A stretch of DNA of 64,000 bases, from NCBI GenBank assembly GCA_937916125.1, contig CALGGE010000066.1, forward strand, positions 27,908 to 91,907, written 5' to 3'. Shown in pieces: positions 1-64,000 of this stretch (the first letter of the stretch is position 1; the number at the start of each line of letters is the position of its first letter). The position numbers were made by a program, and so were the translations under genes. This DNA is from an uncultured Elusimicrobia bacterium (lineage in GTDB: Bacteria > Elusimicrobiota > Endomicrobiia > Endomicrobiales > Endomicrobiaceae). A model generated the notes under the pieces. The model did no database searches. It saw only the letters and a program-made list of their open reading frames with translations, and had not been told where the DNA came from.

Positions 1-431
1 ATTTTAATATCATATTTTTTTGCAAAAGGAGCTATTTCCCCTTTCTCGTCAAAAGGTAAATCCGGAATAATTATACCGTCAATACCGACAGATGCACATT
101 TTTTGAAAAAATTATCATAACCGTATTTGAATACGGGATTAATGTATGTCATAAAAACTAACGGGATAGAAACTTTCTTTCTGACATTTTCTACAAGATT
201 AAAAATTCCCTCGAGTGTAGTGCCTGCTCCCAATGCTTTTTGACTGGATTCCTGTATTACCGGTCCTTCTGCAACGGGATCGGAAAAAGGAATACCGATT
301 TCTATTAAGCCCGCTCCGGCGGAAACCATTTGATAAATAAAATCTTCCGTCTTTTTTAAATTCGGATATCCTGCCGTTATAAACGGAATAAACAATTTGT
401 TATTTTTAAATGCTGTTTCAATTCTATTCAT
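1..431 (-). CDS. trpA: tryptophan synthase alpha chain; C-terminal part lies outside the window
   Basis: Not in the ORF track (no stop inside the window). My translation from ATG at 429-431 reads [70 protein letters not shown]. This contains the TrpA GIPFSDPxAxGPxIQ signature. The start overlaps the trpB stop by 8 nt. It is the last gene of the trp operon. Confidence 0.85.
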
Positions 432-1608
432 ATATTTTTTCTCCTCTGTATCTTGCAATTGCGGCTACATCTTTATCCCCTCTCCCGGACAAACAAATTA
501 TTATACTTTCATCTTTGCTTATTTTTGGTGCAAATTTGCGAACATAAGCTACTGCATGGGCACTTTCTATCGCACAGATAATGCCTTCTGTTCTTGCAAG
601 ATATTCAAATGCGGAAACAGCCTCTTCGTCGGTAATTGAAACATAATCTGCTCTTCCCGTGTCGTGTAAGTAGGCATGTTCCGGCCCTATCCCGGGATAG
701 TCCAACCCCGCCGAAATAGAATATACTTCCGCAATCTGACCGTCTTTATTCTGACAGAAATAAGACTTCATACCGTGAAAAATTCCGATTTCACCTTTTG
801 CGATTGATGCCGCATGCTTGTCGGTATCAAGCCCTTTGCCTGCGGCTTCACAACCTATAAGTCGAACATTTTTGTCATTGATAAAATTATAGAACATTCC
901 CATGGCGTTACTTCCCCCACCGACACAAGCAACAACTGCATACGGAAGTTTCCCCTCATATTCCAAAATCTGTTCTTTGGCTTCTTTACTTATAACACTC
1001 TGAAAATCTCTTACTATCGTCGGGAAAGGATGCGGTCCCATAACCGAGCCGAAAACATAATGCGTAGTATTTACGCTGTTAGTCCATTCCCTTAATGCTT
1101 CATTGACGGCATCTTTCAAAACTCTTGTCCCTGATTTAACGGCATTAACTTTTGCCCCCAACAGTTTCATTCTGTAAACATTTAAGGCTTGCCTTTTTGT
1201 ATCTTCTTCGCCCATAAATATTTCACATTCCAATCCTAAAAGTGCTGCCGCAGTTGCCGTTGCCACACCATGTTGCCCGGCACCTGTTTCGGCGATAACT
1301 CTCTTCTTACCCATTTTCTTTGCGAGAAGAATTTGTCCCAAAACATTGTTTATTTTATGAGAACCGGTATGATTTAAATCTTCTCTCTTTAAATAAATTT
1401 TTGCACCGCCCAAATCTTTAGTCATTTTTTTCGCGTAATATAAAAGCGACGGTCTGCCTGCATAATTTTTTAACAAAATGTTCAACTCGTCGCAAAATTC
1501 TTTGTTGTTTTTATAATATTCGTATTTTTTCTCGAGAGTTTTTATTTCGTTCATAAGTGTTTCGGGAATATATTGTCCGCCGAATATTCCAAACCGTGTG
1601 TTATTCAT
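424..1608 (-). CDS. trpB: tryptophan synthase beta chain
   Basis: 394-aa ORF starting [22 protein letters not shown]-lysine context [11 protein letters not shown] and the GGGSNAMG loop are typical TrpB. Confidence 0.95.
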
Positions 1609-1618
1609 TTTTTACTCC

Positions 1619-2209
1619 TTATATTGCTTTGACAATTTTTACTATATTTAATATTTTTTGTCTATCTTTTATTTTGTTTGTTTCAACGCCGCTTGATACG
1701 TCAATACAATACGGATTTAATTTTATTGCTTCACAAATATTATCTTCATTTATTCCGCCTGCAAGAAAAAACGGGCGGATGAATTCTTTCAAAAAAGTCC
1801 AATCGAATTTTATTCCTGTTCCTGCTCCGCCGTCGAACAGCAAATAATCCGCCAAGCTGTTACGCCGGTACAAAATATCCTCGGCATTTTTAACTTTTAC
1901 GGCTTTAATTATTTTATTATTACAAACTTTTCTTAGTTTATTTATGTAATTATCGTCTTCATTGCCGTGCAGTTGAACCAAGTCAATGATTTTTTTATCG
2001 CAAATTTCCGATATTTTATGAATATCTTCATTTACAAAAACGCCAACGGATAAAATATTTTTATTCAATCTGTTTTTTAATTTTTCCGCAGTTTCCGTTG
2101 ACACTTGTCTGTGGCTGTTGGCGAAGATAAAACCGACATAATCGGGATTTGCTTCGTTTACGAAGTCTATGTCTTGTTCTCTAAACAGACCGCAAATTTT
2201 GATATTCAT
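1619..2209 (-). CDS. trpF: phosphoribosylanthranilate isomerase
   Basis: Start placed at MNIKICGL (ATG 2207-2209). The 50 upstream codons of the track ORF (to 2359) are read-through of the intergenic repeat block. Motifs IKICG, DYVGFIF and FLAGGI are present, and the gene sits between trpC and trpB. Confidence 0.85.
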   Translation of the reverse strand: MNIKICGLFREQDIDFVNEANPDYVGFIFANSHRQVSTETAEKLKNRLNKNILSVGVFVNEDIHKISEICDKKIIDLVQLHGNEDDNYINKLRKVCNNKIIKAVKVKNAEDILYRRNSLADYLLFDGGAGTGIKFDWTFLKEFIRPFFLAGGINEDNICEAIKLNPYCIDVSSGVETNKIKDRQKILNIVKIVKAI

Positions 2210-2220
2210 AAAAATTACTC

Positions 2221-2430
2221 CATTTTTTAAAAATCGCCTTGCGATTCTTAACAGTTGAACAGTTGAAAAGTTGAAAAGTTGAAGAGTTTCAACTGCAACG
2301 ACAACAGAAACGATGAGATTCTTCACTACGTTCAGAATGACAACGACTACAAACGGCAACGGCGAGATTTCCGACTACGACCTTCGGGAATGACACCGCT
2401 ACGCGGTTGTTGTTCCCATCCCTCTATACC
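2221..2430. repeat. composite intergenic repeat block inside the trp operon (between trpC and trpF)
   Basis: Contains the core ATCGCCTTGCGA (2233-2244), a tandem octamer array NAGTTGAA x4 ending in the hairpin AGTTGAA-GAGT-TTCAACT (2251-2294), and two copies of a GAGAT-hairpin-GAATGACA element (2315-2347, 2364-2398). The same modules recur at 4296-4372, 8221-8290, 17395-17567, 38291-38384, 40571-40609 and 46949-46985. Confidence 0.85.
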
Positions 2431-3228
2431 TCAAAATTTGCTTCGCAAATTTTCAACCGTTAAACTATGCAAAAATTGTTTTTTGTTTTCGTTTCGCATC
2501 ATACTTTCGCCTATTAATGCTCCGTTAAAACCATTGTCTTTTAACATCGCAATATCTTTTGCCGTTTTAATACCGCTTTCAGAAATCAATATTTTGTTAT
2601 TCGGCAGATATTTTCTTAATTTTACAGATGTATTAATATCAACCGTAAAAGTTTTTAAATCTCTGTTGTTAATACCGATAATTTCCGCACCGTTGTTTAG
2701 TGCTTGTTTTATTTCCTGTTCATTGTGTGTTTCCACAAGGCAGTCTAAGTTTAAACTTTTTGCAATATTTATATAATTCTGTAGAGTTTTATCGTCGAGA
2801 ATTGCACATATTAACAGTAATGCACTTGCTCCTAAAAACCTTGCCTGATATATTTGGTATTCGTCAATAATAAAATCTTTTCTTAAAACAGGAATATTTA
2901 CGATACTCGAAATTTCCTGCAAATACTTATCTTTCCCCATAAAAAAGTTCGGTTCGGTAAGTACGGATATTGCCGCTGCTCCCGCCTGTTCGTATTCTTT
3001 GGCAATATCAATATAGGGAAAATTCTCAACTATTATACCTTTTGAGGGAGAAGCTTTTTTTATTTCGCAAATGAAAGCAAAATCTTTGCTTTTTAAAGAT
3101 TCTTTAAAAAAGAAATTTTTACTTAAAGGAAGTTTTGAAACTTCCTCTTTTAAAATTTCAATGCCTTTTTCTTTTTTTTCTTTTTCTATTCTTTCTCTTT
3201 GTTTTTCTACTATATTATCCAGAATCAT
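2431..3228 (-). CDS. trpC: indole-3-glycerol phosphate synthase
   Basis: 265 aa. Motifs FICEIKKASPSKG, LRKDFIIDEYQIYQAR, GINNRDL and ESGI are present, in operon context. Confidence 0.9.
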   Translation of the reverse strand: MILDNIVEKQRERIEKEKKEKGIEILKEEVSKLPLSKNFFFKESLKSKDFAFICEIKKASPSKGIIVENFPYIDIAKEYEQAGAAAISVLTEPNFFMGKDKYLQEISSIVNIPVLRKDFIIDEYQIYQARFLGASALLLICAILDDKTLQNYINIAKSLNLDCLVETHNEQEIKQALNNGAEIIGINNRDLKTFTVDINTSVKLRKYLPNNKILISESGIKTAKDIAMLKDNGFNGALIGESMMRNENKKQFLHSLTVENLRSKF

Positions 3229-3245
3229 AATTAAAATACTCCGTA

Positions 3246-4256
3246 TTACTTCTCGTTGGATAATTTTACATACATTTCCATCTGTTTTAGAGCTTTTCCG
3301 CTGTCAATCATTTCTTTTGCAACATTTATTGCGTCAGCAACAGACAACTCGGGTTTGGCAATATGTATTGCAGCCGCAGAGTTAAGCAAAACCGCGTTAG
3401 TTTTTGCACCTTTTACTCCCGACAGTATATCTCTTGTTATTTTTGCATTTTCTTGAGGCGTTCCGCCGACCAAATCTTCTTTCTTACATCTTTCCATACC
3501 GAACTGTTCCGGCTCAATTTCATAATGTTTATATTCTCCGTTTACAACCTCACAAACGCTTGTTGCCGAACTTGCGGAAATTTCATCCAAGCCATCATTG
3601 CCGAAAACAACCATTGCACTTTTAACACCGAGATTGGACAAAACATGTGCCATAGGGTCCAACAAATCCTTTTCATACACGCCTAAAAGTTGCATATTTG
3701 CACCTGCAGGGTTAACCAACGGTCCTAAAATATTAAATATCGTTCTTATACCGAGTTCTTTTCTTACTGGAGCAACATATTTCATTGCTATGTGATAATT
3801 CTGTGCGAAAAGGAAACAGAAATTTATTTTCTCCAAAATTTCTTTGCTTTTCTCAGGCGATATTGTTATATTTGCACCGAGAGCTTCCAAAACATCTGCC
3901 GCACCGCACTTGCTGGATGCCGCTCTGTTACCGTGTTTTGCTACGGGAATTCCCGCAGCGGAAATAACGAATGCCGACGTGGAAGAAATATTAAAGGAAA
4001 AAGACTTATCCCCGCCCGTGCCTACTATTTCCAAAATATCCATATCGTTTAGAAGTTTAACACAGTGTTTTCTCATACCTGATGCCGCACCTGTTATTTC
4101 CTCGATGGTTTCTTTTTTCATTGTCATTGCGGTTAAGAAAGATGCCATTTGTATTTGGCTTGCTTTACCGCTCATTATTTCGTCTAACACTGTTTCAGCT
4201 TCCTGAAAGGTTAAATTTTGTTTTGCTACTGCTTTTACGATTGATTCTTTAATCAT
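3246..4256 (-). CDS. trpD: anthranilate phosphoribosyltransferase
   Basis: 336 aa. Motifs GTGGDKSFSFNIS and HGNRAASSKCGAADVLEALG are present, in operon context. Confidence 0.9.
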   Translation of the reverse strand: MIKESIVKAVAKQNLTFQEAETVLDEIMSGKASQIQMASFLTAMTMKKETIEEITGAASGMRKHCVKLLNDMDILEIVGTGGDKSFSFNISSTSAFVISAAGIPVAKHGNRAASSKCGAADVLEALGANITISPEKSKEILEKINFCFLFAQNYHIAMKYVAPVRKELGIRTIFNILGPLVNPAGANMQLLGVYEKDLLDPMAHVLSNLGVKSAMVVFGNDGLDEISASSATSVCEVVNGEYKHYEIEPEQFGMERCKKEDLVGGTPQENAKITRDILSGVKGAKTNAVLLNSAAAIHIAKPELSVADAINVAKEMIDSGKALKQMEMYVKLSNEK

Positions 4257-4295
4257 ATAAATCTCCTTTAGAACTGCTTATAGTGACCGTGAATT

Positions 4296-4372
4296 TTAAA
4301 CTTTTCAACTATTCAACTTTTCAACTTCAACGACGAGATGCTTCGACAAGCTCAGCATGACAGACGAGACGA
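4296..4372. repeat. intergenic-type repeat block overlapping the 3' end of trpG
   Basis: TTCAAC-oriented oligomer array (CTTTTCAACTATTCAACTTTTCAACTTCAAC, 4301-4331) followed by the GAGATGCT-TCGACAAGCTC-AGCATGACAGAC hairpin element (4335-4368). Confidence 0.8.
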
Positions 4373-4932
4373 CAAAAGTTTTTTACAATTTGGTATCCGT
4401 TCGGTGTAAGAACCGATTCCGGATGAAACTGAACTCCGTAAACCTGATATTTATTGTGACATACTGCCATTATTTCCCCATCATCGGTTGTTCTTGCTAC
4501 GACTTTTAATTCTTTAGGTAACGTATTCTCTAAAACAGCGAGAGAATGATATCTGCCTACAACAAAATTTTTATCAAGTTCTTCAAAAATAGGACATTTA
4601 TTATCTGTTTCAATTTCTGATTGTTTACCATGCATTAAATTTTTTGCATAAGAAATAGTAGCACCGTAAGCCTCACATATTGCCTGATGACCTAAACAAA
4701 CACCTAATATGGGAATTTTTCCTGCAAGTCTTTTAACAACTTCTATACATATTCCTGCTTCCGAAGGTTTACCCGGTCCCGGTGATAAAATAATTTTTTC
4801 CGGGTTTAATTTTTCTATTTCTTCAACGGTTATTTCATTGTTTCGTTTTACCAATATATCGGGATTGATTGAACCGACATACTGGTATAAGTTATAAACG
4901 AAACTGTCGTAATTGTCTATTAATAAAATCAT
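4327..4932 (-). CDS. trpG: anthranilate synthase component II (glutamine amidotransferase)
   Basis: 201 aa. Class-I amidotransferase contexts GVCLGHQ and VQFHPES are present. The last ~15 codons (CRLVCHAELVEASRR) are encoded by the repeat element at 4335-4368. Confidence 0.9.
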   Translation of the reverse strand: MILLIDNYDSFVYNLYQYVGSINPDILVKRNNEITVEEIEKLNPEKIILSPGPGKPSEAGICIEVVKRLAGKIPILGVCLGHQAICEAYGATISYAKNLMHGKQSEIETDNKCPIFEELDKNFVVGRYHSLAVLENTLPKELKVVARTTDDGEIMAVCHNKYQVYGVQFHPESVLTPNGYQIVKNFCRLVCHAELVEASRR

Positions 4933-4942
4933 TTAAATCTCC

Positions 4943-6400
4943 TCAAAAATCGCCTTGCGAAAATTTTAGTGCATTAACTACTGCTTTTGCTTTATTTATG
5001 CATTCCTGATATTCGTTCTCGGGGATACTGTCTGCAACAATCCCTGCACCGGAACGTATAAAAACTTTATTATTCTTTTTAAAAGCTATTCTTATTGAAA
5101 TACATGTATCCATATTCCCCGAAAAATCAATATACCCTATAGCTCCGCCGTAAATACCTCTTTTATTTTGTTCCAATTCATTTATAATTTGACAGGCTCT
5201 TATTTTCGGTGCTCCGGAAAGTGTCCCCGCAGGAAGAACGGAATCTATCGCATCAAGAGCAGTTTTATCGTCGCGAATTTCACCCGCAACGGTTGAACCG
5301 ATATGCATAACATGAGAAAACCTTTCTATGCTCATATATTTTTCTACTTTTACCGAGCCGAATTTACTGATTTTTCCTAAATCATTTCTGCCCAAATCAA
5401 CAAGCATATTGTGTTCTGCCAGTTCTTTCTTGTCGGAAAGAAGTTCTTTTTCAAGCTCTAAATCTTCCCGTGAAGTTTTGCCTCTCGGTCTTGTCCCTGC
5501 CAAAGGAAAAGTATGCAAAACGCCGTCTTTCAGCTTTACCAATGTTTCCGGTGACGCACCTGCAATTTCAATATCTTTACTGCAAAAATAAAACATATAC
5601 GGCGACGGATTGGTGGTTCTTAAAATTCTGTAAGTATCCAGCAGGCTTCCCTCGATATCGGCTTCAATTCTGTTGGATAACACAGCCTGAAAAATATCTC
5701 CGTCTTTAATGTACTGCTTTGTTCTGTTTACTATATCGCAAAATTCCCGTTTACTGAAAAGATATCTGAAGTCCGATTTTAATTTCAACGGTTCGTCCTT
5801 TGCCGGTGAGCCGTTTTTGATAAGTTCTGCCATTTTATTAAGTTCTTCAACGGCATTTTTATAATTCCGTTCCAAATTATCCGTCTTAATATTAATTATC
5901 AAAATAATTTTCTGTCTTAAATTATCAAAAGCTATAACTTTATCGAACAACATCAAATCAACATCGTTGAATTTTTCGTCATCTTTTGCATCCAAATTTA
6001 AAGCAGGTTCGGAATATTTGATATAATCGTAGGAGAAATAGCCCACCAAACCTCCGGTAAAAGGCGGTAAAGTCTCTATTTTCGGGCTTTTATACTCTTT
6101 AAGGATATCTTTTATGTATTTTTTAGGATCGTCGTTATTTGATACCGTTTTGCCGTTTATTTTGATAATATTATTTAAGCAGGTAAATTCAAGCTTGGGT
6201 TCATAGCCCAAGAAAGTGTATCTTCCCCATTTAGAGGAATCTTCCAAACTTTCAAGCATATAGCAATGATTGCTTACCGATTTAAGGATTTTTAAAACCT
6301 GAATAGGTGTTTTGATATCGCTGTAAAGTTCGCAACTTACCGGAACGGTTTTGTAGTTTTTTGCCAACTCTGCGATTTGTTCATAAGAAGGTGTATTCAT
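4943..6400 (-). CDS. trpE: anthranilate synthase component I
   Basis: Start placed at MNTPSYEQ (ATG 6398-6400), because the 17 upstream track codons overlie the T-box terminator. Chorismate-binding motifs LSGAPKIRA and GIYGGAIGY are present. Confidence 0.9.
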   Translation of the reverse strand: MNTPSYEQIAELAKNYKTVPVSCELYSDIKTPIQVLKILKSVSNHCYMLESLEDSSKWGRYTFLGYEPKLEFTCLNNIIKINGKTVSNNDDPKKYIKDILKEYKSPKIETLPPFTGGLVGYFSYDYIKYSEPALNLDAKDDEKFNDVDLMLFDKVIAFDNLRQKIILIINIKTDNLERNYKNAVEELNKMAELIKNGSPAKDEPLKLKSDFRYLFSKREFCDIVNRTKQYIKDGDIFQAVLSNRIEADIEGSLLDTYRILRTTNPSPYMFYFCSKDIEIAGASPETLVKLKDGVLHTFPLAGTRPRGKTSREDLELEKELLSDKKELAEHNMLVDLGRNDLGKISKFGSVKVEKYMSIERFSHVMHIGSTVAGEIRDDKTALDAIDSVLPAGTLSGAPKIRACQIINELEQNKRGIYGGAIGYIDFSGNMDTCISIRIAFKKNNKVFIRSGAGIVADSIPENEYQECINKAKAVVNALKFSQGDF

Positions 6401-6414
6401 TTTGCTACCTCGAA

Positions 6415-6742
6415 AAATAAAAAAATTCATCCTAAACAAAAATGTTTTCAAGGACGAATCTGAATATCCGCGGTGCCACCTTGCTTTGAAACAGTTTGAT
6501 AAACAACAAGACGAACTTTTTAAAAATAAAACTGTCTCACACTTTTAAGGAATACCATCATATTCCCGGCAACTTACGCGTGCCCTGCGTTGCAGAATAC
6601 TCAAAGGTTTTACCCCTCTTTGACTGCACCCTCTGCGGTCCATTTCTACAAGCTGCTTACTACCGGCTTCTCACCACCCCGGCTCGCTGTCAGTGCATTT
6701 CTTGTTTTTATCTCCGCATCAACGGTTTGTTGTAACTTCGAG
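6415..6742 (-). promoter_or_regulatory. T-box leader (tRNA-Trp responsive, specifier UGG) with terminator/antiterminator
   Basis: Read on the minus strand. Stem I region: GATGCGGAGA...AGCGAGCCGGGGTGGTGAGAAGCCGG. Specifier context: GAAA-UGG-AC. T-box sequence: AAGGTGGCACCGCG (complement of 6468-6481). Terminator: TTCGTCCTTGAAAACATTTTGTTTAGGATGAA followed by a U run (about 6419-6460). It lies directly upstream of trpE. Confidence 0.75.
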
Positions 6743-6748
6743 ATAATG

Positions 6749-6777
6749 ATTTTAGTATTATTTTTTTCCTTTGTCAA
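6749..6777 (-). promoter_or_regulatory. sigma70-type promoter of the T-box/trp operon
   Basis: The minus strand reads TTGACA (6772-6777), a 17-nt spacer, then TAAAAT (6749-6754). The predicted transcription start is a few nt before the start of the T-box leader. Confidence 0.6.
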
Positions 6778-6830
6778 GCTTTTGTATGGGTTCAATATGC
6801 ACACATATGAAAAAGCTCATATATCTTTCT

Positions 6831-8060
6831 TTATGCCCATAGAGAAGAGATAGGAACAGCAAATAAATTGTCTTTTTGTGAAATAATATTATTCCCTGTA
6901 TATAGAATAATTCCTATAAAATTTTTATTCTTAGCAATATTGTTTTTAAACCACTTCAAATGCTTAAAAGAATCATTGTCGATATTTACACCGGATTTTA
7001 CTTCTATTCCTAATAAATCTCCATCCGAATTTTCTATAACAAAATCAACTTCTCTGTTATCTTTATCTCTGTAATGGTATAAATTATATTCATTAAAGAA
7101 ACAATCTATATTTGAAGATAATTCATTAAAAACAAAAGTTTCTGTTAATTTTCCGACAATATCGGCACTTTCTCTTACTTTGTTAAAATTTAAATTCAAT
7201 AATGAGGATATTATTCCTGTATCACAAATATAAAGTTTATCTTTCTTGGTAACATATTGGTAATCGTTAATTAAATACGGATTGACTCTTTCTGCTAAAT
7301 ACATATTTTCAAGAATTGAAATATAAGTATCAAAAGTTTGTTTTGTTATTGATAAAGAGCTTAATATAGCATTTTTCTCCATATATTTTGACGACCAGCT
7401 TGCAAGAATTTTTAATAAATCTTTCAATGCAGATTGTCTTTTAATATTTGCTATATCTTTTAAATCGTTTTCTATTAATGTATTAATATAATTTAAATAC
7501 CAAATTCTTTTCTCTTTTAAGTCTTTGTCAAATGTTATAGGGTAACCTCCGTCGAGAGCCAATTGAATTATATCATCTCTTGTATAATTTCTTTTATTAT
7601 TTATAAAAATACCTTTGAATGCATTTTGCAAAAAAACAGGTTCTTTTTGATTTTTTTCTCCCTGAGAAAATGTTCTTAAACGGATTTTTTGAACTCTTCC
7701 TGCCAAAGATTCTCTTACAGCAGGATTTGCCTGAATATTAGAAGAACCTGTTATTAAAAATTGTCCATTATTATTATTCTCATCAACTACTTTTTTTATG
7801 GAAGAAATAAGTTCGGGAGCTTTTTGTATTTCATCAATAATCATAGTCTTTGACGATTTTTTTAAAAAACCATCCGGATCTAAATTTGCAAATTTTCTTT
7901 GAGAAAAATCATCAAGAGTTTTGTATGTGGAATTTTTTAATGAGGCAGATTTTGCCAATGTTGTTTTGCCACATTGTCTTGACCCTGTTAAAATAACAAC
8001 TCGGCTGTTTTTTAAAGCATCTCTTATTGAGTTTTCTTGCCATCTTTTATAAAGTTTCAT
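6831..8060 (-). CDS. AAA-family ATPase with C-terminal DUF4143-type domain
   Basis: Walker A is ILTGSRQCGKTTLAK. The C-terminal RDKDNREVDFVIENSDGDLLGIEVKSG is typical of the AAA_14/DUF4143 family. Start chosen at MKLYKR; an alternative ATG lies at 8075. Confidence 0.7.
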   Translation of the reverse strand: MKLYKRWQENSIRDALKNSRVVILTGSRQCGKTTLAKSASLKNSTYKTLDDFSQRKFANLDPDGFLKKSSKTMIIDEIQKAPELISSIKKVVDENNNNGQFLITGSSNIQANPAVRESLAGRVQKIRLRTFSQGEKNQKEPVFLQNAFKGIFINNKRNYTRDDIIQLALDGGYPITFDKDLKEKRIWYLNYINTLIENDLKDIANIKRQSALKDLLKILASWSSKYMEKNAILSSLSITKQTFDTYISILENMYLAERVNPYLINDYQYVTKKDKLYICDTGIISSLLNLNFNKVRESADIVGKLTETFVFNELSSNIDCFFNEYNLYHYRDKDNREVDFVIENSDGDLLGIEVKSGVNIDNDSFKHLKWFKNNIAKNKNFIGIILYTGNNIISQKDNLFAVPISSLWA

Positions 8061-8115
8061 TATAACCCCTTTCAAATTTCTTGTTTCTTTTTTATATATT
8101 ATGATATAAAATTAT

Positions 8116-8212
8116 AAAAAAAGCAAAAATAATTTCGTAAAAAACATAAAAATAACTTAGTAAAAAACGCAAAAAATAATCATATTTCTGCACAAAAAAC
8201 ATAAAATTAATG
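8116..8212. repeat. four imperfect ~23-bp A-rich direct repeats upstream of the AAA ATPase gene
   Basis: AAAAAAGCAAAAATAATTTCG / TAAAAAACATAAAAATAACTTAG / TAAAAAACGCAAAAAATAATCAT / ACAAAAAACATAAAATTAATG at 8116, 8138, 8161 and 8192. Confidence 0.6.
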
Positions 8213-8220
8213 TTTGCTTT

Positions 8221-8290
8221 TGTCGCTATACTTCTTTAGAAGTATAGCGACAAAATTCCCGACTACGAACTTCGGGAATGACAGACAGGA
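8221..8290. repeat. perfect 14-bp-stem hairpin followed by a hairpin-GAATGACA repeat element
   Basis: TGTCGCTATACTTC-TTTA-GAAGTATAGCGACA (8221-8252), then ATTCCCGA-CTACGAACT-TCGGGAAT-GACAGAC (8254-8290). The second is related to the elements at 2315-2398 and 4335-4368. Confidence 0.8.
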
Positions 8291-8439
8291 CGGCGATATA
8301 CAAAGTATGACTTTAAAAAAAAGAAAAAATAAAATGTTGACAATATGTCCAATATATACTACACTTACATAAAAGAAAAGCAGTCAACAAGAAGATATAA
8401 AGAAAGCAAAGAAAATTAAAAAGATTTTGGGGGTATAAA

Positions 8440-8787
8440 ATGAAAAATAAAAGATTAGAAGACATAACAGAGGAAGATGCAAGAATAGTAGGAGGAGATT
8501 TTTTTGAAGATTTGGCAGAAGATTATGCTAAAAATCCTAAGAAATTAAAAGCTTACATTAAATCAGTTAACGAAGTTTACAGAGAAACCGGAGATGTTGA
8601 TATTTTGACTACAGCTTTAAAAATTATAGCTATGGTAAAAAAGAATATTAAACAGCAGGCAAAAAAAGCTAAAATGCAGAGAAGTACAATATATAATATT
8701 TTTAAAAAAGGAGCTAATCCTACATTTAGAAATGTTGCCAAATATACCAACAGTTTAGGCATACATTTGCAGTTTGTTTTAGATTAA
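8440..8787 (+). CDS. putative addiction-module antidote protein (HigA-like HTH, TIGR02684-type)
   Basis: 115 aa. The C-terminal part ALKIIAMVKKNIKQQAKKAKMQRSTIYNIFKKGANPTFRNVAKYTNSLGIHLQFV matches the family pattern as I recall it (..IA.A.G....A...G..R..LY.al...gNP.f.t...v..aLG..L). A GGGGG RBS precedes the ATG. Confidence 0.65.
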   Translation: MKNKRLEDITEEDARIVGGDFFEDLAEDYAKNPKKLKAYIKSVNEVYRETGDVDILTTALKIIAMVKKNIKQQAKKAKMQRSTIYNIFKKGANPTFRNVAKYTNSLGIHLQFVLD

Positions 8788-8860
8788 GTATTTTATCCGG
8801 AAGAATTTATTTCAAAAGATTGTATATCAAACAATGAAAAAATACTAAAAATACCGTAGG

Positions 8861-9889
8861 TTAAATGCTTTTTTTGACATCACCGCGATCGGTAACTATT
8901 CGATAACCTGCATTTTGTACTCTTCGTTCCAAACAACCTCTGCATTCAGCAGCTTCTTCTCCGGTGCAAATTTTGTTATCATATAAAGAGTACAATTTTC
9001 TATATCCTACGGGAGAAAGGTTAGGCATAACTACGTTTGCCCCCGCTTTCAGCCCCAATTCTCGCCCCTCGGGAGATACTGTGCCCAATGCCGTAGTCGC
9101 CGGAATCAACGCATAAGGAAACATCAATCTTAAAATTGCAATAAGTTTTAATGTTACGGTTAAACTTCCGTTTTTTAATTTTTCAAAGCGGGTATTTTTT
9201 GCCGGTATAAACGGACCTATTCCTATCATATCGGGTTTAAGTTTCTGTAAAAAACGCAAATCTTCAATAAGATTTTCCACAGTTTGATAAGGAGAACCTA
9301 CCATAAAACCGCTTCCTACCTGATAACCTGTTTCTTTTAAATCAAAAAGACATTTTTTTCTGTTTTCCAACGATAAATTATCAGGATGAAGTTTTTTATA
9401 ATGAGATTCCGTTGCCGTTTCATGACGAAGAAAATATCTCTCTGCACCGGCATTAAAAAATGCCTGATAACTGCCTCTGCTTTTTTCTCCCAAAGATAAA
9501 GTTACAGCACAGTCAGGATATTCTTGTTTTATTGTGCATATTATATCGCAAATTTTTTCATCGGTAAAAAAGACATCTTCCCCGCCCTGCAAAACAAAAG
9601 TTCTGTAGCCCAAACCATATCCCTGTTTACAGCAGTTAAGAATTTCTTTTTTTGTCAGTCTGTATCTTTCTATTTTTCTGTTGGTGCAATTTATTCCGCA
9701 ATAATAACAACCGTTTTTACAATAGTTCGTTATTTCTATTAATCCTCGTAAATAAACGGCATCACCGTAAACTTCACGCCGTACGGAATCCGCCTGTTTA
9801 AAAAGTTCTTCATTGACGGAATTATCGACAAGAAGTACCTTTAATTCTTTATCCAATAAGTTGTGAGTTGTTTTTAATTTATTTATCAT
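8861..9889 (-). CDS. hydE: [FeFe]-hydrogenase maturase HydE (radical SAM)
   Basis: 342 aa. The radical-SAM cluster motif NYCKNGCYYCGINCTNRKIERYRL and VLQGGED are present. The overall pattern is HydE-like rather than BioB-like. Confidence 0.7.
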   Translation of the reverse strand: MINKLKTTHNLLDKELKVLLVDNSVNEELFKQADSVRREVYGDAVYLRGLIEITNYCKNGCYYCGINCTNRKIERYRLTKKEILNCCKQGYGLGYRTFVLQGGEDVFFTDEKICDIICTIKQEYPDCAVTLSLGEKSRGSYQAFFNAGAERYFLRHETATESHYKKLHPDNLSLENRKKCLFDLKETGYQVGSGFMVGSPYQTVENLIEDLRFLQKLKPDMIGIGPFIPAKNTRFEKLKNGSLTVTLKLIAILRLMFPYALIPATTALGTVSPEGRELGLKAGANVVMPNLSPVGYRKLYSLYDNKICTGEEAAECRGCLERRVQNAGYRIVTDRGDVKKSI

Positions 9890-9976
9890 AAGCGGTATTT
9901 TAGCATTTTTTTATAAAAAAATGAAGAATAACCGTATCCCCCTTCATACGGAATGAAATACGGAACGTGCGGAAAA

Positions 9977-12900
9977 TTATGCCGCGGATAATAATGATTT
10001 TATATATTGCGTTGAGACTTCGGCAGATTTTACGACAGATACTTTTTTGCCGTATGTATCCATTAATAATTCCGGAATTCCCGTAAAGTCTGCAATTGCC
10101 GACGGAGAAACTTTTGTTATTTTGTATTCGTTCTGTCTTAAAATATTGTCCAAGTCTCCGTTAAGTCTTATTTTTATGGAATCCAAAAATTCTTTCGCCG
10201 TCATTTCGCTTTCGATTTCTTTTGTTTTGTAAATATCTTCCATGGTATTGCCGTTTAAAATATTCTGTATTGTAAGAATAAGTATTGCCTGAACCGTATC
10301 GGTTTTAATATTTTTCATTAATTTGTTTTCATCAATATCTATAATATTTGCAATATTTTTTGCGACGGTATTCATTACAACACCGCGGATAAAACCTACC
10401 GTTTCCTCATATTTTTCTTTTGCCGTCAAATATTCAATGTATGTTCTTGCATCATCACTGAATAATGATAAATTTAACTTTAATATTTCTTCTCTTAAAT
10501 ATCCGTTACTGTTTCCAATATCAACGGACAATATACCGCTGTCAATTATTTGTTTTACATCTTTTGCCGTATAATCAAACTTACGGCTTAATGCAGCGTT
10601 TATCCCCTTTTTAAATTTTTGCTCGTTTGTTTCTGCTCGCCTGAATTTTGATTTATTTTTATTTATAAACATTTTAGTATTTTCATCTATTACGACACTT
10701 ACAAAACTTTCCATTCTTAAAATTCTTTCAAAATAGTCGTCGGATATTTGTCTTTCAATATTCTTCAGTTTGCTCATATCAAACTCTTTTTTACCGAATA
10801 GAATACCGTTTATATCATCAACTATCGGTATTATTCCGTATTCATCAAATATATCAACATTATATAATCCGTAATAAATTTCATTACTGAATTTTATCGA
10901 TATTTTAGTATCTATACCTTTAGCTAATTTTATCGTTTTCAGCTTTTCCAAAAGTTCCAATGCTTTTTCCTTTTCGGTAATATCTTCGGCAATAATTCTT
11001 GCTCCGTCAAACAAAACTTCGGAAAACTCATCACTTCTGTCATAAGAAATTATGAATTTATATCCTGCATCCTGCAGTCTTTGCAATTCACGGTTATACT
11101 TTTCCGCTTGAGCCTTGCTTATTATAAAAGTTTTTGTTTCTGAGGCAATTTCTTCATTTTTGCATACTGCAGAAATATCAGTTATATTTCTTTCGGAGAT
11201 ATCAAGCTTTATTTCTTTGCCCGGAACGGTAATCGAATTTGTTATTTCATTTTTTAATTTATTTTGTATCGAATACAAAGTTTGCTCTTCAAGGTCTGCA
11301 AATACGATTGCCGTTTCAAAAGAATCGTTTTTCCTTGTATCGTAGTAAGCAGCAGTAATTAAATCCTGCAATTGCCGCTTATCAATATCAATGCCTTTTT
11401 TTGAATATACCGTCAATTTCCCGTCAGATTTATCATATTTAACACGAATACCTTTTTCAACATCAAGTATAAACCCGCCTCTTACCGTCTGTGTGGGTTC
11501 CGTTATTATTTCCATATTGACTACGATAATATTTGTTTCTGCAACAGCCAAACTTTGCAGGTAGTCTTTTTGTTTATAATCTTCTGTTATAACTATATTT
11601 TTGTCGATAATTCCGAATATTCCCGACCTGTTTTTAAAAACAGCATCAAACAATTCGTTAATAAATAACATTTGTCCTGCGATTTCAGAAACAAATTGTG
11701 AAACCGTATAATATTGTAAATTAACCCGCTTGACCGTATCATAAGAAACGTCCTTAATTTTTGAAATCAGGTTAGGCATAATATTCGCTATAATCCCGGA
11801 AACATATTCCGAAAACTTGTTGTTTATCGACGGTTTTATTGTTGCAAAATAATTCCAAACAAAATGTGCTGTCGTTTCGGTAATAAATAATGCAAAAAGC
11901 GAACCGGTGCCTATCCCTATCCCTATACTTAATGCTCTTATCACCCAAATCACAGGCGTCATTTTTGTTTGTATCGATAAAGGAAAATTATGTGCATTAA
12001 TAAAATTCGGAGTCCAGAAAACAAAAGTTTCAAGTAATACGCCTATTGCCACGCCTAATTTTGTTGTTTTGAAAAATTTCCCCGAATTTTCTTTGTATAT
12101 GCTTTTTATTATTTTTGAATTGCCTATTTTGGTCAATAAATTTTGCGTTGAAGGAAGCATAAGCTGTGCATATTTATTATAATTTACATCAACATACATA
12201 CCGTTTTCTTCCATAATAGGGTATATTCTCCCCGTGGTTTTGTTATCATCGTCTTCTTCTATTACGGCTCGAATTGATTTTACCAATGAATGATTTAATT
12301 CGTCTATTTGATCATTTGTTATAAAAAGAGTATTGTTCGACAAATATCTCGGAGCATTGGCAACATCTTTAAGAGATAATTTTCCGTTCATTTGTTTTAA
12401 TTCTTCCGGAGTTTTGGAATCCAGAAGTTTTATCAATGAGTAAAACAGATTTGATACTTTTATTGTTTTATTATCCGAATCCATTGTTTTTGTATAAGCA
12501 TAAACCGTTTCTTTTCCCGCATCGGTAATTATTTGAGGGAAAACGTCTATTCCGATATTTATTAATTCTTTAATAACATTTTCCGCAAATTTATAAGAAT
12601 GGCAGCTTGAAAACATTAATGTTATATTTCTTAAATTAACACCGTTATCATGAGCATTTATCAATGCTTGTGATATTTGTTTTACGGTAAAACCTCTTCC
12701 GGACGAATAGAATATTTCGTCATCCAAACCGTGTCCGTCAAAAATAAACAAGCCTTTTTCCTGACCGTATTCATTAAAACGTTCTATTCTGTGAAGAAAC
12801 ATATTTGCTTCTACCATTGTCTCGGTTACATGCATTCTTTTTACATATCTGAGAAGTGTTTTTTTGGATAACGGTTGATCTTTTCTTCTGTTGATATAGT

Positions 12901-15900
12901 CAACAATATCCTTTTTTACAACTACGCTTCCTTTTTCTTTTTCAAGATATTCCAATAATTCCGGAACATTTATCTCGTCCGTGTATTTTGTGTTTATAAA
13001 ATCCAAAACTTTATCTGCGAAAGAAATTTCTATATATTCAAATAAATCGGGTTCTACATCGAGTTTTTTTAAAATTTCTTCTATTCCCACAGGCGTAAAT
13101 CTTTGTGTTTTACCGTCAGCATTCTTTTCGTTATTATGTATTGAAAATATTGCCATTTTATTTACGATAAGGTAAAGGTCGGCAATAATGGCATCTAATT
13201 TATTATAATATTCCAAAGTATCAGCAATTATACTTTCTATTTTGTACGTCGGTATCGAAAATATATTGTCTCCCGATATTGAATATATTCTTCTGGCTAC
13301 TCTTATTGCCAGCTGATATTGACGTGTAATATCTTTTATGTCGTTTTGCTTACAGTAGTCTTCCATAGCCTTACTGAAAAACACCGACATGGAAAAAGCT
13401 TTGTTTTCAAGATCCAAAGAATCTATCCTATATGTTTCCAAATCATCAACCAGATCTACAAATTTTTGAAAATCAAAAGTTCTGCCGTACCGTACATCAA
13501 AATCACTGAATAACAAATCAATTACATATCTGTTATAAAATTCAACATATCTGAAATTTTCCAATATATATCCGTTAACTTTTTTCCCTTTAAAACTTTC
13601 AATATATTCTTCGGCAACTTCGCTGTTTTCTTTTAAATCTGCACGAGTGATCAATTTCATTAAATAATTAAAGTCTTCCTGTGTATAATTGAAATTTTCG
13701 GCAAGTATTAAGATAAATTTTAATTTTAACGGACTAAAAGATATACTATAATCATGTTCGGATTTTTTATAAAAATCAAATATAAGATTTCTGATTGATG
13801 AATTTAAATTTAAGAAATCGGATATATTTTCTCTTGTTTTTAACTCCGCAATAAATCTGTATTCGCAATAATTATACAATTTATCAAAATCGCTTATTGT
13901 ATATCCGTTTTTCTTTACGATATCCAAAAGAACCTGAAGCATAATTGAACTTATGTCGTCGGAATAAGTATCAAGTGCATACTCGTAAAAATCCGTAAAG
14001 CGGTTGCGTGAAATTTTGTCCATATTAAAAAACATATATATATATTCTTCTTTTTCAAGAAGAGTAATAATTTTGCAATATATTTCTTTTTGGTCATAAT
14101 TTATATTTGTAAATTCTAAAAGAAGTTTGTTTAATAAAGTCGTTGACGTTATTTGGTTGTTTCTTATATAATCGATTATATTTCTGTTGAATCCTGATGC
14201 TCTTACAACTTTATTTTGTAAATCTTTTACGTTTGCTTCTACGGAGGCAGAGTCCGCTTGTTTTTCGAATTCAATTTTGTTTTCTTCGGATAAAGCTTCT
14301 TTTCGTTCCGCATCATCCGTCTCTTCAAGGAAACTTATTATTTTTTGTCCCCTCTCGAATATCTCGAACGAGTCAAATATTTTATATAAATCATCAAGCA
14401 TATCGGAAATAAGAAGTAATGATTGTTTTGCCGTTCCTTTCTGCAACAAATCTATTACTCTTTGCAAATTCTCTTTATTGCTTATCAAAGTTTGTAAGTT
14501 TTTGATTTCTGACACAAGCTCCGGCGTAACTTTCTGTTTATGAAGGTCATCTACCGTTGCCTTAACGACTTCCGTTATTGTTTCTCGAATATCCCCTATA
14601 TCGTCACTTTCCAATATCTTTGCCGCAGCCAAATCCGAAATAAGTTGTATTCTTTCTTCGTCGTCAAGTTCGTTTATTTTCTGTTTCTGTTGAGGATAGG
14701 TAAGCCTATCATTTATTATCTGTTGTGCCGAAGGAGATATTGAGGCAACGGCAGGTGCTATCATTTGGAAAGATATTTTACTCTGTTCTTTTGCTATTTG
14801 ATAATATGTCTTTTGTGCAACATCTATACCATCGGAAACATTAGGTGTTATTACGATATAACTTACACCCTTTTCTTTCAACATTTCCGTTACGGTATTT
14901 GAATGGAAGCCTCCCGTTACAACAATATCCAACTTTTTAACATTTTTCATATTGGCAATAATTTTATTTATATCATTATCAGCTTTAGTATCAAAATGAT
15001 TTTCGGCAGGTTTGTTATCGTCATTGAACAAATTTTTTGCAAAATATAAATTTCTGTCATTGTTTATCTTATAGAACTTATCGGTTTCATCCATATATTC
15101 GTCCAACATGCTCAATACTCTGTTATCGGCATATTTATTCCACAACCGTTTATAAGTTTCTATATTTTCTTTGTAATAATTATAATCATCGGAAGTTATT
15201 TTACCTGTTACATAATCCCGCAAATATTTTTCAAAATTCGTCATAAAAACGATATCTCTTTGAACTTTCGTCTCGGAGAATCTTGTATTTATCTCTTCGG
15301 TAAGCTTGGCTTCTTCGCTTATCAAATCCAACGGATTTATTTTTTGACTTAATTCTATGTATCTGAAATATTTATCAAGTTCCGAATATTTGCCGCTTAA
15401 ATCCAAATTTTCCTGTCTGCACAGTTTTATTATGTATGTGTAAAGTTTATCGACTCCGGAAAAATTATCGGTATTATCAATTAACTGTTTGTAGGTGTTA
15501 TAAGGAAGTATTTGTTTCAGAAAAAACAACAAACTTTGCATTTGTTCCGTTATTTTTGAAAAATTAAGCCTGCTCTGCATATTGAGCAACATTATGTACG
15601 CAAAAGTATTTTCGTATTTTGTTAAATCTATTCCTAACTTATCTATATGTTTTGACAGTAAAGTATAATATTTTTGCGGTGAGAGTTTATCTTCTTTGAA
15701 TTTTTTTGAAAGGTTTTCAAGTTTAAATTGTCTCTTTGTATAATGTTGTTTTTTTAATTTTTGAGAATCTTCTTCAATCGCTTTCAATATTAAATCTATT
15801 TTTTCCTGATTTTCTATTATTTTACCGAATCTTTTTAAATTTTCCAAATAGGGTTCTTTTTCTTCCAATCCGTTTATTATTTCTGTTTTTCCGCTTTTTG

Positions 15901-16339
15901 CACTGTAATACTCGGCTCCTGTTAATCTTCCCGTTTCAAGGATTGTATCTAAAAGTTCTTCTTTTTTAGGGTTTTGGTTTATTTTGTCTGTCAACCAATT
16001 TGTGCTTACTTTACCGTAGGCACCTTCCAAATATATTTTGTTTATGCCGAATTTATTATCAAATGTTTCTATAATATTGCTTATATTTTTTTGTACTTTC
16101 GGATGACAGTGCAAATCCTGAATATTTATTATTACTCTGTCCGTTCCGGCATAATGAGCTTTTGTTATTTGTCCGTAACCGTACGGCAAAACAAAGTCAT
16201 CAAATATTTTACTATACCGATTTACTATTTCTTTGTTTATAATAATACTTGCCGTTGAAGGCTGAATTACAAATGATATTAACAAACTTATCGTTACAAT
16301 TAAAGAAATAAGTTTCTTAAATCTCATTATAATTTTCAT
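9977..16339 (-). CDS. giant membrane-anchored multidomain protein, paralog P1 (ChaN/TraB-like N-module; clan-CD-like His/Cys dyad; hydrophobic CPBP-like block; LLSAA tail)
   Basis: Start placed at MKIIMRFKK (GGAG 8 nt upstream); the track ORF extends to 16381. Signal/anchor peptide LISLIVTISLLISFVIQPSTAS. Motifs: INIQDLHCH (16103-16129), YLEGA, VVTGGFH (14903-14923), FIFDGHG...43 aa...SSCHS (12596-12748). TM block 11840-12070. No database search was run. Confidence 0.8.
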   Translation of the reverse strand: MKIIMRFKKLISLIVTISLLISFVIQPSTASIIINKEIVNRYSKIFDDFVLPYGYGQITKAHYAGTDRVIINIQDLHCHPKVQKNISNIIETFDNKFGINKIYLEGAYGKVSTNWLTDKINQNPKKEELLDTILETGRLTGAEYYSAKSGKTEIINGLEEKEPYLENLKRFGKIIENQEKIDLILKAIEEDSQKLKKQHYTKRQFKLENLSKKFKEDKLSPQKYYTLLSKHIDKLGIDLTKYENTFAYIMLLNMQSRLNFSKITEQMQSLLFFLKQILPYNTYKQLIDNTDNFSGVDKLYTYIIKLCRQENLDLSGKYSELDKYFRYIELSQKINPLDLISEEAKLTEEINTRFSETKVQRDIVFMTNFEKYLRDYVTGKITSDDYNYYKENIETYKRLWNKYADNRVLSMLDEYMDETDKFYKINNDRNLYFAKNLFNDDNKPAENHFDTKADNDINKIIANMKNVKKLDIVVTGGFHSNTVTEMLKEKGVSYIVITPNVSDGIDVAQKTYYQIAKEQSKISFQMIAPAVASISPSAQQIINDRLTYPQQKQKINELDDEERIQLISDLAAAKILESDDIGDIRETITEVVKATVDDLHKQKVTPELVSEIKNLQTLISNKENLQRVIDLLQKGTAKQSLLLISDMLDDLYKIFDSFEIFERGQKIISFLEETDDAERKEALSEENKIEFEKQADSASVEANVKDLQNKVVRASGFNRNIIDYIRNNQITSTTLLNKLLLEFTNINYDQKEIYCKIITLLEKEEYIYMFFNMDKISRNRFTDFYEYALDTYSDDISSIMLQVLLDIVKKNGYTISDFDKLYNYCEYRFIAELKTRENISDFLNLNSSIRNLIFDFYKKSEHDYSISFSPLKLKFILILAENFNYTQEDFNYLMKLITRADLKENSEVAEEYIESFKGKKVNGYILENFRYVEFYNRYVIDLLFSDFDVRYGRTFDFQKFVDLVDDLETYRIDSLDLENKAFSMSVFFSKAMEDYCKQNDIKDITRQYQLAIRVARRIYSISGDNIFSIPTYKIESIIADTLEYYNKLDAIIADLYLIVNKMAIFSIHNNEKNADGKTQRFTPVGIEEILKKLDVEPDLFEYIEISFADKVLDFINTKYTDEINVPELLEYLEKEKGSVVVKKDIVDYINRRKDQPLSKKTLLRYVKRMHVTETMVEANMFLHRIERFNEYGQEKGLFIFDGHGLDDEIFYSSGRGFTVKQISQALINAHDNGVNLRNITLMFSSCHSYKFAENVIKELINIGIDVFPQIITDAGKETVYAYTKTMDSDNKTIKVSNLFYSLIKLLDSKTPEELKQMNGKLSLKDVANAPRYLSNNTLFITNDQIDELNHSLVKSIRAVIEEDDDNKTTGRIYPIMEENGMYVDVNYNKYAQLMLPSTQNLLTKIGNSKIIKSIYKENSGKFFKTTKLGVAIGVLLETFVFWTPNFINAHNFPLSIQTKMTPVIWVIRALSIGIGIGTGSLFALFITETTAHFVWNYFATIKPSINNKFSEYVSGIIANIMPNLISKIKDVSYDTVKRVNLQYYTVSQFVSEIAGQMLFINELFDAVFKNRSGIFGIIDKNIVITEDYKQKDYLQSLAVAETNIIVVNMEIITEPTQTVRGGFILDVEKGIRVKYDKSDGKLTVYSKKGIDIDKRQLQDLITAAYYDTRKNDSFETAIVFADLEEQTLYSIQNKLKNEITNSITVPGKEIKLDISERNITDISAVCKNEEIASETKTFIISKAQAEKYNRELQRLQDAGYKFIISYDRSDEFSEVLFDGARIIAEDITEKEKALELLEKLKTIKLAKGIDTKISIKFSNEIYYGLYNVDIFDEYGIIPIVDDINGILFGKKEFDMSKLKNIERQISDDYFERILRMESFVSVVIDENTKMFINKNKSKFRRAETNEQKFKKGINAALSRKFDYTAKDVKQIIDSGILSVDIGNSNGYLREEILKLNLSLFSDDARTYIEYLTAKEKYEETVGFIRGVVMNTVAKNIANIIDIDENKLMKNIKTDTVQAILILTIQNILNGNTMEDIYKTKEIESEMTAKEFLDSIKIRLNGDLDNILRQNEYKITKVSPSAIADFTGIPELLMDTYGKKVSVVKSAEVSTQYIKSLLSAA

Positions 16340-16373
16340 ATTTTCTTCTCCAATAAAAAAACTTGTATTGTTT

Positions 16374-16913
16374 TTACACAATACAAGCCCTTTCTATATG
16401 TTTTTTATTATAATTTATTGATATAGATCTCGGTAAAACATTGAATAATATTTTCATCAGTAATAATAAAAAAACACTTAATCGCAGAGGTATTTTCAGT
16501 GGATAACTTTTTAATTCAGGTATAAAATTTGTTGAATTTTTTATTTTATATACAACAAAAATCAAGATTAAATTTAACATAGTAATTGTTAAGTTTGCCG
16601 TGCCTATATACTCGTTTATCTTTACAAAATTTTTGTTGCTATCTTTATTTGCTTTTTTTGTTTGATGTTTATTTTGTGCGGTTTGTGGAAACATTGTGGA
16701 TAAGACATCGATTGTCATATTTATTGATGCAAAAAATTTCCCTGCAACAGAACCGCTTGCCGAAATATTTTTCTTTTTAAAACAAAAAGACAAAGAAAAA
16801 ATATTCAACACAAAAAACAACACAACAAAAAACGATAATATTTTGGTTTTATAACCTGTTTCCATACTTAAATTATAATCTACAAACCTGATATTTTCAA
16901 GAATTTCTTGCAA
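16374..16913 (-). CDS. small hypothetical membrane protein (3 predicted TM helices), immediately upstream of P1
   Basis: 179-aa ORF with hydrophobic helices ILSFFVVLFFVLNIFSLSFCF, LTITMLNLILIFVVY and LSVFLLLLMKILFNVL. It is co-oriented with P1, with the stop 35 nt before the P1 start. I recognise no family. Confidence 0.5.
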   Translation of the reverse strand: MQEILENIRFVDYNLSMETGYKTKILSFFVVLFFVLNIFSLSFCFKKKNISASGSVAGKFFASINMTIDVLSTMFPQTAQNKHQTKKANKDSNKNFVKINEYIGTANLTITMLNLILIFVVYKIKNSTNFIPELKSYPLKIPLRLSVFLLLLMKILFNVLPRSISINYNKKHIERACIV

Positions 16914-16933
16914 AAATTTTGTAAAAATTTTAA

Positions 16934-16962
16934 TTGACTATTTTTATTTTTATATATATAAT
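16934..16962 (+). promoter_or_regulatory. near-consensus sigma70 promoter for the TM1266-like gene
   Basis: TTGACT (16934-16939), a 17-nt spacer, then TATAAT (16957-16962). About 170 nt of leader follow before the ATG at 17134. Confidence 0.6.
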
Positions 16963-17133
16963 ATCGGTACATTGCAACGGATTGGCTTGGTTTTGCGGTA
17001 AAACTTTGAAAATCCCGTGGCTAAGAAATAAAACAAGTTGTTCGGTTTTTCCTAACAGCCGGTAAATCGGATTTTATTTTTTCGGTCTCTTTTTGCAATG
17101 ATGCAGAGAGAGTTTTTTATTTGAGGTAATTTT

Positions 17134-17421
17134 ATGTTAAAAAATGAAGAAACAAGAATAGCAATAATAGCAATAGTCATAGAAGATAAAACGAAGTCTA
17201 ATATTGTAAATTCCATATTACACGATTATGCTGATTTATTTGTCGGCAGGATGGGTATTCCGTTTAAAGAAAAGAAGATATCGGTTATTACTCTTATTGC
17301 TCAGGGAACTAATGATATTATTTCTTCTCTTACGGGAAAATTGGGACGGATAGAAGGTATTACGGTAAATTCAATGTTGACAAAAAAAGTTATAACGACA
17401 GTTGAAGAGTTGAAGAGTTGA
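17134..17421 (+). CDS. small ACT/NikR-C-like protein resembling the TM1266-family putative iron-only hydrogenase system regulator
   Basis: 95 aa. RIAIIAIVIED....IVNSILHDYADLFVGRMGIPFKEKKISVITLIAQGTNDIISSLTGKLGRIEG matches my recollection of TIGR03959. hydE is nearby. The last 8 codons (TTVEELKS) are encoded by the repeat array. Confidence 0.5.
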   Translation: MLKNEETRIAIIAIVIEDKTKSNIVNSILHDYADLFVGRMGIPFKEKKISVITLIAQGTNDIISSLTGKLGRIEGITVNSMLTKKVITTVEELKS

Positions 17422-17567
17422 AAACGGCAATGTACAATGTATGATGTACAATGTACAATGAACGGCAACGACAACGACAGTTGAAAAGTTGAAGAGTTGA
17501 AGAGTTGAAAACGGCAATGTACAATGTACAATGTATGATGAACGACAGTTGAAGAGTTTAAACGGCG
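17395..17567. repeat. largest mosaic oligomer repeat array (a ~75-80 bp composite unit, 2.3 copies)
   Basis: The unit is ACGACA + (GAGTTGAA)n + AACGGCAA + (TGTACAA/TGTATGA)n + TGAACGGC. It occurs at 17395-17468 and 17475-17550, with a partial copy at 17542-17567. It lies between the convergent TM1266-like gene and P2. Confidence 0.85.
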
Positions 17568-20500
17568 TACGGTAAAGACTATGAGGCGGATAATATTTTT
17601 CTGATATTTTCGGTTATATTATCCCCGAAAATATAATCTGCAATTCTTAATATACCGGGATCAATTGCAGGACGTACGGGTTCAATTTCTTCCTTCTTAC
17701 AAGCTTTCATAAGCCCTGCGAGTAAAAGTCTTGCCTTATAAACGGTATCTTGTCTGTTATCCATATATCCTAAAGCATCTTTTGACAATATTGAAAAAGC
17801 TTCTTTAAACACCATTGAATCAGAATACAAACTGCCCGCCTTTACCTGAGAAGAATATAAATTTAAAATATTATTCCGTTTAGGACCTTGTTCATACTCG
17901 ATAAATTCATCCGGTTGTAAAGAAAAAACATCTTCAATATTCATTTTTTCCTTAAATAAAGATACGTGTGCCAACATTCCGTAAAAAATTTTCTGTCTCA
18001 TATCTGCTGCCTGCTGAGTATCTCTACTGACATACGGATTAACTACAAATTTAAAAACTTTGCCGAAATCACCCTGCTTGTATTTTCTTACAATATTTGC
18101 CTCGTATATTCCAAATAAAAAGCTGCTGCTTACGGAAATTCTTGTTTGTTTGGATTCCACAAAATAATCAAACAGATAAGAAAAATGTTCTTTCACATAA
18201 CTGCTTGCCGTAGTATCACTTTCGTTTCTTAATATCCTTGCTATTTCTTCCTCTTCCTGTTGAGATAAATTAACTTCCTGACGGGTTCCGTACTCATAAG
18301 CAAACCTCATTCTCTCTTTCATTCCTTTGGTTTCTTTAAACAATCTCATAAGATCCGATACGGCCTGTATTATATTGGAATTTTCTTTTGTATCTTCTTT
18401 TAATCGCTGTGCATATAACATATTTACCGGGATTATAAGTTTACCTATAGAATCACTGTTTATCACTTTCTGAAGAATTTCCTCAAGTCTCTCATCTATT
18501 ATATGATCCAAATAGACATCTTCCCCTTTTTCTGCAAGCAGAGCCAAACTTCCGGGATAACTGCCCTTAAGCAAAATACTATCTCTCTTGTTTGATAAAA
18601 ATACCAATCTTGTTTCATATTCCTGCTGGTCCTTATAAATTGAAATTTCATAATTCACATCGTTCATCTCCGACAAATCATATTTCCCTTCCATAAGAAG
18701 TTCTTCTTTACTTGATAAAGTTCTTGTAATTTTCAAATCATCAAAAAAATCTTTAAATTCATTCCAAACTTTATCGGCAACCTGAACAGAGATTTCAATA
18801 TCCGGAAGTTCATTTCTTATATTCTCAAAATCGTTTAAAACGGATTTAATATCTTCAATTGAACAATTTGCCAAGTCAAGTTTTATTCCGTCAACACCTA
18901 TATCATTTACGTCAACACTGATCGTTCTTACAAAAGTTTTAAAAAACTCGTCGAAAAATCTGAAAGTATATTCAAGCACCATTTTTTTACCGTTCTTATG
19001 TAAATTACCTGAAAGTTTGGTTAAATTTTCTTTTACCGTAGTTTCTCTGTTTAAAACACGAACATTTAAATTATTGTCTCTGATAACAACTGTTATAAAA
19101 TCTATATCACTGCCATTTAATATTTCAATAAATTCATTTTCTTCAAGTTCATTATTAAAAATATGTTCATCTGAAGCTATTTTTACACCTACATAAGAAG
19201 ATTTTTGCTCGAAAAATTCGCCGAAGAAAGATTTTCTCTTCAAAGCTTTAACGGCTTTTACATTTTCTGCAACCGCTCTCATATCTTCGGCAACATGAGG
19301 ATATTTCAAATCTTTTCTTCCTATTCTTGCAATAATATCTTCTATATTTACTACGGTATCGTATCCCATAACTTCCATTTCTTTTTCGTTTTCGGAATTT
19401 TTGCTTAAAACTACAGGTATATAAGTTTTGCCAAGAACCGACAGTGTCTGCCTTGCAGGTATTTGCGGAAACCCGTTAAAAGAAATAATACTGTTCTCTT
19501 CCTGTACTAAAAATTGCTTTGCATATTCCAACAAAACATCCTGCCAAATTAAACGTGTATCGGAAATTCCGACCAATATAATGATACCGTTATTATTTTT
19601 TAAAACATATACGGGTATTTTAACACCGTTCTTTTCCAAAATTGTCGGGTTACCATAAACTTCCTCTTCCAAAACGGAATTCTTAACGGGAACTATCGTT
19701 AAAGATAAAAAACCGAGTTTTACTTTAGCGTTAACGGCTTCTCTGATTCTTGCAATATCCAAAGTATCTGCTACATCCGACTCAATGGCAATCCAATTTC
19801 CTTTTTCAAATTTTGAGACCGTAGTATTAAAAAAACTTCTCACATTTGAATACAACTCTATAAAAACTCTCTTTAAATTGTCGTATATATACGTAACTTT
19901 ACCTTTTTTTATTGAAGGATTCTGAAGAAGTTTTTCCTCAACATTTAAATTTTGCATTTCTTCTCCTTCGTAAACATAAATTACATTTTCCTGCCATGGG
20001 AAACCTGCTTGAGTAAGCATTCTGTCAAAACTTTCCTTTCCATAATTATATGTAGCCATTAACGTTTCCAAATATGCCTGTTCGTTATGACCTCTGTTTC
20101 CCTCCGGGTACATTACTATCGTCAAACCGTCAATTTTTAAAACTTCTATTTTTTCAACATCTTTTGCCGTTGATCTTTTATACCAAACATCAAATATTTT
20201 ATCATCTTTTAAATCGCCGTAGATAATATCGGAAAATTTATCGGCAATAGAATCATCCTGAAAATAAACAGCAAGCTCTTTCAGCAAATATCCGGGCATA
20301 AATACAATAGAATCTTTACCGGACTTTGAATATTCCAATGCCTTATCCATAAAAGCTTTAAATTCTTCATTGGCTAAAATTTGCTCTTCCGGATGACTAT
20401 CATAATTACTTAATTTTTTATAGGTATATTTAACGGATTCCACGGGCCATATAAAAACAAATGTTTTATTTTCAAAATTCGGGAAAAAAGTCGTCAAAAC

Positions 20501-22110
20501 ATCTTTCAACCAATTGCGTTCTTTATAAGGGTATCTTATAATCGTTCCGTCAGATCTCATATAGTTGTGTTTATTCTGTCTGTTTACGGAAAACTTGGAC
20601 GGGAACAATCCGTAAAAAGGAATATCCGTATATAAAAATGTTGCAGATGTCATAATATCCGTAAACAAACTTTGAGACTCTTCCGACATAAAAAATGCGG
20701 AATCCTGTTCATCCAGCAGGGACATATCCAAGCATACATTTCGGTTCAACAATCCGTTACTTTCAAGAAACTCTTTAAAAGCTTTTGCATTTATTTCTTT
20801 ATTGGAAATAAAACTCTTAAATTTTGATATATCAGCATAAAAAACATTATTGCTATTGTAAATAAGTTCCGAACGTTCCTCAATTTTTTCAACATCAGAC
20901 CACTTTGTATATTTACCGTAAAAAACAATAACGGGATAAGTGTTGTCCCGGTTCCAATCTCTTTCAGAAGCCAAGAAAATTTTTCCTTTATTCAGTACGG
21001 ACACAAGTTCGTTTTTTTTCTTATCTGCAGAAGAAAAATCGGTTTTTAGAACTTTATATATTTTAATTATACCGTTTTCTCTTACAACTTCAAAGTCTCC
21101 CTCTGCCTGAATATCAATATCAAGCTCACCGATATCCGTCATATCAATATCTTTAACCGTAACGGATGTTTTATCGGAACAATTTATTTTAAAAATACTG
21201 CCATCAGGTATATAAACATTATTCAATGTTATTGTACCGTGCAGAGAAACTTCGGCATTTTGTTCGATGACGGTATCAACAAATACAACCTTTTCCAAAT
21301 CAGTATCTTTCGTATCGGCACCGTTATTTACCAGACCTTTCTTTTTTACTTCTTTAGTGTAAGCAGCTCCCCCGCCCGGAACGGCACCGACAACAAACAT
21401 CATCGGAAGCATTAAAACCATCTTCGTAAACAGCGACAAATTTCTATGTAAACGTTTTATTCTTCCCGGCTTTTGGGAACCCGTACTATTATCGACAAAT
21501 TCTTCTTCCCGTAAATTTGTTATTTCGTTTCTGTTATTGATTTCCTTTACGGTATTTTTCGACACATAAAACAGACGTTCTTTATTCTCAGACAAGAACG
21601 TCAACAAAAATCCTTTTTCGACAACTTCAATATTTTTCAGAACGGTATCATCGTCTAAACCTTTGGCATTAAAAATATCGGAAATATATTTTTGAACGAC
21701 AGACACATTTTCTTGTACCGTTTCAATATTCTTGTAACGGTTAAAAAGTTCACTGAGCAAATCATAATCCAAAAAGCCGACTGCTATAACCTTTGTAGGA
21801 TCATCCCAACTTTCGTTCATCAAAGAACTTCTTATAAATTTCTGATACGTATTGTTCAATATTGAAAGCTGTCTCATATAATCTTCATAAAATTTACTCT
21901 TACTTTCAATAACATCAACAGATTTTACGTTAGGCATAATAACGGCATAATTGATATCAAGTCCGTCCATAAGTTGTTTCATTCCGCGACTGTGATATCC
22001 TCCGGTTATTATGATATCTACAGGCTGATCCGTAGTTTTTAATATTTCTTCAAAAGACATTCTGTTATTATTTTTTATAACGGCTCTGTTTGCCGATTCT
22101 TCTTTATTTA

Positions 22111-22117
22111 TTTTTTT
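22111..22117 (-). other. A AAA AAA slippery heptamer followed by a 0-frame TAA, at the junction of P2 fragments B and C
   Basis: The minus strand reads CGG TTT ATA ATA AAA AAA TAA. The -1 frame continues ATA AAT AAA GAA GAA TCG ... directly into the 1,493-aa ORF. Confidence 0.7.
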
Positions 22118-22838
22118 ATTATAAACCGTCTCAAGAATATCAAATTCTTTTCCGTTAAAGTTTGTGAGAAAGATGAATATAAATCGGTTAAAATGATTTG
22201 TTCTTCATTTAACAATTGTACTAAATCAATATCATTCTTATTTTGCAAATAATCACAAAATATATAAAAATTTTTATATTTTTTACCGTAATTTTCATCA
22301 GAAGAATTATCATCCAAATATTTTTTTATTTCTTTATAGTATTGTAACGGATAATTCTTATTCAACTCTTTTATTTTTGAGTATTTATGATATGTCATTT
22401 TGTCAGCAAGAACGATGTTTATATCAAACAACTCTTTTTTAACTTTATTAAAGTTCAAATCTTTATAATATTTTTCCAAATCCAAATACTTTCTTATTGT
22501 CTTATATTTAAATAACGGAATATTTCTCTTTTTAGAAAGAGAAACAAGATATGAAAAATATTTAGACTGTGAAATGTACCCTTTCTTATAGCAATCAACA
22601 AGTTCGTCGAGACTTTTGACTGCAAAGCTGCAGACAAATGTTTTGGCATCATTTAAAACAGACGATATATCGAAAATTTTATTTTCAAGTAAAATTCTGT
22701 TTTCATATATTTTTGACAATATAATAAAATTTTCTTTATAAATATTTTCTTCTTCCAATCCCTTAAAATTTATTTTTTCGTTTTTATTAAAAATTCCGAA
22801 ATATTCCGCACCTGTTATTTTACCGTCAGTAAGCATTT

Positions 22839-22902
22839 TGTAAATAATATTGTTTCTGATTTTTTCATCTTGTAAATAATATTGTTTCTGACTTTTTCAT
22901 CT
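22839..22902 (-). repeat. 32-bp tandem duplication that frameshifts P2
   Basis: Plus strand: TGTAAATAATATTGTTTCTGATTTTTTCATCT (22839-22870) and TGTAAATAATATTGTTTCTGACTTTTTCATCT (22871-22902), with 1 mismatch. Removing either copy joins ...DEKVRNNIIYK to MLTDGKITGAEYFG in frame. Confidence 0.9.
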
Positions 22903-23286
22903 TTTACGGCTTTAAGCCAGTTGAAATCCAAATCTTTTACGGCACCCTCAAGATATATATTTTCAACATTATAATTTTTTGTCAAAAAATCCAAAATTAC
23001 GGCAATATTTTCCTGAGTATTTTTATCGGAGTGCAAATCCTGTATATTAATCAACGTTTTTTCGGCACCTATATATACATCATCAATAACCTTACCTAAG
23101 TCGGCGGGGATAAAATAATCCGCATTATCAACACTTACGGAAGTAATATTTACGGGTGCAATAACCGATGCACAAATATCACAACATATATAATTAACAA
23201 TACAAACCGTTAGAATACATGAAATCAGTTTTTTGTAATTATACATATTTTCTCCGTGCTGCAAAATATATAAAAATTTTACTGTT

Positions 23287-26200
23287 TTATGCTGCGGAAA
23301 GAATATTTTTAATATTATCAATATATCCGTCGGACTGACCGAAGCTCGATGTATCAAATTCTTTTATTGTTACAGGCAATAAGCCTATTTCTCCGCTCTT
23401 AAAATTAAATATACCGCCGTTTAATTTAGCCAACACCGTGCGATCTTTGTTTATTCTGTTGACAAGTATATTTTCCAATACACCGAAACCTAATAATTCT
23501 TCATATTCGGAAGGAATAATAAACCTTGCACTTTTTTGTTCTCTTGTTTCCAAATATACGGGTATGGACTGCGTATCATTAAGAGGGTTGGGAAGATGAA
23601 TAAAAGCCTGTTGTTGCGAATCCGCATTCCCCGCACTTAATGATATTTCATATTTAGTGTCATGTTGGACCGTAATAACATTTTCTTCCGAAACATCCTC
23701 TTCATTAACTGCATTTGTGGTAACAGGTCTTCTTTGAAGAATAAAAAGTTTACCGTCTTTAAATCCGAATTCAACATCAACGGCATAAAAAACATCGTCT
23801 TCCAATAATAACAGAACTTTAATAAGTTGTTTTATTTCTTCATAATTTAAAGTTCTTTCTTTTGCACCTTTATCCACAAAAGTTAATTTTACGCCTTCCC
23901 GTGTTGAAACTATTTTATAATCTTTGGTTGCAACGGAGTACTCCAATACATTCCCTGTTTCCATATTTACGGTTATTGTATCGGGAGTAAGTTTTCCCGA
24001 AACTATACCCTCTCCCAGTCCGTAAAGAGTTTCTATTGTGGTATTCCCGTATTTGTCTCTGCTGAAAGCAACTCCCGACTTATCAACATCTATCATAGTC
24101 TGTACCAACACCGCAGGAGAAACGATTTGTCCGCTGTTTATCATATATTTTATGCTTCTTTCTGAATAAAAGGATTCCCAACAGCTCAGCAAGGCATCAA
24201 AGAGATTTCCTCTGTCAACATTCAATACTGTTTCCCCCATACCGGCAAAAGCATTGTTTGCACTGTCTTCTCCGACACCGGAAGAACGTACGGAATATTT
24301 TGAATCTCCCAACGTTTTTAAAACCATATCTTCCAGTTCTTTCCTTAAAGAATCGGTTTCCTTAATTTTATTTTTGGAGTTTTCAATAAGGGAGATTATA
24401 ATTTTTGCGAAATTTTGAGCTAACTGATATTCTCCGTTATTTATCGCATTTTTAAAAGATTGTGAAAGCATTAAAAATTGTTGTTTCTGTCCGAGCATAT
24501 CAAAGAACCTCACAAAAACATCATAACTTATGCCTACACCTTCGGGAACAACTACATTATCTTCTTTTTCCAACAATCTGTGTATTTTTGCCAGTTCAAC
24601 GGTTTTAGAACCGAATTTATAAGAATCCCGTTCATATATATCATCAAAGCTCAGGATATCTCCTTTCGGACTATATACTCCGTAATTATAAGTACCGTAG
24701 AGTCTTAATTTTAACAGGTTTATAACATTTTCCGTATCGGTTTTTAATTCCTGCAAATAAGCATCTTCTTCAGTTTCCGGTATAAACATTTCATTCACAT
24801 TTGCCAATTGCAACATACCGACAATCTCATTTAAATCTTCCGGCAAATATTCATATTTTTCCAGCATAGTTCTGCATTCTTTTAAAAATACTTTCAAAAA
24901 TACAATTAAACTCTCTTTCGTATTTTGTGAAATTTCAAAAACTTCTTTTCTAATCATATCCAATTCTTGTCTGTATTCCGGAGATTTTATAAACTCCAAT
25001 TTCTCAAGCAAAGTCCTTACTATGGAATAGGCTATATTAGGATTGGCGGTTGTTTCCAAATTAGTTACGGCTTCATTCATAACTTTTACTTTATCCTGAA
25101 TATAACTTTCGTTCAGTTCTTTAATTTTATCTTTTATGGTTTGCGGCATATCCTGAGCAAAAAGCATATCCAAAGTTTGTGCCATTCGCGTATCACCGAT
25201 AGTTTGAAAATATATATATTCAACAATTCTTCCTATATTTTCAGCAACCGAATTTTTTATTAAGAAATCTTTTATATTTTCGGCGTCATCTTTTTCTATA
25301 TATGACTGTAAAAGTTTTAATGTCGAATCTTCTATATCGTCAAAAAGAAGTATATGTCCGGTTTCTCCGTTTAATAAAATAATAGAACCTTCACGTAAAA
25401 TTTTATCTTTGCTTTTGACTTTTCTTATACTTAAATTACCCAATTGAAAAGGATTTCCCGAAGAATAATAACATAAAATATTCAAACCCTTATCTTTCCA
25501 ACTTGCACCGTTAATAATAACCGACGGAGTATGATATTCCCTTGTAGTAATTGCGGCATGGCTTAAAACTCCTCCGCTTGTGGTTATTATTGCTTTTGCG
25601 GTTTTAATTCTTTCTACATCGTCGGGCGTAGTATAAGGTGCTACAAAAATGCTGTTTCCGTCAACATTATTCTTGTCAAACGTTACATATCCGGAGACAT
25701 ACGTACCGTTGCCTGCAGATATAGGTACGGCTCTGAGTTCCGGAGAGGAAAGGTTCTGTGTTTGTCTGTGAAGAAGATTGCTTATTCTATCCTGTTCCGA
25801 CGGACTTAACAGTTCCTGCCGAGGAATATCAAAACCTTCGTTACGTAAAATTTCGTAAAGTTCTTCAAATGTAACGGATTTTCTTCCCGAAAGAGAAACA
25901 TATTCCACAACGGAATATTTTAACCTTTTTATGGATGGTTTCGTAAGTCCTTTTACCGATAAAAAATCGCCGTTTTGCAGTTTCATATAACCGCTTACCG
26001 CCAATAAATCACCTATGTAACCGATAGTTTTGAATTTAAAGTTTGTATTCGGAATAAGGTTTATCAATTTACTTTTATTTATAGCGGCTTCTTCATCATC
26101 GGAAACGGCTTCCGCCAAATAAGAAACAACGTCATAATCTTTGTTTCTGCTCAATATACCGTTCTCATTCAAAAAAATTCTTCCTACGGCAAAACTTCTT

Positions 26201-29200
26201 TCTATAACATTATTGAACATATCATCCAACACATTTTGGGTTACTCTGAATCCAAACTCTTCAGGTATATCGTCGATCAAATCCAAAGATTGCAATACTT
26301 GTTTTAACCAATTCTTATCAAGGGAATTTCTTTGCGGACGAGCGGTAATTTTGTTTTCCGGCCATCCCGTAACCCCGTTCGGCATATATCCGTACCAAAT
26401 ATCTCCTTCCATAAATTTTTCAACCAAACTGTCAAAAGTTCTCCTGTAAGAATCCTCGCTGTATCTGTTGGACAATTCATCCAAATCCCAATCAAGCATA
26501 ACGGAATAACTGAACAAAGATACAACTTTAGTTGCAATATCTATAAAATCCATATCTTTATTAAATCCGTAATCCGTACTTAAAGTTGCTTTTAAACTGT
26601 ATGCGGCATCATTGCCCGCAGGTCGATTTATATCATTTTCCACAAAGAAACCGAATTTTTCCAATATCGTCGAGAAATATCTTATTCTTTCGGCGTTTCC
26701 GGTTTTCTTATCGCTTTCATGATAAGAGATGGTTATGGTTTTATCGGTATCAGCAAAATTCATAAATATATCAACACTGTGTGCAAACAATCTTGTCGTC
26801 CATACCAACAAATTATCCATACAAATAAAATCATCTATCTGATATTCATGTTTCTCTGCGGTTTTTTGTCGCGGGAGCTTATTTTGGGATAATCTTCCAA
26901 TAAAATCAAGTATATCCGGATTTAATTTATTTTCCGACAAATCATAAAGTTCCACTCCCGTTCTATCCAAACCGCCGGTATCCGAATATCCGATTGAAAT
27001 ACGAGGATTTCGATGAACGGCAACAACCGTTTTTATTGCTTTATCGCCTATTTCTATAATATCCTTTACTGTCTCTTTGAAATCCGAGATCGACGTTTGA
27101 TGAACCGCATTTATAAGAGTATGTATTTCGGTTATTTCCTCTATATGTTCGCTGTTCCATTGTTTTAAAGCCATATTCCGTTTTATCATATCTTTTGTCA
27201 AACTTGTCGTAAATAAAAGTTCTCCGTCCTGTTCCGGACGTATCGACAAATTATATAAAATATTGTTCAATGCGGTACGTGCATAATTCCCGTGTTCGGG
27301 ATTTATTAAGCTTAAAGATACTATCATTTTAGATAAAATTTTTACAAGTTCCGCAAAATCTTTTTCGGGATTTTTCGATGCAGACAAACCGTCAAGCAAA
27401 GATAAAACAAGATTGTTGTCATTAAGTATCGACTGCAAAGTATTGAATTTATCTCTTATTATCGCAACTTCTTTATTTTGTTTATTCGTAGTTCCGCTTA
27501 CGGTATAAAGTATGGGCGGTTCCTGCAAAATTATATTACCTGAAGTAAACATATCTTTAGGCAAATATTTTATGAGACGGGAAAATCTGTATTGTCCTCT
27601 CATCTCCGAAACAAACGCATCGGATACCGGCTTCAAAAAATAAGGAAGGTTGTTTTCCTCACATAATTCATTAAGCCTGTTTATGTCAAACAGATTATAA
27701 TTCTGCAAAGAAATATACAGCTCGGTCGAAGCCATATTAACAAGTTCGGATATAACATATCTTCTTGTTTTGTTATCAATATTTTTATTTTCCAAAATTA
27801 ACAACAATTTTTTTATTACGGATATTGCCAATACACGTCCGTTTTCTTTTTTACCGAGCAAATCATTACAAAACGACGATAAATCAAATAAAGTACAGTT
27901 ATCGACAACAATTTCCGCAAGGTCTTCGACATCGGATATAAGACTGTCTTTTTCAGGTAGCGGAATGCTCACATTCTTAATATTTGCTTTATAAACCGCA
28001 TCAACAAATCTTTGAAGCGTTTTCCTATTTAATCCCGGACCGTATATTGTACTCGTATCGTCATTCCAAGAATTTCTCTTGGCAGGATCTTCAACACCCG
28101 TATTTGCAAACATATAAGAATAAACAGAAATGTTTTTGGGATTTTTTTTCGAAAGTTTTTCAAACACATTATAGAACGTTTTTTCTCTTGATACGTATTC
28201 CAGAGAATTTTCATCCAAAGTATTTTGAGCAATCGGAGTATACACGACAAGGAGAAGCCGTTCCGTTATACCATTGCAAATATAGGTGCCGAAATCTTTA
28301 ATATCATTATCTTCCGAATTATAAAATTTACCGGAAATATCCATCATACCGTCAAGCAATCCGTAGAATTTTTCATTGTCGGAATTAACATCATACGAGT
28401 CAAACAGTATTTTAATCAAACTGTCCAACATCGTTTTTACGGTTCTTGTTCCGGTTTTCTTTTTTACTTTTGTAAAATCAAAAATAAACGGCAAAAAATA
28501 AGTTATACTATCTTCTTTTTGTTCCTCTTGTTTCAATATTATTTTCAACAACTCTTCCAACAATGTTTCCAGAAGGATACTGTTGCCGTCGTTAATTTTT
28601 TCAGCCAATTCTTCCATATTTGATAAAATTTCGGATACTCTTTCTCTATCCTGTTCCGCCGTAAAAGGTAATGCCTTTTCTCTGAAAACTCTGACATTAT
28701 TCGAAAGACTTTCGGAAAGAGATTTATCGACTTCTTTACCATCGGAAACGGCAAAATAATATTGTTTTAATGCATCATAATCTTTCAAATTATTTTGAAT
28801 TTGATACGGAATATCTTCATCTTTGGAAATAAATTCTCTGCTCAACAATTTATTTATTCCGTAAGGAATAAAATCCGAATTAATTTTATATGTTTCTCCG
28901 ATAAATTTGGAAACGTCGGCTAAGACAATATATTTGTCTCTTAATTTTCCTTTATGTATAAACAGAGAATCAACCATATGATAGAAAAAAGAATTGTTTG
29001 ATTTGTAAACATCTTCAAGTGCTATGAAAGGAATTAAAGAAAAAAGTAAAAAATCACTCATGTAAAAACTGCCCCAATTATCTATACCGTTCTGCTCGCA
29101 AAAAACTTTAAGCTTTCCGTAAACGGTAGAAACATCATTATAGTCGCCGTCTCTGAAATAATATTGGGGTTGATAATTGTGTCTGTTATTTTCTTTTACC

Positions 29201-32200
29201 AAATCAAGTATGGCATCTATTTGTTCAACGACGATTTTATATCTTTCAACTTTTTGTTCGGGCAAATTCGATAAATTTTTTATAATCTTTTTTACTTCGG
29301 CATAATCATATCCGTCAAGTAACGACAGTATTTCAATTATCCTGTCAACAACACTTTGTTCAACAACCGGAACGTCCGACATTTGTTCAATGTCTTTGGT
29401 TTGATAGAATTCATCACTTAATTGTTCTTCTTCATTTTTATCATCTTTGCTGCCGGTTATAACGGACAACATATCATTAAACCGACCTCGTGTTAAAGCT
29501 CTTATATTATATATTGAATGTAAAACGGTTGTAACAATCGGTGCCAAAAGCATATACTGAGGGAAAATAAACGACAACACTATATAAATCCAAGTCAACG
29601 ATGTTGCCGGAGAAAGCAAATCTTTCCAATCTCTTTTTTGGGAACTTTTTGTAATTATATCGTTCAACGTATGTGCGTAAGCAAATCCGATTGTTCCGGT
29701 AAATGCGGTTACAATCGCAGGAATTATCGGAAAAGGAGTTGTAAATACAAACGTGGTCAGCAAAATAAAAGGTGCGGCTCTAAAAATACCTTCTTCAATT
29801 ACTGGAGCGACAACAATTGTATAAATTAATCTGACAACATCACTTGCGTTCTTAAAAAAATTTTTCGCTATTACCAAAGGTTGACTTTTAGGATAAATCC
29901 TTGTCGTTAAGAAATCCTTGTCTCCTGTAGAAGATACATATCCGCCTTTCAACGTAAAAGATGTCTTTATTTTAGCAAGTTCGCCGGCTTTATTTATTTC
30001 ATAAATTTTTTCGTTCAGCAGTCTTATAACTTCGGCAAGTTTTTCCTTTGCCTGAGGCGTATCCTGAAAAAGGGATTCATCAAAAATTCTTCCTATGGTC
30101 ATATGCACTATTTTCGGAACTCTGTAATTCGGATCAAGATTTTCAAAATCTTTACGCAAGTTCAACATTTGTGCAATCAAATCCGTATCGGTAATCGTAT
30201 AAATTAAAACACCGTCGGGCATAAGCTTCAATGTACCTGCAAGAGATGTTTTAATACTCGGAAAAGTTTCTCCCAAGTTTTGGGTTGCCGCAAAAATGGA
30301 ATGAGTTTTGTTTTGATAAAGGAAGGACTCATCCATTTGTTGCGGCGTTGCACCTGACGAGTCATAGCCCACCGTCATGTGCAGTTGTTTATAAGGCATT
30401 AAGGAGACGGCGTCTCCCGATATTTCGCTTAAAGGTTTAAGAATATACCTGTATAATTTTTTCCTTGCCGATGTTGCAGGTTCAAGCTCTAAGGACGGAG
30501 CTGCATATTTATTTGCTTTAATCCTTTTAATCATATTAACGGTTTTTTCGATATCAATATTCGCATATTCCTTAATTTCTCCGTCGGAATAAATATAATT
30601 TATCGTACTTTCGGTACCTTTGTTAGCGTTATCTCTGTATTTAACAACAAACTCCACATTGCCAGTTTTAACTTCCGAAGATAAAATTTGCCATTCCAAA
30701 ATTTCAACATTACCGTAAAAAGTATTTTGTTTATCAATAATTTTTTCCGCTATAATTTGATAAATTTCCCGCTTTAAATCTTCTTCGGAATAATTTTGAA
30801 AAGCCTCACTTTGTACGGCATAAAAAAAACCTTCCATTACTTTCCTAAAACTGACATTTAAAGGTTCTTGCGTCAACGGTTCTATGTTTATGGTATTTTC
30901 AAGTATTGAAGAATAATATAAAACATTGTCCGTATAAAGTTGTCTTGCCGCTTCGGTTGATTCCGTTACTTTCGGAGTTATTATTACGTAAGATACTTTC
31001 TTGTCCAGAAAAATTCTCTCCAGTCCTCTTGTATGAAATCCTCCTGTAACAACAAGCGATATTTTCCTTGAAGGAGTTTGCGTCGAAAAATCGGAAGATT
31101 GACGAATGGCAGAGAAAAAGATTTGATCTCTCAAAATATTGTTTCGGTGATACTTGGACAGCAAGTCATAATACGTATCCAAACTTTGTATCGGTTGACT
31201 CGGCAAATACGACGGCCAAGTTGTCTTGAATTTTTTGTACCCTTCTTCAAAATTATAATATTCATCCGAAGAAATTTCTGCGGTAAAATAATTTCTTATT
31301 ACGGGAACGAACTCTGCAAGAAAATTAACTTCTTTTTCGTATTTTGTTCTTCCCGCTTTTATGTAAAGTTCATTTATAAAATCTTCTTTTTCTTTTACAA
31401 GTTCTATCGGATTTATTATGTCGCTTACGGCAAGCGAAGCAAAAAAACTTTCAAGATTCTTAAGTTTTAAATTTTTGGTTATTTCAAATTTATTGTTAAG
31501 TTTTATTAAATCGTAAGAAATATTTTCAAAATCGGTAAATTTATTACTTCTTTTAAAAAGTTCGGAGTAGCCGTCATAGTCAAGCTTATTTTTAAGTGAT
31601 GAAACAAAGCGGGCAAATTCACCGGAGATTTTCCCGTTATTTATAACATCGGTTTTGTCAAACAATGAAATATACAAAGATAAATTTTTATATTTTTCAA
31701 CTGAAACATCAAGATCTTCGGCAAGCCTGATTAATTCATTATAAAAACTCTTCGTCTTAATTTTTTTATTATCATACAAACTTATAATTCGTTGTATCTT
31801 TCTCGCTTTAGGGCTTGCATAATCTTTCCTGACTGAATTTATCTCTTTTTCAATATTTTTGCATACGGCTTCAATCTCTGGAGAAAGTGTTATTATTTCT
31901 CCCAACAGTTTAATATTTTCTTTATATAAACTTTCATTTTCTATACCGGCGACAAAATTCTTCTTATTTTTTATCGTTGAATAATATTCCGTTCCGCTTA
32001 AATTACCGGAATTCAAAAGATTTTCTACGATTTTTACACCGAATTTATTATCTTTCAATTCCGAAAGCCACGAAGTATCGACGATATTAAATGCTCCTTC
32101 CAAATAAACCTTATCAAGTCCGTATTTTGTATCGAGATATTCCAATATCGAAAAGATTTTCTTCTGTGTTTCGGCGTGACAATGAAGATCCTGAATATTT

Positions 32201-32379
32201 ATGACAATGTCCCCGTCATCAAAAATTTTTGACGAAGTTATTTTTCCCAAAGATGAGGGTATGAATTGTTGCATACCGTCAGAGAAACGTGCAGGCACGG
32301 CAAAACCGCCCTTTGGAAACAGTGTAATAACCAAAGAAAACGAAATCATTAAAGAAACTATCTTTTTAATCATTTTCAT
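23287..32379 (-). CDS. giant membrane multidomain protein, paralog P3 (ChaN/TraB-like N-module, 2H phosphoesterase, CPBP intramembrane protease, phosphohistidine swivel domain, PPDK-type ATP-grasp, ILSAA tail)
   Basis: 3,030-aa uninterrupted ORF. Signal peptide: MKMIKKIVSLMISFSLVITLFPKGGFA. N-module motifs: INIQDLHCH (32176-32202) and VVTGGFH (31033-31053). 2H motifs: LHMTVGY (30364-30384) and VHMTIGR (30088-30108). CPBP motifs: EEGIFR (29779-29796), FAYAH and HSIYN (29506-29520). Swivel domain: TTSGGVLSHAAITTREYHTPSVI, with His at 25558-25560. ATP-grasp: FGSKTVELAKI...VRSSGVGEDSANNAFAGMGETVLNV...GLGEGIVSG (about 23700-24690). Confidence 0.85.
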   Translation of the reverse strand: MKMIKKIVSLMISFSLVITLFPKGGFAVPARFSDGMQQFIPSSLGKITSSKIFDDGDIVINIQDLHCHAETQKKIFSILEYLDTKYGLDKVYLEGAFNIVDTSWLSELKDNKFGVKIVENLLNSGNLSGTEYYSTIKNKKNFVAGIENESLYKENIKLLGEIITLSPEIEAVCKNIEKEINSVRKDYASPKARKIQRIISLYDNKKIKTKSFYNELIRLAEDLDVSVEKYKNLSLYISLFDKTDVINNGKISGEFARFVSSLKNKLDYDGYSELFKRSNKFTDFENISYDLIKLNNKFEITKNLKLKNLESFFASLAVSDIINPIELVKEKEDFINELYIKAGRTKYEKEVNFLAEFVPVIRNYFTAEISSDEYYNFEEGYKKFKTTWPSYLPSQPIQSLDTYYDLLSKYHRNNILRDQIFFSAIRQSSDFSTQTPSRKISLVVTGGFHTRGLERIFLDKKVSYVIITPKVTESTEAARQLYTDNVLYYSSILENTINIEPLTQEPLNVSFRKVMEGFFYAVQSEAFQNYSEEDLKREIYQIIAEKIIDKQNTFYGNVEILEWQILSSEVKTGNVEFVVKYRDNANKGTESTINYIYSDGEIKEYANIDIEKTVNMIKRIKANKYAAPSLELEPATSARKKLYRYILKPLSEISGDAVSLMPYKQLHMTVGYDSSGATPQQMDESFLYQNKTHSIFAATQNLGETFPSIKTSLAGTLKLMPDGVLIYTITDTDLIAQMLNLRKDFENLDPNYRVPKIVHMTIGRIFDESLFQDTPQAKEKLAEVIRLLNEKIYEINKAGELAKIKTSFTLKGGYVSSTGDKDFLTTRIYPKSQPLVIAKNFFKNASDVVRLIYTIVVAPVIEEGIFRAAPFILLTTFVFTTPFPIIPAIVTAFTGTIGFAYAHTLNDIITKSSQKRDWKDLLSPATSLTWIYIVLSFIFPQYMLLAPIVTTVLHSIYNIRALTRGRFNDMLSVITGSKDDKNEEEQLSDEFYQTKDIEQMSDVPVVEQSVVDRIIEILSLLDGYDYAEVKKIIKNLSNLPEQKVERYKIVVEQIDAILDLVKENNRHNYQPQYYFRDGDYNDVSTVYGKLKVFCEQNGIDNWGSFYMSDFLLFSLIPFIALEDVYKSNNSFFYHMVDSLFIHKGKLRDKYIVLADVSKFIGETYKINSDFIPYGINKLLSREFISKDEDIPYQIQNNLKDYDALKQYYFAVSDGKEVDKSLSESLSNNVRVFREKALPFTAEQDRERVSEILSNMEELAEKINDGNSILLETLLEELLKIILKQEEQKEDSITYFLPFIFDFTKVKKKTGTRTVKTMLDSLIKILFDSYDVNSDNEKFYGLLDGMMDISGKFYNSEDNDIKDFGTYICNGITERLLLVVYTPIAQNTLDENSLEYVSREKTFYNVFEKLSKKNPKNISVYSYMFANTGVEDPAKRNSWNDDTSTIYGPGLNRKTLQRFVDAVYKANIKNVSIPLPEKDSLISDVEDLAEIVVDNCTLFDLSSFCNDLLGKKENGRVLAISVIKKLLLILENKNIDNKTRRYVISELVNMASTELYISLQNYNLFDINRLNELCEENNLPYFLKPVSDAFVSEMRGQYRFSRLIKYLPKDMFTSGNIILQEPPILYTVSGTTNKQNKEVAIIRDKFNTLQSILNDNNLVLSLLDGLSASKNPEKDFAELVKILSKMIVSLSLINPEHGNYARTALNNILYNLSIRPEQDGELLFTTSLTKDMIKRNMALKQWNSEHIEEITEIHTLINAVHQTSISDFKETVKDIIEIGDKAIKTVVAVHRNPRISIGYSDTGGLDRTGVELYDLSENKLNPDILDFIGRLSQNKLPRQKTAEKHEYQIDDFICMDNLLVWTTRLFAHSVDIFMNFADTDKTITISYHESDKKTGNAERIRYFSTILEKFGFFVENDINRPAGNDAAYSLKATLSTDYGFNKDMDFIDIATKVVSLFSYSVMLDWDLDELSNRYSEDSYRRTFDSLVEKFMEGDIWYGYMPNGVTGWPENKITARPQRNSLDKNWLKQVLQSLDLIDDIPEEFGFRVTQNVLDDMFNNVIERSFAVGRIFLNENGILSRNKDYDVVSYLAEAVSDDEEAAINKSKLINLIPNTNFKFKTIGYIGDLLAVSGYMKLQNGDFLSVKGLTKPSIKRLKYSVVEYVSLSGRKSVTFEELYEILRNEGFDIPRQELLSPSEQDRISNLLHRQTQNLSSPELRAVPISAGNGTYVSGYVTFDKNNVDGNSIFVAPYTTPDDVERIKTAKAIITTSGGVLSHAAITTREYHTPSVIINGASWKDKGLNILCYYSSGNPFQLGNLSIRKVKSKDKILREGSIILLNGETGHILLFDDIEDSTLKLLQSYIEKDDAENIKDFLIKNSVAENIGRIVEYIYFQTIGDTRMAQTLDMLFAQDMPQTIKDKIKELNESYIQDKVKVMNEAVTNLETTANPNIAYSIVRTLLEKLEFIKSPEYRQELDMIRKEVFEISQNTKESLIVFLKVFLKECRTMLEKYEYLPEDLNEIVGMLQLANVNEMFIPETEEDAYLQELKTDTENVINLLKLRLYGTYNYGVYSPKGDILSFDDIYERDSYKFGSKTVELAKIHRLLEKEDNVVVPEGVGISYDVFVRFFDMLGQKQQFLMLSQSFKNAINNGEYQLAQNFAKIIISLIENSKNKIKETDSLRKELEDMVLKTLGDSKYSVRSSGVGEDSANNAFAGMGETVLNVDRGNLFDALLSCWESFYSERSIKYMINSGQIVSPAVLVQTMIDVDKSGVAFSRDKYGNTTIETLYGLGEGIVSGKLTPDTITVNMETGNVLEYSVATKDYKIVSTREGVKLTFVDKGAKERTLNYEEIKQLIKVLLLLEDDVFYAVDVEFGFKDGKLFILQRRPVTTNAVNEEDVSEENVITVQHDTKYEISLSAGNADSQQQAFIHLPNPLNDTQSIPVYLETREQKSARFIIPSEYEELLGFGVLENILVNRINKDRTVLAKLNGGIFNFKSGEIGLLPVTIKEFDTSSFGQSDGYIDNIKNILSAA

Positions 32380-32413
32380 CTTCCGGAAATTCGCAAATGT
32401 AAACTATACCAAT

Positions 32414-32442
32414 AGTATAACCTAAAACATTGATATTTTCAA
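32414..32442 (-). promoter_or_regulatory. candidate sigma70 promoter of P3
   Basis: The minus strand reads TTGAAA (32437-32442), a 17-nt spacer, then TATACT (32414-32419). It lies about 35 nt upstream of the P3 ATG. Confidence 0.45.
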
Positions 32443-32609
32443 CAAGTTTATTATATAAATTTTATACGAAAAAATACATTGTTGTTTGTGAAAAATTTGG
32501 GAAAAAATCAAAGAGCCGGAAACTTTTACGAACTTATTCCGTCCGTAATTATCCTGCTCTCTTTACCGAACTTAAATTCTGTCTGTTATCAAACGGCTAT
32601 ATATAAAAA

Positions 32610-33866
32610 CTATTTTTCAAAAGTAAATTCTATGTCGTTAATGCGGACCGTATCGCCGACTTTACAACCTTTTTCTTCCAAAGCCAATTCCACACCCATT
32701 TTCTTGAGAATATTTTGAAATCTTCTCAAAGCTTCTTCCTCGTTAAATTTTGTCATTTCGGCAAGAGTCTCAACTTTCTTACCTGTAACGACAAAAACTC
32801 CGTCATCATCAATACCGATTTTAAAATCAGGTTCATAAATATATTTTTTTACGGGGATTGATTCGAACTCCTCTTCTTTTGCGGGAAGTTCGGTAAGTTT
32901 TACAATTTCGGACAACAGCGTATCTATACCGTCTTTTGTCATATTTGATACGGCAAATATTTTTTTATTTTTGACTTTTTTCTTAAACGCTTTTACATTT
33001 TCCAAAGCCTGCTCGCCCGAATCCGTTTTATTCAACGCAATAAGCATATATTTTTTAGAAAGATATTTTGAATATTTCTTTAATTCATCATTTAAAATTT
33101 TATACGTTTCATAGGGATCACGCCCGTCAAAACCGCTGACATCTATCATATAAAGCAAAACTTTTGTTCTTTTGATATGTCTTAAAAATTCAAGACCCAA
33201 CCCTTTACCGGAACTTGCTCCTTCGATAATACCCGGAATATCGGCGATAACTATCTGTTTATCATTTAAAGAAACTACACCCAAATTAGGCTCTAAAGTT
33301 GTAAACGGATAGTCTGCAATTTTCGGTCTGGCCGAACTGACTACCGAAAGAAAAGTAGATTTGCCTGCATTAGGAAAACCGACAAGCCCGACATCGGCAA
33401 TAAGTCTTAATTCCAAATCTATTTCCGCAGTTTCGCCCGGTTCGCCTTTCTCGGCTATTCGCGGGACGGTATGTCTTTGCGTTTTAAATGCGGAATTCCC
33501 TCTTCCGCCTCTTCCGCCCTTAGCAACGAGAACTTTCTGTCCGTGTTCTTTTAAATCGGCAAACAAATCACCGTTTTTATAAATAAGAGTCCCTACGGGA
33601 ACTTCTATAATCAAATCTTTACCGTATTTACCGTATTTATTTGAACCTTCGCCTTTATTACCGTTATCGGCGAAAAATTTCGGTCTGTACGACAAATCAA
33701 GAAGAGTTGCCTTTTTTGTATCGGCAACAATAAAAATATCTCCGCCTTTTCCCCCGTTACCGCCGTCGGGACCGCCAAGAGCGACATATTTTTCTCTTCT
33801 AAATGAAATACAGCCGTCGCCACCGCGTCCGGCTGTAATGAAAATTTTAGCTTTATCTATAAACAT
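32610..33866 (-). CDS. obg: GTPase Obg/CgtA
   Basis: 418 aa. The Gly-rich Obg fold GRGGDGCISFRREKYVALGGPDGGNGGKGGDIF, G1 GFPNAGKST and a C-terminal TGS-like extension are present. The rplU-rpmA-obg order is conserved. Confidence 0.95.
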   Translation of the reverse strand: MFIDKAKIFITAGRGGDGCISFRREKYVALGGPDGGNGGKGGDIFIVADTKKATLLDLSYRPKFFADNGNKGEGSNKYGKYGKDLIIEVPVGTLIYKNGDLFADLKEHGQKVLVAKGGRGGRGNSAFKTQRHTVPRIAEKGEPGETAEIDLELRLIADVGLVGFPNAGKSTFLSVVSSARPKIADYPFTTLEPNLGVVSLNDKQIVIADIPGIIEGASSGKGLGLEFLRHIKRTKVLLYMIDVSGFDGRDPYETYKILNDELKKYSKYLSKKYMLIALNKTDSGEQALENVKAFKKKVKNKKIFAVSNMTKDGIDTLLSEIVKLTELPAKEEEFESIPVKKYIYEPDFKIGIDDDGVFVVTGKKVETLAEMTKFNEEEALRRFQNILKKMGVELALEEKGCKVGDTVRINDIEFTFEK

Positions 33867-33877
33867 TTTAACCTTAA

Positions 33878-34138
33878 TTAATTTGCAGAAGGCTCAATAT
33901 TAACAAAACATCTGTCGCCTGCTCTTCTTACAAATTTTACGGTTCCCGCAACTTTTGCAAACAAAGTATTATCTTTACCCATACCTACGTTTAATCCGGG
34001 ATGAAATTTAGTTCCTCTCTGTCTTACAATTATTGCACCTGCCTGTGCAAGCTGATCGCCGTATATCTTTACGCCTAATCTTTTACCTTGTGAATCTCTG
34101 CCGTTACTGGTAGAGCCTTGTCCTTTTACATGTGCCAT
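33878..34138 (-). CDS. rpmA: 50S ribosomal protein L27
   Basis: 86 aa starting [24 protein letters not shown]. Confidence 0.95.
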
Positions 34139-34156
34139 TTTATTCTCCTAAAACTT

Positions 34157-34471
34157 TTAAGCCTTAATATCCAAAACTTCCACTTCGGTTACATACTGTC
34201 TGTGTCCCTGCATTTTTTTATAACCTTTTTTAGGTCTCTTTTTGAAAACAAGAACTTTCGGCAGTCTTTTCTGTGCGATGACTTTTGCGGTTACCGTTGC
34301 ACCTTCAACAGTCGGTTTGCCTACTTTAACGTTATCACCGTCAGCTACCATTAAAACCTGATCTAAAACTACTTCATTTCCTTCTTGGGCTTCGTCGAGT
34401 TTTTCAATAACAACATTCAAACCCTTTTCCACTTTATACTGTTTTCCGCCCGTCATTACGATTGCATACAT
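34157..34471 (-). CDS. rplU: 50S ribosomal protein L21
   Basis: Start placed at MYAIVMTGGKQYKVEKG (ATG 34469-34471). The track ORF has a 26-codon spurious extension. Confidence 0.9.
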   Translation of the reverse strand: MYAIVMTGGKQYKVEKGLNVVIEKLDEAQEGNEVVLDQVLMVADGDNVKVGKPTVEGATVTAKVIAQKRLPKVLVFKKRPKKGYKKMQGHRQYVTEVEVLDIKA

Positions 34472-34545
34472 TTCATTAACTCCTATAGACACTTCAAATT
34501 GCGTCATTAATAATCTGTGTAGTTTACAAAAATAAAAGAAATATG

Positions 34546-35511
34546 TCAAGAGATTTTTATGGAAATTTCTCCGGATTCCAATATTTTAATATTCCCGAAA
34601 GAATCTTTTACCAACAAATTTCCTTTCTCGTTTATGTCAACGGCTGTTGCCGTAACAACAGTTCCGTTCGACAAATATTTTATTTTTTTATTTAAAACAA
34701 GAGATAATTTCTTATACTCTTCAATTATTTTTTTATCGTAAATATTTCCGGCCAAGCGAAATAAATTATTCAAAATTTCGGCAATAAAAACATTTCTTGA
34801 AACATTTTCTTTTGTAACACATCCCGCTTTTTTTCTAAGCTCTTCGGGAAACAACTTTGTTTTTAAATTCACGCCTATTCCTACCACAACGGCATCAACG
34901 GTCTGTGTTTCAAAATTGCTTACGGCTTCGGTAAGTATTCCGCAAACTTTTTTACCGTTAACATAAATATCGTTAATCCATTTTATTTCGGGAACGGAAT
35001 CCGTAAGTTTTTTTACGGCTCTACATACAGCCAGTGCGGAAATGATTGTAATTAAAGAAATATCCTGCAACCTTAACGGCATTTTTAATATCGTACTCAA
35101 ATATATCCCGGTTGATTTCGGAGAAAAAAAACTTCTTCCGAATCTGCCTTTACCGTCGGTTTGTTCATCGGCAACAAGCGTAGTCCCGTTATTAAAAAGA
35201 TTTTCCGCAATTAATTTCTTTGCCTGTTTATTGGTAGAATCGATAGTTTTAAAAATTTTTATATCAAACTTCTTATATTCGTCCGAAAGATTATTTCTTA
35301 TTTCAATATCGGATAAAATATTATTTTTCGAAGAAAATTTATACCCGCCGTTTTGTAAGGAATCTATCGAGTATCCGTCATTTTTTAAAGATCTTACGGC
35401 TTTCCAAACTGCCGTTCTTGAAATTTGTAATTCTTTAGCTATATCCTGTCCCGAAATAAATTCCCCTTTGTTTTTATTAAGAATATTCAACAATTGTTCT
35501 TTTGTTTTCAT
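34546..35511 (-). CDS. birA: bifunctional biotin-[acetyl-CoA-carboxylase] ligase / biotin operon repressor
   Basis: 321 aa. It has an N-terminal wHTH (ISGQDIAKELQISRTAVWKAVRSLK) and the ligase motif ADEQTDGKGRFGRSF. Confidence 0.85.
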   Translation of the reverse strand: MKTKEQLLNILNKNKGEFISGQDIAKELQISRTAVWKAVRSLKNDGYSIDSLQNGGYKFSSKNNILSDIEIRNNLSDEYKKFDIKIFKTIDSTNKQAKKLIAENLFNNGTTLVADEQTDGKGRFGRSFFSPKSTGIYLSTILKMPLRLQDISLITIISALAVCRAVKKLTDSVPEIKWINDIYVNGKKVCGILTEAVSNFETQTVDAVVVGIGVNLKTKLFPEELRKKAGCVTKENVSRNVFIAEILNNLFRLAGNIYDKKIIEEYKKLSLVLNKKIKYLSNGTVVTATAVDINEKGNLLVKDSFGNIKILESGEISIKIS

Positions 35512-35537
35512 TGTCGTTTATCACACATACGAAAAAC

Positions 35538-36719
35538 TTACTTCAGAGAATTTTCCAAACGGTTTAAGCCTTCAACAATTTTTTCCATGGATGTTGCATA
35601 CGAAAATCTCATATATCCGTCGGCACCGAAAGCCGAACCGGGAACAACGGCAATACGTGCATTTTCCAATAAATATTCCGCCATTTCGGTATCGGTATTT
35701 ATTAATTTACCGTTGTATGATTTTTTAAGTAAGCCCGAAATATTCGGAAAAACATAAAATGCACCTTCCGGTTTAAGACAGGTAATGCCTTTAATGCCGT
35801 TTAATCTTTCAACTATATAATTTCTTCTTTTTTCAAATTCTTTTCTCATCATTTCCAAACTTTCTTTAGGACCGTTTAATGCTTCGGTTGCAGCCTTTAA
35901 CGAAATTGACGACGGACAAGAAGTTGACTGACTTTGAATTTTTGTCATTGCGGCAATTATTTCTTTCGGACCTGCCGTATAACCTATTCTCCAACCTGTC
36001 ATGGCAAAAGCTTTTGAAACGCCGTTGACAACAACGGTGTGTGCTTTTACTTCGTCGGAAATTTGAGCTATCGAACAGAACTTAAAAGTATCATAAACAA
36101 GTTTTTCGTAAATCTCGTCGGAGATTATTAATATATCATGTTTAATGCAAACATCGGCAATTTCTTTAAGTTCTTCTCTTGTATAAGTATTTCCCGTAGG
36201 ATTTGAGGGAGAGTTCAATATAAAAGCTTTAGTTTTTCGGGTTATTGATTTTTCTATCGCTTCGGGCTTTACCTTAAAATGTTCTTTGTCGCTTGTATGA
36301 ATAAAAACAGGTTTTGCACCCGCAAGTATTGCCATATCCGGATAAGACACCCAATAAGGAGCAGGAATTATAACTTCGTCACCGTCGTCAAATACGGACT
36401 GAAAAAGATTGTACAGAGAGTGTTTTCCGCCGCACGATACGATAATTTCTTCCTTTGTATAATCGAGATTATTATCCTGTTTAAACTTTTTTATTATTGC
36501 GTCTTTTAAATCAACCGTTCCGGCAACGGGACAATATTTTGTAAAACCTTTGTTAATTGCATCTATCGCAAAATCTTTTATATTTTGCGGCGTATCAAAA
36601 TCCGGTTCGCCCGTTCCGAAACTGATAATATCTATACCTTGAGCTTTTAATGTTTTGGCTTTTAAATCTATTGCAAGCGTGGGAGACGGCTTTATTGACT
36701 GAACACGTTTTGAAATCAT
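35538..36719 (-). CDS. pyridoxal-phosphate-dependent aminotransferase (aspartate aminotransferase-like, class I)
   Basis: 393 aa. Motifs FGTGEPDFDTP, NSPSNPTG and the PLP-lysine context VNGVSKAFAMTGWRIGY are present. Confidence 0.85.
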   Translation of the reverse strand: MISKRVQSIKPSPTLAIDLKAKTLKAQGIDIISFGTGEPDFDTPQNIKDFAIDAINKGFTKYCPVAGTVDLKDAIIKKFKQDNNLDYTKEEIIVSCGGKHSLYNLFQSVFDDGDEVIIPAPYWVSYPDMAILAGAKPVFIHTSDKEHFKVKPEAIEKSITRKTKAFILNSPSNPTGNTYTREELKEIADVCIKHDILIISDEIYEKLVYDTFKFCSIAQISDEVKAHTVVVNGVSKAFAMTGWRIGYTAGPKEIIAAMTKIQSQSTSCPSSISLKAATEALNGPKESLEMMRKEFEKRRNYIVERLNGIKGITCLKPEGAFYVFPNISGLLKKSYNGKLINTDTEMAEYLLENARIAVVPGSAFGADGYMRFSYATSMEKIVEGLNRLENSLK

Positions 36720-36832
36720 TTTATTCCTCTTTAATACATAAAATTATAAAATTTAAATCCGAAAAATTATACAATATAAAATTCAAAAAGTAAACGACAA
36801 ACTGCTTCAATATATAAACAACATACAACAAA

Positions 36833-38290
36833 CTATGAAAGTTTACTTTGTGCGACATCGTATAAAAATTTGTGCATTTCGACGAGAGCCAGTGTATCCT
36901 GCTTGCAATATTCAAGAAGGTTTTTTTTGGTTTCTTTGATTTTATCTTCGTTATACAAGCCCATTGCCATATAAGCAAATGCCGAAAGAGCAATATCGCC
37001 TTCACCGATTTTAAAACTGTCGTAATTCATTTCCGGTATCATAATCGGTAAAACTTTTTTTATTGACGTTCTTCCGTGAAAACGTCTGTCATAATAATTG
37101 TTTCTTAAAATTTCCTCAAAATCCACAATTCTGTCTGCAATTAACCGTAATTGCGATAGTAAATCCGGATACATTTCTCCGAATTTCAAAATAATATTTT
37201 TTTCAAATGACGAGTATGTTATTATACTGCCAGTATCGCCGAAAATATCTATAAGATTTTGAGCGATTATTCTGCGACAATCCTGTTTGTGGTCTGCAAT
37301 ATATTCAAAATGATCCGTTATATGATCTATTGCATCGCATTTATGTACGGAATACTGTGTTATTACCTGAGAATGAGGTGCGACATTTTTGTACAAAGGA
37401 TATATCGTCATAACGGCTTCAAAATCCAAATAATAAACGGGAAAAATTATCTTTTCCAATTCTTTTTTAAGTTCGGGATTTATAAAAATTTTATCGTTAA
37501 GGACACAATCTTTTACGATTTTTTGAAGAGGTTTCAGTTCAGTATCTTCGGGAATATCTTTAACCTGCCATATTTTTTGTTCTGCAAGTTTATCAAAAAT
37601 TGTTTGAGATAATCTGGGAATATCAAAAAGATGATATTCTATATCTTTACCCGTACAATTCTCAAACAAAGCACAATTTTTGCACATAAGTTTAAGATTT
37701 TTTTCTCTCGGACCGTCAGCGAGAACGACTTCTTTTGAATAAGACAACAGTTCCGCAAACTCTCCTGCTTTTACCGAAGCTTCTTCCGTACAATCTATTT
37801 GAGAAAAAAGTTGTTCGGTGGGCATACCCAAACGAAAATCTTTCGATAAAAGAAACATTACCGTTTTTGTAATTGTCGGTACTGTTTTTTCGGCAATGAG
37901 TTTTTCGTATGCCATATCCGAAATATATTTCTTTTTCCCTTTTCCGCCGGATTTTATATCTATCATGCTCCAGGTACCGTCTTCATTTCTGGAGAGAATA
38001 TCGGCTTTTGCTATAAAACCGTCATATTCAAACAAAGGATCAAAAATATTTTTAACATTTTTGTCTTCTATAAATTCTTTTGTTTTTTTGATTGCATCGT
38101 GAAACCCGCAGGACACCCATACACCGTCTTTGAACATAATTCTCGCCATAGAACGAACATTTTGGGATTCCATTATCAGAAATTCGTTGCTTAACGTGGT
38201 ATTTTTCGGGACAAGACCTCTGTATAAATGCCAAGCATACACGGGACAGTCCAATGATTTTAAAAAGACATTTTTATTTATCGGTTTCAT
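36833..38290 (-). CDS. DUF2779 domain protein (putative nuclease)
   Basis: 485 aa. The N-terminal FLKSLDCPVYAWH and the central YYLDFEAVMTIYPLYKNVAPHSQVITQYSVH match my recollection of DUF2779 (FLDFEt...iPfQySlH). Confidence 0.6.
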   Translation of the reverse strand: MKPINKNVFLKSLDCPVYAWHLYRGLVPKNTTLSNEFLIMESQNVRSMARIMFKDGVWVSCGFHDAIKKTKEFIEDKNVKNIFDPLFEYDGFIAKADILSRNEDGTWSMIDIKSGGKGKKKYISDMAYEKLIAEKTVPTITKTVMFLLSKDFRLGMPTEQLFSQIDCTEEASVKAGEFAELLSYSKEVVLADGPREKNLKLMCKNCALFENCTGKDIEYHLFDIPRLSQTIFDKLAEQKIWQVKDIPEDTELKPLQKIVKDCVLNDKIFINPELKKELEKIIFPVYYLDFEAVMTIYPLYKNVAPHSQVITQYSVHKCDAIDHITDHFEYIADHKQDCRRIIAQNLIDIFGDTGSIITYSSFEKNIILKFGEMYPDLLSQLRLIADRIVDFEEILRNNYYDRRFHGRTSIKKVLPIMIPEMNYDSFKIGEGDIALSAFAYMAMGLYNEDKIKETKKNLLEYCKQDTLALVEMHKFLYDVAQSKLS

Positions 38291-38384
38291 AAAAAATCGC
38301 CTTGCGATTTTTTAGCTGAACAGCTGAGAAGCTGAGGAGCTGAAAAGTTTATTGTACATTATACATTGTGTACTGTACATTGTC
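38291..38384. repeat. composite intergenic repeat block between the PHP gene and the DUF2779 gene
   Basis: Hairpin AAAAAATCG-CCTTG-CGATTTTTT (38291-38313), octamer array NAGCTGAR x4 (38314-38347), and a TGTACAT-type heptamer array (38352-38384). The last array encodes the PHP C-terminus ..NVQYTMYNVQ. Confidence 0.8.
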
Positions 38385-39236
38385 ATCAAGCTGCTTTTTC
38401 TTTTTTTCCAATGATTCCACGACACAGTAAGGGACTTTTATTTTTCCCATAATCGGAGATTCTTTTCCGTAAGCTCCGTGACAATCGGAACCTCCGGTTG
38501 CTATAAGGTTCAATTCTTCGGCTATATTTAAAAATTTTTTTACGACATTGGGCGGATGACTTTTGTGCCAAGCTTCTATTCCCATAAGCCCGTCGTTAAT
38601 AAGTCCCTTAAAAATATTCTTATTGCTGTAATGTCCGTAATAAGGATGTGCAAGAACGGGAATACCGCCGGCTTTTAATATTAAAGTTATTGCGTCCTTA
38701 GGCGATATGTAATGTTTGGGAAAATAGGCAGGTTTATCAAGACCTAAAAATTTTTGAAATGCTTCGGATACGTTTGAAACATATTTTTTTTCGACAAGAG
38801 CTTTGGCGAAATGAAGTCTGCCTACGTTTTTGCCGCCGGTATTTTCAATCAGACCTTCGGAATCAAGTTCTATTCCCAAAAACTTTAAAGCATCAAAAAT
38901 ATCCTTTGCTCTTTTTTGTCTGGCTTTCTTGAATACGGCCAAAGCTTCGTTAAAACTTTTCGATTTATGATTTACGTAATAACCGAGAATATGCATTTCC
39001 GTCTTTGACACGTTATCAAGTTCGGCAGAAAGCTCTATACCCGAAATAACTTCAACTCCGTACTTTTTTCCTGCCTCAATTGCTTCCTGTACGCCGTCAA
39101 CGGTATCATGATCCGTTATGCTTATCGCCGATAAGCCGACTTTTGAAGCATAAGCAACAGCTTCAGACGGTGTAAAAACACCGTCTGAGCAACATGTGTG
39201 AATATGTAAATCTACAAAAAATTCTTTTTGCGACAT
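38349..39236 (-). CDS. PHP-domain metal-dependent phosphoesterase (TrpH/YciV-like)
   Basis: 295 aa with DLHIHTCCSDG, ITDHDT and GGSDCHG motifs. Confidence 0.8.
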   Translation of the reverse strand: MSQKEFFVDLHIHTCCSDGVFTPSEAVAYASKVGLSAISITDHDTVDGVQEAIEAGKKYGVEVISGIELSAELDNVSKTEMHILGYYVNHKSKSFNEALAVFKKARQKRAKDIFDALKFLGIELDSEGLIENTGGKNVGRLHFAKALVEKKYVSNVSEAFQKFLGLDKPAYFPKHYISPKDAITLILKAGGIPVLAHPYYGHYSNKNIFKGLINDGLMGIEAWHKSHPPNVVKKFLNIAEELNLIATGGSDCHGAYGKESPIMGKIKVPYCVVESLEKKKKQLDDNVQYTMYNVQ

Positions 39237-39239
39237 TCG

Positions 39240-40550
39240 TTACAACAACTCCGATGACAACGCTGCAAGTACGCTTCTTTCGCTCTTGGAGAACAACAAA
39301 TGTCCGAAGACCGACTGACCTTTAAACCTTTCTACCAAATATGTTAAACCGTTTGACGAGGCATCCAAATAGGGATTATCTATTTGATACGGATCACCGG
39401 TTAAAACAATCTTTGTTCCGTTACCTGCTCTGGAAATTATCGTCTTTATTTCGTGCGGCGTTAAATTCTGTGCGTCGTCGATAATTATATATTGTTTTGG
39501 AAGGGAACGCCCTCTTATATAAGTAAGCGAATCCACTTCTATCTGTCCCGACGAAAATAAATAATCTATCTTTTCTTCGGCTTTTACATCATCATGACCT
39601 TTATCTATAAGAAATTCCAAATTGTCGTTTATCGCACCCATCCAAGAAGAAAGTTTTTCTTCTTTCGAACCCGGCAGGAAACCGATATCTTTTCCCATCG
39701 GGATAATAGGACGTGCAATGTACAATCTTCTGAATTGTCTTTCTTCAACGGTTTTCTGCAAGCCTGCAGCAAGTGCGAGCAATGTTTTACCGGCACCGGG
39801 AAGCCCTATAAGCGTAACCAAAGAAATTTCGTTACATAAAAGAAGTTCAAATGCAAACCTCTGCTCTATATTGAGCGGTTTCAAGCCCCACGGCTGAGAA
39901 TTGATATGAAATAACGGCTGGACAGACTTTGTTTCCGGGACATATTTACCCAATGCACTTTTTGACGAGCCGGTTTCGTCTTTAAAATAGACAAATTCGT
40001 TGGGATAAAATTTCAACGATTTTGAAACTTCTATTTTGCCGTTTTTATAAAATTTATCAATTTTATCTCCGGAAACTTTAAGCTCTCTCCATCCTCTGTA
40101 AATTTCATCTATCTTGACTTTGGATTTTTCGTAATCCTGCGTAGTAATATCGAGAATTTCGGCCTTAATTCTAAGATTAATATCTTTAGTTATAAATACA
40201 ACATTTTCACCTTTCTTTTTTAAATAAAGTGCCGTTGATAATATCTGATGGTCGGCCTTTGATACTATAAACTCTTCCGGAAAATCCACTTTGTGAAGCA
40301 TTTCTATGACAAGTTGTCCGCCGTTTTTAATAGGAACGCCCTGAGAAAGTTTACCTTTCGCTCTTAAACCGTCAAGCGTTCTGGAAATAAGTCTGGCACC
40401 TCTTCCGCGTTCATCATTAAGTTTTTTAAAGTTATCCAATTCTTCAATTACGGTTAAAGGAATAACAACCTTATTGTCTTTAAAAGAAAAAATCGAATCA
40501 GGGTCGTGCAGCAAAACATTTGTATCCAATACAAAGGATTTCATAGCCAT
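39240..40550 (-). CDS. PhoH-family ATPase with N-terminal PIN domain (YlaK-like)
   Basis: 436 aa. PIN start FVLDTNVLLHDP, Walker A GLPGAGKTLLA, and the PhoH motif IVLTGDPYQID are present. Confidence 0.85.
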   Translation of the reverse strand: MAMKSFVLDTNVLLHDPDSIFSFKDNKVVIPLTVIEELDNFKKLNDERGRGARLISRTLDGLRAKGKLSQGVPIKNGGQLVIEMLHKVDFPEEFIVSKADHQILSTALYLKKKGENVVFITKDINLRIKAEILDITTQDYEKSKVKIDEIYRGWRELKVSGDKIDKFYKNGKIEVSKSLKFYPNEFVYFKDETGSSKSALGKYVPETKSVQPLFHINSQPWGLKPLNIEQRFAFELLLCNEISLVTLIGLPGAGKTLLALAAGLQKTVEERQFRRLYIARPIIPMGKDIGFLPGSKEEKLSSWMGAINDNLEFLIDKGHDDVKAEEKIDYLFSSGQIEVDSLTYIRGRSLPKQYIIIDDAQNLTPHEIKTIISRAGNGTKIVLTGDPYQIDNPYLDASSNGLTYLVERFKGQSVFGHLLFSKSERSVLAALSSELL

Positions 40551-40570
40551 AAAAGATACCCCCCTTTTTT

Positions 40571-40609
40571 AATGTACAATGTATGATGTACAATGTATAA
40601 TGAACGGCG
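40571..40609. repeat. TGTACAA heptamer array
   Basis: AATGTACAATGTATGATGTACAATGTATAATGAACGGCG has the same module order as in 17428-17468. Confidence 0.8.
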
Positions 40610-40674
40610 TTTTCTTTTATATTATAGCCAATTCGGAGCAAAAAAACAACTAAAAAATTGCGAAGAATTAAAGG

Positions 40675-41379
40675 TTATTCATATCTGAAAACAAAAGCTT
40701 TATGTTCTCTAAAATTATTTTTGGAATTTCTGACTACTTTCTTTAAAACAGAACTTTTCTCACCTACAACGTCATAACTTTGTTGATAAAACTGTGAAGG
40801 TATTGTATGCCTTTTATCGGTAGGATTAACAATAAAAGTATATTTTATCCCGCCATATTCATAACTTGCCGCTTTTAACGGAGCTTTTATTTCAAAAGGA
40901 TTTTCCGTTTTATTCCCCTTAGATAAAATTTCGGCGACAAAAGATATTTCGGAAATTACGTCAGCAATATTTTCCCAATCTTTGGAATATTTTTCATATA
41001 AAGCATTATCATCCAAATAACATTGACTGTATAAAAGCCCCTTCGCACCGTCGATAATTGCATTATAAGACAGAAAACGCAATTCTTCTTTTTTTAAAAT
41101 CTGTTTCTTCGTCGTAAAAAGATTTATTTTTGCACATTGCGATACGGATGAAAGAACCGAAAGACCTGCCTTTGCGACTTCATCGTTGACGGGATTTGCG
41201 GGAGAAATATCGGAGCTTACGGTAACGGAATTAAAGCCGGCACCTTGTGCTTCAATGATATCCCGAGAAGTTTTTATTCCGTCAAGACCGACAATAAAAT
41301 CGGCAAAAGCATAACCGAAAAAAAATATCTGAAAAAACAAAATTGCAAACAATGTAAGAAATTTTTTTGATTTAATCAT
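40675..41379 (-). CDS. hypothetical secreted protein
   Basis: 234-aa ORF with an N-terminal signal-like peptide MIKSKKFLTLFAILFFQIFFFGYAFA. I recognise no family. Confidence 0.55.
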   Translation of the reverse strand: MIKSKKFLTLFAILFFQIFFFGYAFADFIVGLDGIKTSRDIIEAQGAGFNSVTVSSDISPANPVNDEVAKAGLSVLSSVSQCAKINLFTTKKQILKKEELRFLSYNAIIDGAKGLLYSQCYLDDNALYEKYSKDWENIADVISEISFVAEILSKGNKTENPFEIKAPLKAASYEYGGIKYTFIVNPTDKRHTIPSQFYQQSYDVVGEKSSVLKKVVRNSKNNFREHKAFVFRYE

Positions 41380-41399
41380 TTTTCATTTCCTTATTTTTT

Positions 41400-41408
41400 T
41401 GGTATAAT
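41400..41408 (+). promoter_or_regulatory. candidate extended -10 element (TGgTATAAT) for tilS
   Basis: TGGTATAAT lies 52 nt upstream of the tilS ATG. There is no good -35 element. Confidence 0.35.
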
Positions 41409-41460
41409 ATTATTATATCAAATTATTTAATAATTTGGTAGTTAAAAAAAAGGATAATAG

Positions 41461-42447
41461 ATGATTATTTGGGAAAGATTCAGGAAAAATATTTTTGACA
41501 ACAAACTTGTTTGTCGTGGAGATAAAATTCTTTTGGCTGTCTCCGGCGGAGCAGATTCCATGGTAATGACAAGTTTGTTTTCCATGCTTAAAAAAACAAT
41601 CGGCATTGAGTTGATGATAGTAAACTTCAACCATAATTTAAGAAAAGAGTCCGTTAAAGAAGCAAAAATCGTAAAAAAATTTGCGGATAACCTTAAAATC
41701 GAATGCATATTAAAAAATTTAAACACCAAAGAATATGCAAAAGAAAAAAACATTTCTACGGAAACTGCCGGACGACAATTGAGATATGCCGAACTCGAAA
41801 AAACTGCAAAAGAATACAAATGCAACAAAATCGCCACTGCTCATAATATGAACGACAATGCGGAGACAATACTTATGTGGATGTTGAGAGGAACGGGAAC
41901 GGAAGGCTTAAGCGGAATTCCCGTAATAAGAAAAATTGATAAAAACCTGTCGATAATAAGACCTGTTTTATCCGTATCCAGAGATATGATAGACGCTTAT
42001 GCAAAAGAAAAAAATATAAAATTCTGCACGGATAAAAGCAATTTCAAATGTGATTATACAAGAAACAAAATAAGGCTGAACATCATACCGGCATTAAAGA
42101 AAATAAATCCGTTATTTATCGAACACATTTATAATCTGTCAACAATAGTTAAAGACGAAACCGCATATTTTAAGAAAAAGATAAATTCTTTTATTTCAAA
42201 AAACGTAAAAATAACAAAAGATAAAATATTTGTAAATTTAAATGCATTTAAACTGCAACAAAAAATAATGCAGTTTAAAATATTAAAAGAAATTATTCCT
42301 GACAAAAAAAGAGCCGTCCACATAAGCCAAGTTATCGATTGGCTGGCAGACGGCAAAAGTAAAAGTTATATTTTATCCAAAGATTGGAACATAAAAAAGA
42401 GCAGAAAATATTTTACTTTTTCTAATCTTTTAAAAGCGGCAAAATAA
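41461..42447 (+). CDS. tilS: tRNA(Ile)-lysidine synthase
   Basis: 328 aa. The PP-loop LLAVSGGADSMVM and ATAHNMNDNAETILM are present. The 3' end overlaps the convergent kinase gene by 26 nt. Confidence 0.85.
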   Translation: MIIWERFRKNIFDNKLVCRGDKILLAVSGGADSMVMTSLFSMLKKTIGIELMIVNFNHNLRKESVKEAKIVKKFADNLKIECILKNLNTKEYAKEKNISTETAGRQLRYAELEKTAKEYKCNKIATAHNMNDNAETILMWMLRGTGTEGLSGIPVIRKIDKNLSIIRPVLSVSRDMIDAYAKEKNIKFCTDKSNFKCDYTRNKIRLNIIPALKKINPLFIEHIYNLSTIVKDETAYFKKKINSFISKNVKITKDKIFVNLNAFKLQQKIMQFKILKEIIPDKKRAVHISQVIDWLADGKSKSYILSKDWNIKKSRKYFTFSNLLKAAK

Positions 42448-43117
42448 CCGTTACGGTAGTACCTTTAGACGGAGCGGATATAATTTTAACGGTTCCGTTG
42501 TGCATTTCGATTATTTGTTGTGCTACGGTCAGCCCCATACCTACGGCCTTAGCGGTTTTTGTAGAAAACATAGGATCAAAACACTGATCAAGAGTTTCTT
42601 CATCCATACCTTTTCCCGTATCGCTGACAACAACCGAAACATTATTCTCATCCGAGGAAACATCTATTTTCACCGTACCCGTATTATCCAAAGCATCTTT
42701 TGCATTTTTAATGATATTAAAAAATACCTGCGAAAGTTTTTCAACATCGCCGTATATTTTTGCAGATTGTAAATTTGCATCAAATGTTATTCCGTCAACT
42801 TTTGAAGCATCCAAAGCCTTTTGTAAAGAATCTTTTAAATCACAAATTTCTCTCTTTACCTGTTTTACTCTCGTCATATCCAAGAGTTCGGAAATTCTGT
42901 TATTAAGCGTAATAACTTCACTTGAAAGAAGTCCAAGCATTTTTTCCTGAGTAGGAGTTTCGATTTTAATGGATTTGTTTAAAAAATAAGAAATATTTGA
43001 CAGTCCCGCAACGACATTTTTTAAGTCGTGAGAGGCAATGGATGCAAATCTCGCGATACATTTATTCTTCTCTAAATTCAATTCTTTTTTGGTTAAAGTA
43101 TAAGTTTTTTCACTCAT
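42422..43117 (-). CDS. soluble core histidine kinase (HisKA + HATPase_c, no sensor domain)
   Basis: 231 aa. H-box FASIASHDLKN, N-box FNIIKNAKDA, and G-boxes DTGKGM / GMGL are present. Confidence 0.8.
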   Translation of the reverse strand: MSEKTYTLTKKELNLEKNKCIARFASIASHDLKNVVAGLSNISYFLNKSIKIETPTQEKMLGLLSSEVITLNNRISELLDMTRVKQVKREICDLKDSLQKALDASKVDGITFDANLQSAKIYGDVEKLSQVFFNIIKNAKDALDNTGTVKIDVSSDENNVSVVVSDTGKGMDEETLDQCFDPMFSTKTAKAVGMGLTVAQQIIEMHNGTVKIISAPSKGTTVTVILPLLKD

Positions 43118-43120
43118 TGT

Positions 43121-44182
43121 TTATTTCCCCAAAATTTTATTTATTAAATTTATTACATCTTCTATCTCAAAAGGTTTGTTTATATAGAAAAAGCCTTTCT
43201 CTTTAACCGTCTGTGCGTTTACGTCATCATTTAAAATATAAATAACACCTGCATTGGGAAAAGCTTTTTTTATTTTATCCTGAATATCGCAAATATTGGT
43301 TTCTATCTGTGCGTCTATAATTGCAACATCAAAAAACGTATTTTTTATTTCTTCCAAAAGTTTTTCGTAACCGGAATAAACAATAACATGAAACCCTTTC
43401 TCGATAAGTTCTTTCTTCAAATTAGCAAATTCTTCGGAATCATCGTCAATTAATGCCACATTAAGTTTTCTTTTATCTTTACCTAAAATATCAAAAACCT
43501 GTGCGGTCATTAAAGGAGCATCCACAAAATTATTTACACCGAGCTTTTTGGCTTCCGATATTAAATGCTGATTCTCTTTATTTACAACCAAGATTGTTTC
43601 GGGCAGAGTACCTATAAGTTTAATAATTTTATTAAGAATATTTAATGTTTGGCCATCTTCGCTTGCAGCCTCAAGTATTAAAATATCAGGTCTGTGTTTT
43701 CCGAGAAACTCCAATTTTTCGTCGTTACAGGCGGTAACTTTCAATCCGCAATCTTTTAAGGAGTTGACAAACGTTACGCCGGCTTTTGAATCTTTATCAA
43801 CTACTACGGCAAACGGTCTGTTGACTATATCTTTTATCATTGCAAGAGCCGCGTCTATTTCAAACGGTTTACTTAAACATGCAAACGCACCGGAATTTAA
43901 TGCCTCGACAATCAAGTCATTAAGAGCATAAGCCGTCATCATAATACCTATGATGTCCGGCTTTATTTTTTTTATTTCTTTAAATGTTGTCGTGCCGTCC
44001 ATACCCGGCATTCTTATATCGGAAAACATTATATCAAAATCTTCCTGCTTGGCAAGCTCTATGGCTTTAAATCCGTTTTCCGCATCCATTACTTCGTAAC
44101 CTTCCAATTCCAAAATACTTACAAGAGACATTCTTAAAGAATCTTCATCATCAACAACCAAAATTTTTAAATTATCATTCAT
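43121..44182 (-). CDS. response regulator with one canonical and two degenerate receiver-like domains, and no recognisable output domain
   Basis: 353 aa. REC1: ILVVDDED...FSDIRMPGMDG...MMTAYA...KP. Two further alpha/beta receiver-like blocks start at AVVVDKD and ALIDDDS. Confidence 0.75.
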   Translation of the reverse strand: MNDNLKILVVDDEDSLRMSLVSILELEGYEVMDAENGFKAIELAKQEDFDIMFSDIRMPGMDGTTTFKEIKKIKPDIIGIMMTAYALNDLIVEALNSGAFACLSKPFEIDAALAMIKDIVNRPFAVVVDKDSKAGVTFVNSLKDCGLKVTACNDEKLEFLGKHRPDILILEAASEDGQTLNILNKIIKLIGTLPETILVVNKENQHLISEAKKLGVNNFVDAPLMTAQVFDILGKDKRKLNVALIDDDSEEFANLKKELIEKGFHVIVYSGYEKLLEEIKNTFFDVAIIDAQIETNICDIQDKIKKAFPNAGVIYILNDDVNAQTVKEKGFFYINKPFEIEDVINLINKILGK

Positions 44183-44203
44183 ATCGCAAAACTCCTTTCC
44201 GTA

Positions 44204-45829
44204 TTATAAAGGCAACTCTACGGTAAACGTAGTACCGACATCTTTCGTACTTGCCACAAGAATTTTTCCCTGATGTGCATCAATAATTTCTTTCACAATG
44301 GGAAGCCCCAACCCTATACCTTTAAGCTTGGTGGTAAACAACGGTTCAAACAAATGTTTTACGGTATCTTCACTCATACCGCAAGCATTATCTTCTACAA
44401 GAATCTGATATGCTTTATCGGTTTTGCGTGTAGAAACTTTTATAACACCGTCTTTTTTATCGACGGGCATTGCATCTTTTGCGTTTGTAATAAGGTTTAT
44501 TATAACCTGAGTTATTTTATCCGGATCCATAACAACGGTATAAGGTTCCAAGTCCGTAACAACCTTTATGTTGTCGGGCATAACTACTGCCGGAATAACT
44601 TTATTAATAAACGGAACAATATCGATGGCAAGTTTGTTTAATTTTTTTGTTCTGGAATAGTCCAAGAGATCCGTTATAATCTTGTTTGCTCTTAAAACTT
44701 CTTCCGATAACATTCCTATCATTTGGTTGGAACGTGCGAGAGTTTTGGACATTTTTTCAGCTTCTTCGGGAGCTTCTTTTATTTTTTGTATCGCGTTAGG
44801 ATCGCTGAAAATAGTCATTTTAGACAGAAAATATGAAATATTTTTGATAGCGGCAAGAGGATTCCTTAATTCATGTGCTACGGAAGACGCCAGCCTACCG
44901 ATGGTAGCAAACTTTTCGGACTTTATTAAATCCTGTTGCATACTCTGAACTTTATCAAGAGTTTCTTCCAATTCGTAACTTCTCTGTTCGAAAGCAATTT
45001 TAAGGCTTAGCAATTCTTTCTTTTCTTTGTTAAGTTCTTTAATATGAGCTTCCATATCGCTTGCCATGGAATTGAACGACCTTGCAAGCTCTCTGAATTC
45101 GTCATTGGAATGTATTGATACTCTGTAGCTTAAATTACCTGCGGCAATTTTTCTGGTCCCTTGAGCCAGTTCCCTGATAGGTGTAAGTATAACTCTGACC
45201 AGGAAAAACGAAATTATTATACCGGCAAAAATAACGATAAACGTCAATATAACAATAGATCTGGTCATTTTATCTATTTGATAATTAACTCTGTCAAGTG
45301 CCATTCCTATACGAACAGCTCCAACAACACTTTCTCTGTCATATCTTGCATTTTTTACGCCGGGAATATTTTCGTAAGAAAGTATCGGAACCATTATATC
45401 CATAACTTCCCCGATATTGTCTATATTGTACGAATCTTTTTGAATTTTGCTTCTTTCCAAATTCAATATGGTTACGGAATCCACCGAACCGGAAAAGACT
45501 TTCGTTTTGATACCTTCGTTGGCAATAGATTCAACAGCCAAAGGGATTCCGTTGGCATCATAAATTACGGCATAAAGTACATCTTCTTCTTTAATTGTAT
45601 TTCTGGTTAAATGGGATAAAAATTCTTTGCTGGAAGTAACTACGCCGTACTCACCGGAAGTTGCAAGAGAGCTTGCCAAAATGACGGCTTTGTTTTCTAC
45701 CGAACCTCTGAGAACGAGAGTTTGGCTGGCAACAAAAAACCAAGACAATATTACAGACGTTAACACAATTACTAAGGAGATTGCTATGATGACTTTGAAG
45801 TTTAATCCGAAAAACATTCTTCTTTTCAT
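44204..45829 (-). CDS. membrane sensor histidine kinase (2 TM, HAMP, HisKA, HATPase_c)
   Basis: Start placed at MKRRMFFGLNF (ATG 45827-45829), because the 27 upstream track codons are antisense translation of tRNA-Thr. H-box SVAHELRNPL, N-box NLITNAKDA, G-box GIGLGL. Confidence 0.85.
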   Translation of the reverse strand: MKRRMFFGLNFKVIIAISLVIVLTSVILSWFFVASQTLVLRGSVENKAVILASSLATSGEYGVVTSSKEFLSHLTRNTIKEEDVLYAVIYDANGIPLAVESIANEGIKTKVFSGSVDSVTILNLERSKIQKDSYNIDNIGEVMDIMVPILSYENIPGVKNARYDRESVVGAVRIGMALDRVNYQIDKMTRSIVILTFIVIFAGIIISFFLVRVILTPIRELAQGTRKIAAGNLSYRVSIHSNDEFRELARSFNSMASDMEAHIKELNKEKKELLSLKIAFEQRSYELEETLDKVQSMQQDLIKSEKFATIGRLASSVAHELRNPLAAIKNISYFLSKMTIFSDPNAIQKIKEAPEEAEKMSKTLARSNQMIGMLSEEVLRANKIITDLLDYSRTKKLNKLAIDIVPFINKVIPAVVMPDNIKVVTDLEPYTVVMDPDKITQVIINLITNAKDAMPVDKKDGVIKVSTRKTDKAYQILVEDNACGMSEDTVKHLFEPLFTTKLKGIGLGLPIVKEIIDAHQGKILVASTKDVGTTFTVELPL

Positions 45830-45852
45830 AGAGATCCTTTTGCTGAAGAGAA

Positions 45853-45925
45853 AGCCGACGAGAGGACTTGAACCTCCGACCGATGGTTTACAAAACCATT
45901 GCTCTACCAACTGAGCTACGTCGGC
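45853..45925 (-). tRNA. tRNA-Thr (anticodon UGU)
   Basis: Manual cloverleaf fold of 73 nt: GCCGACG-TA-GCTC-AGTTGGTA-GAGC-A-ATGGT-TTTGTAA-ACCAT-CGGTC-GGAGG-TTCAAGT-CCTCT-CGTCGGC-T. No CCA is encoded. Confidence 0.9.
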
Positions 45926-45968
45926 ATATACGACATTTTACGGTGTAACTTAAACTAATGATTTGCAT

Positions 45969-45997
45969 AGTATAACATAACTTAAAAATTTTGTCAA
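45969..45997 (-). promoter_or_regulatory. sigma70 promoter upstream of tRNA-Thr and the two-component operon
   Basis: The minus strand reads TTGACA (45992-45997), a 17-nt spacer, then TATACT (45969-45974). It lies about 40 nt upstream of the tRNA 5' end. Confidence 0.6.
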
Positions 45998-46029
45998 CGA
46001 AAATTTACCTCAAAACAATAAATATTGAG

Positions 46030-46090
46030 ACAAAAAATAAGAAACCCGCAAATACGGTATATAAAAAATATACGACAATATTTGCGAGTT
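46030..46090 (-). terminator. candidate intrinsic terminator after mscL
   Basis: The minus strand reads CTCGCAAATA ...(nested GTATAT/ATATAC hairpin)... TATTTGCGGG followed by TTTCTTATTTTTT. The stem is imperfect and the loop is long. Confidence 0.4.
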
Positions 46091-46117
46091 TCAAAATTTT
46101 TATCAAAAAACTAAATT

Positions 46118-46582
46118 CTATTTAATATCGGACGTACAATTGGGACACTTGGTAGCTTTAATATTAATCGTCGAAAAGCAATGAGGGCATTCCTTTGTTG
46201 TAGGAGCTGCAGGAGCCGGTGCCGGTTCTTCTTTCAATTTATTAATAACTTTAAGCAATGAAAATATTGTAAGAGCTACTATCAGGAAAGAAATTATGCT
46301 GTTAATAAAAAAACCTATATTTAATGTTACTGCACCTGCGGTTTTTGCGGCTTCAATTGAAGCATAAGGTGCCGCAGACTGTGCACCGTCTCTCAAAACG
46401 ATGAACCAGTTACTGAAATCAATATTACCCATTAAAATACCGATAGGCGGCATTATTATGTCCGCAACCAAAGAATTTACAATTTTTGTAAATGCAGCAC
46501 CGATAATGATACCAACCGCCATATCCATTACATTTCCTCTGGATATGAATTTTTTGAATTCACTAAAAAAACTTTTAATCAT
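46118..46582 (-). CDS. mscL: large-conductance mechanosensitive channel with a C-terminal zinc-ribbon extension
   Basis: 154 aa. The MscL core is [37 protein letters not shown]. The C-terminal tail is [24 protein letters not shown] (CxxC-x11-CxxC). Confidence 0.9.
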
Positions 46583-46687
46583 TGTTTTTCTCCCTTTTTT
46601 CGTCTTTTGTTTTTATTTTTATCTGACCGCTTTATTAATCTCCGAAAAAAAACCGCTCTTACGAGTGGTTTTGCTTTCATTTTCATA

Positions 46688-46760
46688 CTGCCCGACCTGG
46701 GCTCGAACCAGGACTTTTCTGTTCCAGAGACAGACGTGTTACCAATTACACCATCGGGCA
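46688..46760 (-). tRNA. tRNA-Gln (anticodon CUG)
   Basis: Manual cloverleaf fold of 73 nt: TGCCCGA-TG-GTGT-AATTGGTA-ACAC-G-TCTGT-CTCTGGA-ACAGA-AAAGT-CCTGG-TTCGAGC-CCAGG-TCGGGCA-G. U1-A72 and G73 are typical of bacterial tRNA-Gln. Confidence 0.9.
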
Positions 46761-46780
46761 ATCAAATTTAACAATGCAAT

Positions 46781-46809
46781 ATTTTACAAAAACTAAAAAA
46801 AATTATCAA
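46781..46809 (-). promoter_or_regulatory. sigma70 promoter of tRNA-Gln (and probably mscL)
   Basis: The minus strand reads TTGATA (46804-46809), a 17-nt spacer, then TAAAAT (46781-46786). The tRNA starts 20 nt downstream. Confidence 0.55.
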
Positions 46810-46889
46810 GAGAAAAATTGCTGTATTGTCTTCAATAAAAATGTTGTATGCGAAAATAAGCAACAAAAGAAACAGTTTTTTTTACAAAC

Positions 46890-46930
46890 AAAAAAAGCTG
46901 TGAAGATTCCATTCCTCACAGCTTTTTTAT
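46890..46930 (-). terminator. intrinsic (bidirectional-looking) terminator downstream of the giant ORF
   Basis: AAAAAAAGCTGTGA-AGATTCCATTCC-TCACAGCTTTTTT: arms at 46897-46903 and 46916-46922, flanked by A and T runs. Confidence 0.65.
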
Positions 46931-46966
46931 TTTACATTTCACAACAAACCTTTTAACTTTTCAACT

Positions 46967-46985
46967 AAAAATCGTTTCACGATTT
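46967..46985. repeat. AAAATCG-loop-CGATTTT hairpin abutting the giant ORF stop codon
   Basis: AAAATCG-TTTCA-CGATTTT has the same arms as the hairpin at 38291-38313. It is preceded by a TTTTCAAC oligomer (46949-46965). Confidence 0.7.
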
Positions 46986-49900
46986 TTACGCCGATGCTGC
47001 AATTGCATGTATGTTCGAAAGCTTCATCAACGCCGTAGGCATACGATCTCTTGCTGCTCCTCTTCCGTCCGCCAACAACGCTCCCAAATCTTTCATAAAG
47101 TCTTCTTTTACATACGATATCTTCTCGGTTACCGCTTTCTGCAGTTTAACTACATCTATCTCAAATGTCTCGTCTTCGTATTCTTTCTTGCCTACAACGC
47201 TGTCTTTTATCGCCGTCGTTACTACATTCTGATTGACTGCCTTGCTTATTACAAGTTTGCTCATTATGTCTTCCGGTCTTGTGCTTGCACTGTCTAACAA
47301 CGCAATCATTCCGTTATCTTTATTCGCCATTATCAACATATCTCTTACTACCGATAATATCTCTATCGATGCCTGTATATCGCTGCCGCTCACATCTTCC
47401 ATCGCTAATATTTCGCCCGCTCTCTGCGTGTATGCTTGTACTATATCCTGAACATTCCCATTCTTTACTTCCTCTATATTATTGAACCCTATCGCCTGTG
47501 CCATCTCGTTTGAGGTCCCGTATATCGCAAGAACCGCTGCTACCGTATCTTTTATCTCCTGAGGTTTGGTTACTCCGTTTACTACCGTACTCAATATCTC
47601 TCTTACAGCCTTATTCGATTTACCTTTTACTTCTTTCCTGTCTGTTCCCAATGCTTCACAAACTGCATTTATTGAAGATGTTATAGGTGCTAATCCTTTG
47701 TTCCTTGCTGATGTTTCAGGTACCATCACTATCCCCTCAAATCCCATCGCTTTAAATTCTTCCGGTGTTACGGATACCGTCCTGATATCAAATGTTCCGG
47801 ATTCTTTATCAAGTTCGCTGTATGATATCGCGTCTTTACTTATACTTTCTATATTTACAACGTGGTCCGTTCCAAGCAATCCTATCATTCCTTTCTTCGG
47901 AACTTTTACTTCCGTTATCTCTTCCGCATATACGGCTTTGGCTCTCGGCATTACGCTACCGAGTTCCTGTAACAAATCTCCTATCGTTACATCTATTACG
48001 GAACTTGTTCCCGCTACTTTCAGCTCTTCTATTGCCGTCGTGTAATCACTACCAGCAATATCTGTTACGGAAGAATCTATTCTTGCCGCAATAAAGTCTG
48101 CTATAGCATCGGTATTAAAGCCCATCGACGCCATTACAACTACCGCACAGTTGGATACTGCCGCCTCTATCGTTTCATTGTCTATACTGCCTTTTACTCT
48201 ATCGCTGACTTTTGTCGCTATCTCCGTATACGGATTTACTGTCTCGGAAACTTCTGCCTTCTCCGCTTCCTGCCGTGCAGGCTGAACCGCCGGCTGTTTC
48301 TTGCCTATCGCAAAACCTTTCGTTTCTACTTTTCTCGTCTCTCTGTTGAACGTTAATCCAAACGTTATATCGTTACCGTCGGATGCCTTGGTAAGTGCCG
48401 CTTCTACCTGTTTATTCGCTTCCTCAAAGTTCGTTACAAGTTTCTGCAATTGTCCTTGTGCAGCAAACATTTCTCTGAATTTTATCCTGTCGCCAAACGT
48501 TATCTTTTCGCCTTTATTCGATTTCGCTACCAAATCATTATATGCCGCTTTCTTCTCTTCGCTCATTCCATCATATATCGCAGATATCTTGCCTTCCTGT
48601 TTGGAATAGTTATCGTTTATGTCTCTTACCGCTTTTATCAATTTATTTACGCTTACTTTAGGACTCTGTTCCTGTATCAGTTCAAGCCCTGCAAGAACGT
48701 CTCCGCTAAACACTCTCTGCACTCTTTCGTCACTTGTATCCGTTACCGCACCTGCTTTAAATTCATTACATGCTGCAACATATTTCATATAACTGTCATA
48801 CGCAAACCATGTATCTCTTGCCATCTGTTTCGTTTCGTCAGTCGCACTGTCTCTGTTTATCTCAAGTATCTTATTCATTACTCTGTCCGTCGCTTCTTCT
48901 CCTATCATTGTAGCCATCAATCCTCTCGCTTCCGCGTAAGTAGGTGCTATTATCTCCATCGCTCTCTGTTTCTGCGACCAGACTTTCTTTTCATTTACTA
49001 CCGCATTATTTGCTTTCTGTAATGTCGCCTCTTCATTGGATTCCATTACATCATTCAAATTGCTCAATATCATTCCAACACTGTATCCGTCATTCTTCTT
49101 TGCTGCTTCTCTTAATATCTTGTTCTCTCTTACCGAATCTACCGATGTTATCTGTACTATATCTCTGTTGAAGAATTCCGAACTGAATCTTGATTTTCCA
49201 TCTCTGTGGGCAAATCTTCCATTTCCCTGCTCTGACTGCGTTGCATCCATCTTCTCAAAGTTTACTTTCCACATCGTCGCCTGTACTTTCGCTTCCCCTT
49301 CTATACCCTGTTTCGCTTTCAAGTTGTTTACTGCTCCGCCCATATCGCCCGGGTTCCATCCTCTTCCAAGCAAGCTCACATCTCCTACTATAAACGATAC
49401 TTCTCCCTTCTTCATTACATTCTTTAATACTTCCTGCAACACTTTCGTCTTCGTATCTATATCTATTTCCCCGAGTTTATCTACACTGTAATCGGATACC
49501 CCGTTTGCTGCCATAACTTCCGCTACCTGTGCATACTGATATCTCTTTCTATCCGAAAGTTTCGTCAACTCTCTGTCAAGTAAGTCTAACGACAAACTTA
49601 CTATGTCTTCGGATGATATTCCGTTCTTCTCCAATCCCTCTACCAACTGTGTCGTTACATCAAAGTTGGCCGTCATTATCAAATCTACTCCCGCAGTCCC
49701 CTGTCTGTTCAACTTCTGTCTGGATGTCGCTATTACTTCCGCTATATCTCCCTGTGTCTGTGTTAATGCCGTCGTTACTCCTACCTTCATACTGTCGGGC
49801 ATACTACCGCCTATCTCCTCATAATCCAAATCTTTTAACATTGTCCTTATTGATGCACTGAATGTCCCTGAGAAGCCTACCGACCAATCAAATGCCGCTA

Positions 49901-52900
49901 ACGCTTCTTTCGATGATATAAATGTCTCCAACGACGGTTTATTGATATTCTCACATCCTTCCATTAACTCTATAGTCCACATCCCCGGCATATTCAAATT
50001 CTTCATCGCTACTCCGTTATTGGTTATATATACCACCTTATCCTTTCCTTCGCCCTCAACTACATATGCCCCGGTCCCTACCGTCTCTTTCGCATTATAC
50101 AACGTCAACGCATCCATTCCGGTTACCAAGAACTCTCTTACTTCCGTCTTGGAATTGAATATGTCTCCGTATTGCTCATATATATCGTCTATTAATGTAT
50201 TTAGTGCCTTATCATACTGTTCCTGCGTTATTACGGGGGTCGCTATTTCTTCCTGCGCGTCTGCATCCTCTCCCGCATGTTTCGCTTTTACTTCTTTTAC
50301 AGACTCCCTTACATTACGTATCATATTGTCTCTGTAGCCTTCCTGCTCGTCTTCTGCCGCAACCGTCGTTATTATCGCTTCGTCTCCCTCTGATTCATTT
50401 ATCTTCCTTGTCCCCTTATCTCCTTCGCTAAATCTTGACATGTCTGCAATATCTATTTCTACATTATCTACCATAGCCGTCAGTTTGGTTCCCTCGCCCG
50501 TTAACCCTAACAGTCTCTGTCTTACTTCCAAGTTCCTTATTGATAAATACTGTTCTGTTACTATATCTTTTATCTGATGCTCGCTTAACCCTAATACCGC
50601 CATCGCCGCTTTTACCGTATCTCCCGAAAGAACCGTCGCCTGTATCGACTCGATATCTTTATTTTCTTCTGCTTCTTTGTATGCATCCGCTACCGCTGCA
50701 GATATCGCTCCATATGCTTCTCTTCTCTGCTCTATCTGCTGTCTGCCGCCCTTCTTGCCGAGTGCCTCTCTATCACCTTTGTATCTGTCTTCCGTTACTC
50801 CTAAATATGCATAGTCGGTTACCTCTATATTTGCTCCACTGAGCAATTTATCATAGTAGTCTACCATTCCATACTCTTTCGTATATTTCCCTGCTGCACT
50901 TGCTAATGCCGATGCCGGTATCGTTGCCGCATAGTCTAATTCGTCTCCTACCAATTGTGATATCCTGTCTATCGGCAAGTTTATTCTATCCAATCCTTGC
51001 CCTTTCTCTACCAACAATTTTATCGCCGCCGCACTGTCTTTGGCATCATTAAATTGTACTTTTACGGTCTTGGTCTTACCGTTACTTAATGTAGTTTGAT
51101 TAAGTTTTATTCCTGCTCCATCTAACAACTTCCTGTTATGTTCTACCTGATCTTTTATTTCCTGATTGGTCTCTTCCGCTCCGTATGATAACAAGCCTGC
51201 CATTGATTCCGAAAACAAACTTCCCCAACTGCTATACGTTCCGATTATTACTCCTGCACTGTCTAACTTTTCTCTCATCCCTTCTTTGTCTTCCGTGTTC
51301 GTTATCATCTCTACTTTCCCTAACGAATCTCCGAATACAAATTTAATATGATTATACAAATCTTCCGCATTTGAGTTCTCGTTCGTTAACCATGTTATAA
51401 ATTTGTTCTCCTTATTCTCTATGTTCGGATTTGCACTTAACAACAATACACTGAATAATCCGATTATCGATTTACCGCCTGCCGTCTGCAACTCTTGTGC
51501 GTATCCCGCCGATTTCTCTTTCCCCTCTCCGTCATTTTCTACCGTGGCTCGCAAAATGTCTCTGAACGCTTCTTTCTGCCCGTCTCTAAATCCTGACAAT
51601 GCAAGTACAGAGTATGGTACCTCTATATCCAAATTATATTTCTCCCTTATACCTTTTAATATCTCTCCTTCTTCATCTGTTATATCACCGTTAACAACAT
51701 CTATCAGTGTCTTATAATCTTCCTTCGCTTCTTCTTTGCCGCTTGCTACCATCACTCCCTCTACTGAACTCCTCATGTTGTCTCCAAGTATTGTCGCTAT
51801 CTCTTTGGCCGCTAAATTATATTTCAAATACTCCGCCATCTCTTTATCACTCATATTATCAATTTTCGCTAACTGTGCATCGGTTAAGAAGTATTCTGCC
51901 TCTACCGCATCCACTCTGCCGGATCTCTTATATTCTTTATTCTCCGCTCTTGCCGCAGCATATCCCGACAGATATTCTTCTACTACCGCTCTAATATCTT
52001 CTATCTTGTCTTCGCTAACATCATATTTCCCTGTTCTCAAATCGGAAATTATATCTTCAACACTTGCGGTAGGATTATCAATTTTCTCATCAACGCTCGT
52101 TCTTGTCGGCGTTGTCGATTTAGTAAGCATTGCATTAACTGCATCTGTTGCTTTATTGAGCCTATTTACTTGTTTTGGTATAGATTTATTAACTTTTCTT
52201 TGTTTTAATGCAGACACTAAATCCATTCCCGCGGCTATTAAATTACCTGCCGTACTTAATTGGATATCATCATCCTTTTTATTGACATTATCTTTATTCT
52301 CACTTAATTTATTTTGAAGAGCTACTATACCTGCCTTAGCTATATCTGCGACTACATTTACTGTCATAACTGCAAGAGCTTGTGGCAATGAAGTTTGAAC
52401 TTTCCAACTCGGAGCAGAACTGCCACCGGTATTAGCACCATAAGCAGCACCTACCAAACCAACTATAGGAGCTCTTAATAACATATACCCTGTAGTACCC
52501 TTCATAAAACTACCGAAATCTGATAATTTTTCTATCCCCTTTGCATGTGCTGCCGCAAATTGTTTTTCTTTTATTGAAAGTATTTCTTTTGCAGATAATG
52601 GTGTTGCATACAACTGTTCGCTCACAATAGTTTGCAGTTTATTAAATTCATTATATTGTTGGGCCAAACTCTCTGCCAAATCAACATTAATATTCGGCAT
52701 TGATGCTTGTATATTCTGAGCATTTACCTTACCTGTACTATCAACACCAAAAGTTTCAATCATTTTCATTATTACTGCATTAGGAACGGATGCACCAAGT
52801 TTTTCCATTGCAGAAACAACATTTTCATCATGGCGAGCATGCAAAATTTGTAATATTGTTTCCTTTCCGATTCCTGAAACATTTATTCCAAAAGAAGAAC

Positions 52901-55900
52901 TATAAGTATTGAAATCTATCAAATTATCCAATGAAACATTGTTGTTTAACAACCACTGTGCTATTTCGAATTTATCACCCGATGTCGCTCTATAAGTATC
53001 GGAAGCAGACCTACTTGAAGAAGTTTCCGTTACTATCGCAGGAGACAAATCCAAACCTAAAGTATCCCTAAGTAATAAATTTAATGCTTCGGCTAAATCA
53101 TCATCATCGTTGAGTTTGAGATAATAAGAAACCGACTGTTTAGCACTATTGGTTAAAACTCCACCTTCCAACAACATTCCATTATCTTGTAATCTTTGTT
53201 CTATATTTGAAATATCTTGACTACTTACACCATGTTCTGCTAATACAGCACCAAGTTCTGCCGTTGTCTTAGGCATATCCTTAAATTCTGTATCCATGCC
53301 ATAAGTTGCCATAACTCTATCACTATAACCAAACATTATCTCTGCTGCAGTCTGTAAACTATCAGCCGTAGTAATGAATCCTTCAGAAGAGCCTTGAGTT
53401 TGAGAAATACCATTCCATTGTTCATACAAAGCTTGAGCTTTTGCCCCTATTGCACTATCTGTTCCGAGTGTTGTTGCTATTCTTCTAAACGCATCTTTTG
53501 CCGTAGTTTCCAAGTTTCCTAATGCATCTCTCAACTGTTGCTCACCGCTAATAAGGTCTGTATTTGTACCTTCGATATTTAACCTTGAAGTTTGTTCCGC
53601 ATTCAATATATCCGATAATACATTATAAACAACTTGTCCTTCTTCCGTATTCATACCTGCTTCAACTATAAGGTTATTCAACTCTGCAGTTAAGAATTTA
53701 TCTTTTATGGTATCGACAAGTCCGAATACTAAAGATTGAGAAGCTTGATTATACAACATATATAATTTTGCCAATTGGAAATCACGAACATCAGCAGATA
53801 GTTTATCACTAATACTTCCGTCTGAATTAAATAAATTATTTAACAATCTTTGATCTTCCTGAGAAGGACTGGATTTTAATTGTTCATATATTCCTTTTGT
53901 GATAACTTCATTACCACTAATTTTTTCCATATAAGCAGATACTTCTGTCTGATTACCAAATACCGTTCTTGTGGCGGTTTCTCCGCTGTGTCTTGTGACT
54001 CTACCATAAACTTGAGTCAACAATGATGCCGACATCTGAGAACTGTCAACAAGTAAATCAAAATTACCTACATAATCAAGACCCATACCGGCTTTTTCAT
54101 TGCCGATTATTATCTTAGCATTTGCACCACTATCCTTTTCTCTGTTTATAATGTCATCTGTCTTTTCCGTATCGGTTTCTATATTTAATATTCTATAACG
54201 ATAATCCGTTCCATGCTCCGAGTCATATTTCGCTAATGCATCCCTTACCTGTTCTCTAACAGCAACATCCACAGAAATAATTACTTGGTTTCTTGCATTT
54301 TCACTATTTAAATTATTTATTATTCTATTAACTATATTATCAATTATTTGCTGTCTGTTTTCCGTCTGAACAAATAATACCTGATCGCCGGTAGCATTTT
54401 CCGTTACAACTTCAAAACGCTTTTCATCTCCATATTGTGCTATCTCCATACCAAATGAAGCAGCCATATCCTGGACATGAGATAACGTTCCCGACATACC
54501 GATATACTGTCCGTTACCAAAGAATAATCTGCTACCTGATGTTCCAAAATCAGTTTCACTTACTGAAACATTTTCTAAGGCTGCCTCATGATAATTTGTA
54601 TCTAAAACTTTTTCTACACTAAGATGTTGGTCTCTATTAAATATACCTTGTACTTCATTTGTCATTCTCGATGCAGCATATGCATAGGCCGCATCCTGGA
54701 ACACTCTTCCATTCTCCTTATTACCATTTGCAACAGGAACTATTTGATACGAGCCGTCTGCTTGTAATGCTAAAGCATAAGTATCTTTACCGTTTTGTTT
54801 TTCAAGTATTGCTTTAACACAAGAATCTATCCAAGTTCTGTTTATATTATTATCCCTAGCAAAAGCATCTAATTGTTCACTTAATTCGGTTGAAATACTT
54901 CCTTCTCCGGTATCTTGTGAAACTTTTATATCTCCGTTTCTTACAAGTTCTGCTGCTTTTGCATATGCAGTTAACAATCCGTCTGTCTGTTCTTTAGTCC
55001 ACTTATCCGTTATGTTATTTGCACCGTTGCTCAGTATAAACGATGTCTGGCTTTCCATAAACTTATGAACTTCATCTGCTATCGTTAATCTGTCAGTCTG
55101 AGCCTGGAAATCAGTTAAAATATTTTGTAATCTTGAATTACCTTGTGCAGCCTGCGAAGCAGCCGTTGTCCCCAAGAATCCCATCTGTTCGCCGGTCCAA
55201 ATTCTTAAACCGTCTTTATCATTCATGGCAGCTTCAAATTCTTCTACATTTACTCCCTGTTGTGCATTCTGTGCAAGTCTGTCCATATCATAAATATTAA
55301 CTTTTCCGCCGTTCTGATTGGCAAGTTGTATAAAGTCGCTTACGGATATTTCGTTCGCCTGTCCCGGATTCAAAGTTCCATTTAAATATTTCTGATATTC
55401 TTGAGCATTGGCAACAATTAAGTCCATATTTGTTTCGCCTCTTAAGCTTCTTGACAAAGCTACACCTGATGCTATTAAAGTTTTACCGAAACCGACACCG
55501 GCAAGCATTGCGATATTATTGCCTGTCATAGCATCGGTTATTGCTTGTTTTTGACCGGGTTTAAAGCCTAAAGATTGCGATCCGTCATCAGACATATAAA
55601 CTTTATTATCTTTTAATAATTGTTCTGCTTTATCAACAGAAGCTGCGGCATCAAATATATTTATCATTTCTTGTGTCAAATTAACATTCTGTAAATATTC
55701 ATAGGCACCAACAAAAACACTATCATTAAAGAAAGAACTTATTTCTCCAAAGTTGTTAAAGTTGTATTCTAAAACTCTATTCGTAACAAAACTTAAACCA
55801 TCATTTCCTGATACACTTTGAACAGCTGCTCGAACATCTCCTACAACTTTACTTGCAAGAGACACTCTCATATCAGCAGATTTAACTTTACCAAACAAAT

Positions 55901-58900
55901 CATTGATTTGAGCAGCTTTTGCTTGCTGTCTCGCAGCTTCCTGCTCAGCTTGAACTTCAGCAGTTGCTCCGGTATCCACTTTTCCATAACTATTGCTATC
56001 AAAGATATCATTTACATTTAATTTTGCCGTTTCTTGTGCTATCAATTCTGTCATAAATTTATCATCTTTATAAGTTTCCATTTGTGCATCAAGATAAAGC
56101 AATTTATCTTTTGTAGTTTCTTGATTGGTTAATTCATTTGTAATGTTGTTCATTTTCTGTGTGTTGGCAAGAACAACAGTCCCAAGTTCATGATACAAAG
56201 TCTCTGCTGCACCGGTCAAATTAACACCATTCTGAGACAAGACTTTCAAATTCAAGAATGTCGCAGATACATCACTATAACTTGAATTATTAATAGCCGA
56301 TGCAATATTTCCATTATTTGCAGAAATTACATTATTAATTCTATTAATAATATTCTGCGAAACATCGCCACCTTGTTTCGTTAATGTGTCCAAAGCCGCT
56401 AAGCTTGTAGCATTTGCAATAGAACCTAAACTTGCATTGTCGGCATTAGCCGTAAAATCGTTGAAATTAATTCTATTAATTACTTCACTAACGGTCGATG
56501 CAGTGAAAGGAATATTATTAGAAGCAACCTTATTATTTAAAATATTTCTGTTAACTATATTGTTCATACTTACTAATGCATTCCATGCATTTACGTCGCC
56601 ATTATTTATAGCTTGTGCCATGTTTGCAACACTAAATTTGCCATTGGCATCAGAGTATTGTCCTATCGTTGATAACAGTTGTACTTTTGCCGGAGTATTT
56701 AAGGAGACAGTATCACCGACAAAACGAGTCTTGAAGACATCCCATGTACTTAAATTTTGTTGTTGTGATAAACCATTATAAGCCGTAGCCGCACCATATA
56801 TCTGTTGAATACTCTTTACAAAATCTGCTGTTTGTGTATTTGCAGAAAAACCGGAACCCATCGCACCAATATATGCTAACATAATATTTTGAATATTCCC
56901 TGCATCAAAATTCATACCTGCTGTATTTGCGGAAAATGTTGCCATATTATTATTTAGCAATGTACTGAAAGACGTGGTATTTGTCATAGAGTAAACTTGA
57001 GCTATCGCACCAAGTGATGTCATAAAGTTTTGTAAAGATGATGTATCTGTTATATTGTCAGCAGAAAAAACAACATTTCCATTTTGAACAACATTGAACT
57101 TACCTGCATCAAATTGTACTTCCACACCATTAATGCCATTCATTGAAAGCATTCTGTTCATAGCATTCGTTGCAATTGAATTATTATTCTGAGAGTAACT
57201 TGTATTACTTACTGTCGTTGCATATGTTGTATTTGTATATACATTACCTACTCCGTCAGGAGACATAAACTCTACTAAAGATTCTGCAGCAGCATCACTT
57301 ACGCCTAATGGTTTTAGTATAAAACTCTTTATGGCACCTTCCTTAAACCATTCTTCAAAAGCACCTTCTCCTACTCTGCTTAGAGCTTTATAAATTCCGC
57401 TATTTTTGAATGACTCTAATACACTGTTTTTTGTAAAATTGGAAAGATTTTCTCCTAATTTTATAGTTCCTTCACCAAACGGAGTAGCACTAAAATTATC
57501 TTTTATGCTTGACAATTTTTTACCAAGTACAGAGCTTCCAAATCTTTCTCCTGCTCCGGAGAATAAACCTTTAACACCTTCAGCTAAACCTTCTGCCGTA
57601 GGCATACCTAAATACATTATCAAACCAAATCCTAAACTCTGTCCGGGATTAACAGCTAATAAATTTCCTTGTTTCCCGGTCTGTTGTATTTCGTTAAAAG
57701 CTCCTCCTAAGAAATTCGTTATTATATTTGAACCGAATGTGTTATATATCCATTTGTTTGCACCGTCACCAAGGAAATTGCCGGTAACAGAAGCTATTGC
57801 ATTCATACCGATATTTAATTCAAACATGGAATACATGTGGGCTGTCAGAGACTGTAATGTGGAACCCCATTGTGTTAAACCAAGTCCTCCTCCAAAAACC
57901 AAACTTTGTGCATGTCTTAAAGAACCTAATAAACCCGATTCTCCTTCGATTATTCCATTTTTCAAATAACCGGAATTCCCGATAAAACTGTTTCCTAAAT
58001 TTTCAAATTTATCAGACCAACTTAATGTTTCTGCAGTCGTTTTAACAGCCTTAGTCGCACTAACCTCTACAGCTTTTTCTATTGCATTTGTGGATAATCC
58101 GAAATTATCTAATGCAGAGTTTATATTATTAAGACCTTTTCCTTCCGCTGTTTTTAAGGCTTCTTGTAATTTATCAGATACTCCGTTCATACTCTTTGCA
58201 GCTAATGCTGCTTTTCTGACTGACGTCATTTCATCAAATACTTTTATTGCTGTTCTGGCAGAACTGAAACCTGTCGCCCCGGACTGCAATGCAAAAGACG
58301 TTGCCTTTGCTGCACTACCTATCTGCATCGGGAAGGCAATAGCAAGTCCGGTTGCTGCTAAATTCAACAAACCGCTAGGGACATCACCATTGCTAAAAGC
58401 ATAACTTGCATTCATTGCACCCTGACTTGCAAAGTATGCTGTTCCTAAAGCAGAGAGTGTCAATGAAATAGGATGTGATAGAGCCGTTGCCGCTGCCGTT
58501 CCTAAAACTGCACCTATACCGGCACTTGTTCCGCCCAAAGCAGGAACAAATGCTGCGGCACCCATACCACCGGTGGCAACAGTTACAGCTATTGCGGCAA
58601 TACCTGCCACACCAGCCCAACCGGCAGCTGTTCTATCTTGTTGTGTTATATTTACTACGTTTTTACTTGTTAACATTGTTGATGCTAATGTTAATGCTGC
58701 ATTGTCTGCTCCCCAACCATGCCATATACCTTCTACAGCTCCACCTATTGCCACAAATGTTCCGCCAATAGAATCCAACGTCCCGGCTATAAAATTCTTA
58801 TTTATGGTTAAATTAGATGCCTTAACATCTGTAGTTCCTTGCCAGAAACCAAAATCTAATTCATTATAATCACTACCATACCAAGTAGTTCCATTTTTAA

Positions 58901-61900
58901 ATTTTCCACCGGCAAAATCTTGTTCACCGAAAGCTACAGCACCATTATATTTTACGGTGCCTGCACTAACACTCGGAGCAGTATATTTTACAGGTGCACT
59001 CCCGTCAAAGCTATAAGTCATGGAAATTGTATTATTGTTAGAATCTGTTAAAGTTCTGGTAACACTTACTTTACCATCTCCGGTTAAAGGATGAACTGTA
59101 GTACTAAACCAATCTTCCGTTTCCTGCATTCTTTGAAGAACTAATGATCCTAAGCTTGCAACAGAAGTGTCGCTTTCACAGAAAACTTTTACACTACCGT
59201 CAACATTAACATCATAGCTAATTCCTATATTTTGATAAACTCTATTGTTGGACAATTCCTGAACACCTTGTGTATTGAAATGAGAATCGTACAAAGAAAC
59301 TTCAGTACCACCCAAGAATTGAGAGAATGAAGTTCCCAAAGTTTCTGCATTTATACTGACTTCAAACGTAGTAGTATTTGAATTGGTATTAAACTTACTT
59401 ATAGTTATATTTTCACTATCAATGGTAGCATTAAGTTCGTATTTAACGTTATTGGTACTTTTTTTACTCTCTTCCGGAGGATTTTTATCGGTTTTTGCGT
59501 TATAGCCCATTGTTATGTTATCACCAAAATTTTTCAATGTTAAATCTGCAATCAAACTTACTCCATCTGAAGATAAGCTCAAATCTTTTAACGCAAATGT
59601 CGATGATATATCTCTGCCGTTAGCATCTTTTGCTCCAAGATTTCTGGTAAATCCAATATCTTCCAATGATAAATTTCTCGTATCTTTTCTATCATCTTCC
59701 GGGAAAAATATTGCATATCTATTATGATTATTTCTTGCTTCCACAAACTGTTCATAGGTCATTAAATTATTTGCATTAAGGTATCTATCAAGATCTTCAT
59801 CCGTAACATATCCTTGTCCATTTTTTCCATTAGAATCTGAAACATACTCTCTTGTATTAGAGTCCCATCCTGTCAGTCCAAAGAGAAATTCAATTCTTTG
59901 ATTATCTATTAAGTACTGTTTAACATTTTCTTCCGTTACTTCGTAATCAAAACCTTCAGCATTGTTGGCAGCCACGCTTGTCCCGTTATCAACCATAGCA
60001 AGGTCTCCTAAATATCTGCGGTAAGCCTGTTCATCACTTAAACCATCATAAGCAGATAATAGAGGTGTGTCAAATCTCTCTCCACCCATTTGTTCATGTA
60101 TCAATGCATTGTATTCATCGTTGGTCATAGTATAACTAACTTTAACATCTGAAGGATCTATTTCTTTACCATTAGCATTAAGTAAGCCATCTAAAACAAC
60201 TCCACCTTCTTCAGTATAAGAGATTCTTGCTCTATCGTATACTTGTCCGGCATATTCATATTTATCGCAACCCCAAATAAGACTTCCTTCCATATGTAAA
60301 GTACCATCTTCTTCCCCGTATGAAATTTTCAATCCTGTAGATTTTTCATCTGTAGTTGCTCCTTCAAAAAGATAATGAGAGTCTAATACTAAATCACCCG
60401 AACTATATTTCTTAACACCGGAATTTCTATCATCAATATTAATATAATATGCATCATATATAGTTTTACCTGTAGCACTATCAGTCTCACCGGTATCTTT
60501 AAAGAAAGAATATACATGCTCACCATTCAATGTTGATTTCGTCCATAATTTTGTTACAAGTTTTGCATTATCAGCACCTGCAGTTTGAGTAATCTTACCA
60601 TTGGCACCAACTGTTGTTACAGAATAACCTTTTAAATAAACTTGTCCATCGATAACATTTCCATTATCATCTTTTTCAGGATCGACGAAGAAATCGGTTA
60701 TACATGTCGTTGTGTAACTTCCTTCCATAGTCTGCTTGAATTCACCATCTTTAAAAGATATTATTATCTTGGTATCTTTATTATAAACAGTCTCTAATAT
60801 TCCACCCAAACCATCTGTTGTTCTTTCCTTTGTCCCTGCCGTAACTGTCTTATAATATCCAAAAGTTTCTCCGTATTCCTGAAAATCTCCGTTCTTATCA
60901 AGTATTACAGTACTATTGTTAAGATATTTGTATCCATTAGGAATATATCCGTCCAACACATCACCCGAGTATATTCTTGTAGTTAGTCCCGTTTCCTCAT
61001 CCGTTACATCTTTCCAACTGCTATTAAATTTATAATTATTATATGAACCGTTTATAGTCGTTTTACCATTAACTATATCTATTGTTTCCGTATAACTTCC
61101 TATATCATATTTGTTACCTTGAACATCTATATCCGTACCGTAACTTACTGTTCTTGTATATCCAAAAACATCTCCGTACCCAACAAATTCTCCTGAACTA
61201 TTAAACTTTACACTACTACCTTCAAGATATTGATACCCCGTAGGTACATAATTTTCATCCAAGGCATCACCGGAGTACGTTCTTATTGTTTCACCGGTCT
61301 CATTATTCTTTACATCTGTCCAACTACTATTAAATCTACTGCCATTATTCATTCCTGTAACTTTTGTAGTTATACTTGAAGGTTCGATATCCGCGTCGCC
61401 ATCATAATTATATTTTGTCGTTTCCGTATGATAATTATTCTCATCTATTGTTGTCGTTCTTGTCGTATCTATCACTCTCTGCTTATTCGTGTCATATCTC
61501 ATCTCATAACTCTCGTTACTGCCAAGTACGTCTTTACTTTCTACCTTACCGTCTTGTCCGAAATTTATTATGCTGTTCAATGTCCCGTCTTCACCTTGGT
61601 CGCTTCCTTCATATGTCCTGGTCAATACTCCGTCTTTGGTTACATCCGTATATTTACTGAATAAACCAGAATATTCTCCGGTTCCGGTTATTGTCGTAAT
61701 TTCTAAGCCGTTAGTTTTATAATCTGTATGTTCCGTATAAGTTGTGTTGGTATTTGCATCTATTGTAGTGACTTTATCTGTGTATATTAATTCTTGATTA
61801 CTATTGTAAGTTTCGCTGTAACCTGTTAAATCCCTCACTGTTCCATCTTCAGATTTATATTGCAATCCATCACTATAGGATAAAGTTCTATTTCCTTCAC

Positions 61901-64000
61901 TATCGATTGTAGTTATTATTTCGCCTGAAGTTTCCCAAGTATTTCCTTGCTCATCGGTTCCTTCTGATACCACCACTTTATATGATAAATTATCAATACC
62001 TTCTTGTACAAACTCACCATTTGCATCTCTTGTAAATCTTGCATCACCTGATAAGTACTCTATACCATCAGACTCTATTCCTGTTAAATCAAGAGAGAAT
62101 GATCCATCTTCATTCTGTACAAAATCATATCCGTCTATTGTCAAAGTCTTTGTCAAAGTATCTACTTTATACTCGTGGCCATCTATAGTACCACTTTCCC
62201 CTAATATACTATTCATCAAATCTATTGACAAATCGGTAAGTCCGTTCATACTATCAAATAACATTGACAAAGCAGGACTATCAACTACAGCATCTAACAT
62301 TCTTGAAATATCCGTAACATTGGGAGTATTAGCATCTATATTAGGAACTACAACTTCTTGCAAGGCAATAAGTCCGGAAGATGTCATTTGATAACTGTGA
62401 TCATCCATATGTTGTTCCAATAAGTATGAACCTTTGGCATATGTACTTCCTTCAGCGTAAACGGATGTTGCAGATACACCTGAAGACAATGATTTTGAAC
62501 TTACATTCTCAAATGTTCCTGAAACCGTTAATGTATCTCCGTTATCATATACAAAACCATCAAATGTAGAAGTTGATACTTTTGTTTGCTGTTCCTGTTG
62601 ATCCTGCTGTTGTCCTTCTTCCTCAGATGTCTGCTCACTTTCAATAGGATTTTCCATGTCATTTATAACAGCATCTTTAACCGTCAAATTACCCGACAAT
62701 ATAGCATCCGTAATTTTTCCCGTATCATCAATATTAAAGGTTATTACAGAACCGGCATTCCAGCTTGCATTATTACTGCTTGCTTTAATCTCTTGTCCTG
62801 CATCAGTAATATAGTTAACAGATAGACTTTGTGCAAGTATTGCATTATCATCCTTATTCCCGCTAAGTTTTAAACCTTTCGCAACGGTTGTTACATTACC
62901 GTCACCGTCAACCATATCAAAATTATTTTTCGTCTGAACATATACTGCATTTTCTGCATTAGCACTGTTGTAATTGTATAATCCGCTCCAGAAACCTACA
63001 ACATCTCCCTTATTGAAAGAAGTTTTTAATGAATCTAAATTATTTGTAAATTCAAAATTGTCTTTATCCAATATTTCAATATTGGCATTGTTAATAGTAG
63101 CCGTTGCCCTAAAACCAAGGACACCGTTTTCATCCGTCCCTAATTCCAAAACCGTACCTTTAGCAACATTAACTCTGCCGACACCATCCGCAGATGTTAC
63201 GGACCCGTTTTCTGTAGCCGTATATTTAATATTTCCGTTAACGGAAGTGTATCCTATCAAAGCATCATCCAAGTTACCTACAGTTCCGGACATAGATATC
63301 CCTGTAAATACAAGATCAGCTGAAGTGTTTCTCGTAAAACCTTTCAACTGTGTCTGTTCCATATTCTTCAATATACTATTCAAAGTGTTATTTGTATCAT
63401 CACCGTAATATTCATATGCCGATGTTGCATCAGTTATGGTCCATGCACCATTTTGGAATGTAAGGCTACCATCTGAAACGGTAAAATGTATATCTCCTTT
63501 TTCCGTTCTTATGGTATAGTTGGAACCTTTAGTTAATTTACTGTTTTCAGACGCAATTGCACCAAGCAGTGAAGATGACGTTAACGAAGAAGATGTTGCA
63601 TTACGGAATATACCGTCAATATTAACTTTACTATAGTTATCATTATTATCATCTACACTTCCTTCAAAACTCATCCGTGTTTCAGAAGCCGGGCTTCCGT
63701 CTGTCGGATTTCCATTTATTGCAATTGTTTCATTTTGTACAGTTCCGGCGAATTTAAAAGATCCCGATATTTCGGCAGCTATAATTCCGCCCGAATCATC
63801 TTTATAGAAATCTATTGTACTTGCTCCTGCAAGCCAATTTGCAGTATAACTATCATCAACTCCGCTTATATGTGCAGAAATTTCATTAGTTGCTATTACT
63901 TTATTCCCTTCAGCATCACCAACAAGTTTTAAAGCACCTGCAGATATTGTTGTGCCGTCAGTTACTTTTATATCGGATTTATTTGTTACACATAAACCGT
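46986..64000 (-). CDS. giant multidomain membrane protein (more than 5,670 aa; N-terminus outside the window) with beta-rich repeats, Gly/Ala-rich hydrophobic segments, two SecA-like ATPase modules and an AIAASA tail
   Basis: The track ORF 46986-63674 starts at an internal ATG. I translated 63675-64000 in the same frame and found no stop (..[34 protein letters not shown]...ETRMSFEG). Motif coordinates are given in the findings. Confidence 0.85.
   Translation of the reverse strand, partial: [5670 protein letters not shown]

Follow-up and report, generated by a model that had tools for sequence, protein, structure and literature searches.

Three giant genes share one locus

The window (the whole 64,000-nucleotide stretch analysed, from an uncultured Elusimicrobia bacterium) harbors three giant genes on one strand, here called P1, P2 and P3, together with a small gene encoding a predicted membrane protein:

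9977-16339, minus strand: P1, intact giant gene, 2120 aa
16374-16913, minus strand: small partner gene, immediately upstream of P1; three hydrophobic segments (3-TM)
17579-23246, minus strand: P2, disrupted paralog, a pseudogene in three reading-frame pieces
23287-32379, minus strand: P3, intact giant gene, 3030 aa

P1 and P3 were delimited by ORF listing and translation, and both proteins have exact matches in public collections, that of P3 on a 106,873-bp contig. The pieces of P2, from the same listing, occupy 22815-23246, 22108-22836 and 17579-22060 on the minus strand. Between P1 and P2/P3 lies a TM1266-like gene of opposite orientation. Alignment of the N-terminal regions gave an E-value of 5e-66 for P1 against P3 (27% identity over 584 columns; BLASTP), while the N-region of P2, rebuilt with a single copy of a duplicated 32-nt stretch and with the frame-shifted piece joined on, matched P3 with E 7.5e-37 and P1 with E 8.4e-33. 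This similarity is far above chance and bears out the original prediction that the three are paralogs with a common N-terminal module of about 500 residues. Judged from their sequences, which are only 25-27% identical, the three are old paralogs and not products of a recent tandem duplication.

Beyond the N-module and a short C-terminal tail, the bodies of the three proteins are unrelated, except that those of P1 and P2 match weakly (hhalign P 0.005). Direct reading of the sequences reveals signal-peptide-like N-termini in P1 and P3, and hydropathy indicates one strong hydrophobic segment in P1, one in P2 and at least three in P3. The divergence of the bodies thus stands as first described; that all three cross the membrane is a prediction from hydropathy only.

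Two lesions make P2 a pseudogene: a tandem duplication of 32 nt, and a deletion accompanied by a frameshift. Both were located, in agreement with the view of P2 as a decaying copy:

22838-22901, minus strand: lesion 1, 32-nt tandem duplication, two copies with one mismatch, which shifts the frame
22060-22140, minus strand: lesion 2, frame change; the helical insert has lost about 35-55 residues just N-terminal of the Arg block

Removal of one duplication copy from lesion 1 restores ...KMLTDGKITGAEYF..., and the distal piece (1493 aa) starts just ahead of the GGYH block. The replacement of HCH by HSD in P2, also taken as a sign of decay, has lost that meaning, since CHSD also stands at this position in P0059 (868 aa), a relative that seems to be uninterrupted; other relatives display further variants there.

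The N-terminal module and its relationship to the TIKI superfamily

The module was delimited in the two intact proteins:

14780-16222, minus strand: P1 N-terminal module, residues ~40-520, AlphaFold model
30880-32262, minus strand: P3 N-terminal module, residues ~40-500, with QDLHCH, YLEGA, GTEYY, RD and TGGFH blocks

In the translations, all conserved blocks were recovered in the order and at the positions first reported: INIQDLHCH at 16103-16129 in P1 and 32176-32202 in P3, VVTGGFH at 14903-14923 and 31033-31053, respectively, and IIITGGYH at about 21992-22020 in P2. Across 37 diverse modules, Q74, D75, E105, G106, E143, R429, G476, G477, H479 and P499 are invariant and H77 is conserved in at least 90%; in 33 of 35 modules, His and Glu are spaced 28 residues apart. 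The AlphaFold model of the P1 module is confident (pLDDT 88.5, pTM 0.84), with strands at residues 56-63, 68-74, 101-108, 155-159, 469-475 and 493-499, whose ends bear the conserved motifs. Residues 161-437 are modeled as helical and split the alpha/beta core into two halves, as expected from the long helical insert anticipated at this position. In one relative (P0058), a domain of about 165 aa lies ahead of the hydrophobic segment, which argues that this segment is a true membrane anchor.

A kinship of the module with the Tiki/TraB/ChaN/EreA proteins had been proposed by eye. The TIKI superfamily is characterized by a signature of two His and two Glu with a conserved basic residue, and by a parallel-sheet core (PMC6254334). 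Residues D75, H77, E105, R429 and H479 of the module match this signature as acid-x-His, Glu, Arg and His in the same order (PMC6254334), and the 28-residue His-to-Glu spacing equals that of EreB and RRSP. However, the first acidic residue is Asp and not Glu, the Gly usual in GxxH is Gln, and the helical insert, which makes up over half of the module, is without counterpart in known members of the superfamily. When the model was compared with 350,542 PDB chains (Foldseek), EreC (6xcs) ranked first with E 0.14, Bcr135 (2rad and 3b55) ranked 11 and 13, and ChaN (2g5g) ranked 19. These Ere/ChaN-type matches are weak (E 0.14-2, TM-scores 0.12-0.22), and only three distinct Ere-family sequences are available in the PDB. 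No competing alpha/beta fold was found in the PDB with E < 6, the remaining matches being helical proteins aligned to the insert.

Structure comparison thus favors the proposed kinship, with EreC as top match, whereas none of the HMM comparisons was significant. Pfam and NCBIfam contained no match to the module, nor did a profile search of PDB sequences return one; comparison with YbaP and with an Ere profile by hhalign was non-significant (P 0.1-0.5), although the best of these pairings fell on the expected motifs (RN.YF/RD.YMA, YLEGA/FAFEFG and GGFHS/GALH); and in a local hmmsearch rank test Ere proteins and YbaP scored no higher than unrelated decoys.

Such uniformly negative sequence and profile comparisons, the lack of any Foldseek match with E < 0.1 and the unmatched insert are what one would expect if the head were a lineage-specific alpha/beta and helical domain with a non-catalytic role as anchor, sensor or assembly element, its motif resemblance being convergent or coincidental. 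We consider this improbable: the hypothesis was set before the search, the tiny Ere/ChaN set nonetheless provided 4 of the top 19 of all chains, including rank 1, no rival alpha/beta fold emerged, and the invariant acid-x-His, Glu, Arg and His follow the order and spacing of the superfamily, which points to catalysis rather than scaffolding. Based on the model and these residues, the N-module is probably a highly divergent member of the TIKI/erythromycin-esterase/ChaN/TraB superfamily.

Variable bodies and a conserved partner gene

Several modules could be assigned in the bodies of P3 and P1:

29506-29841, minus strand: P3 CPBP (Rce1/Abi-like) intramembrane protease domain (PF02517, E 0.0029, 18.3 bits, under the 22.4-bit cut-off)
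25360-25659, minus strand: P3 PEP-utilising enzyme mobile (phospho-His swivel) domain (PF00391, E 3e-12)
23692-24615, minus strand: P3 PPDK_N ATP-grasp (nucleotide-binding) domain (PF01326, E 2.6e-51)
11840-12061, minus strand: P1 hydrophobic/TM region, residues ~1427-1500, from hydropathy
9980-11659, minus strand: P1 C-terminal 560-aa module, comprising an alpha/beta region, a TIM-barrel-like domain, a helical bundle, a disordered linker and the tail

P3 reads, in order, signal peptide/anchor, N-module, a small beta region, a HxT..HxT region, the CPBP-like TM domain, about 1280 aa without assignment, His-swivel, ATP-grasp and tail. Its CPBP-like domain contains all of the EEGIFR, FAYAH and HSIYN motifs as well as hydrophobic segments. 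The ATP-grasp domain, which comes after the swivel domain, has 5hv2, 5hv1 and 5fbs as best PDB sequence matches (E ~1e-29); these entries are deposited as phosphoenolpyruvate synthase, and we take them to be Listeria rifampin phosphotransferase. The rifamycin-inactivating phosphotransferase model NF041857 is among the NCBIfam matches of P3 (E 1.9e-36), and the unit of swivel and ATP-grasp is of the kind known from rifampin phosphotransferase.

The TM region of P1 carries degenerate CPBP-like motifs, read by eye (LETFVFW, FINAH, HFVWN), and this block is common to many family members. The C-terminal module of P1 closes at least 15 other members (BLAST); its AlphaFold model (pLDDT 78, pTM 0.80) retrieved the TIM barrels PcrB, class II aldolase and OMP decarboxylase in Foldseek (probability 0.97-0.99, E 0.02-0.05). 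More generally, body modules are shuffled among family members (BLAST). A CPBP domain with the full catalytic triad occurs in 11 of 103 long members, HD-GYP and SNF2 modules are also present in the family, and some members are named phosphofructokinase, phosphoglucomutase or racemase in their sources.

The small gene noted beside P1 is real and conserved at other loci. BLAST found homologs directly upstream of a giant gene in about 25-30 loci, and three clusters of upstream 3-TM proteins cover 20, 19 and 10 loci, about 49 of 78. These proteins have a conserved ..LPRS[IV]S.. motif C-terminal of the third TM segment.

A short C-terminal tail marks the family

The shared tail first noted is present in all three paralogs, though short (eight residues):

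9980-10003, minus strand: P1 tail, IKSLLSAA
17582-17605, minus strand: P2 tail, IRKILSAS
23290-23313, minus strand: P3 tail, IKNILSAA

No such tail ends the window's other complete reading frames of at least 80 codons, except for a spurious plus-strand frame ending in VSAS. An A[AGS] ending was found in 70 of 99 members of at least 1500 aa, against 3 of 517 neighboring ORFs, and the tail in 11 of 15 closed ORFs of the genomic loci; its consensus is ...[IM]-L-x-A-[AG]-COOH. In P1 it is preceded by a low-confidence stretch of the AlphaFold model (pLDDT < 50). The family tail has Leu at -4, whereas ssrA tags have it at -3. No protease, unfoldase or PDZ gene was linked to family loci.

A large family in Endomicrobia

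At an E-value threshold of 1e-3, the N-module heads no fewer than 9,389 protein clusters, and at a threshold of 1e-30 it heads 6,237. It lies at or near the N-terminus, with matches starting no later than about residue 205, and the proteins reach 7,833 aa. In a one-genome-per-species GTDB set, 256 genomic loci were found, several per genome. Almost all hits that carry a name belong to Endomicrobia/Elusimicrobiota. The family is very large and previously undescribed; it appears to consist of giant mosaic inner-membrane proteins specific to Endomicrobia/Elusimicrobiota, and in a sample of ten giants all six named proteins came from Endomicrobiales/Elusimicrobiota MAGs. The N-module of P1 shares 64-67% identity with its rumen orthologs, compared with 72% for the flanking TM1266-like gene and 62-65% for a flanking small ORF. 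The module thus diverges much like its neighbors, contrary to the idea of a rapidly evolving family.

Discussion

The original prediction also spoke of an effector family, and a polymorphic toxin system, in which a conserved trafficking or processing head delivers variable payloads to competitors or host and the multiple copies and pseudogene record an arms race, would explain why the head is conserved while the bodies are highly variable and shuffled, why genomes carry multiple copies and tandem pairs, and why P2 has decayed. The TIKI superfamily does include the toxin/effector domains RRSP, PMT and HopBA1 (PMC6254334), and exported proteins with YD/RHS-like repeats lie upstream in 15 loci; however, the RHS_repeat match reaches only E 0.3. 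The extreme C-terminus, where polymorphic toxins should vary, is conserved, as are the last ~500 aa in the P1 type; no small downstream immunity-like gene was found, the conserved small gene being upstream; no secretion-system genes were found within the window; and the N-module keeps pace with neighboring genes. P3 also has, besides ATP-dependent domains, an integral-membrane CPBP domain whose motifs are intact; neither suits a secreted passenger. An effector role is thus rather unlikely.

Still less likely are fully exported, adhesin-like surface giants in which signal peptide and C-terminal peptide form a two-part sorting system (analogous to a signal peptide plus T9SS CTD, LPXTG or PEP-CTERM) and the predicted TM segments are not inserted: giant size, a conserved N-terminal signal combined with a conserved motif at the extreme C-terminus, as is typical of sorted surface proteins, and an upstream small membrane protein that could serve as sorting factor are set against a tail of only about 8-12 residues without TM helix or beta-domain, the full-triad CPBP domains, modules (ATP-grasp, swivel, HD-GYP, SNF2) and source names of cytoplasmic type, and searches of family members that detected no adhesin-type repeats.

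The best explanation overall, to which we would give an even chance, is that an exported hydrolase head is carried by a membrane-spanning multi-enzyme, which has a recognition tag at its C-terminus. Each protein comprises a putative Sec-type signal peptide/anchor with a module of about 480 residues, a shuffled body and, after a disordered linker, a short C-terminal peptide. The head, a predicted alpha/beta core with Asp-x-His, Glu, Arg and Gly-Gly-Phe-His interrupted by the helical insert of about 270 residues, would be exported and tethered on the outer face of the cytoplasmic membrane, acting there as a peptidase or esterase. The body would re-enter through the TM block, placing the ATP-dependent modules in the cytoplasm; this topology is proposed from hydropathy and the positive-inside rule only. 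The small apolar tail might tag all members for recognition by an AAA+ unfoldase or a C-terminal protease of the PDZ type, a role that we regard as possible but doubtful. If the tail does act in this way, the whole family would share one processing or turnover step.

A family of giant genes with a common head

The three co-oriented giant genes P1, P2 and P3, which together take up ~21 kb of the 64-kb window, are related through an N-terminal module of ~480 residues, referred to here as the head (residue numbers follow P1). P1 and P3 share 27% identity across their first ~580 residues (E 5e-66), and the rebuilt head of P2 aligns with those of P3 (E 7.5e-37) and P1 (E 8.4e-33); the similarity of the three N-terminal regions, claimed originally from motifs whose coordinates all agree with the translations, is thus borne out. 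The genes and lesions discussed below are as follows.

Genes and lesions in the window
6831-8075, minus strand: AAA_14/DUF4143 ATPase gene, just past the HydE-like gene
8440-8787, plus strand: addiction-module antidote-like HTH gene, just past the HydE-like gene
8861-9889, minus strand: HydE-like radical-SAM gene, downstream of P1
9977-16339, minus strand: P1, 2120 aa
16374-16913, minus strand: small ORF encoding a 3-TM protein, directly upstream of P1
17134-17421, plus strand: TM1266-like [FeFe]-hydrogenase regulator gene, between P2 and the small ORF and convergent with P2
22815-23246, 22108-22836 and 17579-22060, minus strand: P2, in three frame pieces
22838-22901, minus strand: first lesion of P2, a 32-nt tandem duplication with one mismatch, GATGAAAAA[G/A]TCAGAAACAATATTATTTACAA
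near 22060-22140, minus strand: second frame change of P2, coinciding with the loss of ~35-55 residues of the helical insert
23287-32379, minus strand: P3, 3030 aa
46986-63674, minus strand: fourth giant ORF, 5562 aa, without Pfam match

P2 is a pseudogene, since the 32-nt duplication and the second frame change with its deletion disrupt the head, and its description as a decaying copy was therefore correct. Dropping one copy of the duplication restores the frame through GKITGAEYF, and the 1493-aa distal ORF starts shortly ahead of the GGYH block. Tandem duplications of this kind can in principle revert; the second lesion, unlike the first, is a deletion and is not revertible. The pairing of P3 and P2 is not peculiar to the window: L016 and L078, two loci from other genomes, likewise carry two head-bearing giant genes in tandem.

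The neighbouring genes are of the ordinary chromosomal kind: P3 has Obg, L21 and BirA on its upstream side, and the small ORF and P1 are flanked by the HydE-like and TM1266-like genes; the order TM1266-like gene, small ORF, P1 is kept in a syntenic locus from a red-deer rumen MAG (L004). The AAA_14/DUF4143 ATPase gene and the antidote-like HTH gene may form a small mobile or toxin-antitoxin islet. Proteins identical to P1, P3 and the distal piece of P2 are found in public collections, all on one 106,873-bp contig, and the nearest relatives come from rumen Endomicrobiaceae ('Ruminimicrobiellum'), with 64-67% identity in the head. PADLOC models gave no match for P1, P2, P3 or the small ORF, leaving a role in anti-phage defence without support. 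The fourth giant ORF was rejected as a member of the family: it lacks the head and has no modules in common with P1-P3. It displays SF2-helicase motifs (GFGKT at residue 2728, DEVH at 2867 and QVYGRVTRHSG at 3221), an Ala/Gly-rich hydrophobic block at residues ~1680-1760 and the C-terminal end ...NIHAIAASA, and it is nearer than the P1-P3 family to the giants of Omnitrophota that combine TM segments with a divergent SecA-DEAD helicase.

Family size, partner gene and C-terminal tail

A profile search of 1.84 billion representative proteins recovered 9,389 protein clusters with the head at E <=1e-3, among them 6,237 at E <=1e-30. The head lies at or near the N-terminus (match start within about the first 205 residues), and the longest such protein has 7,833 aa. 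Ten of the giants were sampled; the six among them that carry a name all derive from Endomicrobiales/Elusimicrobiota MAGs and often bear a wrong name taken from an internal module (6-phosphofructokinase, phosphoglucomutase, Asp/Glu racemase, TPR, HEAT). The survey of related genomes that the original prediction had called for, conducted with one genome per species, found 256 head loci, several per genome; the 79 that were kept and listed all stem from Endomicrobia/Elusimicrobiota assemblies, and in nearly all scanned loci the head opens a giant ORF. In two relatives the head is an ORF of its own: in L002 that ORF has 652 aa and lies 108 nt ahead of a 2253-aa ORF with the C-terminal end VRSILAAA (L002:86-8914), and in L003 it has 687 aa and shares 53 nt with an ORF of at least 10,327 aa (L003:10001-22064). 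Split genes, frameshifts from sequencing or programmed frameshifts could explain this separation of head and body (the body being everything between head and tail).

The small 3-TM gene that precedes P1 is real. Its homologs lie directly upstream of a giant gene elsewhere (best match 65% identity, E 3e-69) and form three clusters, found at 20, 19 and 10 of 78 examined loci, respectively; the similarity between the small ORF and the 176-aa ORF upstream in L003 is not significant. Two further genes recur upstream of the partner gene, 1-3 kb ahead of the giant gene (e.g. L045, L039, L031): an exported protein of ~540-685 aa with YD/RHS-like repeats in 15 loci and an N-terminally anchored protein of ~253 aa in 13 loci. 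Neither is found in the window, and the RHS identity of the former was not retained, the Pfam RHS_repeat match reaching only E 0.3.

P1, P2 and P3 also end alike, in IKSLLSAA, IRKILSAS and IKNILSAA, respectively. This shared C-terminal octapeptide, the tail, holds across the family, with the consensus [VYI]-[RK]-[AS]-[IM]-L-[ASG]-A-[AG]: an A[AGS] end is present in 70 of 99 members of at least 1500 aa, as against 3 of 517 neighbouring ORFs, and the tail is found in 11 of the 15 closed giant ORFs of the genomic loci. In the AlphaFold model of the last 560 residues of P1 it follows a low-confidence linker.

Mosaic bodies

The bodies diverge after the head, as had been noted: those of P1, P2 and P3 are unrelated save for the last ~8-11 residues and a weak similarity between P1 and P2 in a KFI...DG..D block (hhalign P 0.005). 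Blocks of P1 turn up at differing positions in other members; its last ~500 residues, which contain a TIM-barrel-like domain according to AlphaFold and Foldseek, form the C-terminal module of at least 15 other members, and the P3-type arrangement is found again in six. Neither the P1 body (residues 531-2120) nor the 1493-aa distal piece of P2 has sequence relatives in the PDB. At residues ~1190-1250 of P1 (window ~12590-12772), FDGHG...SSCHS resembles by eye a caspase-type His/Cys dyad, and at residues ~655-790 of P3 (30010-30417) two HxT motifs, LHMTVGY and VHMTIGR, stand ~95 residues apart; neither the caspase-like dyad nor a 2H phosphoesterase found Pfam support at E up to 1, and both are kept as resemblances at motif level.

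Two other parts of P3 resemble known modules. Residues 847-958 contain the motifs EEGIFR, FAYAH and HSIYN within a hydrophobic stretch. CPBP/Rce1-like intramembrane proteases were sought by EExxxR, FxxxH and HxxxN on consecutive TM helices together with a PF02517 match, and this region scores 18.3 bits against PF02517, under the 22.4-bit cut-off. The triad occurs in 11 of 103 long members and is thus a shuffled module rather than a hallmark of the family. Elsewhere in P3, a PPDK_N ATP-grasp domain (E 2.6e-51) stands behind a phospho-His swivel domain (E 3e-12); the two are known from dikinases of the rifampin phosphotransferase/PEP synthase type. The best solved relatives of the PPDK_N domain (5hv2, 5hv1, 5fbs) were deposited as phosphoenolpyruvate synthase; we take them to be Listeria rifampin phosphotransferase. 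P3 is not a PEP synthase or pyruvate phosphate dikinase: the domain order is reversed, with the swivel ahead of the ATP-grasp, PEP-utilizers_C and the PEP/pyruvate TIM-barrel are not found, equivalog scores are far below the cut-offs (e.g. 173 bits against 883), and the unit sits inside a 3030-aa membrane protein.

Conservation and predicted structure of the head

In an alignment of 37 diverse heads, Q74, D75, E105, G106, E143, R429, G476, G477, H479 and P499 are invariant and H77 is conserved in at least 90%; R429 is followed by N or D. The AlphaFold model of the P1 head (pLDDT 88.5, pTM 0.84) has an N-terminal hydrophobic helix and six strands with intervening helices: strands 56-63, 68-74, 101-108 and 155-159 precede a helical insert of ~270 residues (161-437), and strands 469-475 and 493-499 come after it. 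The conserved motifs are at strand ends in this model, and R429 is in the final helix of the insert.

The original prediction read this module as related to TIKI, TraB, ChaN and EreA proteins, a reading that the residue signature and the structure search favour and that all HMM and profile comparisons fail to support. Members of the TIKI superfamily have a core built on a central, mainly parallel beta-sheet with flanking helices, and a 2His/2Glu signature with a conserved basic residue, which in RRSP corresponds to E3900, H3902, E3930, R4001 and H4030 (PMC6254334). D75, H77, E105, R429 and H479 of the head occur in the same order. The head thus carries the 2His/2Glu signature, but with Asp rather than Glu as the first acid; the conserved basic residue, sought 25-30 residues before the second His, is provided by R429, the Arg-to-His spacing being 25-32 in seven heads and 44-52 in most others because of a variable insertion. 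The His-to-Glu spacing is 28 residues in 33 of 35 heads, 28 in both EreB (H46-E74) and RRSP (H3902-E3930), and 26 in YbaP.

When the head model was compared with the PDB by Foldseek, EreC (6xcs) ranked first among 350,542 chains (E 0.14), Bcr135 ranked 11th and 13th and ChaN (2g5g) 19th, although only three distinct Ere-family sequences are present in the PDB. These matches are weak (E 0.14-2, TM-scores 0.12-0.22); nevertheless, such a ranking is very unlikely to arise by chance, because the family had been named before the search. The remaining matches are helical noise from the insert, and among the best 50 of the 69 matches with E <=10 there was no competing alpha/beta fold, nor were RRSP and PMT present.

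Sequence methods gave a different picture. Pfam and NCBIfam searches with P1, P2, P3 and the small ORF left the head without a match. PF05139, PF01963 and PF04187 matched none of the 37 aligned members at E up to 10, the sole recurrent Pfam match at that threshold being DUF1722 (7 members), which probably falls in the helical insert. A head profile retrieved only coiled-coil noise from PDB sequences. With hhalign, run on the full-length head, the core only, the N half and the C half in local and global modes, no comparison was significant: P was 0.49 against E. coli YbaP (TraB family) and 0.1-0.5 against a verified alignment of 27 Ere sequences, and the best local alignments landed on the expected motif pairs at P 0.1-0.5. 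The HMM-HMM comparison with the Ere and TraB families, on which the original prediction had counted, is therefore negative. Core-only HMMs from 161 members, run in a local hmmsearch, failed to place Ere proteins or YbaP ahead of unrelated ORFs. As the HMM, hhalign and HMM rank tests are all negative, the head, judged by sequence, is not a member of PF05139, PF01963 or PF04187 and would at most be a new family of the superfamily. On the model and the signature, we consider it fairly probable that the head represents a novel, highly divergent family within the TIKI/Ere/ChaN/TraB superfamily. Since every sequence test failed, a head that is unrelated to the superfamily and non-catalytic keeps a low probability; the invariant acid/His/Glu/Arg/His set argues instead for a predicted active hydrolase, peptidase or esterase.

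Discussion

The best structural match of the head is the Ere family (EreA/B/C and Bcr135/136; PF05139), which belongs to the TIKI superfamily. Both have a strand with an acid-x-His motif and, 28 residues on, a second strand that closes with Glu; both also have a helical lid separating the two halves of the core and a helix with R[DN] ahead of a strand and a His motif. However, there is no detectable sequence similarity: the head has the motifs QDLHxH and GGFH where Ere enzymes have GExxH and AHNxH, its insert reaches ~270 residues, and it is N-terminally anchored and fused to thousands of residues, whereas Ere enzymes are soluble proteins of ~420 aa. The TIKI/TraB/PrgY/GumN (PF01963) and ChaN (PF04187) proteins follow the same catalytic-signature logic; QRNLAW and VGALH of E. 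coli YbaP resemble DRNLYF and TGGFH of the head, and the likeness of ChaN 2g5g rests on its Foldseek rank. TIKI and PrgY are membrane-tethered and active outside the cell. Proteins of these two Pfam families are nevertheless only 250-500 aa long and lack a large helical insert, their HMMs miss the head, and the N-terminal position of its anchor sets the head apart from them.

With respect to architecture, giant MARTX-type toxins offer a parallel, their RRSP/PMT C1-C2 domain being a TIKI-fold hydrolase with 2His/2Glu and Arg inside a mosaic of several thousand residues (PMC6254334). In MARTX toxins, which are secreted by a T1SS, the TIKI domain is a single internal effector, whereas the head is invariant, N-terminal and placed behind a Sec-type signal. 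The 'Archaeovorins' of Omnitrophota (bioRxiv 10.1101/2023.11.21.568195) are likewise mostly unannotatable TM mosaics of several thousand residues from uncultivated small-genome bacteria, with domains visible only by structure prediction, but that study describes different N-terminal features and mentions neither this head nor the [IM]LxA[AG] tail.

The N-terminus of the giants, with basic residues, a hydrophobic core of ~16 residues and a small-x-small site, is like a Sec signal peptide or anchor, and one relative (P0058) has a ~165-aa domain ahead of its hydrophobic segment; on these features the head probably lies on the outer side of the cytoplasmic membrane. In P3, the ATP-grasp and swivel unit would have to face the cytoplasm, and the protein would consequently cross the membrane through its CPBP-like block. 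As for the tail, tags of the ssrA-like or Tsp type consist of an exposed C-terminus with a small apolar end (..LAA-COOH) that is read by ClpX, Tsp or Ctp. The tail resembles them, being a small apolar end behind a disordered linker, and by analogy it may be a shared recognition tag for PDZ-type C-terminal proteases or AAA+ unfoldases. The family loci have no linked protease, unfoldase or secretion genes, and neither the window nor any of 54 related loci yielded a tmRNA gene. Head, tail and small upstream protein might conceivably make up a pathway of their own for the biogenesis or processing of giant multi-enzyme membrane proteins, one that seems confined to Elusimicrobiota; in one version, the TIKI-like head, or a partner that the small protein recruits, would act on the ...L-x-A-A C-terminus of the same or a neighbouring molecule, trimming it or linking molecules head to tail. 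This is a speculation to which we give very little weight. If true, it would yield ordered membrane-tethered assemblies of cytosolic-type enzymes (phosphofructokinase, phosphoglucomutase, dikinase and racemase modules).

The original prediction saw here a rapidly evolving envelope or effector family. A polymorphic toxin/effector family would fit the mosaicism and the copy number, but the divergence rate is ordinary, the C-terminal tip is the conserved part rather than the hypervariable one, integral-membrane and ATP-dependent modules are present, and no immunity gene lies downstream: P1 is followed by the HydE-like gene, P3 by P2, and P2 by the convergent TM1266-like gene. We therefore regard the toxin reading as improbable. 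In view of the enzyme modules, the giants are unlikely to be sorted surface proteins that are exported in full.

An unusual wealth of huge proteins has already been noted for the phylum Elusimicrobiota (PMC11573180). We found in the literature neither a description of the P1-P3 family nor an organising principle for the huge proteins of this phylum, and the head is unrecognised by the curated libraries Pfam and NCBIfam. What is described here is an undescribed family of giant membrane proteins whose head would be a novel variant within a known enzyme superfamily, membership in which we hold to be reasonably likely. The head offers a likely catalytic site and the tail a short candidate recognition signal. 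Should the head be confirmed as a TIKI-type hydrolase, the superfamily would gain a very divergent and abundant branch with a 270-residue insert. The family also provides an annotation handle for genes now called 'hypothetical' or mis-named, such as the '6-phosphofructokinase' of 7,422 aa. Genes with the head probably account for a noticeable share of the coding capacity of small-genome rumen and termite-gut Endomicrobia, and the head, marking at least 9,389 clusters, together with the C-terminal peptide and the partner gene, supplies an organising principle for the huge proteins of Elusimicrobiota.

Follow-up and report, generated by a model that had tools for sequence, protein, structure and literature searches.

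The locus

The window, here the whole 64,000-nucleotide stretch of DNA that was analyzed (GCA_937916125.1 CALGGE010000066.1:27908-91907, from an uncultured Elusimicrobia bacterium), carries four giant open reading frames (ORFs), named P1, P2, P3 and G, on its minus strand, together with the gene of a small membrane protein:

9977-16339, minus strand: P1, a giant of 2120 amino acids (aa) with a signal-like N-terminal segment, an N-domain, a membrane module ('m1'), a helical C-terminal domain and the tail
16374-16913, minus strand: small membrane protein of ~165-200 aa (motif ...PLKIP...NVLPRS[IV]S), directly upstream of P1
17579-23253, minus strand: P2, a paralogue of P1 and P3 whose gene is split (main ORF 17579-22060)
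23287-32379, minus strand: P3, a giant of 3030 aa with Pfam and NCBIfam domains and the tail
46986-64000, minus strand: G, a giant that extends beyond the window (more than 5670 aa), with a membrane region, a P-loop and the tail

The ORF of P1 spans 9977-16381 on the minus strand (C-terminus ...STQYIKSLLSAA, then stop), and its start is most likely the ATG at 16339; a public protein of 2120 aa (P0001) is 100% identical to P1. The family N-domain occupies 14660-16339 and the C-terminal helical domain 9980-10639, while module 'm1' corresponds to residues 1426-1531, numbered on the 2134-aa ORF. In P3 (ORF 23287-32379, minus strand; C-terminus ...YIDNIKNILSAA, then stop), the N-domain (30700-32379) is accompanied by an Rce1-like/CPBP intramembrane protease domain (29476-29874), a PEP-utilizers mobile domain (25360-25659) and a PPDK_N ATP-grasp domain (23692-24615). 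The main ORF of P2 (17579-22060, minus strand; C-terminus ...ITENIRKILSAS, then stop) represents the 3' portion of the split gene and has no N-terminal domain; searches with the N-domain (tblastn, blastp) located fragments of it at ~22124-22837 and 22915-23253, in two frames other than that of the main ORF. The same 1493-aa call for P2 is found in public record P0185.

G (ORF 46986-63674, minus strand; C-terminus ...KLSNIHAIAASA, then stop) is longer than 5670 aa because no in-frame stop occurs before the end of the window, and its full-length relatives measure 5092-7173 aa. It contains a Gly/Ala-rich membrane region at about residues 1690-1785 and a DEAD/DExH-like P-loop at 55446-55559, and its family is devoid of the N-domain of the P1/P3 family. 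The description of G as SecA-like in the initial annotation could not be verified: the single match was to the DEAD/DExH P-loop (PF00270, E 4.7e-8), no SecA motor-domain model or family matched G, and a phmmer search of G against the PDB returned nothing.

A common C-terminal tail

All four giant ORFs had been claimed to close with the same type of tail, and translation bore this out in both position and sequence. The four tails are listed here with their scores against the position matrix described below:

9977-10006, minus strand: P1 tail, YIKSLLSAA and stop (15.4 bits)
17579-17608, minus strand: P2 tail, NIRKILSAS and stop (19.2 bits)
23287-23316, minus strand: P3 tail, NIKNILSAA and stop (24.5 bits)
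46986-47015, minus strand: G tail, NIHAIAASA and stop (10.2-10.6 bits)

By translation, the last eight residues read IKSLLSAA (P1), IRKILSAS (P2), IKNILSAA (P3) and IHAIAASA (G), the last being a variant with A at position -4, where L is otherwise near-invariant. Judged from the sequences, the tail is a short linear motif of the extreme C-terminus, specific to this clade, with the consensus [IV]-[KRH]-x-[ILVM]-[LA]-x-[AS]-A-COOH. Its bearers are giant, membrane-anchored, multi-enzyme Elusimicrobiota proteins of two families that are not otherwise related. Neither Pfam nor NCBIfam holds a model for it and no description of it was found in the literature; it looks like an apparently undescribed recognition tag of putative function.

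The tail ends ~115-117 relatives, made up of ~80 complete P1/P3-family and 37 G-family proteins, and a stop codon always follows it. Within the P1/P3 family, L occupies position -4 in 71/72 proteins and A occupies -2 and -1 in 67/72 and 68/72, respectively, while position -3 varies among S, A, G, R and E. When 26 C-terminal domains were aligned, L217, A219 and A220 were the sole invariant columns. The tails of the 37 G-family relatives follow the pattern I-[HRK]-A-[VI]-A-A-[AS]-A; all 37 have a basic -7 and a final A preceded by A or S, and 27 have Ala at -4. Conservation reaches -8 and beyond with a helical periodicity (-8, -5, -4, -1) and a near-invariant basic residue at -7. The initial annotation had let its case depend on conservation in orthologues, and the tail is retained in those of all four giants, as well as in paralogues; the P3 orthologues P0095, P0111, P0116 and P0117 end NLLASA, NLLASA, EMLSAA and QMLTSA, and those of P2 keep SILAAS, DLLASA and SILSKA. 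Both families were found in Elusimicrobiota only and co-occur in the same genomes, which fits the earlier proposal that the tail links the P1-P3 cluster with G as one system.

Specificity and selection

The position matrix was trained on database homologues with the window's own P1 copy left out. With it, P1, P2, P3 and G scored 15.4, 19.2, 24.5 and 10.2 bits, and the best ordinary ORF of the window reached -5.6 bits, in agreement with the initial observation that the ordinary proteins of the window do not end in this way. After redundancy-reduced training, G scored 10.6 bits against a maximum of 1.2 among the C-termini of 974 ordinary ORFs (defined as under 900 aa) from 1.24 Mb of Elusimicrobiota DNA, none of which came close to the giants; with this matrix, the level of G is attained by 4e-5 of internal 9-mers. 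A census of ORFs at 79 related loci and in the window, scanned with a regular expression for the tail, gave 14 matches among the 21 ORFs with a length of 1500 aa or more and three among the 15 of 1000-1500 aa, compared with 0/30 (600-1000 aa), 0/157 (300-600 aa) and 1/854 (70-300 aa) for the smaller classes (Fisher p = 1.7e-26). Hence, the pattern is enriched in giants and ordinary Elusimicrobiota ORFs go without it, rather than its being similarly frequent on unrelated proteins as the initial annotation had allowed. Inside the giants, matches to the motif are rare (9 in 412,886 positions). The codons of the tail show synonymous variation, and the 3' flanks are unrelated; the synonymous variation indicates that selection acts at the level of the protein.

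Independence from upstream domains

The last 300 aa of the tail bearers fall into at least 16 BLAST clusters. Profile comparison of most pairs of P1/P3-family subgroups gave alignments limited to the terminal 26-45 columns, and between the P1/P3 and G families the terminal 14 columns alone align, in register. With a matrix trained on P1/P3 tails, 23 of the 31 unique G-family tails exceed the maximum of the 974 ordinary ORF C-termini. The suggestion that the tail is kept regardless of domain context was thus confirmed. An AlphaFold model of the C-terminal piece of P1 (220 aa) consists of an all-helical domain (pLDDT ~95), a linker (~50) and a terminal helix (~64), the tail helix being residues 210-219 of the piece; this prediction fits an exposed, tethered peptide rather than a buried element.

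Alternatively, the tail could carry no signal and merely close a C-terminal structural element that each family inherited from its ancestor and that serves folding alone; the likeness between the P1/P3 and G families would then be due to convergence on a helix-capping sequence or to chance. Some P1/P3 subgroups do have a C-terminal domain in common (120-140 residues; hhalign, 83% for subgroups c1-c3 and 95% for c3-c5), and the G-family tail departs at -4 and -3. However, the remaining subgroups and the G family align over only the few terminal columns given above, L, A and A at the extreme end are the sole invariant columns, the modeled tail has a low pLDDT and is separated from its domain by a linker, and the cross-family matrix scores far exceed the background. 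A purely structural origin is therefore very unlikely.

Compartment

Signal-like N-termini are present in P1, P3 and P0141, and internal hydrophobic or CPBP modules also occur. Among the domains of family members are those of kinases and nucleotide enzymes (PGK, ADK, APH, HATPase, PPDK). The PPDK_N ATP-grasp domain of P3 stops 134 residues short of the C-terminus, the intervening stretch being without a hydrophobic segment, and in G the P-loop domain follows the membrane region, towards the C-terminus. Because ATP-using domains adjoin the tail, these arrangements, with a topology derived from crude hydropathy analysis, point to a cytoplasmic location for it; against this, the number of membrane segments may be even in some members.

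Comparison with sorting and secretion signals

The likeness to T9SS signals offered by the initial annotation fails; the last 70-80 aa gave no match to T9SS CTD models (TIGR04183 and the Pfam CTD models) even with E values of up to 10 allowed, and the 220 C-terminal aa of P1 are predicted to be all-helical, in contrast to the beta-sandwich of ~80-100 aa that makes up a T9SS CTD. Sortase, exosortase and rhombosortase signals, which combine a motif with a hydrophobic transmembrane helix and a basic C-terminal cluster, were likewise rejected: the last 100 residues at least of P1, P2, P3 and G contain no hydrophobic segment, and NCBIfam sorting-signal models gave no match.

Giant bacterial T1SS substrates carry an uncleaved C-terminal signal in their last residues, and some require an exact extreme C-terminal motif. 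Like these substrates (giant RTX adhesins and toxins such as LapA and MARTX), the present giants are modular, with conserved ends and variable enzymatic middles. On this precedent, the tail might be a translocation signal recognized in the cytoplasm, either uncleaved as in T1SS or as a 'completion certificate', such that only full-length giants would be passed to a dedicated export or insertion machinery, perhaps including the NTPase of G. Some related loci have an upstream module that encodes an outer-membrane-like protein whose last residue is F, together with a secreted protein with RHS repeats and a TPR protein, and this is consistent with export. Unlike T1SS substrates, which have no N-terminal Sec signal or membrane segments, P1, P3 and P0141 have signal-like N-termini, and these together with the internal membrane and CPBP modules argue for integral membrane proteins; in addition, the payload domains are cytoplasmic-type metabolic enzymes, and Pfam and NCBIfam searches matched neither RTX repeats in the giants nor ABC/MFP/TolC genes among their neighbors in the window. 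The T1SS analogy made initially is accordingly a poor fit, and with the T9SS CTD also absent, an export signal seems quite unlikely.

Some further encouragement for export comes from giants of the Omnitrophota in which a membrane anchor is followed by helicase domains and for which self-secretion has been proposed (bioRxiv 10.1101/2023.11.21.568195). Like the Archaeovorin and dockerin-type giants of that phylum, the G family has a huge repetitive N-terminal part, a membrane anchor and a helicase-like NTPase region, in this order, but the phylum is a different one, the likeness is one of layout, and the passages searched in that paper describe no C-terminal tail.

A putative degron

The tail is probably a C-terminal tag of some kind that is recognized in trans. 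A trans-acting factor common to both families would read it through the free carboxy terminus, with the tail displayed on a flexible linker after the last folded domain and in the same compartment as the ATP-dependent domains. The best explanation, offered tentatively and by analogy, is that this reader would be an AAA+ unfoldase/protease similar in type to ClpX(P) or FtsH and that the tail would act in the manner of an ssrA tag or of an Ala-tail degron. The unfoldase would engage the small residues at the very end (A-A or S-A) together with the carboxylate, the family-specific residues from -14 to -5 may serve as an adaptor or masking determinant, and misassembled or unwanted giants would then be extracted and degraded starting at the C-terminus.

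ClpX is known to recognize C-terminal LAA or xAA degrons (ssrA, fragments of RseA and LexA, CtrA) and the Ala-tails made by RqcH. The tail resembles the ssrA tag, the C-M1 class of ClpX degrons and RqcH Ala-tails in being short and extremely C-terminal, in its Ala-Ala end with a free carboxylate and small apolar last two residues, in having hydrophobic residues just upstream, and in its portability across unrelated proteins. A single tmRNA was found in a related Endomicrobia genome, and the tag that it encodes ends ...GAMPIAA. Unlike ssrA and RqcH tails, the tail of the giants is genetically encoded on complete proteins, and it differs further in its L at -4, variable -3, basic -7 and conservation to -8 and beyond. 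An exact L-A-A degron, with Leu at -3, was rejected: in the P1/P3 family the near-invariant Leu (71/72) lies at -4 and -3 is variable, so the tail does not simply reproduce LAA. Of the analogies offered initially, that with ssrA is the best, but this position of L makes it a partial one.

Several points speak against a degron. Alanine-alanine ends are not measurably depleted among ordinary ORFs (3 observed against 4.3 expected, a comparison of low statistical power), and no protease or adaptor gene linked to the giant loci was found. If it acted constitutively on proteins of 2000-7000 aa, a degron would come at a very high cost unless it were masked. Conservation to -8 with helical periodicity also exceeds what a minimal ClpX degron needs and suggests docking as a helix.

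Such docking could be the function itself. The tail would then be a non-degradative tethered helix whose free carboxylate plugs into the groove of a shared partner, whether the small upstream membrane protein, the periplasm-facing N-domain on a different subunit or some other hub, and the giants would be assembled into one complex in the manner by which the SSB C-terminal tip and the FtsZ C-terminal peptide recruit partners. Peptides of this type are read together with their carboxylate or as a short helix. The giants share with SSB (DDDIPF-COOH) and FtsZ the order of folded domain, flexible linker and conserved terminal peptide, but their tail is unrelated in sequence. The hydrophobic periodicity, the basic -7 and the terminal helix on its linker are consistent with docking, as are the co-occurrence of the two families and the organization of the giants in multi-copy tandem arrays, which can amount to 6 or more loci in one genome. 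The gene of the small membrane protein is also conserved directly upstream of giants, at 14 related loci at least besides its copy at 16374-16913; the protein has no Pfam match and a weak, non-significant one to NCBIfam TIGR04420 (E 0.008). This partner is so far only a candidate, however, and the N-domain, which the G family does not possess, probably lies across the membrane from the tail behind a signal peptide-like N-terminus; the families also differ at -4 (L or A). A docking role is consequently somewhat doubtful.

CPBP domains and the wider meaning of the tail

The degron would be read by a factor acting on all giants, and some of the giants themselves offer another candidate. Rce1-type enzymes are defined by their recognition of a C-terminal tetrapeptide, and the last four residues of the tail (L-x-A-A, A-A-S-A) might be bound, or clipped after -4, in a CaaX-like manner without prenylation by the Rce1-like/CPBP domains of giants such as P3, in cis or in trans. 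Scanned alone, residues 836-968 of P3 score 25.7 bits against PF02517, above the curated cut-off of 22.4. This domain is present in 13 of the 80 complete family members (P3 and 12 others), and a second membrane module ('m1') with conserved E, H, H and N in 27; across 14 CPBP domains the motifs EExxxR, FxxxH and HxxxN are invariant or nearly so, with E-E, H, H and N invariant. Like a CaaX end, the tail has a fixed -4 followed by small or aliphatic residues, and its invariant positions -4, -2 and -1 map onto C-a-a-X. Unlike a CaaX end, it has no prenylatable Cys, position -4 being Leu in 71/72 P1/P3-family tails and Ala in 27/37 G-family tails, and there is no sign of prenylation. Bacterial CPBP proteins are not known to process CaaX ends, and their substrates are unrelated to CaaX. 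Moreover, 42 of the 80 complete members and all of the G family have neither module, the relation of 'm1' to CPBP is weak (hhalign probability 38%, 19 columns), and conservation at -8, -7 and -5 is left unexplained. CaaX-like recognition is thus unlikely.

In the most far-reaching proposal, the tail would be the address label of a hitherto undescribed, phylum-specific system for handling giant, membrane-tethered, multi-enzyme proteins, and in its boldest form the CPBP domains embedded in some giants would read or clip L-x-A-A; we consider this quite improbable. If true, bacteria would have an equivalent of CaaX processing that needs no prenylation, the label would join the P1-P3 array and G in one machine, and only fully translated giants would be marked as complete.

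Giant Genes and Their C-Termini

All but one of the genes in the window lie on the minus strand, in DNA of ~33% G+C, and the giants share the stretch with ordinary chromosomal genes (the trp operon, HydE, Obg, BirA, MscL, and a two-component system). Translation of the four largest ORFs (P1, P2, P3, and G) confirmed the tails that the initial annotation had placed at their ends; the tail is described here as [IV]-[KRH]-x-[ILVM]-[LA]-x-[AS]-A-COOH, its residues being counted back from the last, -1.

P1 C-terminus, minus strand: ...YIKSLLSAA
P2 C-terminus, minus strand: ...NIRKILSAS
P3 C-terminus, minus strand: ...NIKNILSAA
G C-terminus, minus strand: ...NIHAIAASA
17579-23253, minus strand: disrupted P2 gene, its missing N-domain in two other frames (22124-22837 and 22915-23253)
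46986-64000, minus strand: G reading frame, open to the window edge

The start of P1 is probably the ATG at 16339; a public protein of 2120 aa (P0001) is 100% identical to P1. P2 represents no more than the 3' part of a paralogue of P1 and P3 that has been disrupted, the first ~385 residues of the family N-domain sitting upstream in two other frames. The public record of P2 holds the same 1493-aa call, and the gene is either a pseudogene or split gene, or else a product of assembly frameshift errors. With G, no in-frame stop is found from the first ATG (63674) to the window end, and the protein is thus longer than 5670 aa and runs past the window edge; the previously stated length of 5562 aa is a minimum only. 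Full-length relatives of G range from 5092 to 7173 aa, and in one related locus (L080) the G orthologue is split into pieces of 2152 and 3515 aa by a scaffold gap (a run of N, giving XXX in translation). The stretch 48001-52000, within the C-terminal part of G, has a G+C content of 0.42 compared to ~0.33 elsewhere, with a GC skew of -0.37 and an AT skew of -0.30. Separately, a tRNA-Thr gene (45853-45925) overlaps the mechanical TTG start of a histidine-kinase ORF (44204-45910), so that the true start of the latter is further downstream.

Conservation and Specificity of the Tail

The tail ends ~80 of the 120 P1/P3-family relatives listed, and almost all of those that lack it are labelled partial or end at contig edges.

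Residues at tail positions in the P1/P3 family
-8: I/V, 60/72
-7: K/R, 62/72
-5: I/L/M/V, 72/72
-4: L, 71/72
-3: variable
-2: A, 67/72; S, 5/72
-1: A, 68/72; S, 4/72

The closest relatives of P3 end in NLLASA, EMLSAA, or QMLTSA, and relatives of P2 in SILAAS, DLLASA, or SILSKA. Representatives of the G family that align to the query end all terminate in ...LMKLSDI[HRK]A[VI]A[AS][AS]A, with a basic residue at -7 and A at -1 in 37/37 each, and more distant members end in ...KLIRGAA. When 26 C-terminal domains were aligned, the only invariant columns were the L, A, and A of the tail.

Specificity was assessed by an ORF census of 79 related loci together with the window (1.24 Mb, 1077 ORFs). The tail regular expression matched 14/21 ORFs that reach 1500 aa or more, 3/15 of 1000-1500 aa, none of the 187 ORFs of 300-1000 aa, and a single one of the 854 shorter ORFs; the long ORFs without a tail were RpoB, RpoC, AddAB-like and outer-membrane-like proteins (the latter ending in F), and truncated or split giants. 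A nine-residue position matrix, trained on database homologues only, gave bimodal scores: every score of 10 bits or more belonged to a giant or to the 3' fragment of one, and the next below were 0.3 (a family member ending LLACA) and -1.9. Under the P1/P3-family matrix, 23 of the 31 distinct tails of the G family outscored every one of 974 ordinary ORF C-termini; the tail of G itself reached 10.6 bits, which is matched by a fraction of 4e-5 of internal 9-mers. Inside the giants the motif is rare (9 in 412,886 positions). The earlier claim that ordinary proteins lack the tail was therefore borne out by both census and matrix, with near-perfect specificity for giants, and chance likeness of the tails is excluded. 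That the tail nonetheless serves no signal function is very improbable.

The P1/P3 Family and its Domains

P1 and P3 have in common an N-terminal region of ~560-590 aa (27% identity, E 7e-65) behind a signal-peptide-like segment, and the same region belongs to the split P2.

14660-16339 (P1) and 30700-32379 (P3), minus strand: family N-domain, ~560 aa, which defines the P1/P3 family
29476-29874, minus strand: Rce1-like/CPBP intramembrane protease domain (PF02517), P3 residues 836-968, 25.7 bits against a cut-off of 22.4 when scanned alone
11789-12104, minus strand: membrane module m1, residues 1426-1531 of the 2134-aa P1 ORF, consensus ...ETFxFWxPNFVxxH...VVWxIRALSIGxG...HxxYN

A database search with P1 returned 177 relatives that share essentially the N-domain alone (25-30% of the query covered), their interiors differing widely from one another. 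These interiors include PPDK/PEP-utilizers, phosphomannomutase with PGI, PGK, UDPGP, and trehalase, as well as adenylate and cytidylate kinases, an APH-type kinase, HATPase, HD/HD-GYP, metallophosphatase, and NUDIX domains. Every source name leads to the Elusimicrobiota (Endomicrobium, Endomicrobiaceae, Endomicrobiales, and the rumen "Ruminimicrobium"). Scanning a single genome from each prokaryotic species brought up 316 relatives; the best 79 loci all belong to Elusimicrobiota, often several to a genome.

Invariant residues of the N-domain include Q74, D75, H77, E105, G106, G476, G477, and H479. No sequence match to it was found in Pfam, NCBIfam, or the PDB, a profile search of the PDB returned nothing, and the Pfam hits were scattered noise. 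Its AlphaFold model (pLDDT 82.8) shows a long helical insertion interrupting an alpha/beta core; among PDB folds the top hit is erythromycin esterase EreC, a match that is not significant (E 0.42) and gives a hint of an EreA/Tiki/TraB-type hydrolase.

The CPBP domain of P3 retains all catalytic motifs within a protein of 3030 aa. It occurs in 13 of the 80 complete P1/P3-family members, in one or two copies each, and the EExxxR, FxxxH, and HxxxN motifs are kept across 14 such domains. Module m1 is present in 27/80 complete members, including P1, with up to three repeats per protein; it conserves E...FxxxH...HxxYN and could be a divergent CPBP-like module, but its profile similarity to CPBP is weak (38% over 19 columns). 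One reading has the tail serving the CPBP domains in P3 and others as a CaaX-like substrate or pseudo-substrate; in its favor are the physical presence of this protease family and the invariant -4, -2, and -1 residues, which map onto C-a-a-X. However, the tail contains no Cys and most tailed giants are without a CPBP domain, making this reading improbable.

The region of P3 between residues 2241 and 2896 (23692-25659, minus strand) places a PEP-utilizers mobile domain before a PPDK_N ATP-grasp inside a giant membrane protein, the reverse of the domain order in PEP synthase and rifampin phosphotransferase.

The genes preceding the giants recur among loci.

16374-16913, minus strand: small two-transmembrane protein (160-200 aa), directly upstream of P1, with a ...PLKIP...NVLPRS[IV]S motif
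Upstream module of a giant subgroup: TPR protein; outer-membrane-like protein of 700-1000 aa ending in F; membrane protein of 130-260 aa; RHS-repeat secreted protein of 450-600 aa; small membrane protein

At 14 loci or more (e.g., L001 8587-9081 and L012 9434-9955), giants are immediately preceded by the conserved small two-transmembrane gene, whose product was assigned to no family in Pfam/NCBIfam scans. A match to TIGR04420 ("SRP-less Sec system protein") was dismissed as noise (E 0.008, cut-off 90 bits), and a literature search for that term found no paper. The five-gene module precedes the giants of six loci (L026 1588-9863, L031, L035, L037, L040, and L041).

The G Family

The sole model match in G is a DEAD/DExH-type P-loop (PF00270, E 4.7e-8; Walker A GVGFGKT and a DEVH box), located downstream of a Gly/Ala-rich hydrophobic region. 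Its initial description as SecA-like is without sequence-level support, there being no match to a SecA model or to a PDB sequence. An exhaustive phmmer search with the last 1200 aa of G yielded 52 representatives, the named ones again being Elusimicrobiota. That G might be an extra-long P1/P3-family protein was ruled out: the N-domain was found in none of the 52, including an apparently complete protein of 5092 aa that begins with a signal-anchor (P0141), nor in locus L080. G is thus a member of a second giant family with an architecture of its own, in which neither the CPBP domain nor m1 was found. By eye only, papain/C39-type peptidase-like stretches (...GHAVAVTEISDGKVTVID...) were noted in the C-terminal parts of two representatives (P0122 and P0123) and at the N-termini of two others (P0147 and P0131); papain/C39-type peptidase modules are also reported from giants of the Omnitrophota.

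A Portable Peptide Motif

The tail codons vary freely (Leu is encoded by any of its six codons, Ala by any of its four, and Ser by TCN as well as AGY), and the 3' flanks of tailed genes are unrelated. Selection thus acts on the tail peptide, and a conserved DNA/RNA element or terminator was ruled out as the source of the likeness. Homology of the upstream regions was likewise rejected. Compared over their last 300 residues, 86 tailed proteins fell into at least 16 BLAST clusters, and while profile-profile comparison revealed a C-terminal domain of 120-140 residues common to some subgroups (c1-c3 and c3-c5), most pairs of subgroups aligned over their final 26-45 columns alone, always anchored at the end. 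Between the P1/P3 and G families, only the final 14 columns aligned, in exact register. These clusters and profiles support the earlier proposal that the tail is kept independently of domain context and links P1-P3 with G.

In the AlphaFold model of the last 220 residues of P1, a confident all-helical domain (pLDDT ~95 to approximately residue 200) with no PDB fold match (best E = 1.0) is followed by a poorly defined linker (residues 201-209, pLDDT ~50) and a short terminal helix (residues 210-219, pLDDT ~64). The hydrophobic residues at -8, -5, -4, and -1 fall on one helix face, with the basic residue at -7. Taken together, the clusters, profiles, codons, and model give the tail the anatomy of a tethered short linear motif. 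A peptide that docks an assembly partner and has no part in degradation is one proposal for such a motif, and appears rather unlikely.

Cellular Location and Recognition

The N-termini of the giants resemble Sec signal peptides or anchors, and hydrophobic modules are found inside the proteins. P3 has no hydrophobic segment after approximately residue 1121, and its PPDK_N ATP-grasp (2589-2896) ends 134 residues before the C-terminus; in G, the P-loop NTPase and all downstream sequence come after the membrane region. Given these domains beyond the membrane segments, and that the relatives are rich in ATP-dependent kinases, the tail is most likely in the cytoplasm, as judged from simple hydropathy and the assumption that enzyme domains work in the producing cell. 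A role as an export or "completeness" signal is quite improbable. The tail differs from the T9SS C-terminal domain, the T1SS signal, the sortase/exosortase-type tripartite signal, and the true CaaX box in lacking their defining features; it has some features of the ssrA-class degron, not all.

The tail is a C-terminal motif fixed in position, selected at the protein level, common to both families, and specific to giants. Its strict confinement to the extreme terminus implies recognition that involves the free carboxylate, and its retention across unrelated contexts points to a common reader acting in trans. It is thus probably a free-C-terminus tag read in trans by a common factor. As to that factor, an AAA+ unfoldase/protease of the ClpXP or FtsH type is the leading, though tentative, candidate, favored by analogy because the tail ends in A-A, as do ssrA tags, Ala-tails, and natural ClpX substrates, and because it is probably exposed and in the cytoplasm. 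The upstream residues of the tail, which are family-specific, could then serve as an adaptor or masking determinant.

3017-3408 of locus L040 (Endomicrobia MAG), minus strand: tmRNA gene, Rfam 169 bits

The tag of this tmRNA as predicted by ARAGORN ends in ...GFGAMPIAA, and the A-A end common to ssrA tags and the tail extends to this local ...IAA tag; the tag start may be mis-set, the predicted tag being unusually long. Against an AAA+ reader, the Leu is at -4 and not -3, conservation extends in a helical pattern, and a constitutive degron would be costly. A low-power test for depletion of A-A ends in ordinary proteins, a would-be sign of a degron, detected none.

Significance

Portable C-terminal tags, with ssrA, CaaX, PTS1, KDEL, and the sorting signals among them, have in each case given access to a part of cell biology. 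The present motif is new, and both its organisms and the proteins that carry it are essentially uncharacterised. Scans of whole giants and of their isolated last 70-80 residues gave no Pfam or NCBIfam model that covers the tail, and literature searches on giants of the Elusimicrobia, on C-terminal motifs, and on Ruminimicrobium turned up no account of the tail or of either giant family. The Elusimicrobiota, with the Endomicrobia, are a barely studied phylum of the rumen, termite gut, and groundwater. The tail marks their largest proteins (2,000-7,000 aa), giants in which a novel exported N-domain is joined to intramembrane-protease-like modules and to cytoplasmic enzymes of the sugar-phosphate, nucleotide, and kinase kinds. 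It also provides a handle on them, in that the nine-residue matrix finds members and the peptide lends itself to pull-down or to use as a stability or localisation reporter tag. Should the tail prove to be a degron, it would reveal how very costly proteins are policed by the cell; should it serve in docking or processing, a new assembly system would be defined by it.

What the first reader, a model, noticed from the sequence alone, without database searches (positions are those of the whole stretch)
17395..17567. Mosaic arrays of tandem octamers and heptamers recurring at gene boundaries
The same short modules are recombined at seven loci. The first module is (N)AGTTGAA octamers, found at 2251-2294, 17395-17425, 17478-17512 and 17545-17560. 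It occurs inverted as TTCAAC at 4301-4331 and 46949-46965, and as the variant AGCTGAR at 38314-38347. The second module is TGTACAA/TGTATGA heptamers, at 17428-17460, 17515-17540, 38352-38384 and 40571-40602. The third is short CAACGA / AACGGC linkers. At 17395-17567 a ~75-80 bp composite unit is itself duplicated. The arrays always lie between genes or overlap gene 3' ends. They have no spacers (so not CRISPR) and no coding potential of their own. I do not recognise them as a described REP/BIME/MITE family. Candidate roles are protein-binding arrays, transcription or RNA-processing signals, or recombination hotspots.
Basis: seen in the sequence. Interest (0 to 1): 0.6.

Follow-up and report, generated by a model that had tools for sequence, protein, structure and literature searches.

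The report
Modular short-repeat mosaics between genes
The spacers between genes of this rumen Endomicrobia-type bacterium are filled by a fast-changing family of 7- and 8-base tandem repeats and small hairpins joined in a fixed order, which is a new and unusually modular example of the poorly understood short tandem repeat DNA known from cyanobacteria and other bacteria, and most likely selfish or neutral DNA, not a signal.

Summary
All seven loci exist, and chance expects none (10 and 9 pattern matches against 0.00 and 0.01 in shuffles).

It is a genome-wide family: about 290 loci and 16 kb in a 1.75 Mb draft, about 15-fold enriched outside genes.

Four cassette types recur:
- O: (AGTTGAA+N)n
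- H: (TGTAYRA)n, whose commonest four-unit form is a hairpin
- P: hairpins of the form GAG[AT..AT]GACA
- L: AACGRC linkers at almost every joint

The cassettes keep one polarity and a directional order (O→H 52 times, H→O 0).

Orientation relative to genes is random. Only 8 of 42 array-bearing orthologous spacers are shared with the sister species (83% identity). Each species has its own variants: AGTTGAA here, AGCTGAR there, and hairpin hpA at 49 copies here against 0 there. Copies also sit in frame inside conserved genes, including FolP and a glycosyltransferase-TPR pair.

There is no Rfam match, no reverse transcriptase, no RAYT, no terminal inverted repeats and no regular target duplication.

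Best reading: an STRR/LSSR- and BIME-like selfish or neutral repeat family that spreads by copy-paste and slippage.

Unexplained: the 7-base core is nearly invariant while the 8th base is random, and multi-locus AGTTGAA-N array families recur in unrelated phyla.

The parts
2229..2249 (.). T module: A/T-flanked mini-hairpin AAAAATCGC-CTTG-GCGATT at the edge of the array, between trpC and trpF
   Evidence: Read. The AAAATCGC(N3-5)GCGATTTT type occurs 34 times in the genome.
2253..2293 (+). O cassette: AGTTGAAC AGTTGAAA AGTTGAAA AGTTGAAG, then AGTTTCAAC
2291..2395 (+). L-P-L-P string: AACTGCAACGAC linkers, hairpin hpB (2315-2342), linker AACGGCAACGGC, hairpin of the hpC type (2364-2395)
   Evidence: Orthologous trpF-trpC spacers are 23 nt in G001 and G002.
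4295..4326 (-). O cassette in reverse orientation (TTCAACT units)
4335..4362 (+). P hairpin hpA: GAGATGCTTCGACAAGCTCAGCATGACA. This is one of the rare loci where O and P have opposite polarity.
   Evidence: The orthologous spacer is about 15 nt in G002, G005 and G006.
17395..17567 (+). The reported locus. Layout: AACGAC linker, O3 (17400-17423), AACGGCAA, canonical H4 hairpin (17431-17458), TG plus L3 (17459-17478), O4 (17479-17510), AACGGCAA, H3 (17518-17538), TGAACGAC, O2 (17547-17562), AACGGCG. It lies between convergent genes. The TM1266-like gene (17134-17421) takes its last 8 codons and its TGA stop from the linker and the O array.
38291..38313 (.). T module hairpin AAAAAATCGC-CTTG-GCGATTTTTT
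38314..38345 (+). O cassette of the AGCTGAR variant, the variant that dominates in sister species G011
38349..38381 (-). Degenerate H cassette. On the minus strand it encodes the last residues (..NVQYTMYNVQ) and the TAA stop of the PHP-domain gene 38349-39236.
40573..40609 (+). H cassette TGTACAA TGTATGA TGTACAA TGTATAA plus the TGAACGGCG linker, between two minus-strand genes
46949..46988 (-). Two-unit degenerate O remnant (CTTTTAAC TTTTCAACT) next to T hairpin AAAAATCG-TTTCA-CGATTTTT, just past the stop of the giant ORF
   Evidence: This is the weakest member, only two units.

Best explanation
**What it is.** The arrays are copies of a species-specific, non-autonomous, modular DNA repeat family. 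It is of the STRR / long-simple-sequence-repeat kind, with a BIME-like mosaic build.

**How it is built.** The building blocks are short cassettes:
- O = (AGTTGAA+N)n
- H = (TGTAYRA)n, which is usually a four-unit hairpin
- P = hairpins GAG[AT...AT]GACA

The cassettes are strung in one polarity and joined by AACGRC hexamer linkers.

**How it spreads (inferred).** New copies arise at the DNA level by copy-paste without regular target duplication. The likeliest route is ectopic template switching or gene conversion, primed on the shared linkers or other microhomology. A second possibility is a Y1 (HUH) single-strand transposase acting on the hairpin cassettes. Unit numbers then drift by replication slippage.

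**Why copies sit where they do.** The element is selfish or neutral. Copies survive only where they do little harm:
- in spacers;
- at gene ends, where the stop-rich orientation simply supplies a new stop codon;
- in frame in surface loops of proteins, in a stop-free reading.

**Shown versus inferred.** Shown here: dispersal, polarity, cassette order, rapid gain and loss, species-private variants, and in-frame insertions. Inferred: the copying mechanism and the absence of a host function.
For: **Scale and location.**
- There are 236 strict or 290 looser loci, 16.3 kb in all.
- 70% of array bases lie in the 13.5% of the genome outside predicted ORFs.
- 57 loci have no predicted gene on one side, that is they lie at or near contig ends. 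Many arrays start within the first 100 bases of a contig, which suggests they break the assembly.

**One polarity and a directional order.**
- Only 5 of 290 loci mix orientations.
- Transitions: O→H 52 and H→O 0; P→O 23 and O→P 0; H→L 160; L→O 145; L→P 106.

**Copy-paste, not independent slippage.**
- The ordered block TGTACAA-TGTATGA-TGTACAA-TGTACAA makes up 44 of 189 H blocks, with fixed flanks AACGGCAA and TGAACGRC.
- hpA occurs 49 times with identical sequence.
- Alignments of hpA, hpB and H4 copies lose conservation just beyond the AACGRC linkers, and the neighbouring cassettes differ from copy to copy.

**No strand logic relative to genes.**
- Between tandem genes: 80 sense, 73 antisense.
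- Upstream of start codons: 65 against 62.
- Similar shares of tandem, convergent and divergent spacers are occupied: 153 of 1153, 18 of 125 and 21 of 127.

**Turnover and species-private variants, compared with sister species G011** (83.2% identity over 281 kb).
- Of 42 array-bearing orthologous spacers, 8 are shared, 24 are G011-only and 10 are G000-only.
- Counts per 100 kb, G000 against G011:

| Pattern | G000 | G011 |
|---|---|---|
| AGTTGAAN x2 | 18.8 | 0.3 |
| AGCTGARN x2 | 1.1 | 8.4 |
| H block CA-TG-CA | 3.5 | 0 |

- hpA occurs 49 times in G000 and 0 times in the G011 sample. hpB occurs 21 times against 0.

**Filled versus empty sites.** Insertions of 85-240 nt sit in spacers of 3-40 nt, with no regular target duplication.

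**In-frame copies inside conserved genes.**
- Two adjacent glycosyltransferase-TPR paralogues carry the element. Orthologues in G005 (78% identical), G001, G003 and G012 lack it.
- FolP carries a 22-aa 'QCIMYNVQCTTNDNGKN' insert between blocks that are 4 residues apart in PDB 2y5j.
- LpxB, a RumA-like methyltransferase and a U32 peptidase also carry in-frame copies.

**Prior work.** The literature describes the same kind of DNA with unknown function (PMC4679880, PMC4692102).
Against: **The 7+1 unit pattern.** Units flanked by two exact AGTTGAA cores have 0.05-0.26 bit of entropy at the seven core positions and 1.90-1.95 bit at the spacer base. Adjacent identical units are rarer than random (48 of 255; about 27% expected from base frequencies). 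Neutral decay or slippage does not predict variation confined to one position. This hints at recognition of the 7-mer by some factor, or at a special way of making units.

**Recurrence in other phyla.** AGTTGAA-N arrays recur as multi-locus families in unrelated phyla and in phage contigs. A composition-matched control octamer gave only 45 single-locus hits.

**No copying enzyme identified.** There is no RAYT and no RVT_1. The only Y1 transposase is an ordinary IS200-type gene that is not flanked by the repeats.

**Weak strand bias.** The forward orientation lies on the G-rich strand at 110 of 253 loci (p = 0.04). This is unexplained.

Confidence: 0.6

Rival explanations
1. The O arrays, and perhaps the H arrays, are functional multi-site binding arrays for a DNA-binding or single-strand-binding protein that reads the 7-mer AGTTGAA and ignores the 8th base. 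Candidates are a nucleoid-associated factor, a DNA-uptake factor, or a replication or recombination factor. The arrays are kept because of that binding.
For: - The core is near-invariant and the spacer base is random, in an unbiased test.
- With period 8, only the AGTTGAA register gives identical 7-mers three times in a row: 154 places against 4 or fewer for the shifted registers.
- The same pattern appears in arrays from other phyla: position 8 has 1.54 bit, core positions 2-7 have 0.24 bit or less, and position 1 has 0.68 bit.
- Multi-locus AGTTGAA-N families exist in at least 6 unrelated genomes. The control octamer gave single loci only.
Against: - The sister species uses AGCTGAR instead and has almost no AGTTGAA arrays.
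- 34 of 42 array-bearing orthologous spacers are not shared.
- Most congeners have no arrays at all, so no essential host factor can depend on them.
- Arrays are tolerated inside coding sequences and next to ribosome-binding sites of essential genes.
- No candidate protein was identified.
Confidence: 0.15
2. A REP/RAYT-like system. The hairpin cassettes (P and H4) are substrates of a domesticated Y1 (HUH) transposase. The candidate is the single IS200-type TnpA at genome C57:2957-3397. It would cut and paste single-stranded hairpin DNA at replication forks and carry adjoining tandem cassettes along.
For: - There are about 100 P hairpins with conserved GAG / GACA flanks, several stem classes and compensatory stem changes such as ATTCCCGA..TCGGGAAT against ATGCCCGA..TCGGGCAT.
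- H4 folds as an 11-bp hairpin.
- Insertions lack regular target duplications, as expected for IS200/IS605-type chemistry.
- The TnpA is single-copy. It sits at the same ribF-hrcA locus in G000 and G011 and is about 93% identical by eye, with neighbouring proteins looking less alike (about 80% by eye).
- Y1_Tnp is present in G000, G008 and G011, three of the four most repeat-rich genomes of the genus.
- There is a weak orientation bias relative to GC skew.
Against: - The protein looks like an ordinary IS200 TnpA, not a RAYT clade member. This judgement comes from my own knowledge of IS200 sequences and was not tested by a tree.
- Its gene is not flanked by P or H cassettes.
- The G008 enzyme is a different IS605-type gene in a phage-like context.
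- G007 has a Y1 gene but almost no arrays.
- Hairpins keep one orientation within a locus, unlike the alternating REPs of BIMEs.
- There is no GTAG-type 5' motif.
- G000 and G011 are sister species, so the shared TnpA may be simple co-inheritance.
Confidence: 0.15
3. The arrays are RNA-level signals, such as terminators, processing sites or translational insulators, placed at transcription-unit boundaries.
For: - Many arrays abut A/T-flanked mini-hairpins that look like bidirectional intrinsic terminators.
- The forward orientation carries stop codons in all three frames. It is somewhat more frequent just after stop codons (100 against 63).
- In phage contigs and Saprospirales, forward and reverse arrays pair into long hairpins just after stop codons.
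Against: - Orientation relative to the transcribed strand is random (80 against 73; 65 against 62).
- The 100:63 excess follows from how ORFs end. Only the stop-rich orientation can end an ORF.
- Arrays occur in divergent spacers, which contain no 3' ends, as often as elsewhere.
- Folding of the reported locus is weak: z = -1.3 for RNA on the + strand, -0.6 for RNA on the - strand, and -2.2 for DNA.
- There is no Rfam match.
- Loci are not conserved between sister species.
Confidence: 0.07
4. The arrays are assembly or binning artefacts of a metagenome-assembled genome.
For: Many arrays lie at contig ends (57 loci). The genome is a 111-contig draft.
Against: - Arrays lie inside long contigs, flanked by conserved syntenic genes.
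- Some are in frame inside genes whose two halves match orthologues.
- Independent assemblies of related species carry related modules at some of the same spacers.
- Long-read assemblies of other phyla carry similar arrays.
Confidence: 0.01

Closest known systems
STRR (short tandemly repeated repetitive) heptamers of heterocystous cyanobacteria, and long simple sequence repeats with 5-11 nt units (Mrazek 2007, as summarised in PMC4679880 and PMC4692102)
   Same: - Head-to-tail units of 7-8 nt at many dispersed, mostly intergenic loci.
- Several unit types mixed at one locus.
- Length and presence vary between close relatives.
- No known function.
   Different: - Different unit sequences and a different phylum (Elusimicrobiota).
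- Cassettes follow a strict polarity and order and are joined by a common AACGRC linker.
- The octamer has an invariant 7-mer and a free 8th base.
- Copies also sit in frame inside essential genes.
TAACTGA heptamer direct repeats of marine Beggiatoaceae, cyanobacteria and some Bacteroidetes (MacGregor 2015, PMC4679880)
   Same: One specific short unit recurs as intergenic direct repeats in phylogenetically scattered genomes. It is sometimes mixed with other heptamers. No transfer mechanism is evident. Related species have empty spacers.
   Different: In the BOGUAY genome most TAACTGA sets lie a few nucleotides upstream of a start codon in the forward orientation. Here orientation is random (65 against 62) and the median distance to the start codon is 48 nt.
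BIMEs / REP elements of enterobacteria and pseudomonads, with their RAYT transposases
   Same: - Mosaic combinations of small hairpin units and short linker motifs at hundreds of extragenic sites.
- The hairpins have conserved flanks.
- A single-copy Y1 transposase gene is present in the genome.
   Different: - Hairpins are not in alternating orientation.
- There is no GTAG-type 5' tetranucleotide.
- The bulk of the element is tandem 7-8 nt arrays.
- The Y1 gene is IS200-type and is not flanked by the repeats.
Rickettsia palindromic elements (RPE; reviewed in PMC10969869)
   Same: Small non-autonomous repeats are inserted in frame into unrelated housekeeping genes. They add a peptide segment without destroying the protein.
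   Different: RPEs are about 150-bp palindromic units of fixed length that encode a conserved peptide. Here the inserts are variable strings of tandem cassettes, with peptides such as CTMYNVQ or FNSSTLQL. Most copies are intergenic.
GGGAATC / GGGGAYT heptamer repeats of Xanthomonas and Nostoc (PMC4692102)
   Same: Heptamer arrays that are about 90% intergenic, occur on both strands, show no leading or lagging strand preference, and vary in length between close relatives.
   Different: Those repeats are G-rich and form G-quadruplexes. They mostly stay between the same genes in related species. These are A/T-rich, cannot form G4 structures, and turn over quickly.

Membership tests
STRR / long simple sequence repeats (5-11 nt units) | Head-to-tail tandem units of 5-11 nt, longer than chance allows | tested here: met
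   TRF finds period 7 and 8 arrays. Window matches are 10 and 9 against 0.00 and 0.01 expected.
STRR / long simple sequence repeats (5-11 nt units) | Many dispersed loci, predominantly intergenic | tested here: met
   236-290 loci. 70% of array bases lie in the 13.5% of the genome that is non-ORF.
STRR / long simple sequence repeats (5-11 nt units) | Unit number and presence vary between close relatives | tested here: met
   8 of 42 array-bearing orthologous spacers are shared with G011. Filled and empty sites are seen.
STRR / long simple sequence repeats (5-11 nt units) | Same unit sequences as the named cyanobacterial STRR families | tested here: not met
   The units are AGTTGAAN and TGTAYRA, not the heptamers I recall for STRR1-3 (CCCCAGT, TTGGTCA, CAACAGT; from memory, no paper read here lists them). 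The kind is the same but the family is different.
REP / BIME with RAYT | Short imperfect palindromes at many extragenic sites | tested here: met
   About 100 P hairpins in at least 3 stem classes. The H4 block folds as an 11-bp hairpin.
REP / BIME with RAYT | Conserved GTAG/GTGG-type tetranucleotide 5' of the hairpin | tested here: not met
   The conserved flanks are GAG and GACA(G).
REP / BIME with RAYT | REPs in alternating (inverted) orientation within a mosaic | tested here: not met
   Only 5 of 290 loci contain modules of both orientations.
REP / BIME with RAYT | Single-copy RAYT gene flanked by the repeats | tested here: inconclusive
   There is one Y1_Tnp gene. It is IS200-like, syntenic with G011, and not flanked by P or H cassettes. 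No tree against RAYT clades was built.
MITE | Terminal inverted repeats | tested here: not met
   Cassettes are unidirectional and no terminal inverted repeats were seen in aligned copies.
MITE | Target-site duplication of fixed length | tested here: not met
   One insertion, in the hrcA 5' region, is flanked by a CTAAAAT direct repeat. That motif is also a common end of reverse O arrays. The other filled/empty pairs show none.
MITE | Defined unit length | tested here: not met
   Locus length ranges from 14 to 274 nt, with variable cassette strings.
Rickettsia palindromic elements (working analogy only) | In-frame insertion in conserved protein genes | tested here: met
   Glycosyltransferase-TPR paralogues against orthologues. 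FolP against PDB 2y5j. LpxB.
Rickettsia palindromic elements (working analogy only) | Palindromic unit of about 100-150 bp encoding a conserved peptide | tested here: not met
   The inserts are variable cassette strings.
CRISPR array | Direct repeats of 24-48 nt separated by unique spacers of similar length | tested here: not met
   Units are 7-8 nt and directly abut one another.
Curated RNA families (Rfam 15) | Match to a covariance model | tested here: not met
   At gathering thresholds only 2 tRNAs are found in the window. In E-value mode on the array regions nothing scores below E = 0.3.
TAACTGA-type translational repeats (BOGUAY pattern) | Forward orientation within a few nt upstream of start codons | tested here: not met
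   65 sense against 62 antisense, with a median distance of 48 nt.
Polar chromosome motifs (KOPS/Chi-like) | Strong skew of orientation with the replication strand | tested here: not met
   110 of 253 loci lie on the G-rich strand (43%, p = 0.04). This is far from the strong skew I recall for such motifs. The genome is a draft, so GC skew served as a proxy.

The most novel reading that the evidence does not exclude
AGTTGAA+N arrays are not just slippage products. They may be a cross-phylum cis-element that a conserved factor either recognises through the 7-mer or produces unit by unit. This would explain three things:
- the core is invariant while the 8th base is random;
- identical neighbouring units are avoided;
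- multi-locus AGTTGAA-N families have arisen in Elusimicrobiota, Bacteroidota, Saprospirales, Chloroflexota, Chlorobiota, Kiritimatiellae and in phage contigs.

The factor could be the machinery that propagates the arrays, or a host protein that they titrate.
Probability: 0.15. Interest if true: 0.8.

Novelty: new variant of a known kind. Interest (0 to 1): 0.42.

Why it matters
Short-unit (7-8 nt) tandem arrays fill intergenic DNA in scattered bacterial lineages. They have been noted since 1990 without any mechanism or function. This genome and its sister species G011 form an unusually clean natural experiment.

- At 83% identity, each species has amplified its own variants of every cassette. 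Most insertion sites differ, and empty sites are available for comparison.
- The cassette-plus-linker grammar and the 7+1 structure of the octamer are concrete, testable constraints on how such DNA is made.
- The in-frame copies in FolP, LpxB and glycosyltransferases show that this DNA also reshapes proteins, as Rickettsia palindromic elements do.

In practical terms, these arrays break short-read assemblies, create spurious ORFs, and shift annotated gene ends.

Tried and rejected
**Searches that found nothing**
- Rfam at gathering thresholds over the window, and in E-value mode on 2200-4420 and 17300-17650.
- Reverse transcriptase as a telomerase-like source of templated units. There is no RVT_1 in G000 or G008, so this idea was dropped.
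- Literature search for the literal repeat strings and for Elusimicrobia repeats. Nothing relevant was found.

**Population and strain variation could not be examined**
- Look-up of trpF by exact product found nothing.
- Two metagenome scans, one with a unique flank and one with the canonical H4 block, found nothing.

**RAYT idea not confirmed**
- The single Y1_Tnp gene is IS200-like and is not flanked by repeats.
- I tried to define the IS ends from an empty ribF-hrcA site. Only G011 shares that gene order, so no empty site exists.

**Two wasted scans**
- The 'reversed' control AAGTTGAN is a rotation of AGTTGAAA, so it is not a control. It was replaced by AGATGTAN.
- AGCTGAN was written with period 7 instead of 8. 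It was replaced by local counts.

**Other rejected or downgraded points**
- My canonical-unit tally of neighbouring arrays in other phyla was flawed, because N-variants counted as different units. It was not used.
- KOPS/Chi-like polarity: only a weak bias.
- Pilin association: 13 of 127 downstream genes are pilin-like, against 38 of 1516 genome-wide. These are paralogues with near-identical leaders, so this probably reflects gene-family duplication and not targeting.
- Two 'inside gene' hits are chance matches and not elements: TypA/BipA 'KVEELEGE', and a 14-nt hit on contig C19.
Full report
**1. Observation**

The stretch 17395-17567 reads as follows:
- AACGAC
- (AGTTGAAG)2 AGTTGAAA
- ACGGCAA
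- TGTACAA TGTATGA TGTACAA TGTACAA
- TG AACGGC AACGAC AACGAC
- AGTTGAAA (AGTTGAAG)2 AGTTGAAA
- ACGGCAA
- TGTACAA TGTACAA TGTATGA
- TGAACGAC
- AGTTGAAG AGTTTAAA
- CGGCG

I read each of those loci and mapped them.

Chance does not explain this. AGTTGAANAGTTGAA occurs 10 times in the window against 0.00 expected. TGTAYRATGTAYRA occurs 9 times against 0.01.

These are hairpins of about 28-32 nt with conserved flanks: GAG[ATTCTTCACTACGTTCAGAAT]GACA at 2315-2342, a second at 2364-2395, and GAG[ATGCTTCGACAAGCTCAGCAT]GACA at 4335-4362.

**2. Scale in the genome**

- The window lies in a 1.75 Mb, 111-contig draft with 34% G+C. Earlier notes of this scan call it a ruminant-gut Endomicrobiaceae bacterium. 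Contigs titled 'uncultured Endomicrobia bacterium', a rumen MAG, carry the same octamer arrays (L045 and L119). I did not check which congener they belong to.
- A strict search (two or more exact units) finds 236 loci. A looser tokenisation finds 290 loci and 16.3 kb.
- I used a crude ORF-based gene map, in which 86.5% of the genome is ORF. On that map, 70% of array bases fall in the 13.5% that is not ORF. This is about 15-fold enrichment, and arrays make up about 5% of intergenic DNA.
- Most 'coding' hits are spurious ORFs that run through the stop-free orientation.
- 57 loci have no predicted gene on one side, that is they lie at or near contig ends. Many arrays begin within the first 100 bases of a contig, so the arrays appear to break the assembly and the true number is probably higher.

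**3. Anatomy**

*Polarity.* Modules keep one relative polarity. Only 5 of 290 loci mix orientations.

*Order.* The order is directional:

| Transition | Count | Reverse transition | Count |
|---|---|---|---|
| O→H | 52 | H→O | 0 |
| P→O | 23 | O→P | 0 |
| H→L | 160 | L→H | 67 |
| L→O | 145 | O→L | 108 |
| L→P | 106 | P→L | 64 |

*H blocks.* They peak at four units (104 of 269 runs). One ordered variant, TGTACAA-TGTATGA-TGTACAA-TGTACAA, makes up 44 of 189 blocks. Its flanks are fixed (AACGGCAA on the left, TGAACGRC on the right). It folds as an 11-bp hairpin with one A·A mismatch.

*Cassette boundaries.* I aligned copies of hpA (39), hpB (17) and H4 (33) with 60-nt flanks. Conservation stops just beyond an AACGRC linker on each side, and the neighbouring cassettes differ from copy to copy. 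The family is therefore best described as cassettes (O, H, P) strung on a common hexamer linker.

*Other recurring parts.* These are A/T-flanked mini-hairpins (AAATTTGC-N4-GCAAATTT and AAAATCGC-N4-GCGATTTT, 40 and 34 copies) and a purine-rich RGARGATT octamer.

**4. The octamer is 7+1**

- For units lying between two exact AGTTGAA cores, which is an unbiased test, the seven core positions have 0.05-0.26 bit of entropy. The two spacer bases have 1.90-1.95 bit.
- With period 8, only the AGTTGAA register gives three identical 7-mers in a row: 154 places against 4 or fewer for shifted registers.
- Adjacent units are identical in 48 of 255 cases. Base frequencies at position 8 predict about 27% (my arithmetic), so identical neighbours are avoided.
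- The unit between two TGTACAA units is mostly TGTATGA or TGTATAA, and TGTACAA in only about 14 of 99 cases.

Plain slippage followed by neutral decay does not predict this. It is the main unexplained feature.

**5. No strand logic relative to genes**

- Between tandem genes the forward orientation is sense 80 times and antisense 73 times. Similar shares of spacers are occupied: 153 of 1153 tandem, 18 of 125 convergent and 21 of 127 divergent.
- Upstream of start codons the split is 65 against 62, with a median distance of 48 nt.
- The excess of forward arrays just after stop codons (100 against 63) follows from the composition. The forward strand carries TGA or TAA in all three frames and so ends ORFs. 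The reverse strand is open in all frames.
- In the window, the TM1266-like gene (17134-17421) and the PHP-domain gene (38349-39236) take their last codons and their stop codons from arrays.
- The orientation bias relative to GC skew is weak: 110 of 253 loci on the G-rich strand, p = 0.04.
- The reported locus folds only weakly: z = -2.2 as DNA, and -1.3 and -0.6 as RNA on the two strands.
- No Rfam family matches.

**6. Insertions into genes**

- Two adjacent paralogues encode a membrane glycosyltransferase-like N-terminal part with a TPR C-terminal part (genome C14:6206-7900 and 7992-9638). Both carry the composite element in frame after 'YIMFIFFSRS'.
- Orthologues in G005 (78% identical), G001, G003 and G012 lack this insert of roughly 40 to 100 residues. 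The G008 orthologue has a short 'FNSSFN' (TTCAAC...) insert at the same place.
- FolP has 'QCIMYNVQCTTNDNGKN...' between segments that are only four residues apart in the dihydropteroate synthase structure 2y5j.
- LpxB, a RumA-like methyltransferase, a U32 peptidase and an ArnT-like protein carry 'MYNVQCT' or 'FNSSTFQLFN' segments.
- This resembles the in-frame insertions of Rickettsia palindromic elements (PMC10969869).

**7. Evolution**

*Distribution in the genus.* Matches to (AGTTGAAN)3 and to (TGTAYRA)3 in whole genomes:

| Genome | (AGTTGAAN)3 | (TGTAYRA)3 |
|---|---|---|
| G000 (this genome) | 154 | 305 |
| G008 | 16 | 6 |
| G011 | 2 | 74 |
| G005 | 0 | 10 |
| G003 | 3 | 0 |
| G001 | 1 | 1 |
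| 27 genomes of other genera | 0 | 0 |

*trp operon.* Orthologous spacers are 14-23 nt in several congeners and 118-263 nt here. G008 has an element at a trpC-trpD junction that is only 8 nt long here.

*Sister species.* I fetched 356 kb of G011. It aligns to G000 at 83.2% identity over 281 kb. Among 82 collinear alignment gaps, 42 hold arrays in at least one genome: 24 only in G011, 10 only in G000, and 8 in both.

*Filled and empty sites.* Insertions of 85-240 nt sit in spacers of 3-40 nt, and there is no regular target duplication. One case lies in the hrcA 5' region, between the CIRCE operator and the start codon. It is flanked by CTAAAAT on both sides, but that motif is also a common end of reverse O arrays, which suggests microhomology.

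*Species-private variants.* Counts per 100 kb, except the two hairpins, which are total copies (G011 = the 356-kb sample):

| Pattern | G000 | G011 |
|---|---|---|
| AGTTGAAN x2 | 18.8 | 0.3 |
| AGCTGARN x2 | 1.1 | 8.4 |
| H block CA-TG-CA | 3.5 | 0 |
| hpA (copies) | 49 | 0 |
| hpB (copies) | 21 | 0 |

The hpC hairpin is shared by both species. This pattern means recent amplification or homogenisation within each species. The arrays are not ancient static sites.

**8. Candidate machinery**

- No RVT_1 is present in G000 or G008.
- One Y1_Tnp gene is present. Its sequence looks like a canonical IS200 TnpA (my own knowledge of IS200). It is not flanked by the repeats.
- It sits at the same ribF-hrcA locus in G011 and is about 93% identical. 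Because the two are sister species, this may be plain co-inheritance.
- G008 has a different, IS605-type gene in a phage-like context.
- The link between a transposase and the hairpin cassettes therefore stays a hypothesis.

**9. Beyond the genus**

- (AGTTGAAN)3 occurs in more than 112 stretches of the species-representative collection.
- Several contigs each come from a Bacteroidales MAG, a Saprospirales MAG, a Haliscomenobacter MAG, a Chloroflexota MAG and a Chlorobiota MAG, and there are many rumen MAGs.
- In some of these the arrays are again mosaics with other 7-8 nt units. In others a forward array, a loop and a reverse array form a long hairpin.
- A composition-matched control, (AGATGTAN)3, gave 45 stretches, each a single locus in its genome. 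Single-locus hits such as Legionella or Halomonas are therefore background. The repeated emergence of multi-locus AGTTGAA-N families is not.
- Thirteen viral contigs carry the arrays, mostly as hairpins just after stop codons.
- Earlier notes of this scan describe similar 7-8 nt mosaics in Bacteroidales, Kiritimatiellae, Chitinophagales, Saprospiraceae, Calditrichota and NPL-UPA2. These are unchecked AI notes and I used them only as leads.

**10. Comparison with the literature**

- The kind is known. Heptamers dominate long simple sequence repeats in prokaryotes, and slippage tied to the polymerase footprint has been proposed as the cause (Mrazek 2007, as summarised in PMC4679880 and PMC4692102).
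- Tandem heptanucleotides were reported in Calothrix (cited in PMC4692102).
- TAACTGA repeats occur in Beggiatoaceae, cyanobacteria and Bacteroidetes, 'often mixed with others', and related species have empty spacers (PMC4679880).
- GGGAATC and GGGGAYT arrays occur in Xanthomonas and Nostoc (PMC4692102).
- None of these families has an established function.
- I found no description of this family or of repeats in Elusimicrobia.

**11. Verdict**

The best-supported explanation is a selfish or neutral modular repeat family. It spreads at the DNA level by copy-paste without target duplication, changes by slippage, and is filtered by selection to harmless positions and reading frames (confidence about 0.6).

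A functional binding-array reading, and a REP/RAYT-like reading that is compatible with the main one, remain open at about 0.15 each.

The 7+1 unit structure and the cross-phylum recurrence of the AGTTGAA core are the features most worth following up.

Noticed in passing
genome C57:2957-3397 (outside the window); G011:C16, locus L286 1443-1886: A single-copy IS200-type Y1 transposase lies between ribF and hrcA in both G000 and sister species G011. It is about 93% identical in protein by eye, and the neighbouring proteins look less alike (about 80% by eye). It may be domesticated or may simply be co-inherited.
   Followed up: partly
genome C57:4060-4215 versus L286 2570-2655: The hrcA promoter and CIRCE operator are conserved. 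In G000 an 85-nt element lies between the operator and the start codon. It removes the Shine-Dalgarno sequence that sits within the operator in G011. It also creates a small upstream ORF (MKKIKLFNLSTIQLFN) whose stop codon lies one base before the hrcA ATG.
   Followed up: partly
genome C67:2760-2800; C57:4125-4165; G011 contigs C7 and C1: There is a further purine-rich octamer array type, RGARGATT (GGAAGATT / AGAGGATT / AGAAGATT). It is rich in Shine-Dalgarno-like GGAG, and is present in both G000 (32 doublets) and G011.
   Followed up: no
genome-wide, for example C7:3872, C30:11807, C33:28066: A paralogous family of type IV pilin-like genes (MKRKLKGFTLVELVITI...) has arrays in the sense orientation just upstream. 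13 of the 127 genes that have an upstream array are pilin-like, against 38 of 1516 genes overall. This is probably a gene-family duplication that carried the upstream element along.
   Followed up: partly
viral loci L269, L271, L272, L274, L277, L279-L281 (IMG/VR sample 3300045988): Phage contigs with 54-58% G+C carry several A/T-rich long hairpins each, just after stop codons. Each hairpin has a forward (AGTTGAAR)3 AAGTTAAGAGG arm, a loop, and a reverse arm.
   Followed up: no
L014, L015, L038, L052, L055 (Bacteroidales MAG CSSed10_131): An unrelated genome has its own mosaic in which (AGTTGAAR)n is combined with (GGTAGTA)n, (AGACAGA)n, (GGAACGAT)n and (CCAAAAG)n arrays.
   Followed up: no
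L037 about 6170-6245 (Bacteroidales MAG GL140_3): A hairpin similar to hpA (CATTCTGAGCCTGTCGAAGAA) lies directly next to an AGTTGAAA array in another phylum. The GTCAT..CTGAGC..GAAG..ATC hairpin type seems widespread and yields recurring 'CHSERSEESR'-like peptides in spurious ORFs.
   Followed up: no
window 45853-45925 and 46688-46760 (-): Two tRNA genes. They are the only Rfam matches in the window at gathering threshold.
   Followed up: no
genome-wide: (GACA)n tetranucleotide runs show up as a second period-8 signal (AGACAGAC, 15-18 positions).
   Followed up: no

Follow-up and report, generated by a model that had tools for sequence, protein, structure and literature searches.

The C-terminal part of P3 (residues about 1741–3030), a giant membrane protein of 3,030 residues from a gut Elusimicrobia bacterium, is probably a self-contained three-site His-swivel dikinase, belonging to a permuted, lineage-restricted branch of the PEP synthase (PPS), PPDK and rifampin phosphotransferase (RPH) enzymes and not to the glucan, water dikinase (GWD) family. 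This reading draws its direct support from the domains themselves, the constancy of their order, the preservation of the catalytic residues, the obligate pairing of an upstream domain, Xc, with the dikinase domains, and the recurrent fusion of LMW-PTP-type domains into the same proteins. From these we infer the chemistry of the cassette, the role of Xc and the kind of acceptor. The gene lies in the window, the whole 64,000-nucleotide stretch of DNA that was analysed, and its features are collected in Table 1.

P3 is encoded by a single uninterrupted open reading frame (ORF). All of the peptides quoted in the initial annotation fall within it, among them those beginning at residues 2223 (GNGTYVSGYVTF), 2273 (SHAAITTRE) and 2588 (KFGSKTVELAK), and checking the gene model brought out no PPS-like arrangement in the normal order. 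The database protein P0001, from a contig of 106,873 bp, is the same ORF except that it starts two residues further in. Homologues of 4,800–4,900 residues approach the combined length of P3 and three downstream ORFs (3,030 + 1,915, about 4,945), but this explanation of their size was rejected, as a second cassette accounts for it. A tandem-repeat scan of the 5,562-residue ORF found no repeats.

Table 1. Features of the P3 gene, with positions numbered along the window and residues along the protein.
Feature	Residues	Position	Strand	Basis or comment
Gene P3	1-3030	23287..32379	-	Single uninterrupted ORF, 3,030 aa plus stop codon
N-terminal hydrophobic segment	3-28	32296..32373	-	Hydropathy scan; candidate signal peptide or membrane anchor
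Nt module	30-640	30460..32292	-	Motifs DLHCH at 64, GGFHTRG at 446
Two-HxT-motif region		29860..30459	-	LHMTVGY at 666, VHMTIGR at 758; read from sequence
CPBP/Rce1-like membrane block	841-975	29455..29859	-	Motifs and hydrophobic segments
Xa/Xb region	976-1740	27160..29454	-	Conserved only in part among homologues
Xc	1741-2200	25780..27159	-	About 460 aa, α/β; always directly upstream of the swivel
Phosphohistidine swivel domain	2201-2350	25330..25779	-	PF00391; motif T2266-T-S-G-G-V-L-S-H2274
Catalytic His2274 codon	2274	25558..25560	-	Histidine kept in 95% or more of the 69 cassettes
Helical linker domain	2351-2585	24625..25329	-	235 aa; AF2 model all-helical, pLDDT mostly 76-93
ATP-grasp nucleotide-binding domain	2586-2895	23695..24624	-	PF01326, Foldseek, residue conservation
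C-terminal tail	2896-3030	23290..23694	-	Matched at the C terminus of most complete homologues

Both dikinase domains clear their Pfam cut-offs by a wide margin and stand in the order originally described, swivel before ATP-grasp. PF00391 (PEP-utilizers) matches residues 2241–2340 of the whole protein (E = 3e-12, 46.4 bits; cut-off 23.1) and the fragment 2150–2350 (E = 3.7e-14), and PF01326 (PPDK_N) matches residues 2589–2896 (E = 2.6e-51, 175.3 bits; cut-off 27). The swivel contains the T/SxxGGxxxH motif described for HpeH, RPH and PPS (PMC12167813), and the codon of its catalytic histidine is exactly the one that the initial annotation had picked out. G2269, S2273 and H2274 of the swivel loop are conserved, and Foldseek aligns the domain with the phospho-carrier domain of PPDK (2fm4; TM 0.67, normalised to the target). 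The catalytic residues of the nucleotide-binding domain are likewise intact, with G2590, K2592, R2698 (in a VRSS motif), D2868, E2870, Q2882 and R2884 each retained by 95% or more of the cassettes compared (69, from 44 homologues); 57 positions in all reach this threshold. We take the spacing of D2868/E2870 and Q2882/R2884 to match the D-x-E ... Q-x-R pattern of the Mg/ATP residues of PPDK.

An AF2 model of residues 1741–2940 (pLDDT 81.5, pTM 0.75) and sequence searches agree on the type of the ATP-grasp, which is that of PPS and RPH and not, as first described, that of PPDK. In Foldseek the modelled domain matches RPH (5hv1, E = 6e-17; isolated ATP domain 5hv6, TM 0.80–0.83, normalised to the target) as well as PPS (2ols) and HpeI (9goj, E = 5e-13). 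By phmmer it matches RPH at E of about 1e-31, and its nearest relatives are RPH, RPH-like 'PEP synthases', the prodigiosin ligases RedH and PigC, and HpeI. Used by itself as the query for homologues, the ATP-grasp brought up just 8 fragments.

Two details of the earlier description change. The gap between the swivel and KFGSK, given as about 290 residues, is about 240 residues when counted from the end of the swivel and is modelled as a folded domain of helices; the corresponding linker spans about 110 to 250 residues across the listed homologues and is one site of LMWPc insertion in relatives of P3. The protein also does not end with the ATP-grasp, which is followed by a conserved tail of about 135 residues. 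The soluble protein P0184 has a similar tail-like stretch after its own ATP-grasp.

The PEP/pyruvate TIM barrel (PF02896) has no match in a Pfam search of all of P3, bearing out its reported absence. The missing barrel is part of the case against P3 being an ordinary PPS or PPDK that a wrong gene model has scrambled, or the decayed and inactive remnant of one. The top-scoring NCBIfam models do carry the name phosphoenolpyruvate synthase, but these PPS/PPDK models fall far below their cut-offs (for example 173 bits against 883) and cover two domains only. The ORF is moreover unbroken, the domain order is kept in about 140 protein clusters and all catalytic residues are conserved. We therefore reject this explanation, which the absent barrel, the order in homologues and the residue conservation together make extremely improbable.

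Xc is predicted to contain about 13 strands plus helices (AF2, pLDDT 78). Foldseek comparison with the PDB and BFVD gave nothing at E ≤ 0.001, in a PDB copy that may or may not hold 9HA9, and a search of the Xc profile against PDB sequences gave no match. Scattered Foldseek matches to protein-kinase-like and APH folds (E 0.06–0.6, TM about 0.1) are not significant, and these folds were discarded as candidates. Residues N1757, H1760, Q1761, S1815, H1867 and R1898 are invariant across the 69 cassettes and the Xc alignment, and no tyrosine in Xc reaches 95% conservation in the same cassettes. We propose that Xc is the acceptor-binding domain; because no relative with a known function could be detected for it, the proposal draws on its position, conservation and co-occurrence with the dikinase domains.

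That co-occurrence is obligate among the library proteins that match the Xc profile, 139 proteins (clusters) from 1.84 billion library representatives. The order Xc, swivel, linker, ATP-grasp is kept in nearly all 139 and in all 44 listed homologues with a full cassette. The proteins, about 140 clusters, contain one, two or three copies of the cassette. A rare cassette with strictly conserved catalytic residues points to an unrecognised phosphorylation reaction. Scanning a genome collection with a single cassette protein as the query found no matches and was productive only with a motif from the Xc alignment. Separately, P0202 may be a natural variant in the normal order (ATP-grasp ... Xc, swivel); its gene runs off a 4.8-kb contig.

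Not all cassettes are parts of giants. P0184, P0222, P0228 and P0149 are soluble stand-alone versions lacking hydrophobic segments, which offer an easy experimental route, and an ADP-ribosylglycohydrolase gene adjoins that for P0222. A separate tie between Xc and dikinases comes from contigs that encode ribosomal protein S19e as well: there an 820-residue PPDK_N plus PEP-utilizers gene without a TIM barrel is directly followed by three stand-alone Xc-like genes, and a GNAT gene lies near them. An LMW-PTP gene comes after one stand-alone Xc-like gene, and the LMWPc CX5R motif is fused into 17 of the 140 cassette proteins, often between swivel and ATP-grasp.

Upstream of its cassette P3 carries a series of further modules. 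The Nt module is common to many Elusimicrobiota giant proteins and is the sole part shared with P3 in 69 of the 120 listed homologues. It has no Pfam match, and PDB sequence and profile searches with residues 30–1000 were also empty; the hydrophobic N terminus of P3 suggests that this module lies outside the cell. The two-HxT region is, as judged by its motifs, 2H-phosphoesterase-like; it has no Pfam match and is missing from some homologues. Xa/Xb likewise has no Pfam match over P3, and PDB sequence and profile searches with residues 1000–2200 were empty. Paralogous giants that share the Nt module carry other enzymes, including PGI, PGM, UDP-glucose pyrophosphorylase, GT2 cellulose-synthase-like, GH77 4-α-glucanotransferase and trehalase domains, so that a glucose-polymer theme runs through the family, together with NMP kinases, NUDIX and RelA/SpoT domains. 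The Elusimicrobiota giants with a common Nt module and varied enzyme cargo are apparently an undescribed large family.

In P3 the cassette is probably membrane-anchored, coming after the CPBP-like block and this family-wide Nt module in the chain. The tether had been ascribed to CPBP, and three motifs of that family do lie upstream of the cassette in columns conserved among homologues (EEGIFR at 862, FAYAH at 899 and HSIYN at 954), but the PF02517 match to P3 is below its cut-off (E = 0.0029, 18.3 bits; cut-off 22.4). Precomputed PF02517 annotation is present on the homologues P0025 and P0026. The number of helices in the block, 4 or 5 by hydropathy, would decide which side of the membrane the P3 cassette occupies, and some homologues have a second CPBP block between two cassettes, which with an odd helix count would place the cassettes on opposite sides. 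Because soluble stand-alone versions exist, tethering is not intrinsic to the cassette, and the cassette would be expected to work in the cytoplasm.

In the mechanism that we envisage, the C-terminal ATP-grasp would bind Mg-ATP and His2274 of the swivel would attack the β-phosphate, with the γ-phosphate leaving as Pi, to give His~P and AMP. The swivel, on short connectors to its neighbours, would then rotate to Xc immediately upstream and pass its phosphate to a hydroxyl acceptor at a site comprising N1757, H1760, Q1761, S1815, H1867 and R1898. The net reaction would be ATP + acceptor-OH + H2O -> AMP + Pi + acceptor-O-P.

The macromolecular or envelope substrate suggested in the initial annotation is possible. 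Taking glucan or envelope polymers and protein side chains together, we put a phosphomonoester on a macromolecule just short of an even chance, and a small-molecule acceptor seems rather unlikely. A speculative extension, which we think doubtful, is that the Xc–swivel–ATP-grasp unit is a 'writer' that phosphorylates a macromolecule from the β-phosphate of ATP and the fused LMW-PTP its 'eraser', forming a new reversible system. If so, the target would be a protein side chain (for example tyrosine) or else a polymer, either of the cell envelope or for storage, Xc would be a new phosphoacceptor-binding fold, and the Elusimicrobiota would have built the system into membrane-anchored giant multi-enzyme proteins.

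Phosphotransfer directed at proteins, with a regulatory role, would assign Xc the part of docking domain or target and have the LMW-PTP erase the mark. The family LMWPc, so often fused to the cassette, is named for protein tyrosine phosphatases, and the three Xc-like paralogues beside a truncated PPDK-like gene with GNAT nearby, like the ADP-ribosylglycohydrolase gene beside P0222, fit such a role. The precedent is VadK (Rv1127c), a PPDK-derived histidine autokinase outside PEP metabolism, in which ATP-grasp and swivel without a TIM barrel form a regulatory kinase (PMC13400623). VadK, however, retains the domain order and domain types of PPDK and has no Xc, whereas the P3 cassette is permuted and includes it. 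The invariant His, His, Arg, Ser, Asn and Gln of Xc are more suggestive of a catalytic site, or one that binds phosphate, than of a substrate motif, and the lack of a conserved tyrosine in Xc also weighs against this reading, which we consider a long shot, if a credible one.

A GWD analogue in bacteria that phosphorylates, at the membrane, glycogen, another α-glucan or an envelope polymer based on glucose also appears quite unlikely. Plants pair GWD with the phosphatase SEX4, which the CX5R phosphatase fused to the cassette parallels, and the glucose-polymer theme of the Nt-sharing paralogues is in keeping with such a role. The likeness in architecture is close: GWD1 has a central domain, a His domain and a C-terminal ATP-grasp (PMC13553574), this order in GWD1 and PWD equals that of the P3 cassette, neither has a TIM barrel, and the units are of similar size (central domain about 440 residues, Xc about 460). 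The ATP domain of GWD1 even resembles RPH more than PPDK (PMC13553574).

Kinship with GWD is nonetheless not borne out by the domains. P3 residues 2150–2350 match PF00391 alone and give no match to PF22973 (GWD1_pHisD) even at E ≤ 10, whereas plant GWD fragments used as positive controls match it at 4e-19 and 2e-29. A search with a GWD His-region peptide gave exon fragments of 60–76 residues only and brought PF22973 to light. The nearest matches of the P3 ATP-grasp, too, are RPH, PPS and HpeI. No CBM45, CBM20 or other carbohydrate-binding family appears among Pfam matches at E ≤ 1 over the 3,030 residues, a search that a very divergent CBM could escape. The GWD1 central domain is all-α, with 20 helices (PDB 9HA9/9QVI), whereas Xc is α/β in the AF2 model; the linker from His to ATP domain is short in GWD and 235 residues in P3; and P3 is bacterial and membrane-anchored, whereas GWD1 and PWD are from plants and algae. 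The neighbours of stand-alone cassettes (GNAT, ADP-ribosylglycohydrolase and LMW-PTP) are not carbohydrate enzymes. Canonical domains of bacterial type would thus have taken on the GWD-type order in a setting other than plants, which bears on the way GWD itself could have come together.

His-swivel dikinases have four known types of acceptor, pyruvate, glucans, rifamycins and phenolics, each served by a different third domain. Xc, in its permuted setting and with no detectable relative, would be a fifth type of third domain.

For the P3 ATP-grasp, RPH (LmRPH, PDB 5HV1/5FBS) is the best match in both sequence and structure, and the two systems share the GGxxxH swivel loop, a three-domain logic and the lack of a TIM barrel. 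Foldseek aligns the P3 model with RPH over only about 330 columns, the extent of the ATP-grasp. The order in RPH is ATP-grasp, rifampin-binding domain, swivel, as against Xc, swivel, 235-residue helical linker and ATP-grasp in P3, and unlike RPH the P3 cassette sits in a giant membrane protein and belongs to a family in which cassettes are often tandem-duplicated.

That the cassette is a small-molecule dikinase like RPH, HpeHI or PpsAB, acting on an antibiotic, phenolic compound or metabolite, is unlikely, although the nearest relatives of its ATP-grasp point that way. LMW-PTPs hydrolyse aryl phosphates, the kind of product that HpeHI and PpsAB make. The two-component dikinases HpeHI, CreHI and PpsAB (phenylphosphate synthase), which work through a β-phosphohistidine, have substrate-binding domain and swivel together on one polypeptide and the ATP-grasp on a second (PMC12167813). 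Read H then I, their order equals that of P3, so GWD is not its sole precedent. They are nevertheless two proteins with an RPH-like substrate domain, whereas P3 has everything fused, and Foldseek finds no similarity between Xc and the rifampin-binding domain of RPH or the HpeH substrate domain. Tandem cassettes in membrane-anchored proteins of 3,000–5,000 residues are also unlike any known small-molecule dikinase.

PPS and PPDK have homologous ATP-grasp and swivel domains and the same conserved ATP/Mg residues, but run ATP-grasp, swivel, TIM barrel, whereas in P3 the swivel precedes the ATP-grasp and the barrel is absent. The regulatory threonine two residues before the swivel histidine, the role of which has been described (PMC12167813), is leucine in P3 (VLSH). 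As giant multi-enzyme membrane proteins, the 'archaeovorins' of the Omnitrophota, whose commonest domains include PPDK_N and NUDIX (bioRxiv 10.1101/2023.11.21.568195), resemble P3 in build; they belong to another phylum and are much larger.

P3 is a giant membrane protein of 3,030 aa encoded by a single uninterrupted ORF (window 23287–32379, minus strand). It has the same sequence as the database protein P0001, which lies on a 106,873-bp contig. The presence upstream of obg, the ribosomal protein L21 gene, birA and an aminotransferase gene places it on a bacterial chromosome; the G+C content of the window is 34.5%. The P3 homologues listed are Elusimicrobiota proteins (Endomicrobia, 'Ruminimicrobiellum' and Endomicrobium). 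The closest genome locus belongs to a red deer MAG (uncultured Endomicrobia) and is 80% identical over Xc, the proposed acceptor-binding domain, and its P3-like gene follows a 418-aa ORF equal in length to obg.

Layout of P3
Feature	Residues (aa)	Window positions	Motifs
Hydrophobic N-terminus	3–28
N-terminal (Nt) module	30–640		DLHCH, GGFHTRG
Region with two HxT motifs	641–840	29860–30459	LHMTVGY, VHMTIGR
CPBP-like membrane block	841–975		EExxxR, FxxxH, HxxxN
Xa/Xb (unassigned)	976–1740
Xc	1741–2200
Swivel domain	2201–2350
Helical linker	2351–2585
ATP-grasp	2586–2895
C-terminal tail	2896–3030

The CPBP-like block falls under the Pfam cut-off (E 0.003) and contains all three motifs. The HxT motifs, spaced 92 residues apart, recall the 2H phosphoesterase signature; the region that carries them matches no Pfam model and is absent from some homologues.

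The peptides quoted in the initial annotation all lie within the P3 ORF, and the catalytic histidine that it placed at codon 25558–25560 is residue 2274. Both proposed dikinase domains are borne out well over curated cut-offs, the mobile domain as PF00391 (PEP-utilizers; aa 2241–2340, E 3e-12) and the ATP-binding domain as PF01326 (PPDK_N ATP-grasp; aa 2589–2896, E 2.6e-51), and the reported absence of a TIM barrel holds, with no PEP-utilizers_C match in the Pfam search of P3. The top-scoring NCBIfam models (PEP synthase, RPH-like 'PEP synthase', RedH/PigC and rifampin phosphotransferase (RPH)) always match two separate stretches, far under their full-length cut-offs. Together with the Pfam domain positions, this shows that the swivel-then-ATP-grasp order is real. 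No conventional order emerges from correction of the gene model, and the cassette order (Xc–swivel–linker–ATP-grasp) is kept in homologues. The spacer between swivel and ATP-grasp exists, but is a helical domain of about 240 aa and not 290 residues. Nor does P3 end in the ATP-grasp, which is of PPS/RPH rather than PPDK type and is followed by a conserved tail of about 135 aa. The original observation is therefore confirmed, but its interpretation is supported only in part.

An AF2 model of aa 1741–2940, based on 35 aligned family members (mean pLDDT 81.5, pTM 0.75), matches RPH in a Foldseek search of the PDB (5hv1, E 6e-17), including the isolated RPH ATP domain (5hv6, TM 0.80–0.83 normalised to target). 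Further matches are PEP synthase (2ols), HpeI (9goj) and, more weakly, PPDK; the swivel matches the PPDK phospho-carrier domain (2fm4). A PDB sequence search agrees. Small-molecule dikinases are the nearest characterised relatives (PMC12167813), so the acceptor may be a small molecule. Modelled alone (pLDDT 78, pTM 0.65), Xc is an alpha/beta domain of two halves with no Foldseek match at E<=0.001 in the PDB or BFVD and no PDB match by sequence or profile. The model and these searches rule out a TIM barrel and a rifampin-binding domain.

Many homologues are 4,800–4,900 aa long. Mapping of P3 segments onto the 120 homologues listed reveals two cassette copies in these proteins, in some cases with a second CPBP block between them; the added length is this second copy and not a fusion with the three ORFs downstream of P3. 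The P3 layout also occurs in single-cassette proteins (including P0022–24, P0030–32, P0036, P0037, P0039 and P0040). Across 69 cassettes of 990–1,193 aa extracted from P3 homologues, 57 positions are kept in at least 95%. They include L1755-I-N1757, H1760-Q1761, S1815, H1867 and R1898 in Xc; G2269, S2273, H2274 and E2281 in the swivel; and G2590/K2592, the VRSSGxGED motif (R2698), D2868/E2870 and Q2882/R2884 in the ATP-grasp. On this conservation, the P3 cassette looks catalytically competent.

A profile built from Xc's N-terminal half (XcN) matches only 139 of 1.84 billion representative proteins. Mapping with family HMMs finds the order XcN–XcC–swivel–linker (50–400 aa)–ATP-grasp in almost every Xc-profile match that is long enough; a few begin with part of an ATP-grasp and seem to be pieces of proteins with several cassettes. 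A strict Xc motif, scanned against 185,579 species with a single genome each, gave 28 confirmed loci, every one from Elusimicrobiota. The more divergent members sit on contigs with 50–65% G+C, suggesting that the cassette probably extends beyond gut Endomicrobia. Several of them, namely P0184 (1,397 aa), P0222 (1,325 aa), P0228 and P0149, have neither an Nt module nor any hydrophobic segment, indicating that in some organisms the cassette is an autonomous, predicted soluble enzyme. On a 65% G+C contig, an ADP-ribosylglycohydrolase gene follows the P0222 gene 4 nt on (L033 4062–5624). A cytoplasmic position is suggested both by these soluble homologues and by the cassette's need for ATP, although the hydrophobic N-terminus and an uncertain number of CPBP helices make this placement tentative, and a CPBP block between two cassettes, as in some homologues, is puzzling if its helix number is odd.

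Small stand-alone Xc-like proteins also occur. On three contigs (L030, L031 and L032, ~1073–6873), a truncated PPDK-like gene of 820 aa, which encodes PPDK_N and PEP-utilizers domains but no TIM barrel, is directly followed by Xc-like paralogues of 438, 395 and 261 aa, providing independent evidence for Xc as a dikinase's partner. A GNAT gene lies a few genes beyond. The contigs also encode ribosomal protein S19e, which is of archaeal or eukaryotic type. Elsewhere, an LMW-PTP gene (motif CSGNSDRSP; L035 1582–1770) comes after a further stand-alone Xc-like gene. The LMWPc CX5R motif is present in 17 of 140 cassette proteins (for example P0159, P0161, P0162, P0164, P0166, P0174 and P0201), often between swivel and ATP-grasp and sometimes just past the ATP-grasp or past a second CPBP block; the precomputed Pfam order in P0166 is PEP-utilizers, LMWPc, PPDK_N. 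Such recurrent fusion of a dikinase to a phosphatase suggests that the product is a phosphomonoester undergoing turnover. A protein or an aryl-phosphate target is also a possible acceptor, in view of the LMW-PTP fusions, the neighbouring GNAT and ADP-ribosylglycohydrolase genes and the PPDK-derived autokinase VadK (PMC13400623), which sets a precedent.

The P3 cassette belongs to the cargo carried by a large family of giant proteins in Elusimicrobiota that is apparently undescribed. Many proteins of 1,700–5,300 aa (P0052–P0120) have only the Nt module (~500–600 aa) in common and carry varied enzyme cargo: PGM and PGI, UDP-glucose pyrophosphorylase (UGPase), GT2 cellulose-synthase-like, GH77 and trehalase/GH63 domains; adenylate and cytidylate kinases, NUDIX, RelA/SpoT and HD; and RNase J-like, APH, Pkinase and methyltransferase domains. 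PGI, PGM, UGPase and GT2 would form a complete route from fructose-6-phosphate to glucan. These paralogues (with PGI, PGM, UGPase, GT2, GH77 and trehalase domains) and the GWD-like layout of P3 raise the possibility that the acceptor is a glucan or envelope polymer. Just downstream of P3 lie three minus-strand ORFs of 180, 242 and 1,493 aa (window 17579–23357). The first two match Nt aa 5–106 (E 7e-18) and 93–329 (E 6e-13), and the third begins at GGYHSRG, the counterpart of P3's GGFHTRG. They are pieces of one disrupted Nt-family gene, either a pseudogene or the result of assembly frameshift errors. A 2,134-aa ORF (P0115; window 9977–16381, minus strand) likewise begins with an Nt module (E 4.5e-67), and no Pfam domain is found in it; three Nt-family giant genes thus stand in tandem. 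A 5,562-aa minus-strand ORF (window 46986–63674) has no Pfam match, Nt module or tandem repeats; between 48 and 52 kb of the window, G+C rises to 0.42 and the strands are strongly skewed (GC skew ~-0.35, AT skew ~-0.3). The literature searched holds no description of the Nt family, and no paper found on giant proteins or bacterial GWD-like dikinases describes the cassette; PPDK_N is among the frequent domains of Omnitrophota giant proteins (bioRxiv 10.1101/2023.11.21.568195).

Glucan, water dikinase (GWD) resembles P3 in the order and rough size of its domains and in having no TIM barrel. GWD1 comprises two CBM45 modules, an all-alpha central domain (aa 483–926), a His domain (aa 931–1050, His992) and an ATP domain (aa 1069–1387) that is closer in likeness to RPH than to PPDK (PMC13553574). 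P3 does share the GWD order, as first proposed, but the order is not exclusive to GWD: the two-component dikinases HpeHI, CreHI and PpsAB are split in the same way, one subunit carrying the substrate-binding and swivel domains and its partner the ATP-grasp (PMC12167813). The GWD His domain belongs to PF22973, which plant GWD fragments match at 4e-19 and 2e-29, whereas the P3 swivel region gives no match even at E<=10. A Pfam search of the whole protein detects no CBM in P3, and the alpha/beta Xc differs in fold class from the helical domain that precedes the His domain in GWD1, which rules out Xc as a GWD1-like central domain. We conclude from these three differences that P3 is not a GWD. The most likely origin of the common order is that a modular enzyme was permuted independently, although the two ATP-grasp domains may share ancestry. 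The cassette, whose proposed acceptor domain is without a detectable relative, is a new His-swivel dikinase variant with permuted domain order and a predicted mechanism like that of GWD and RPH.
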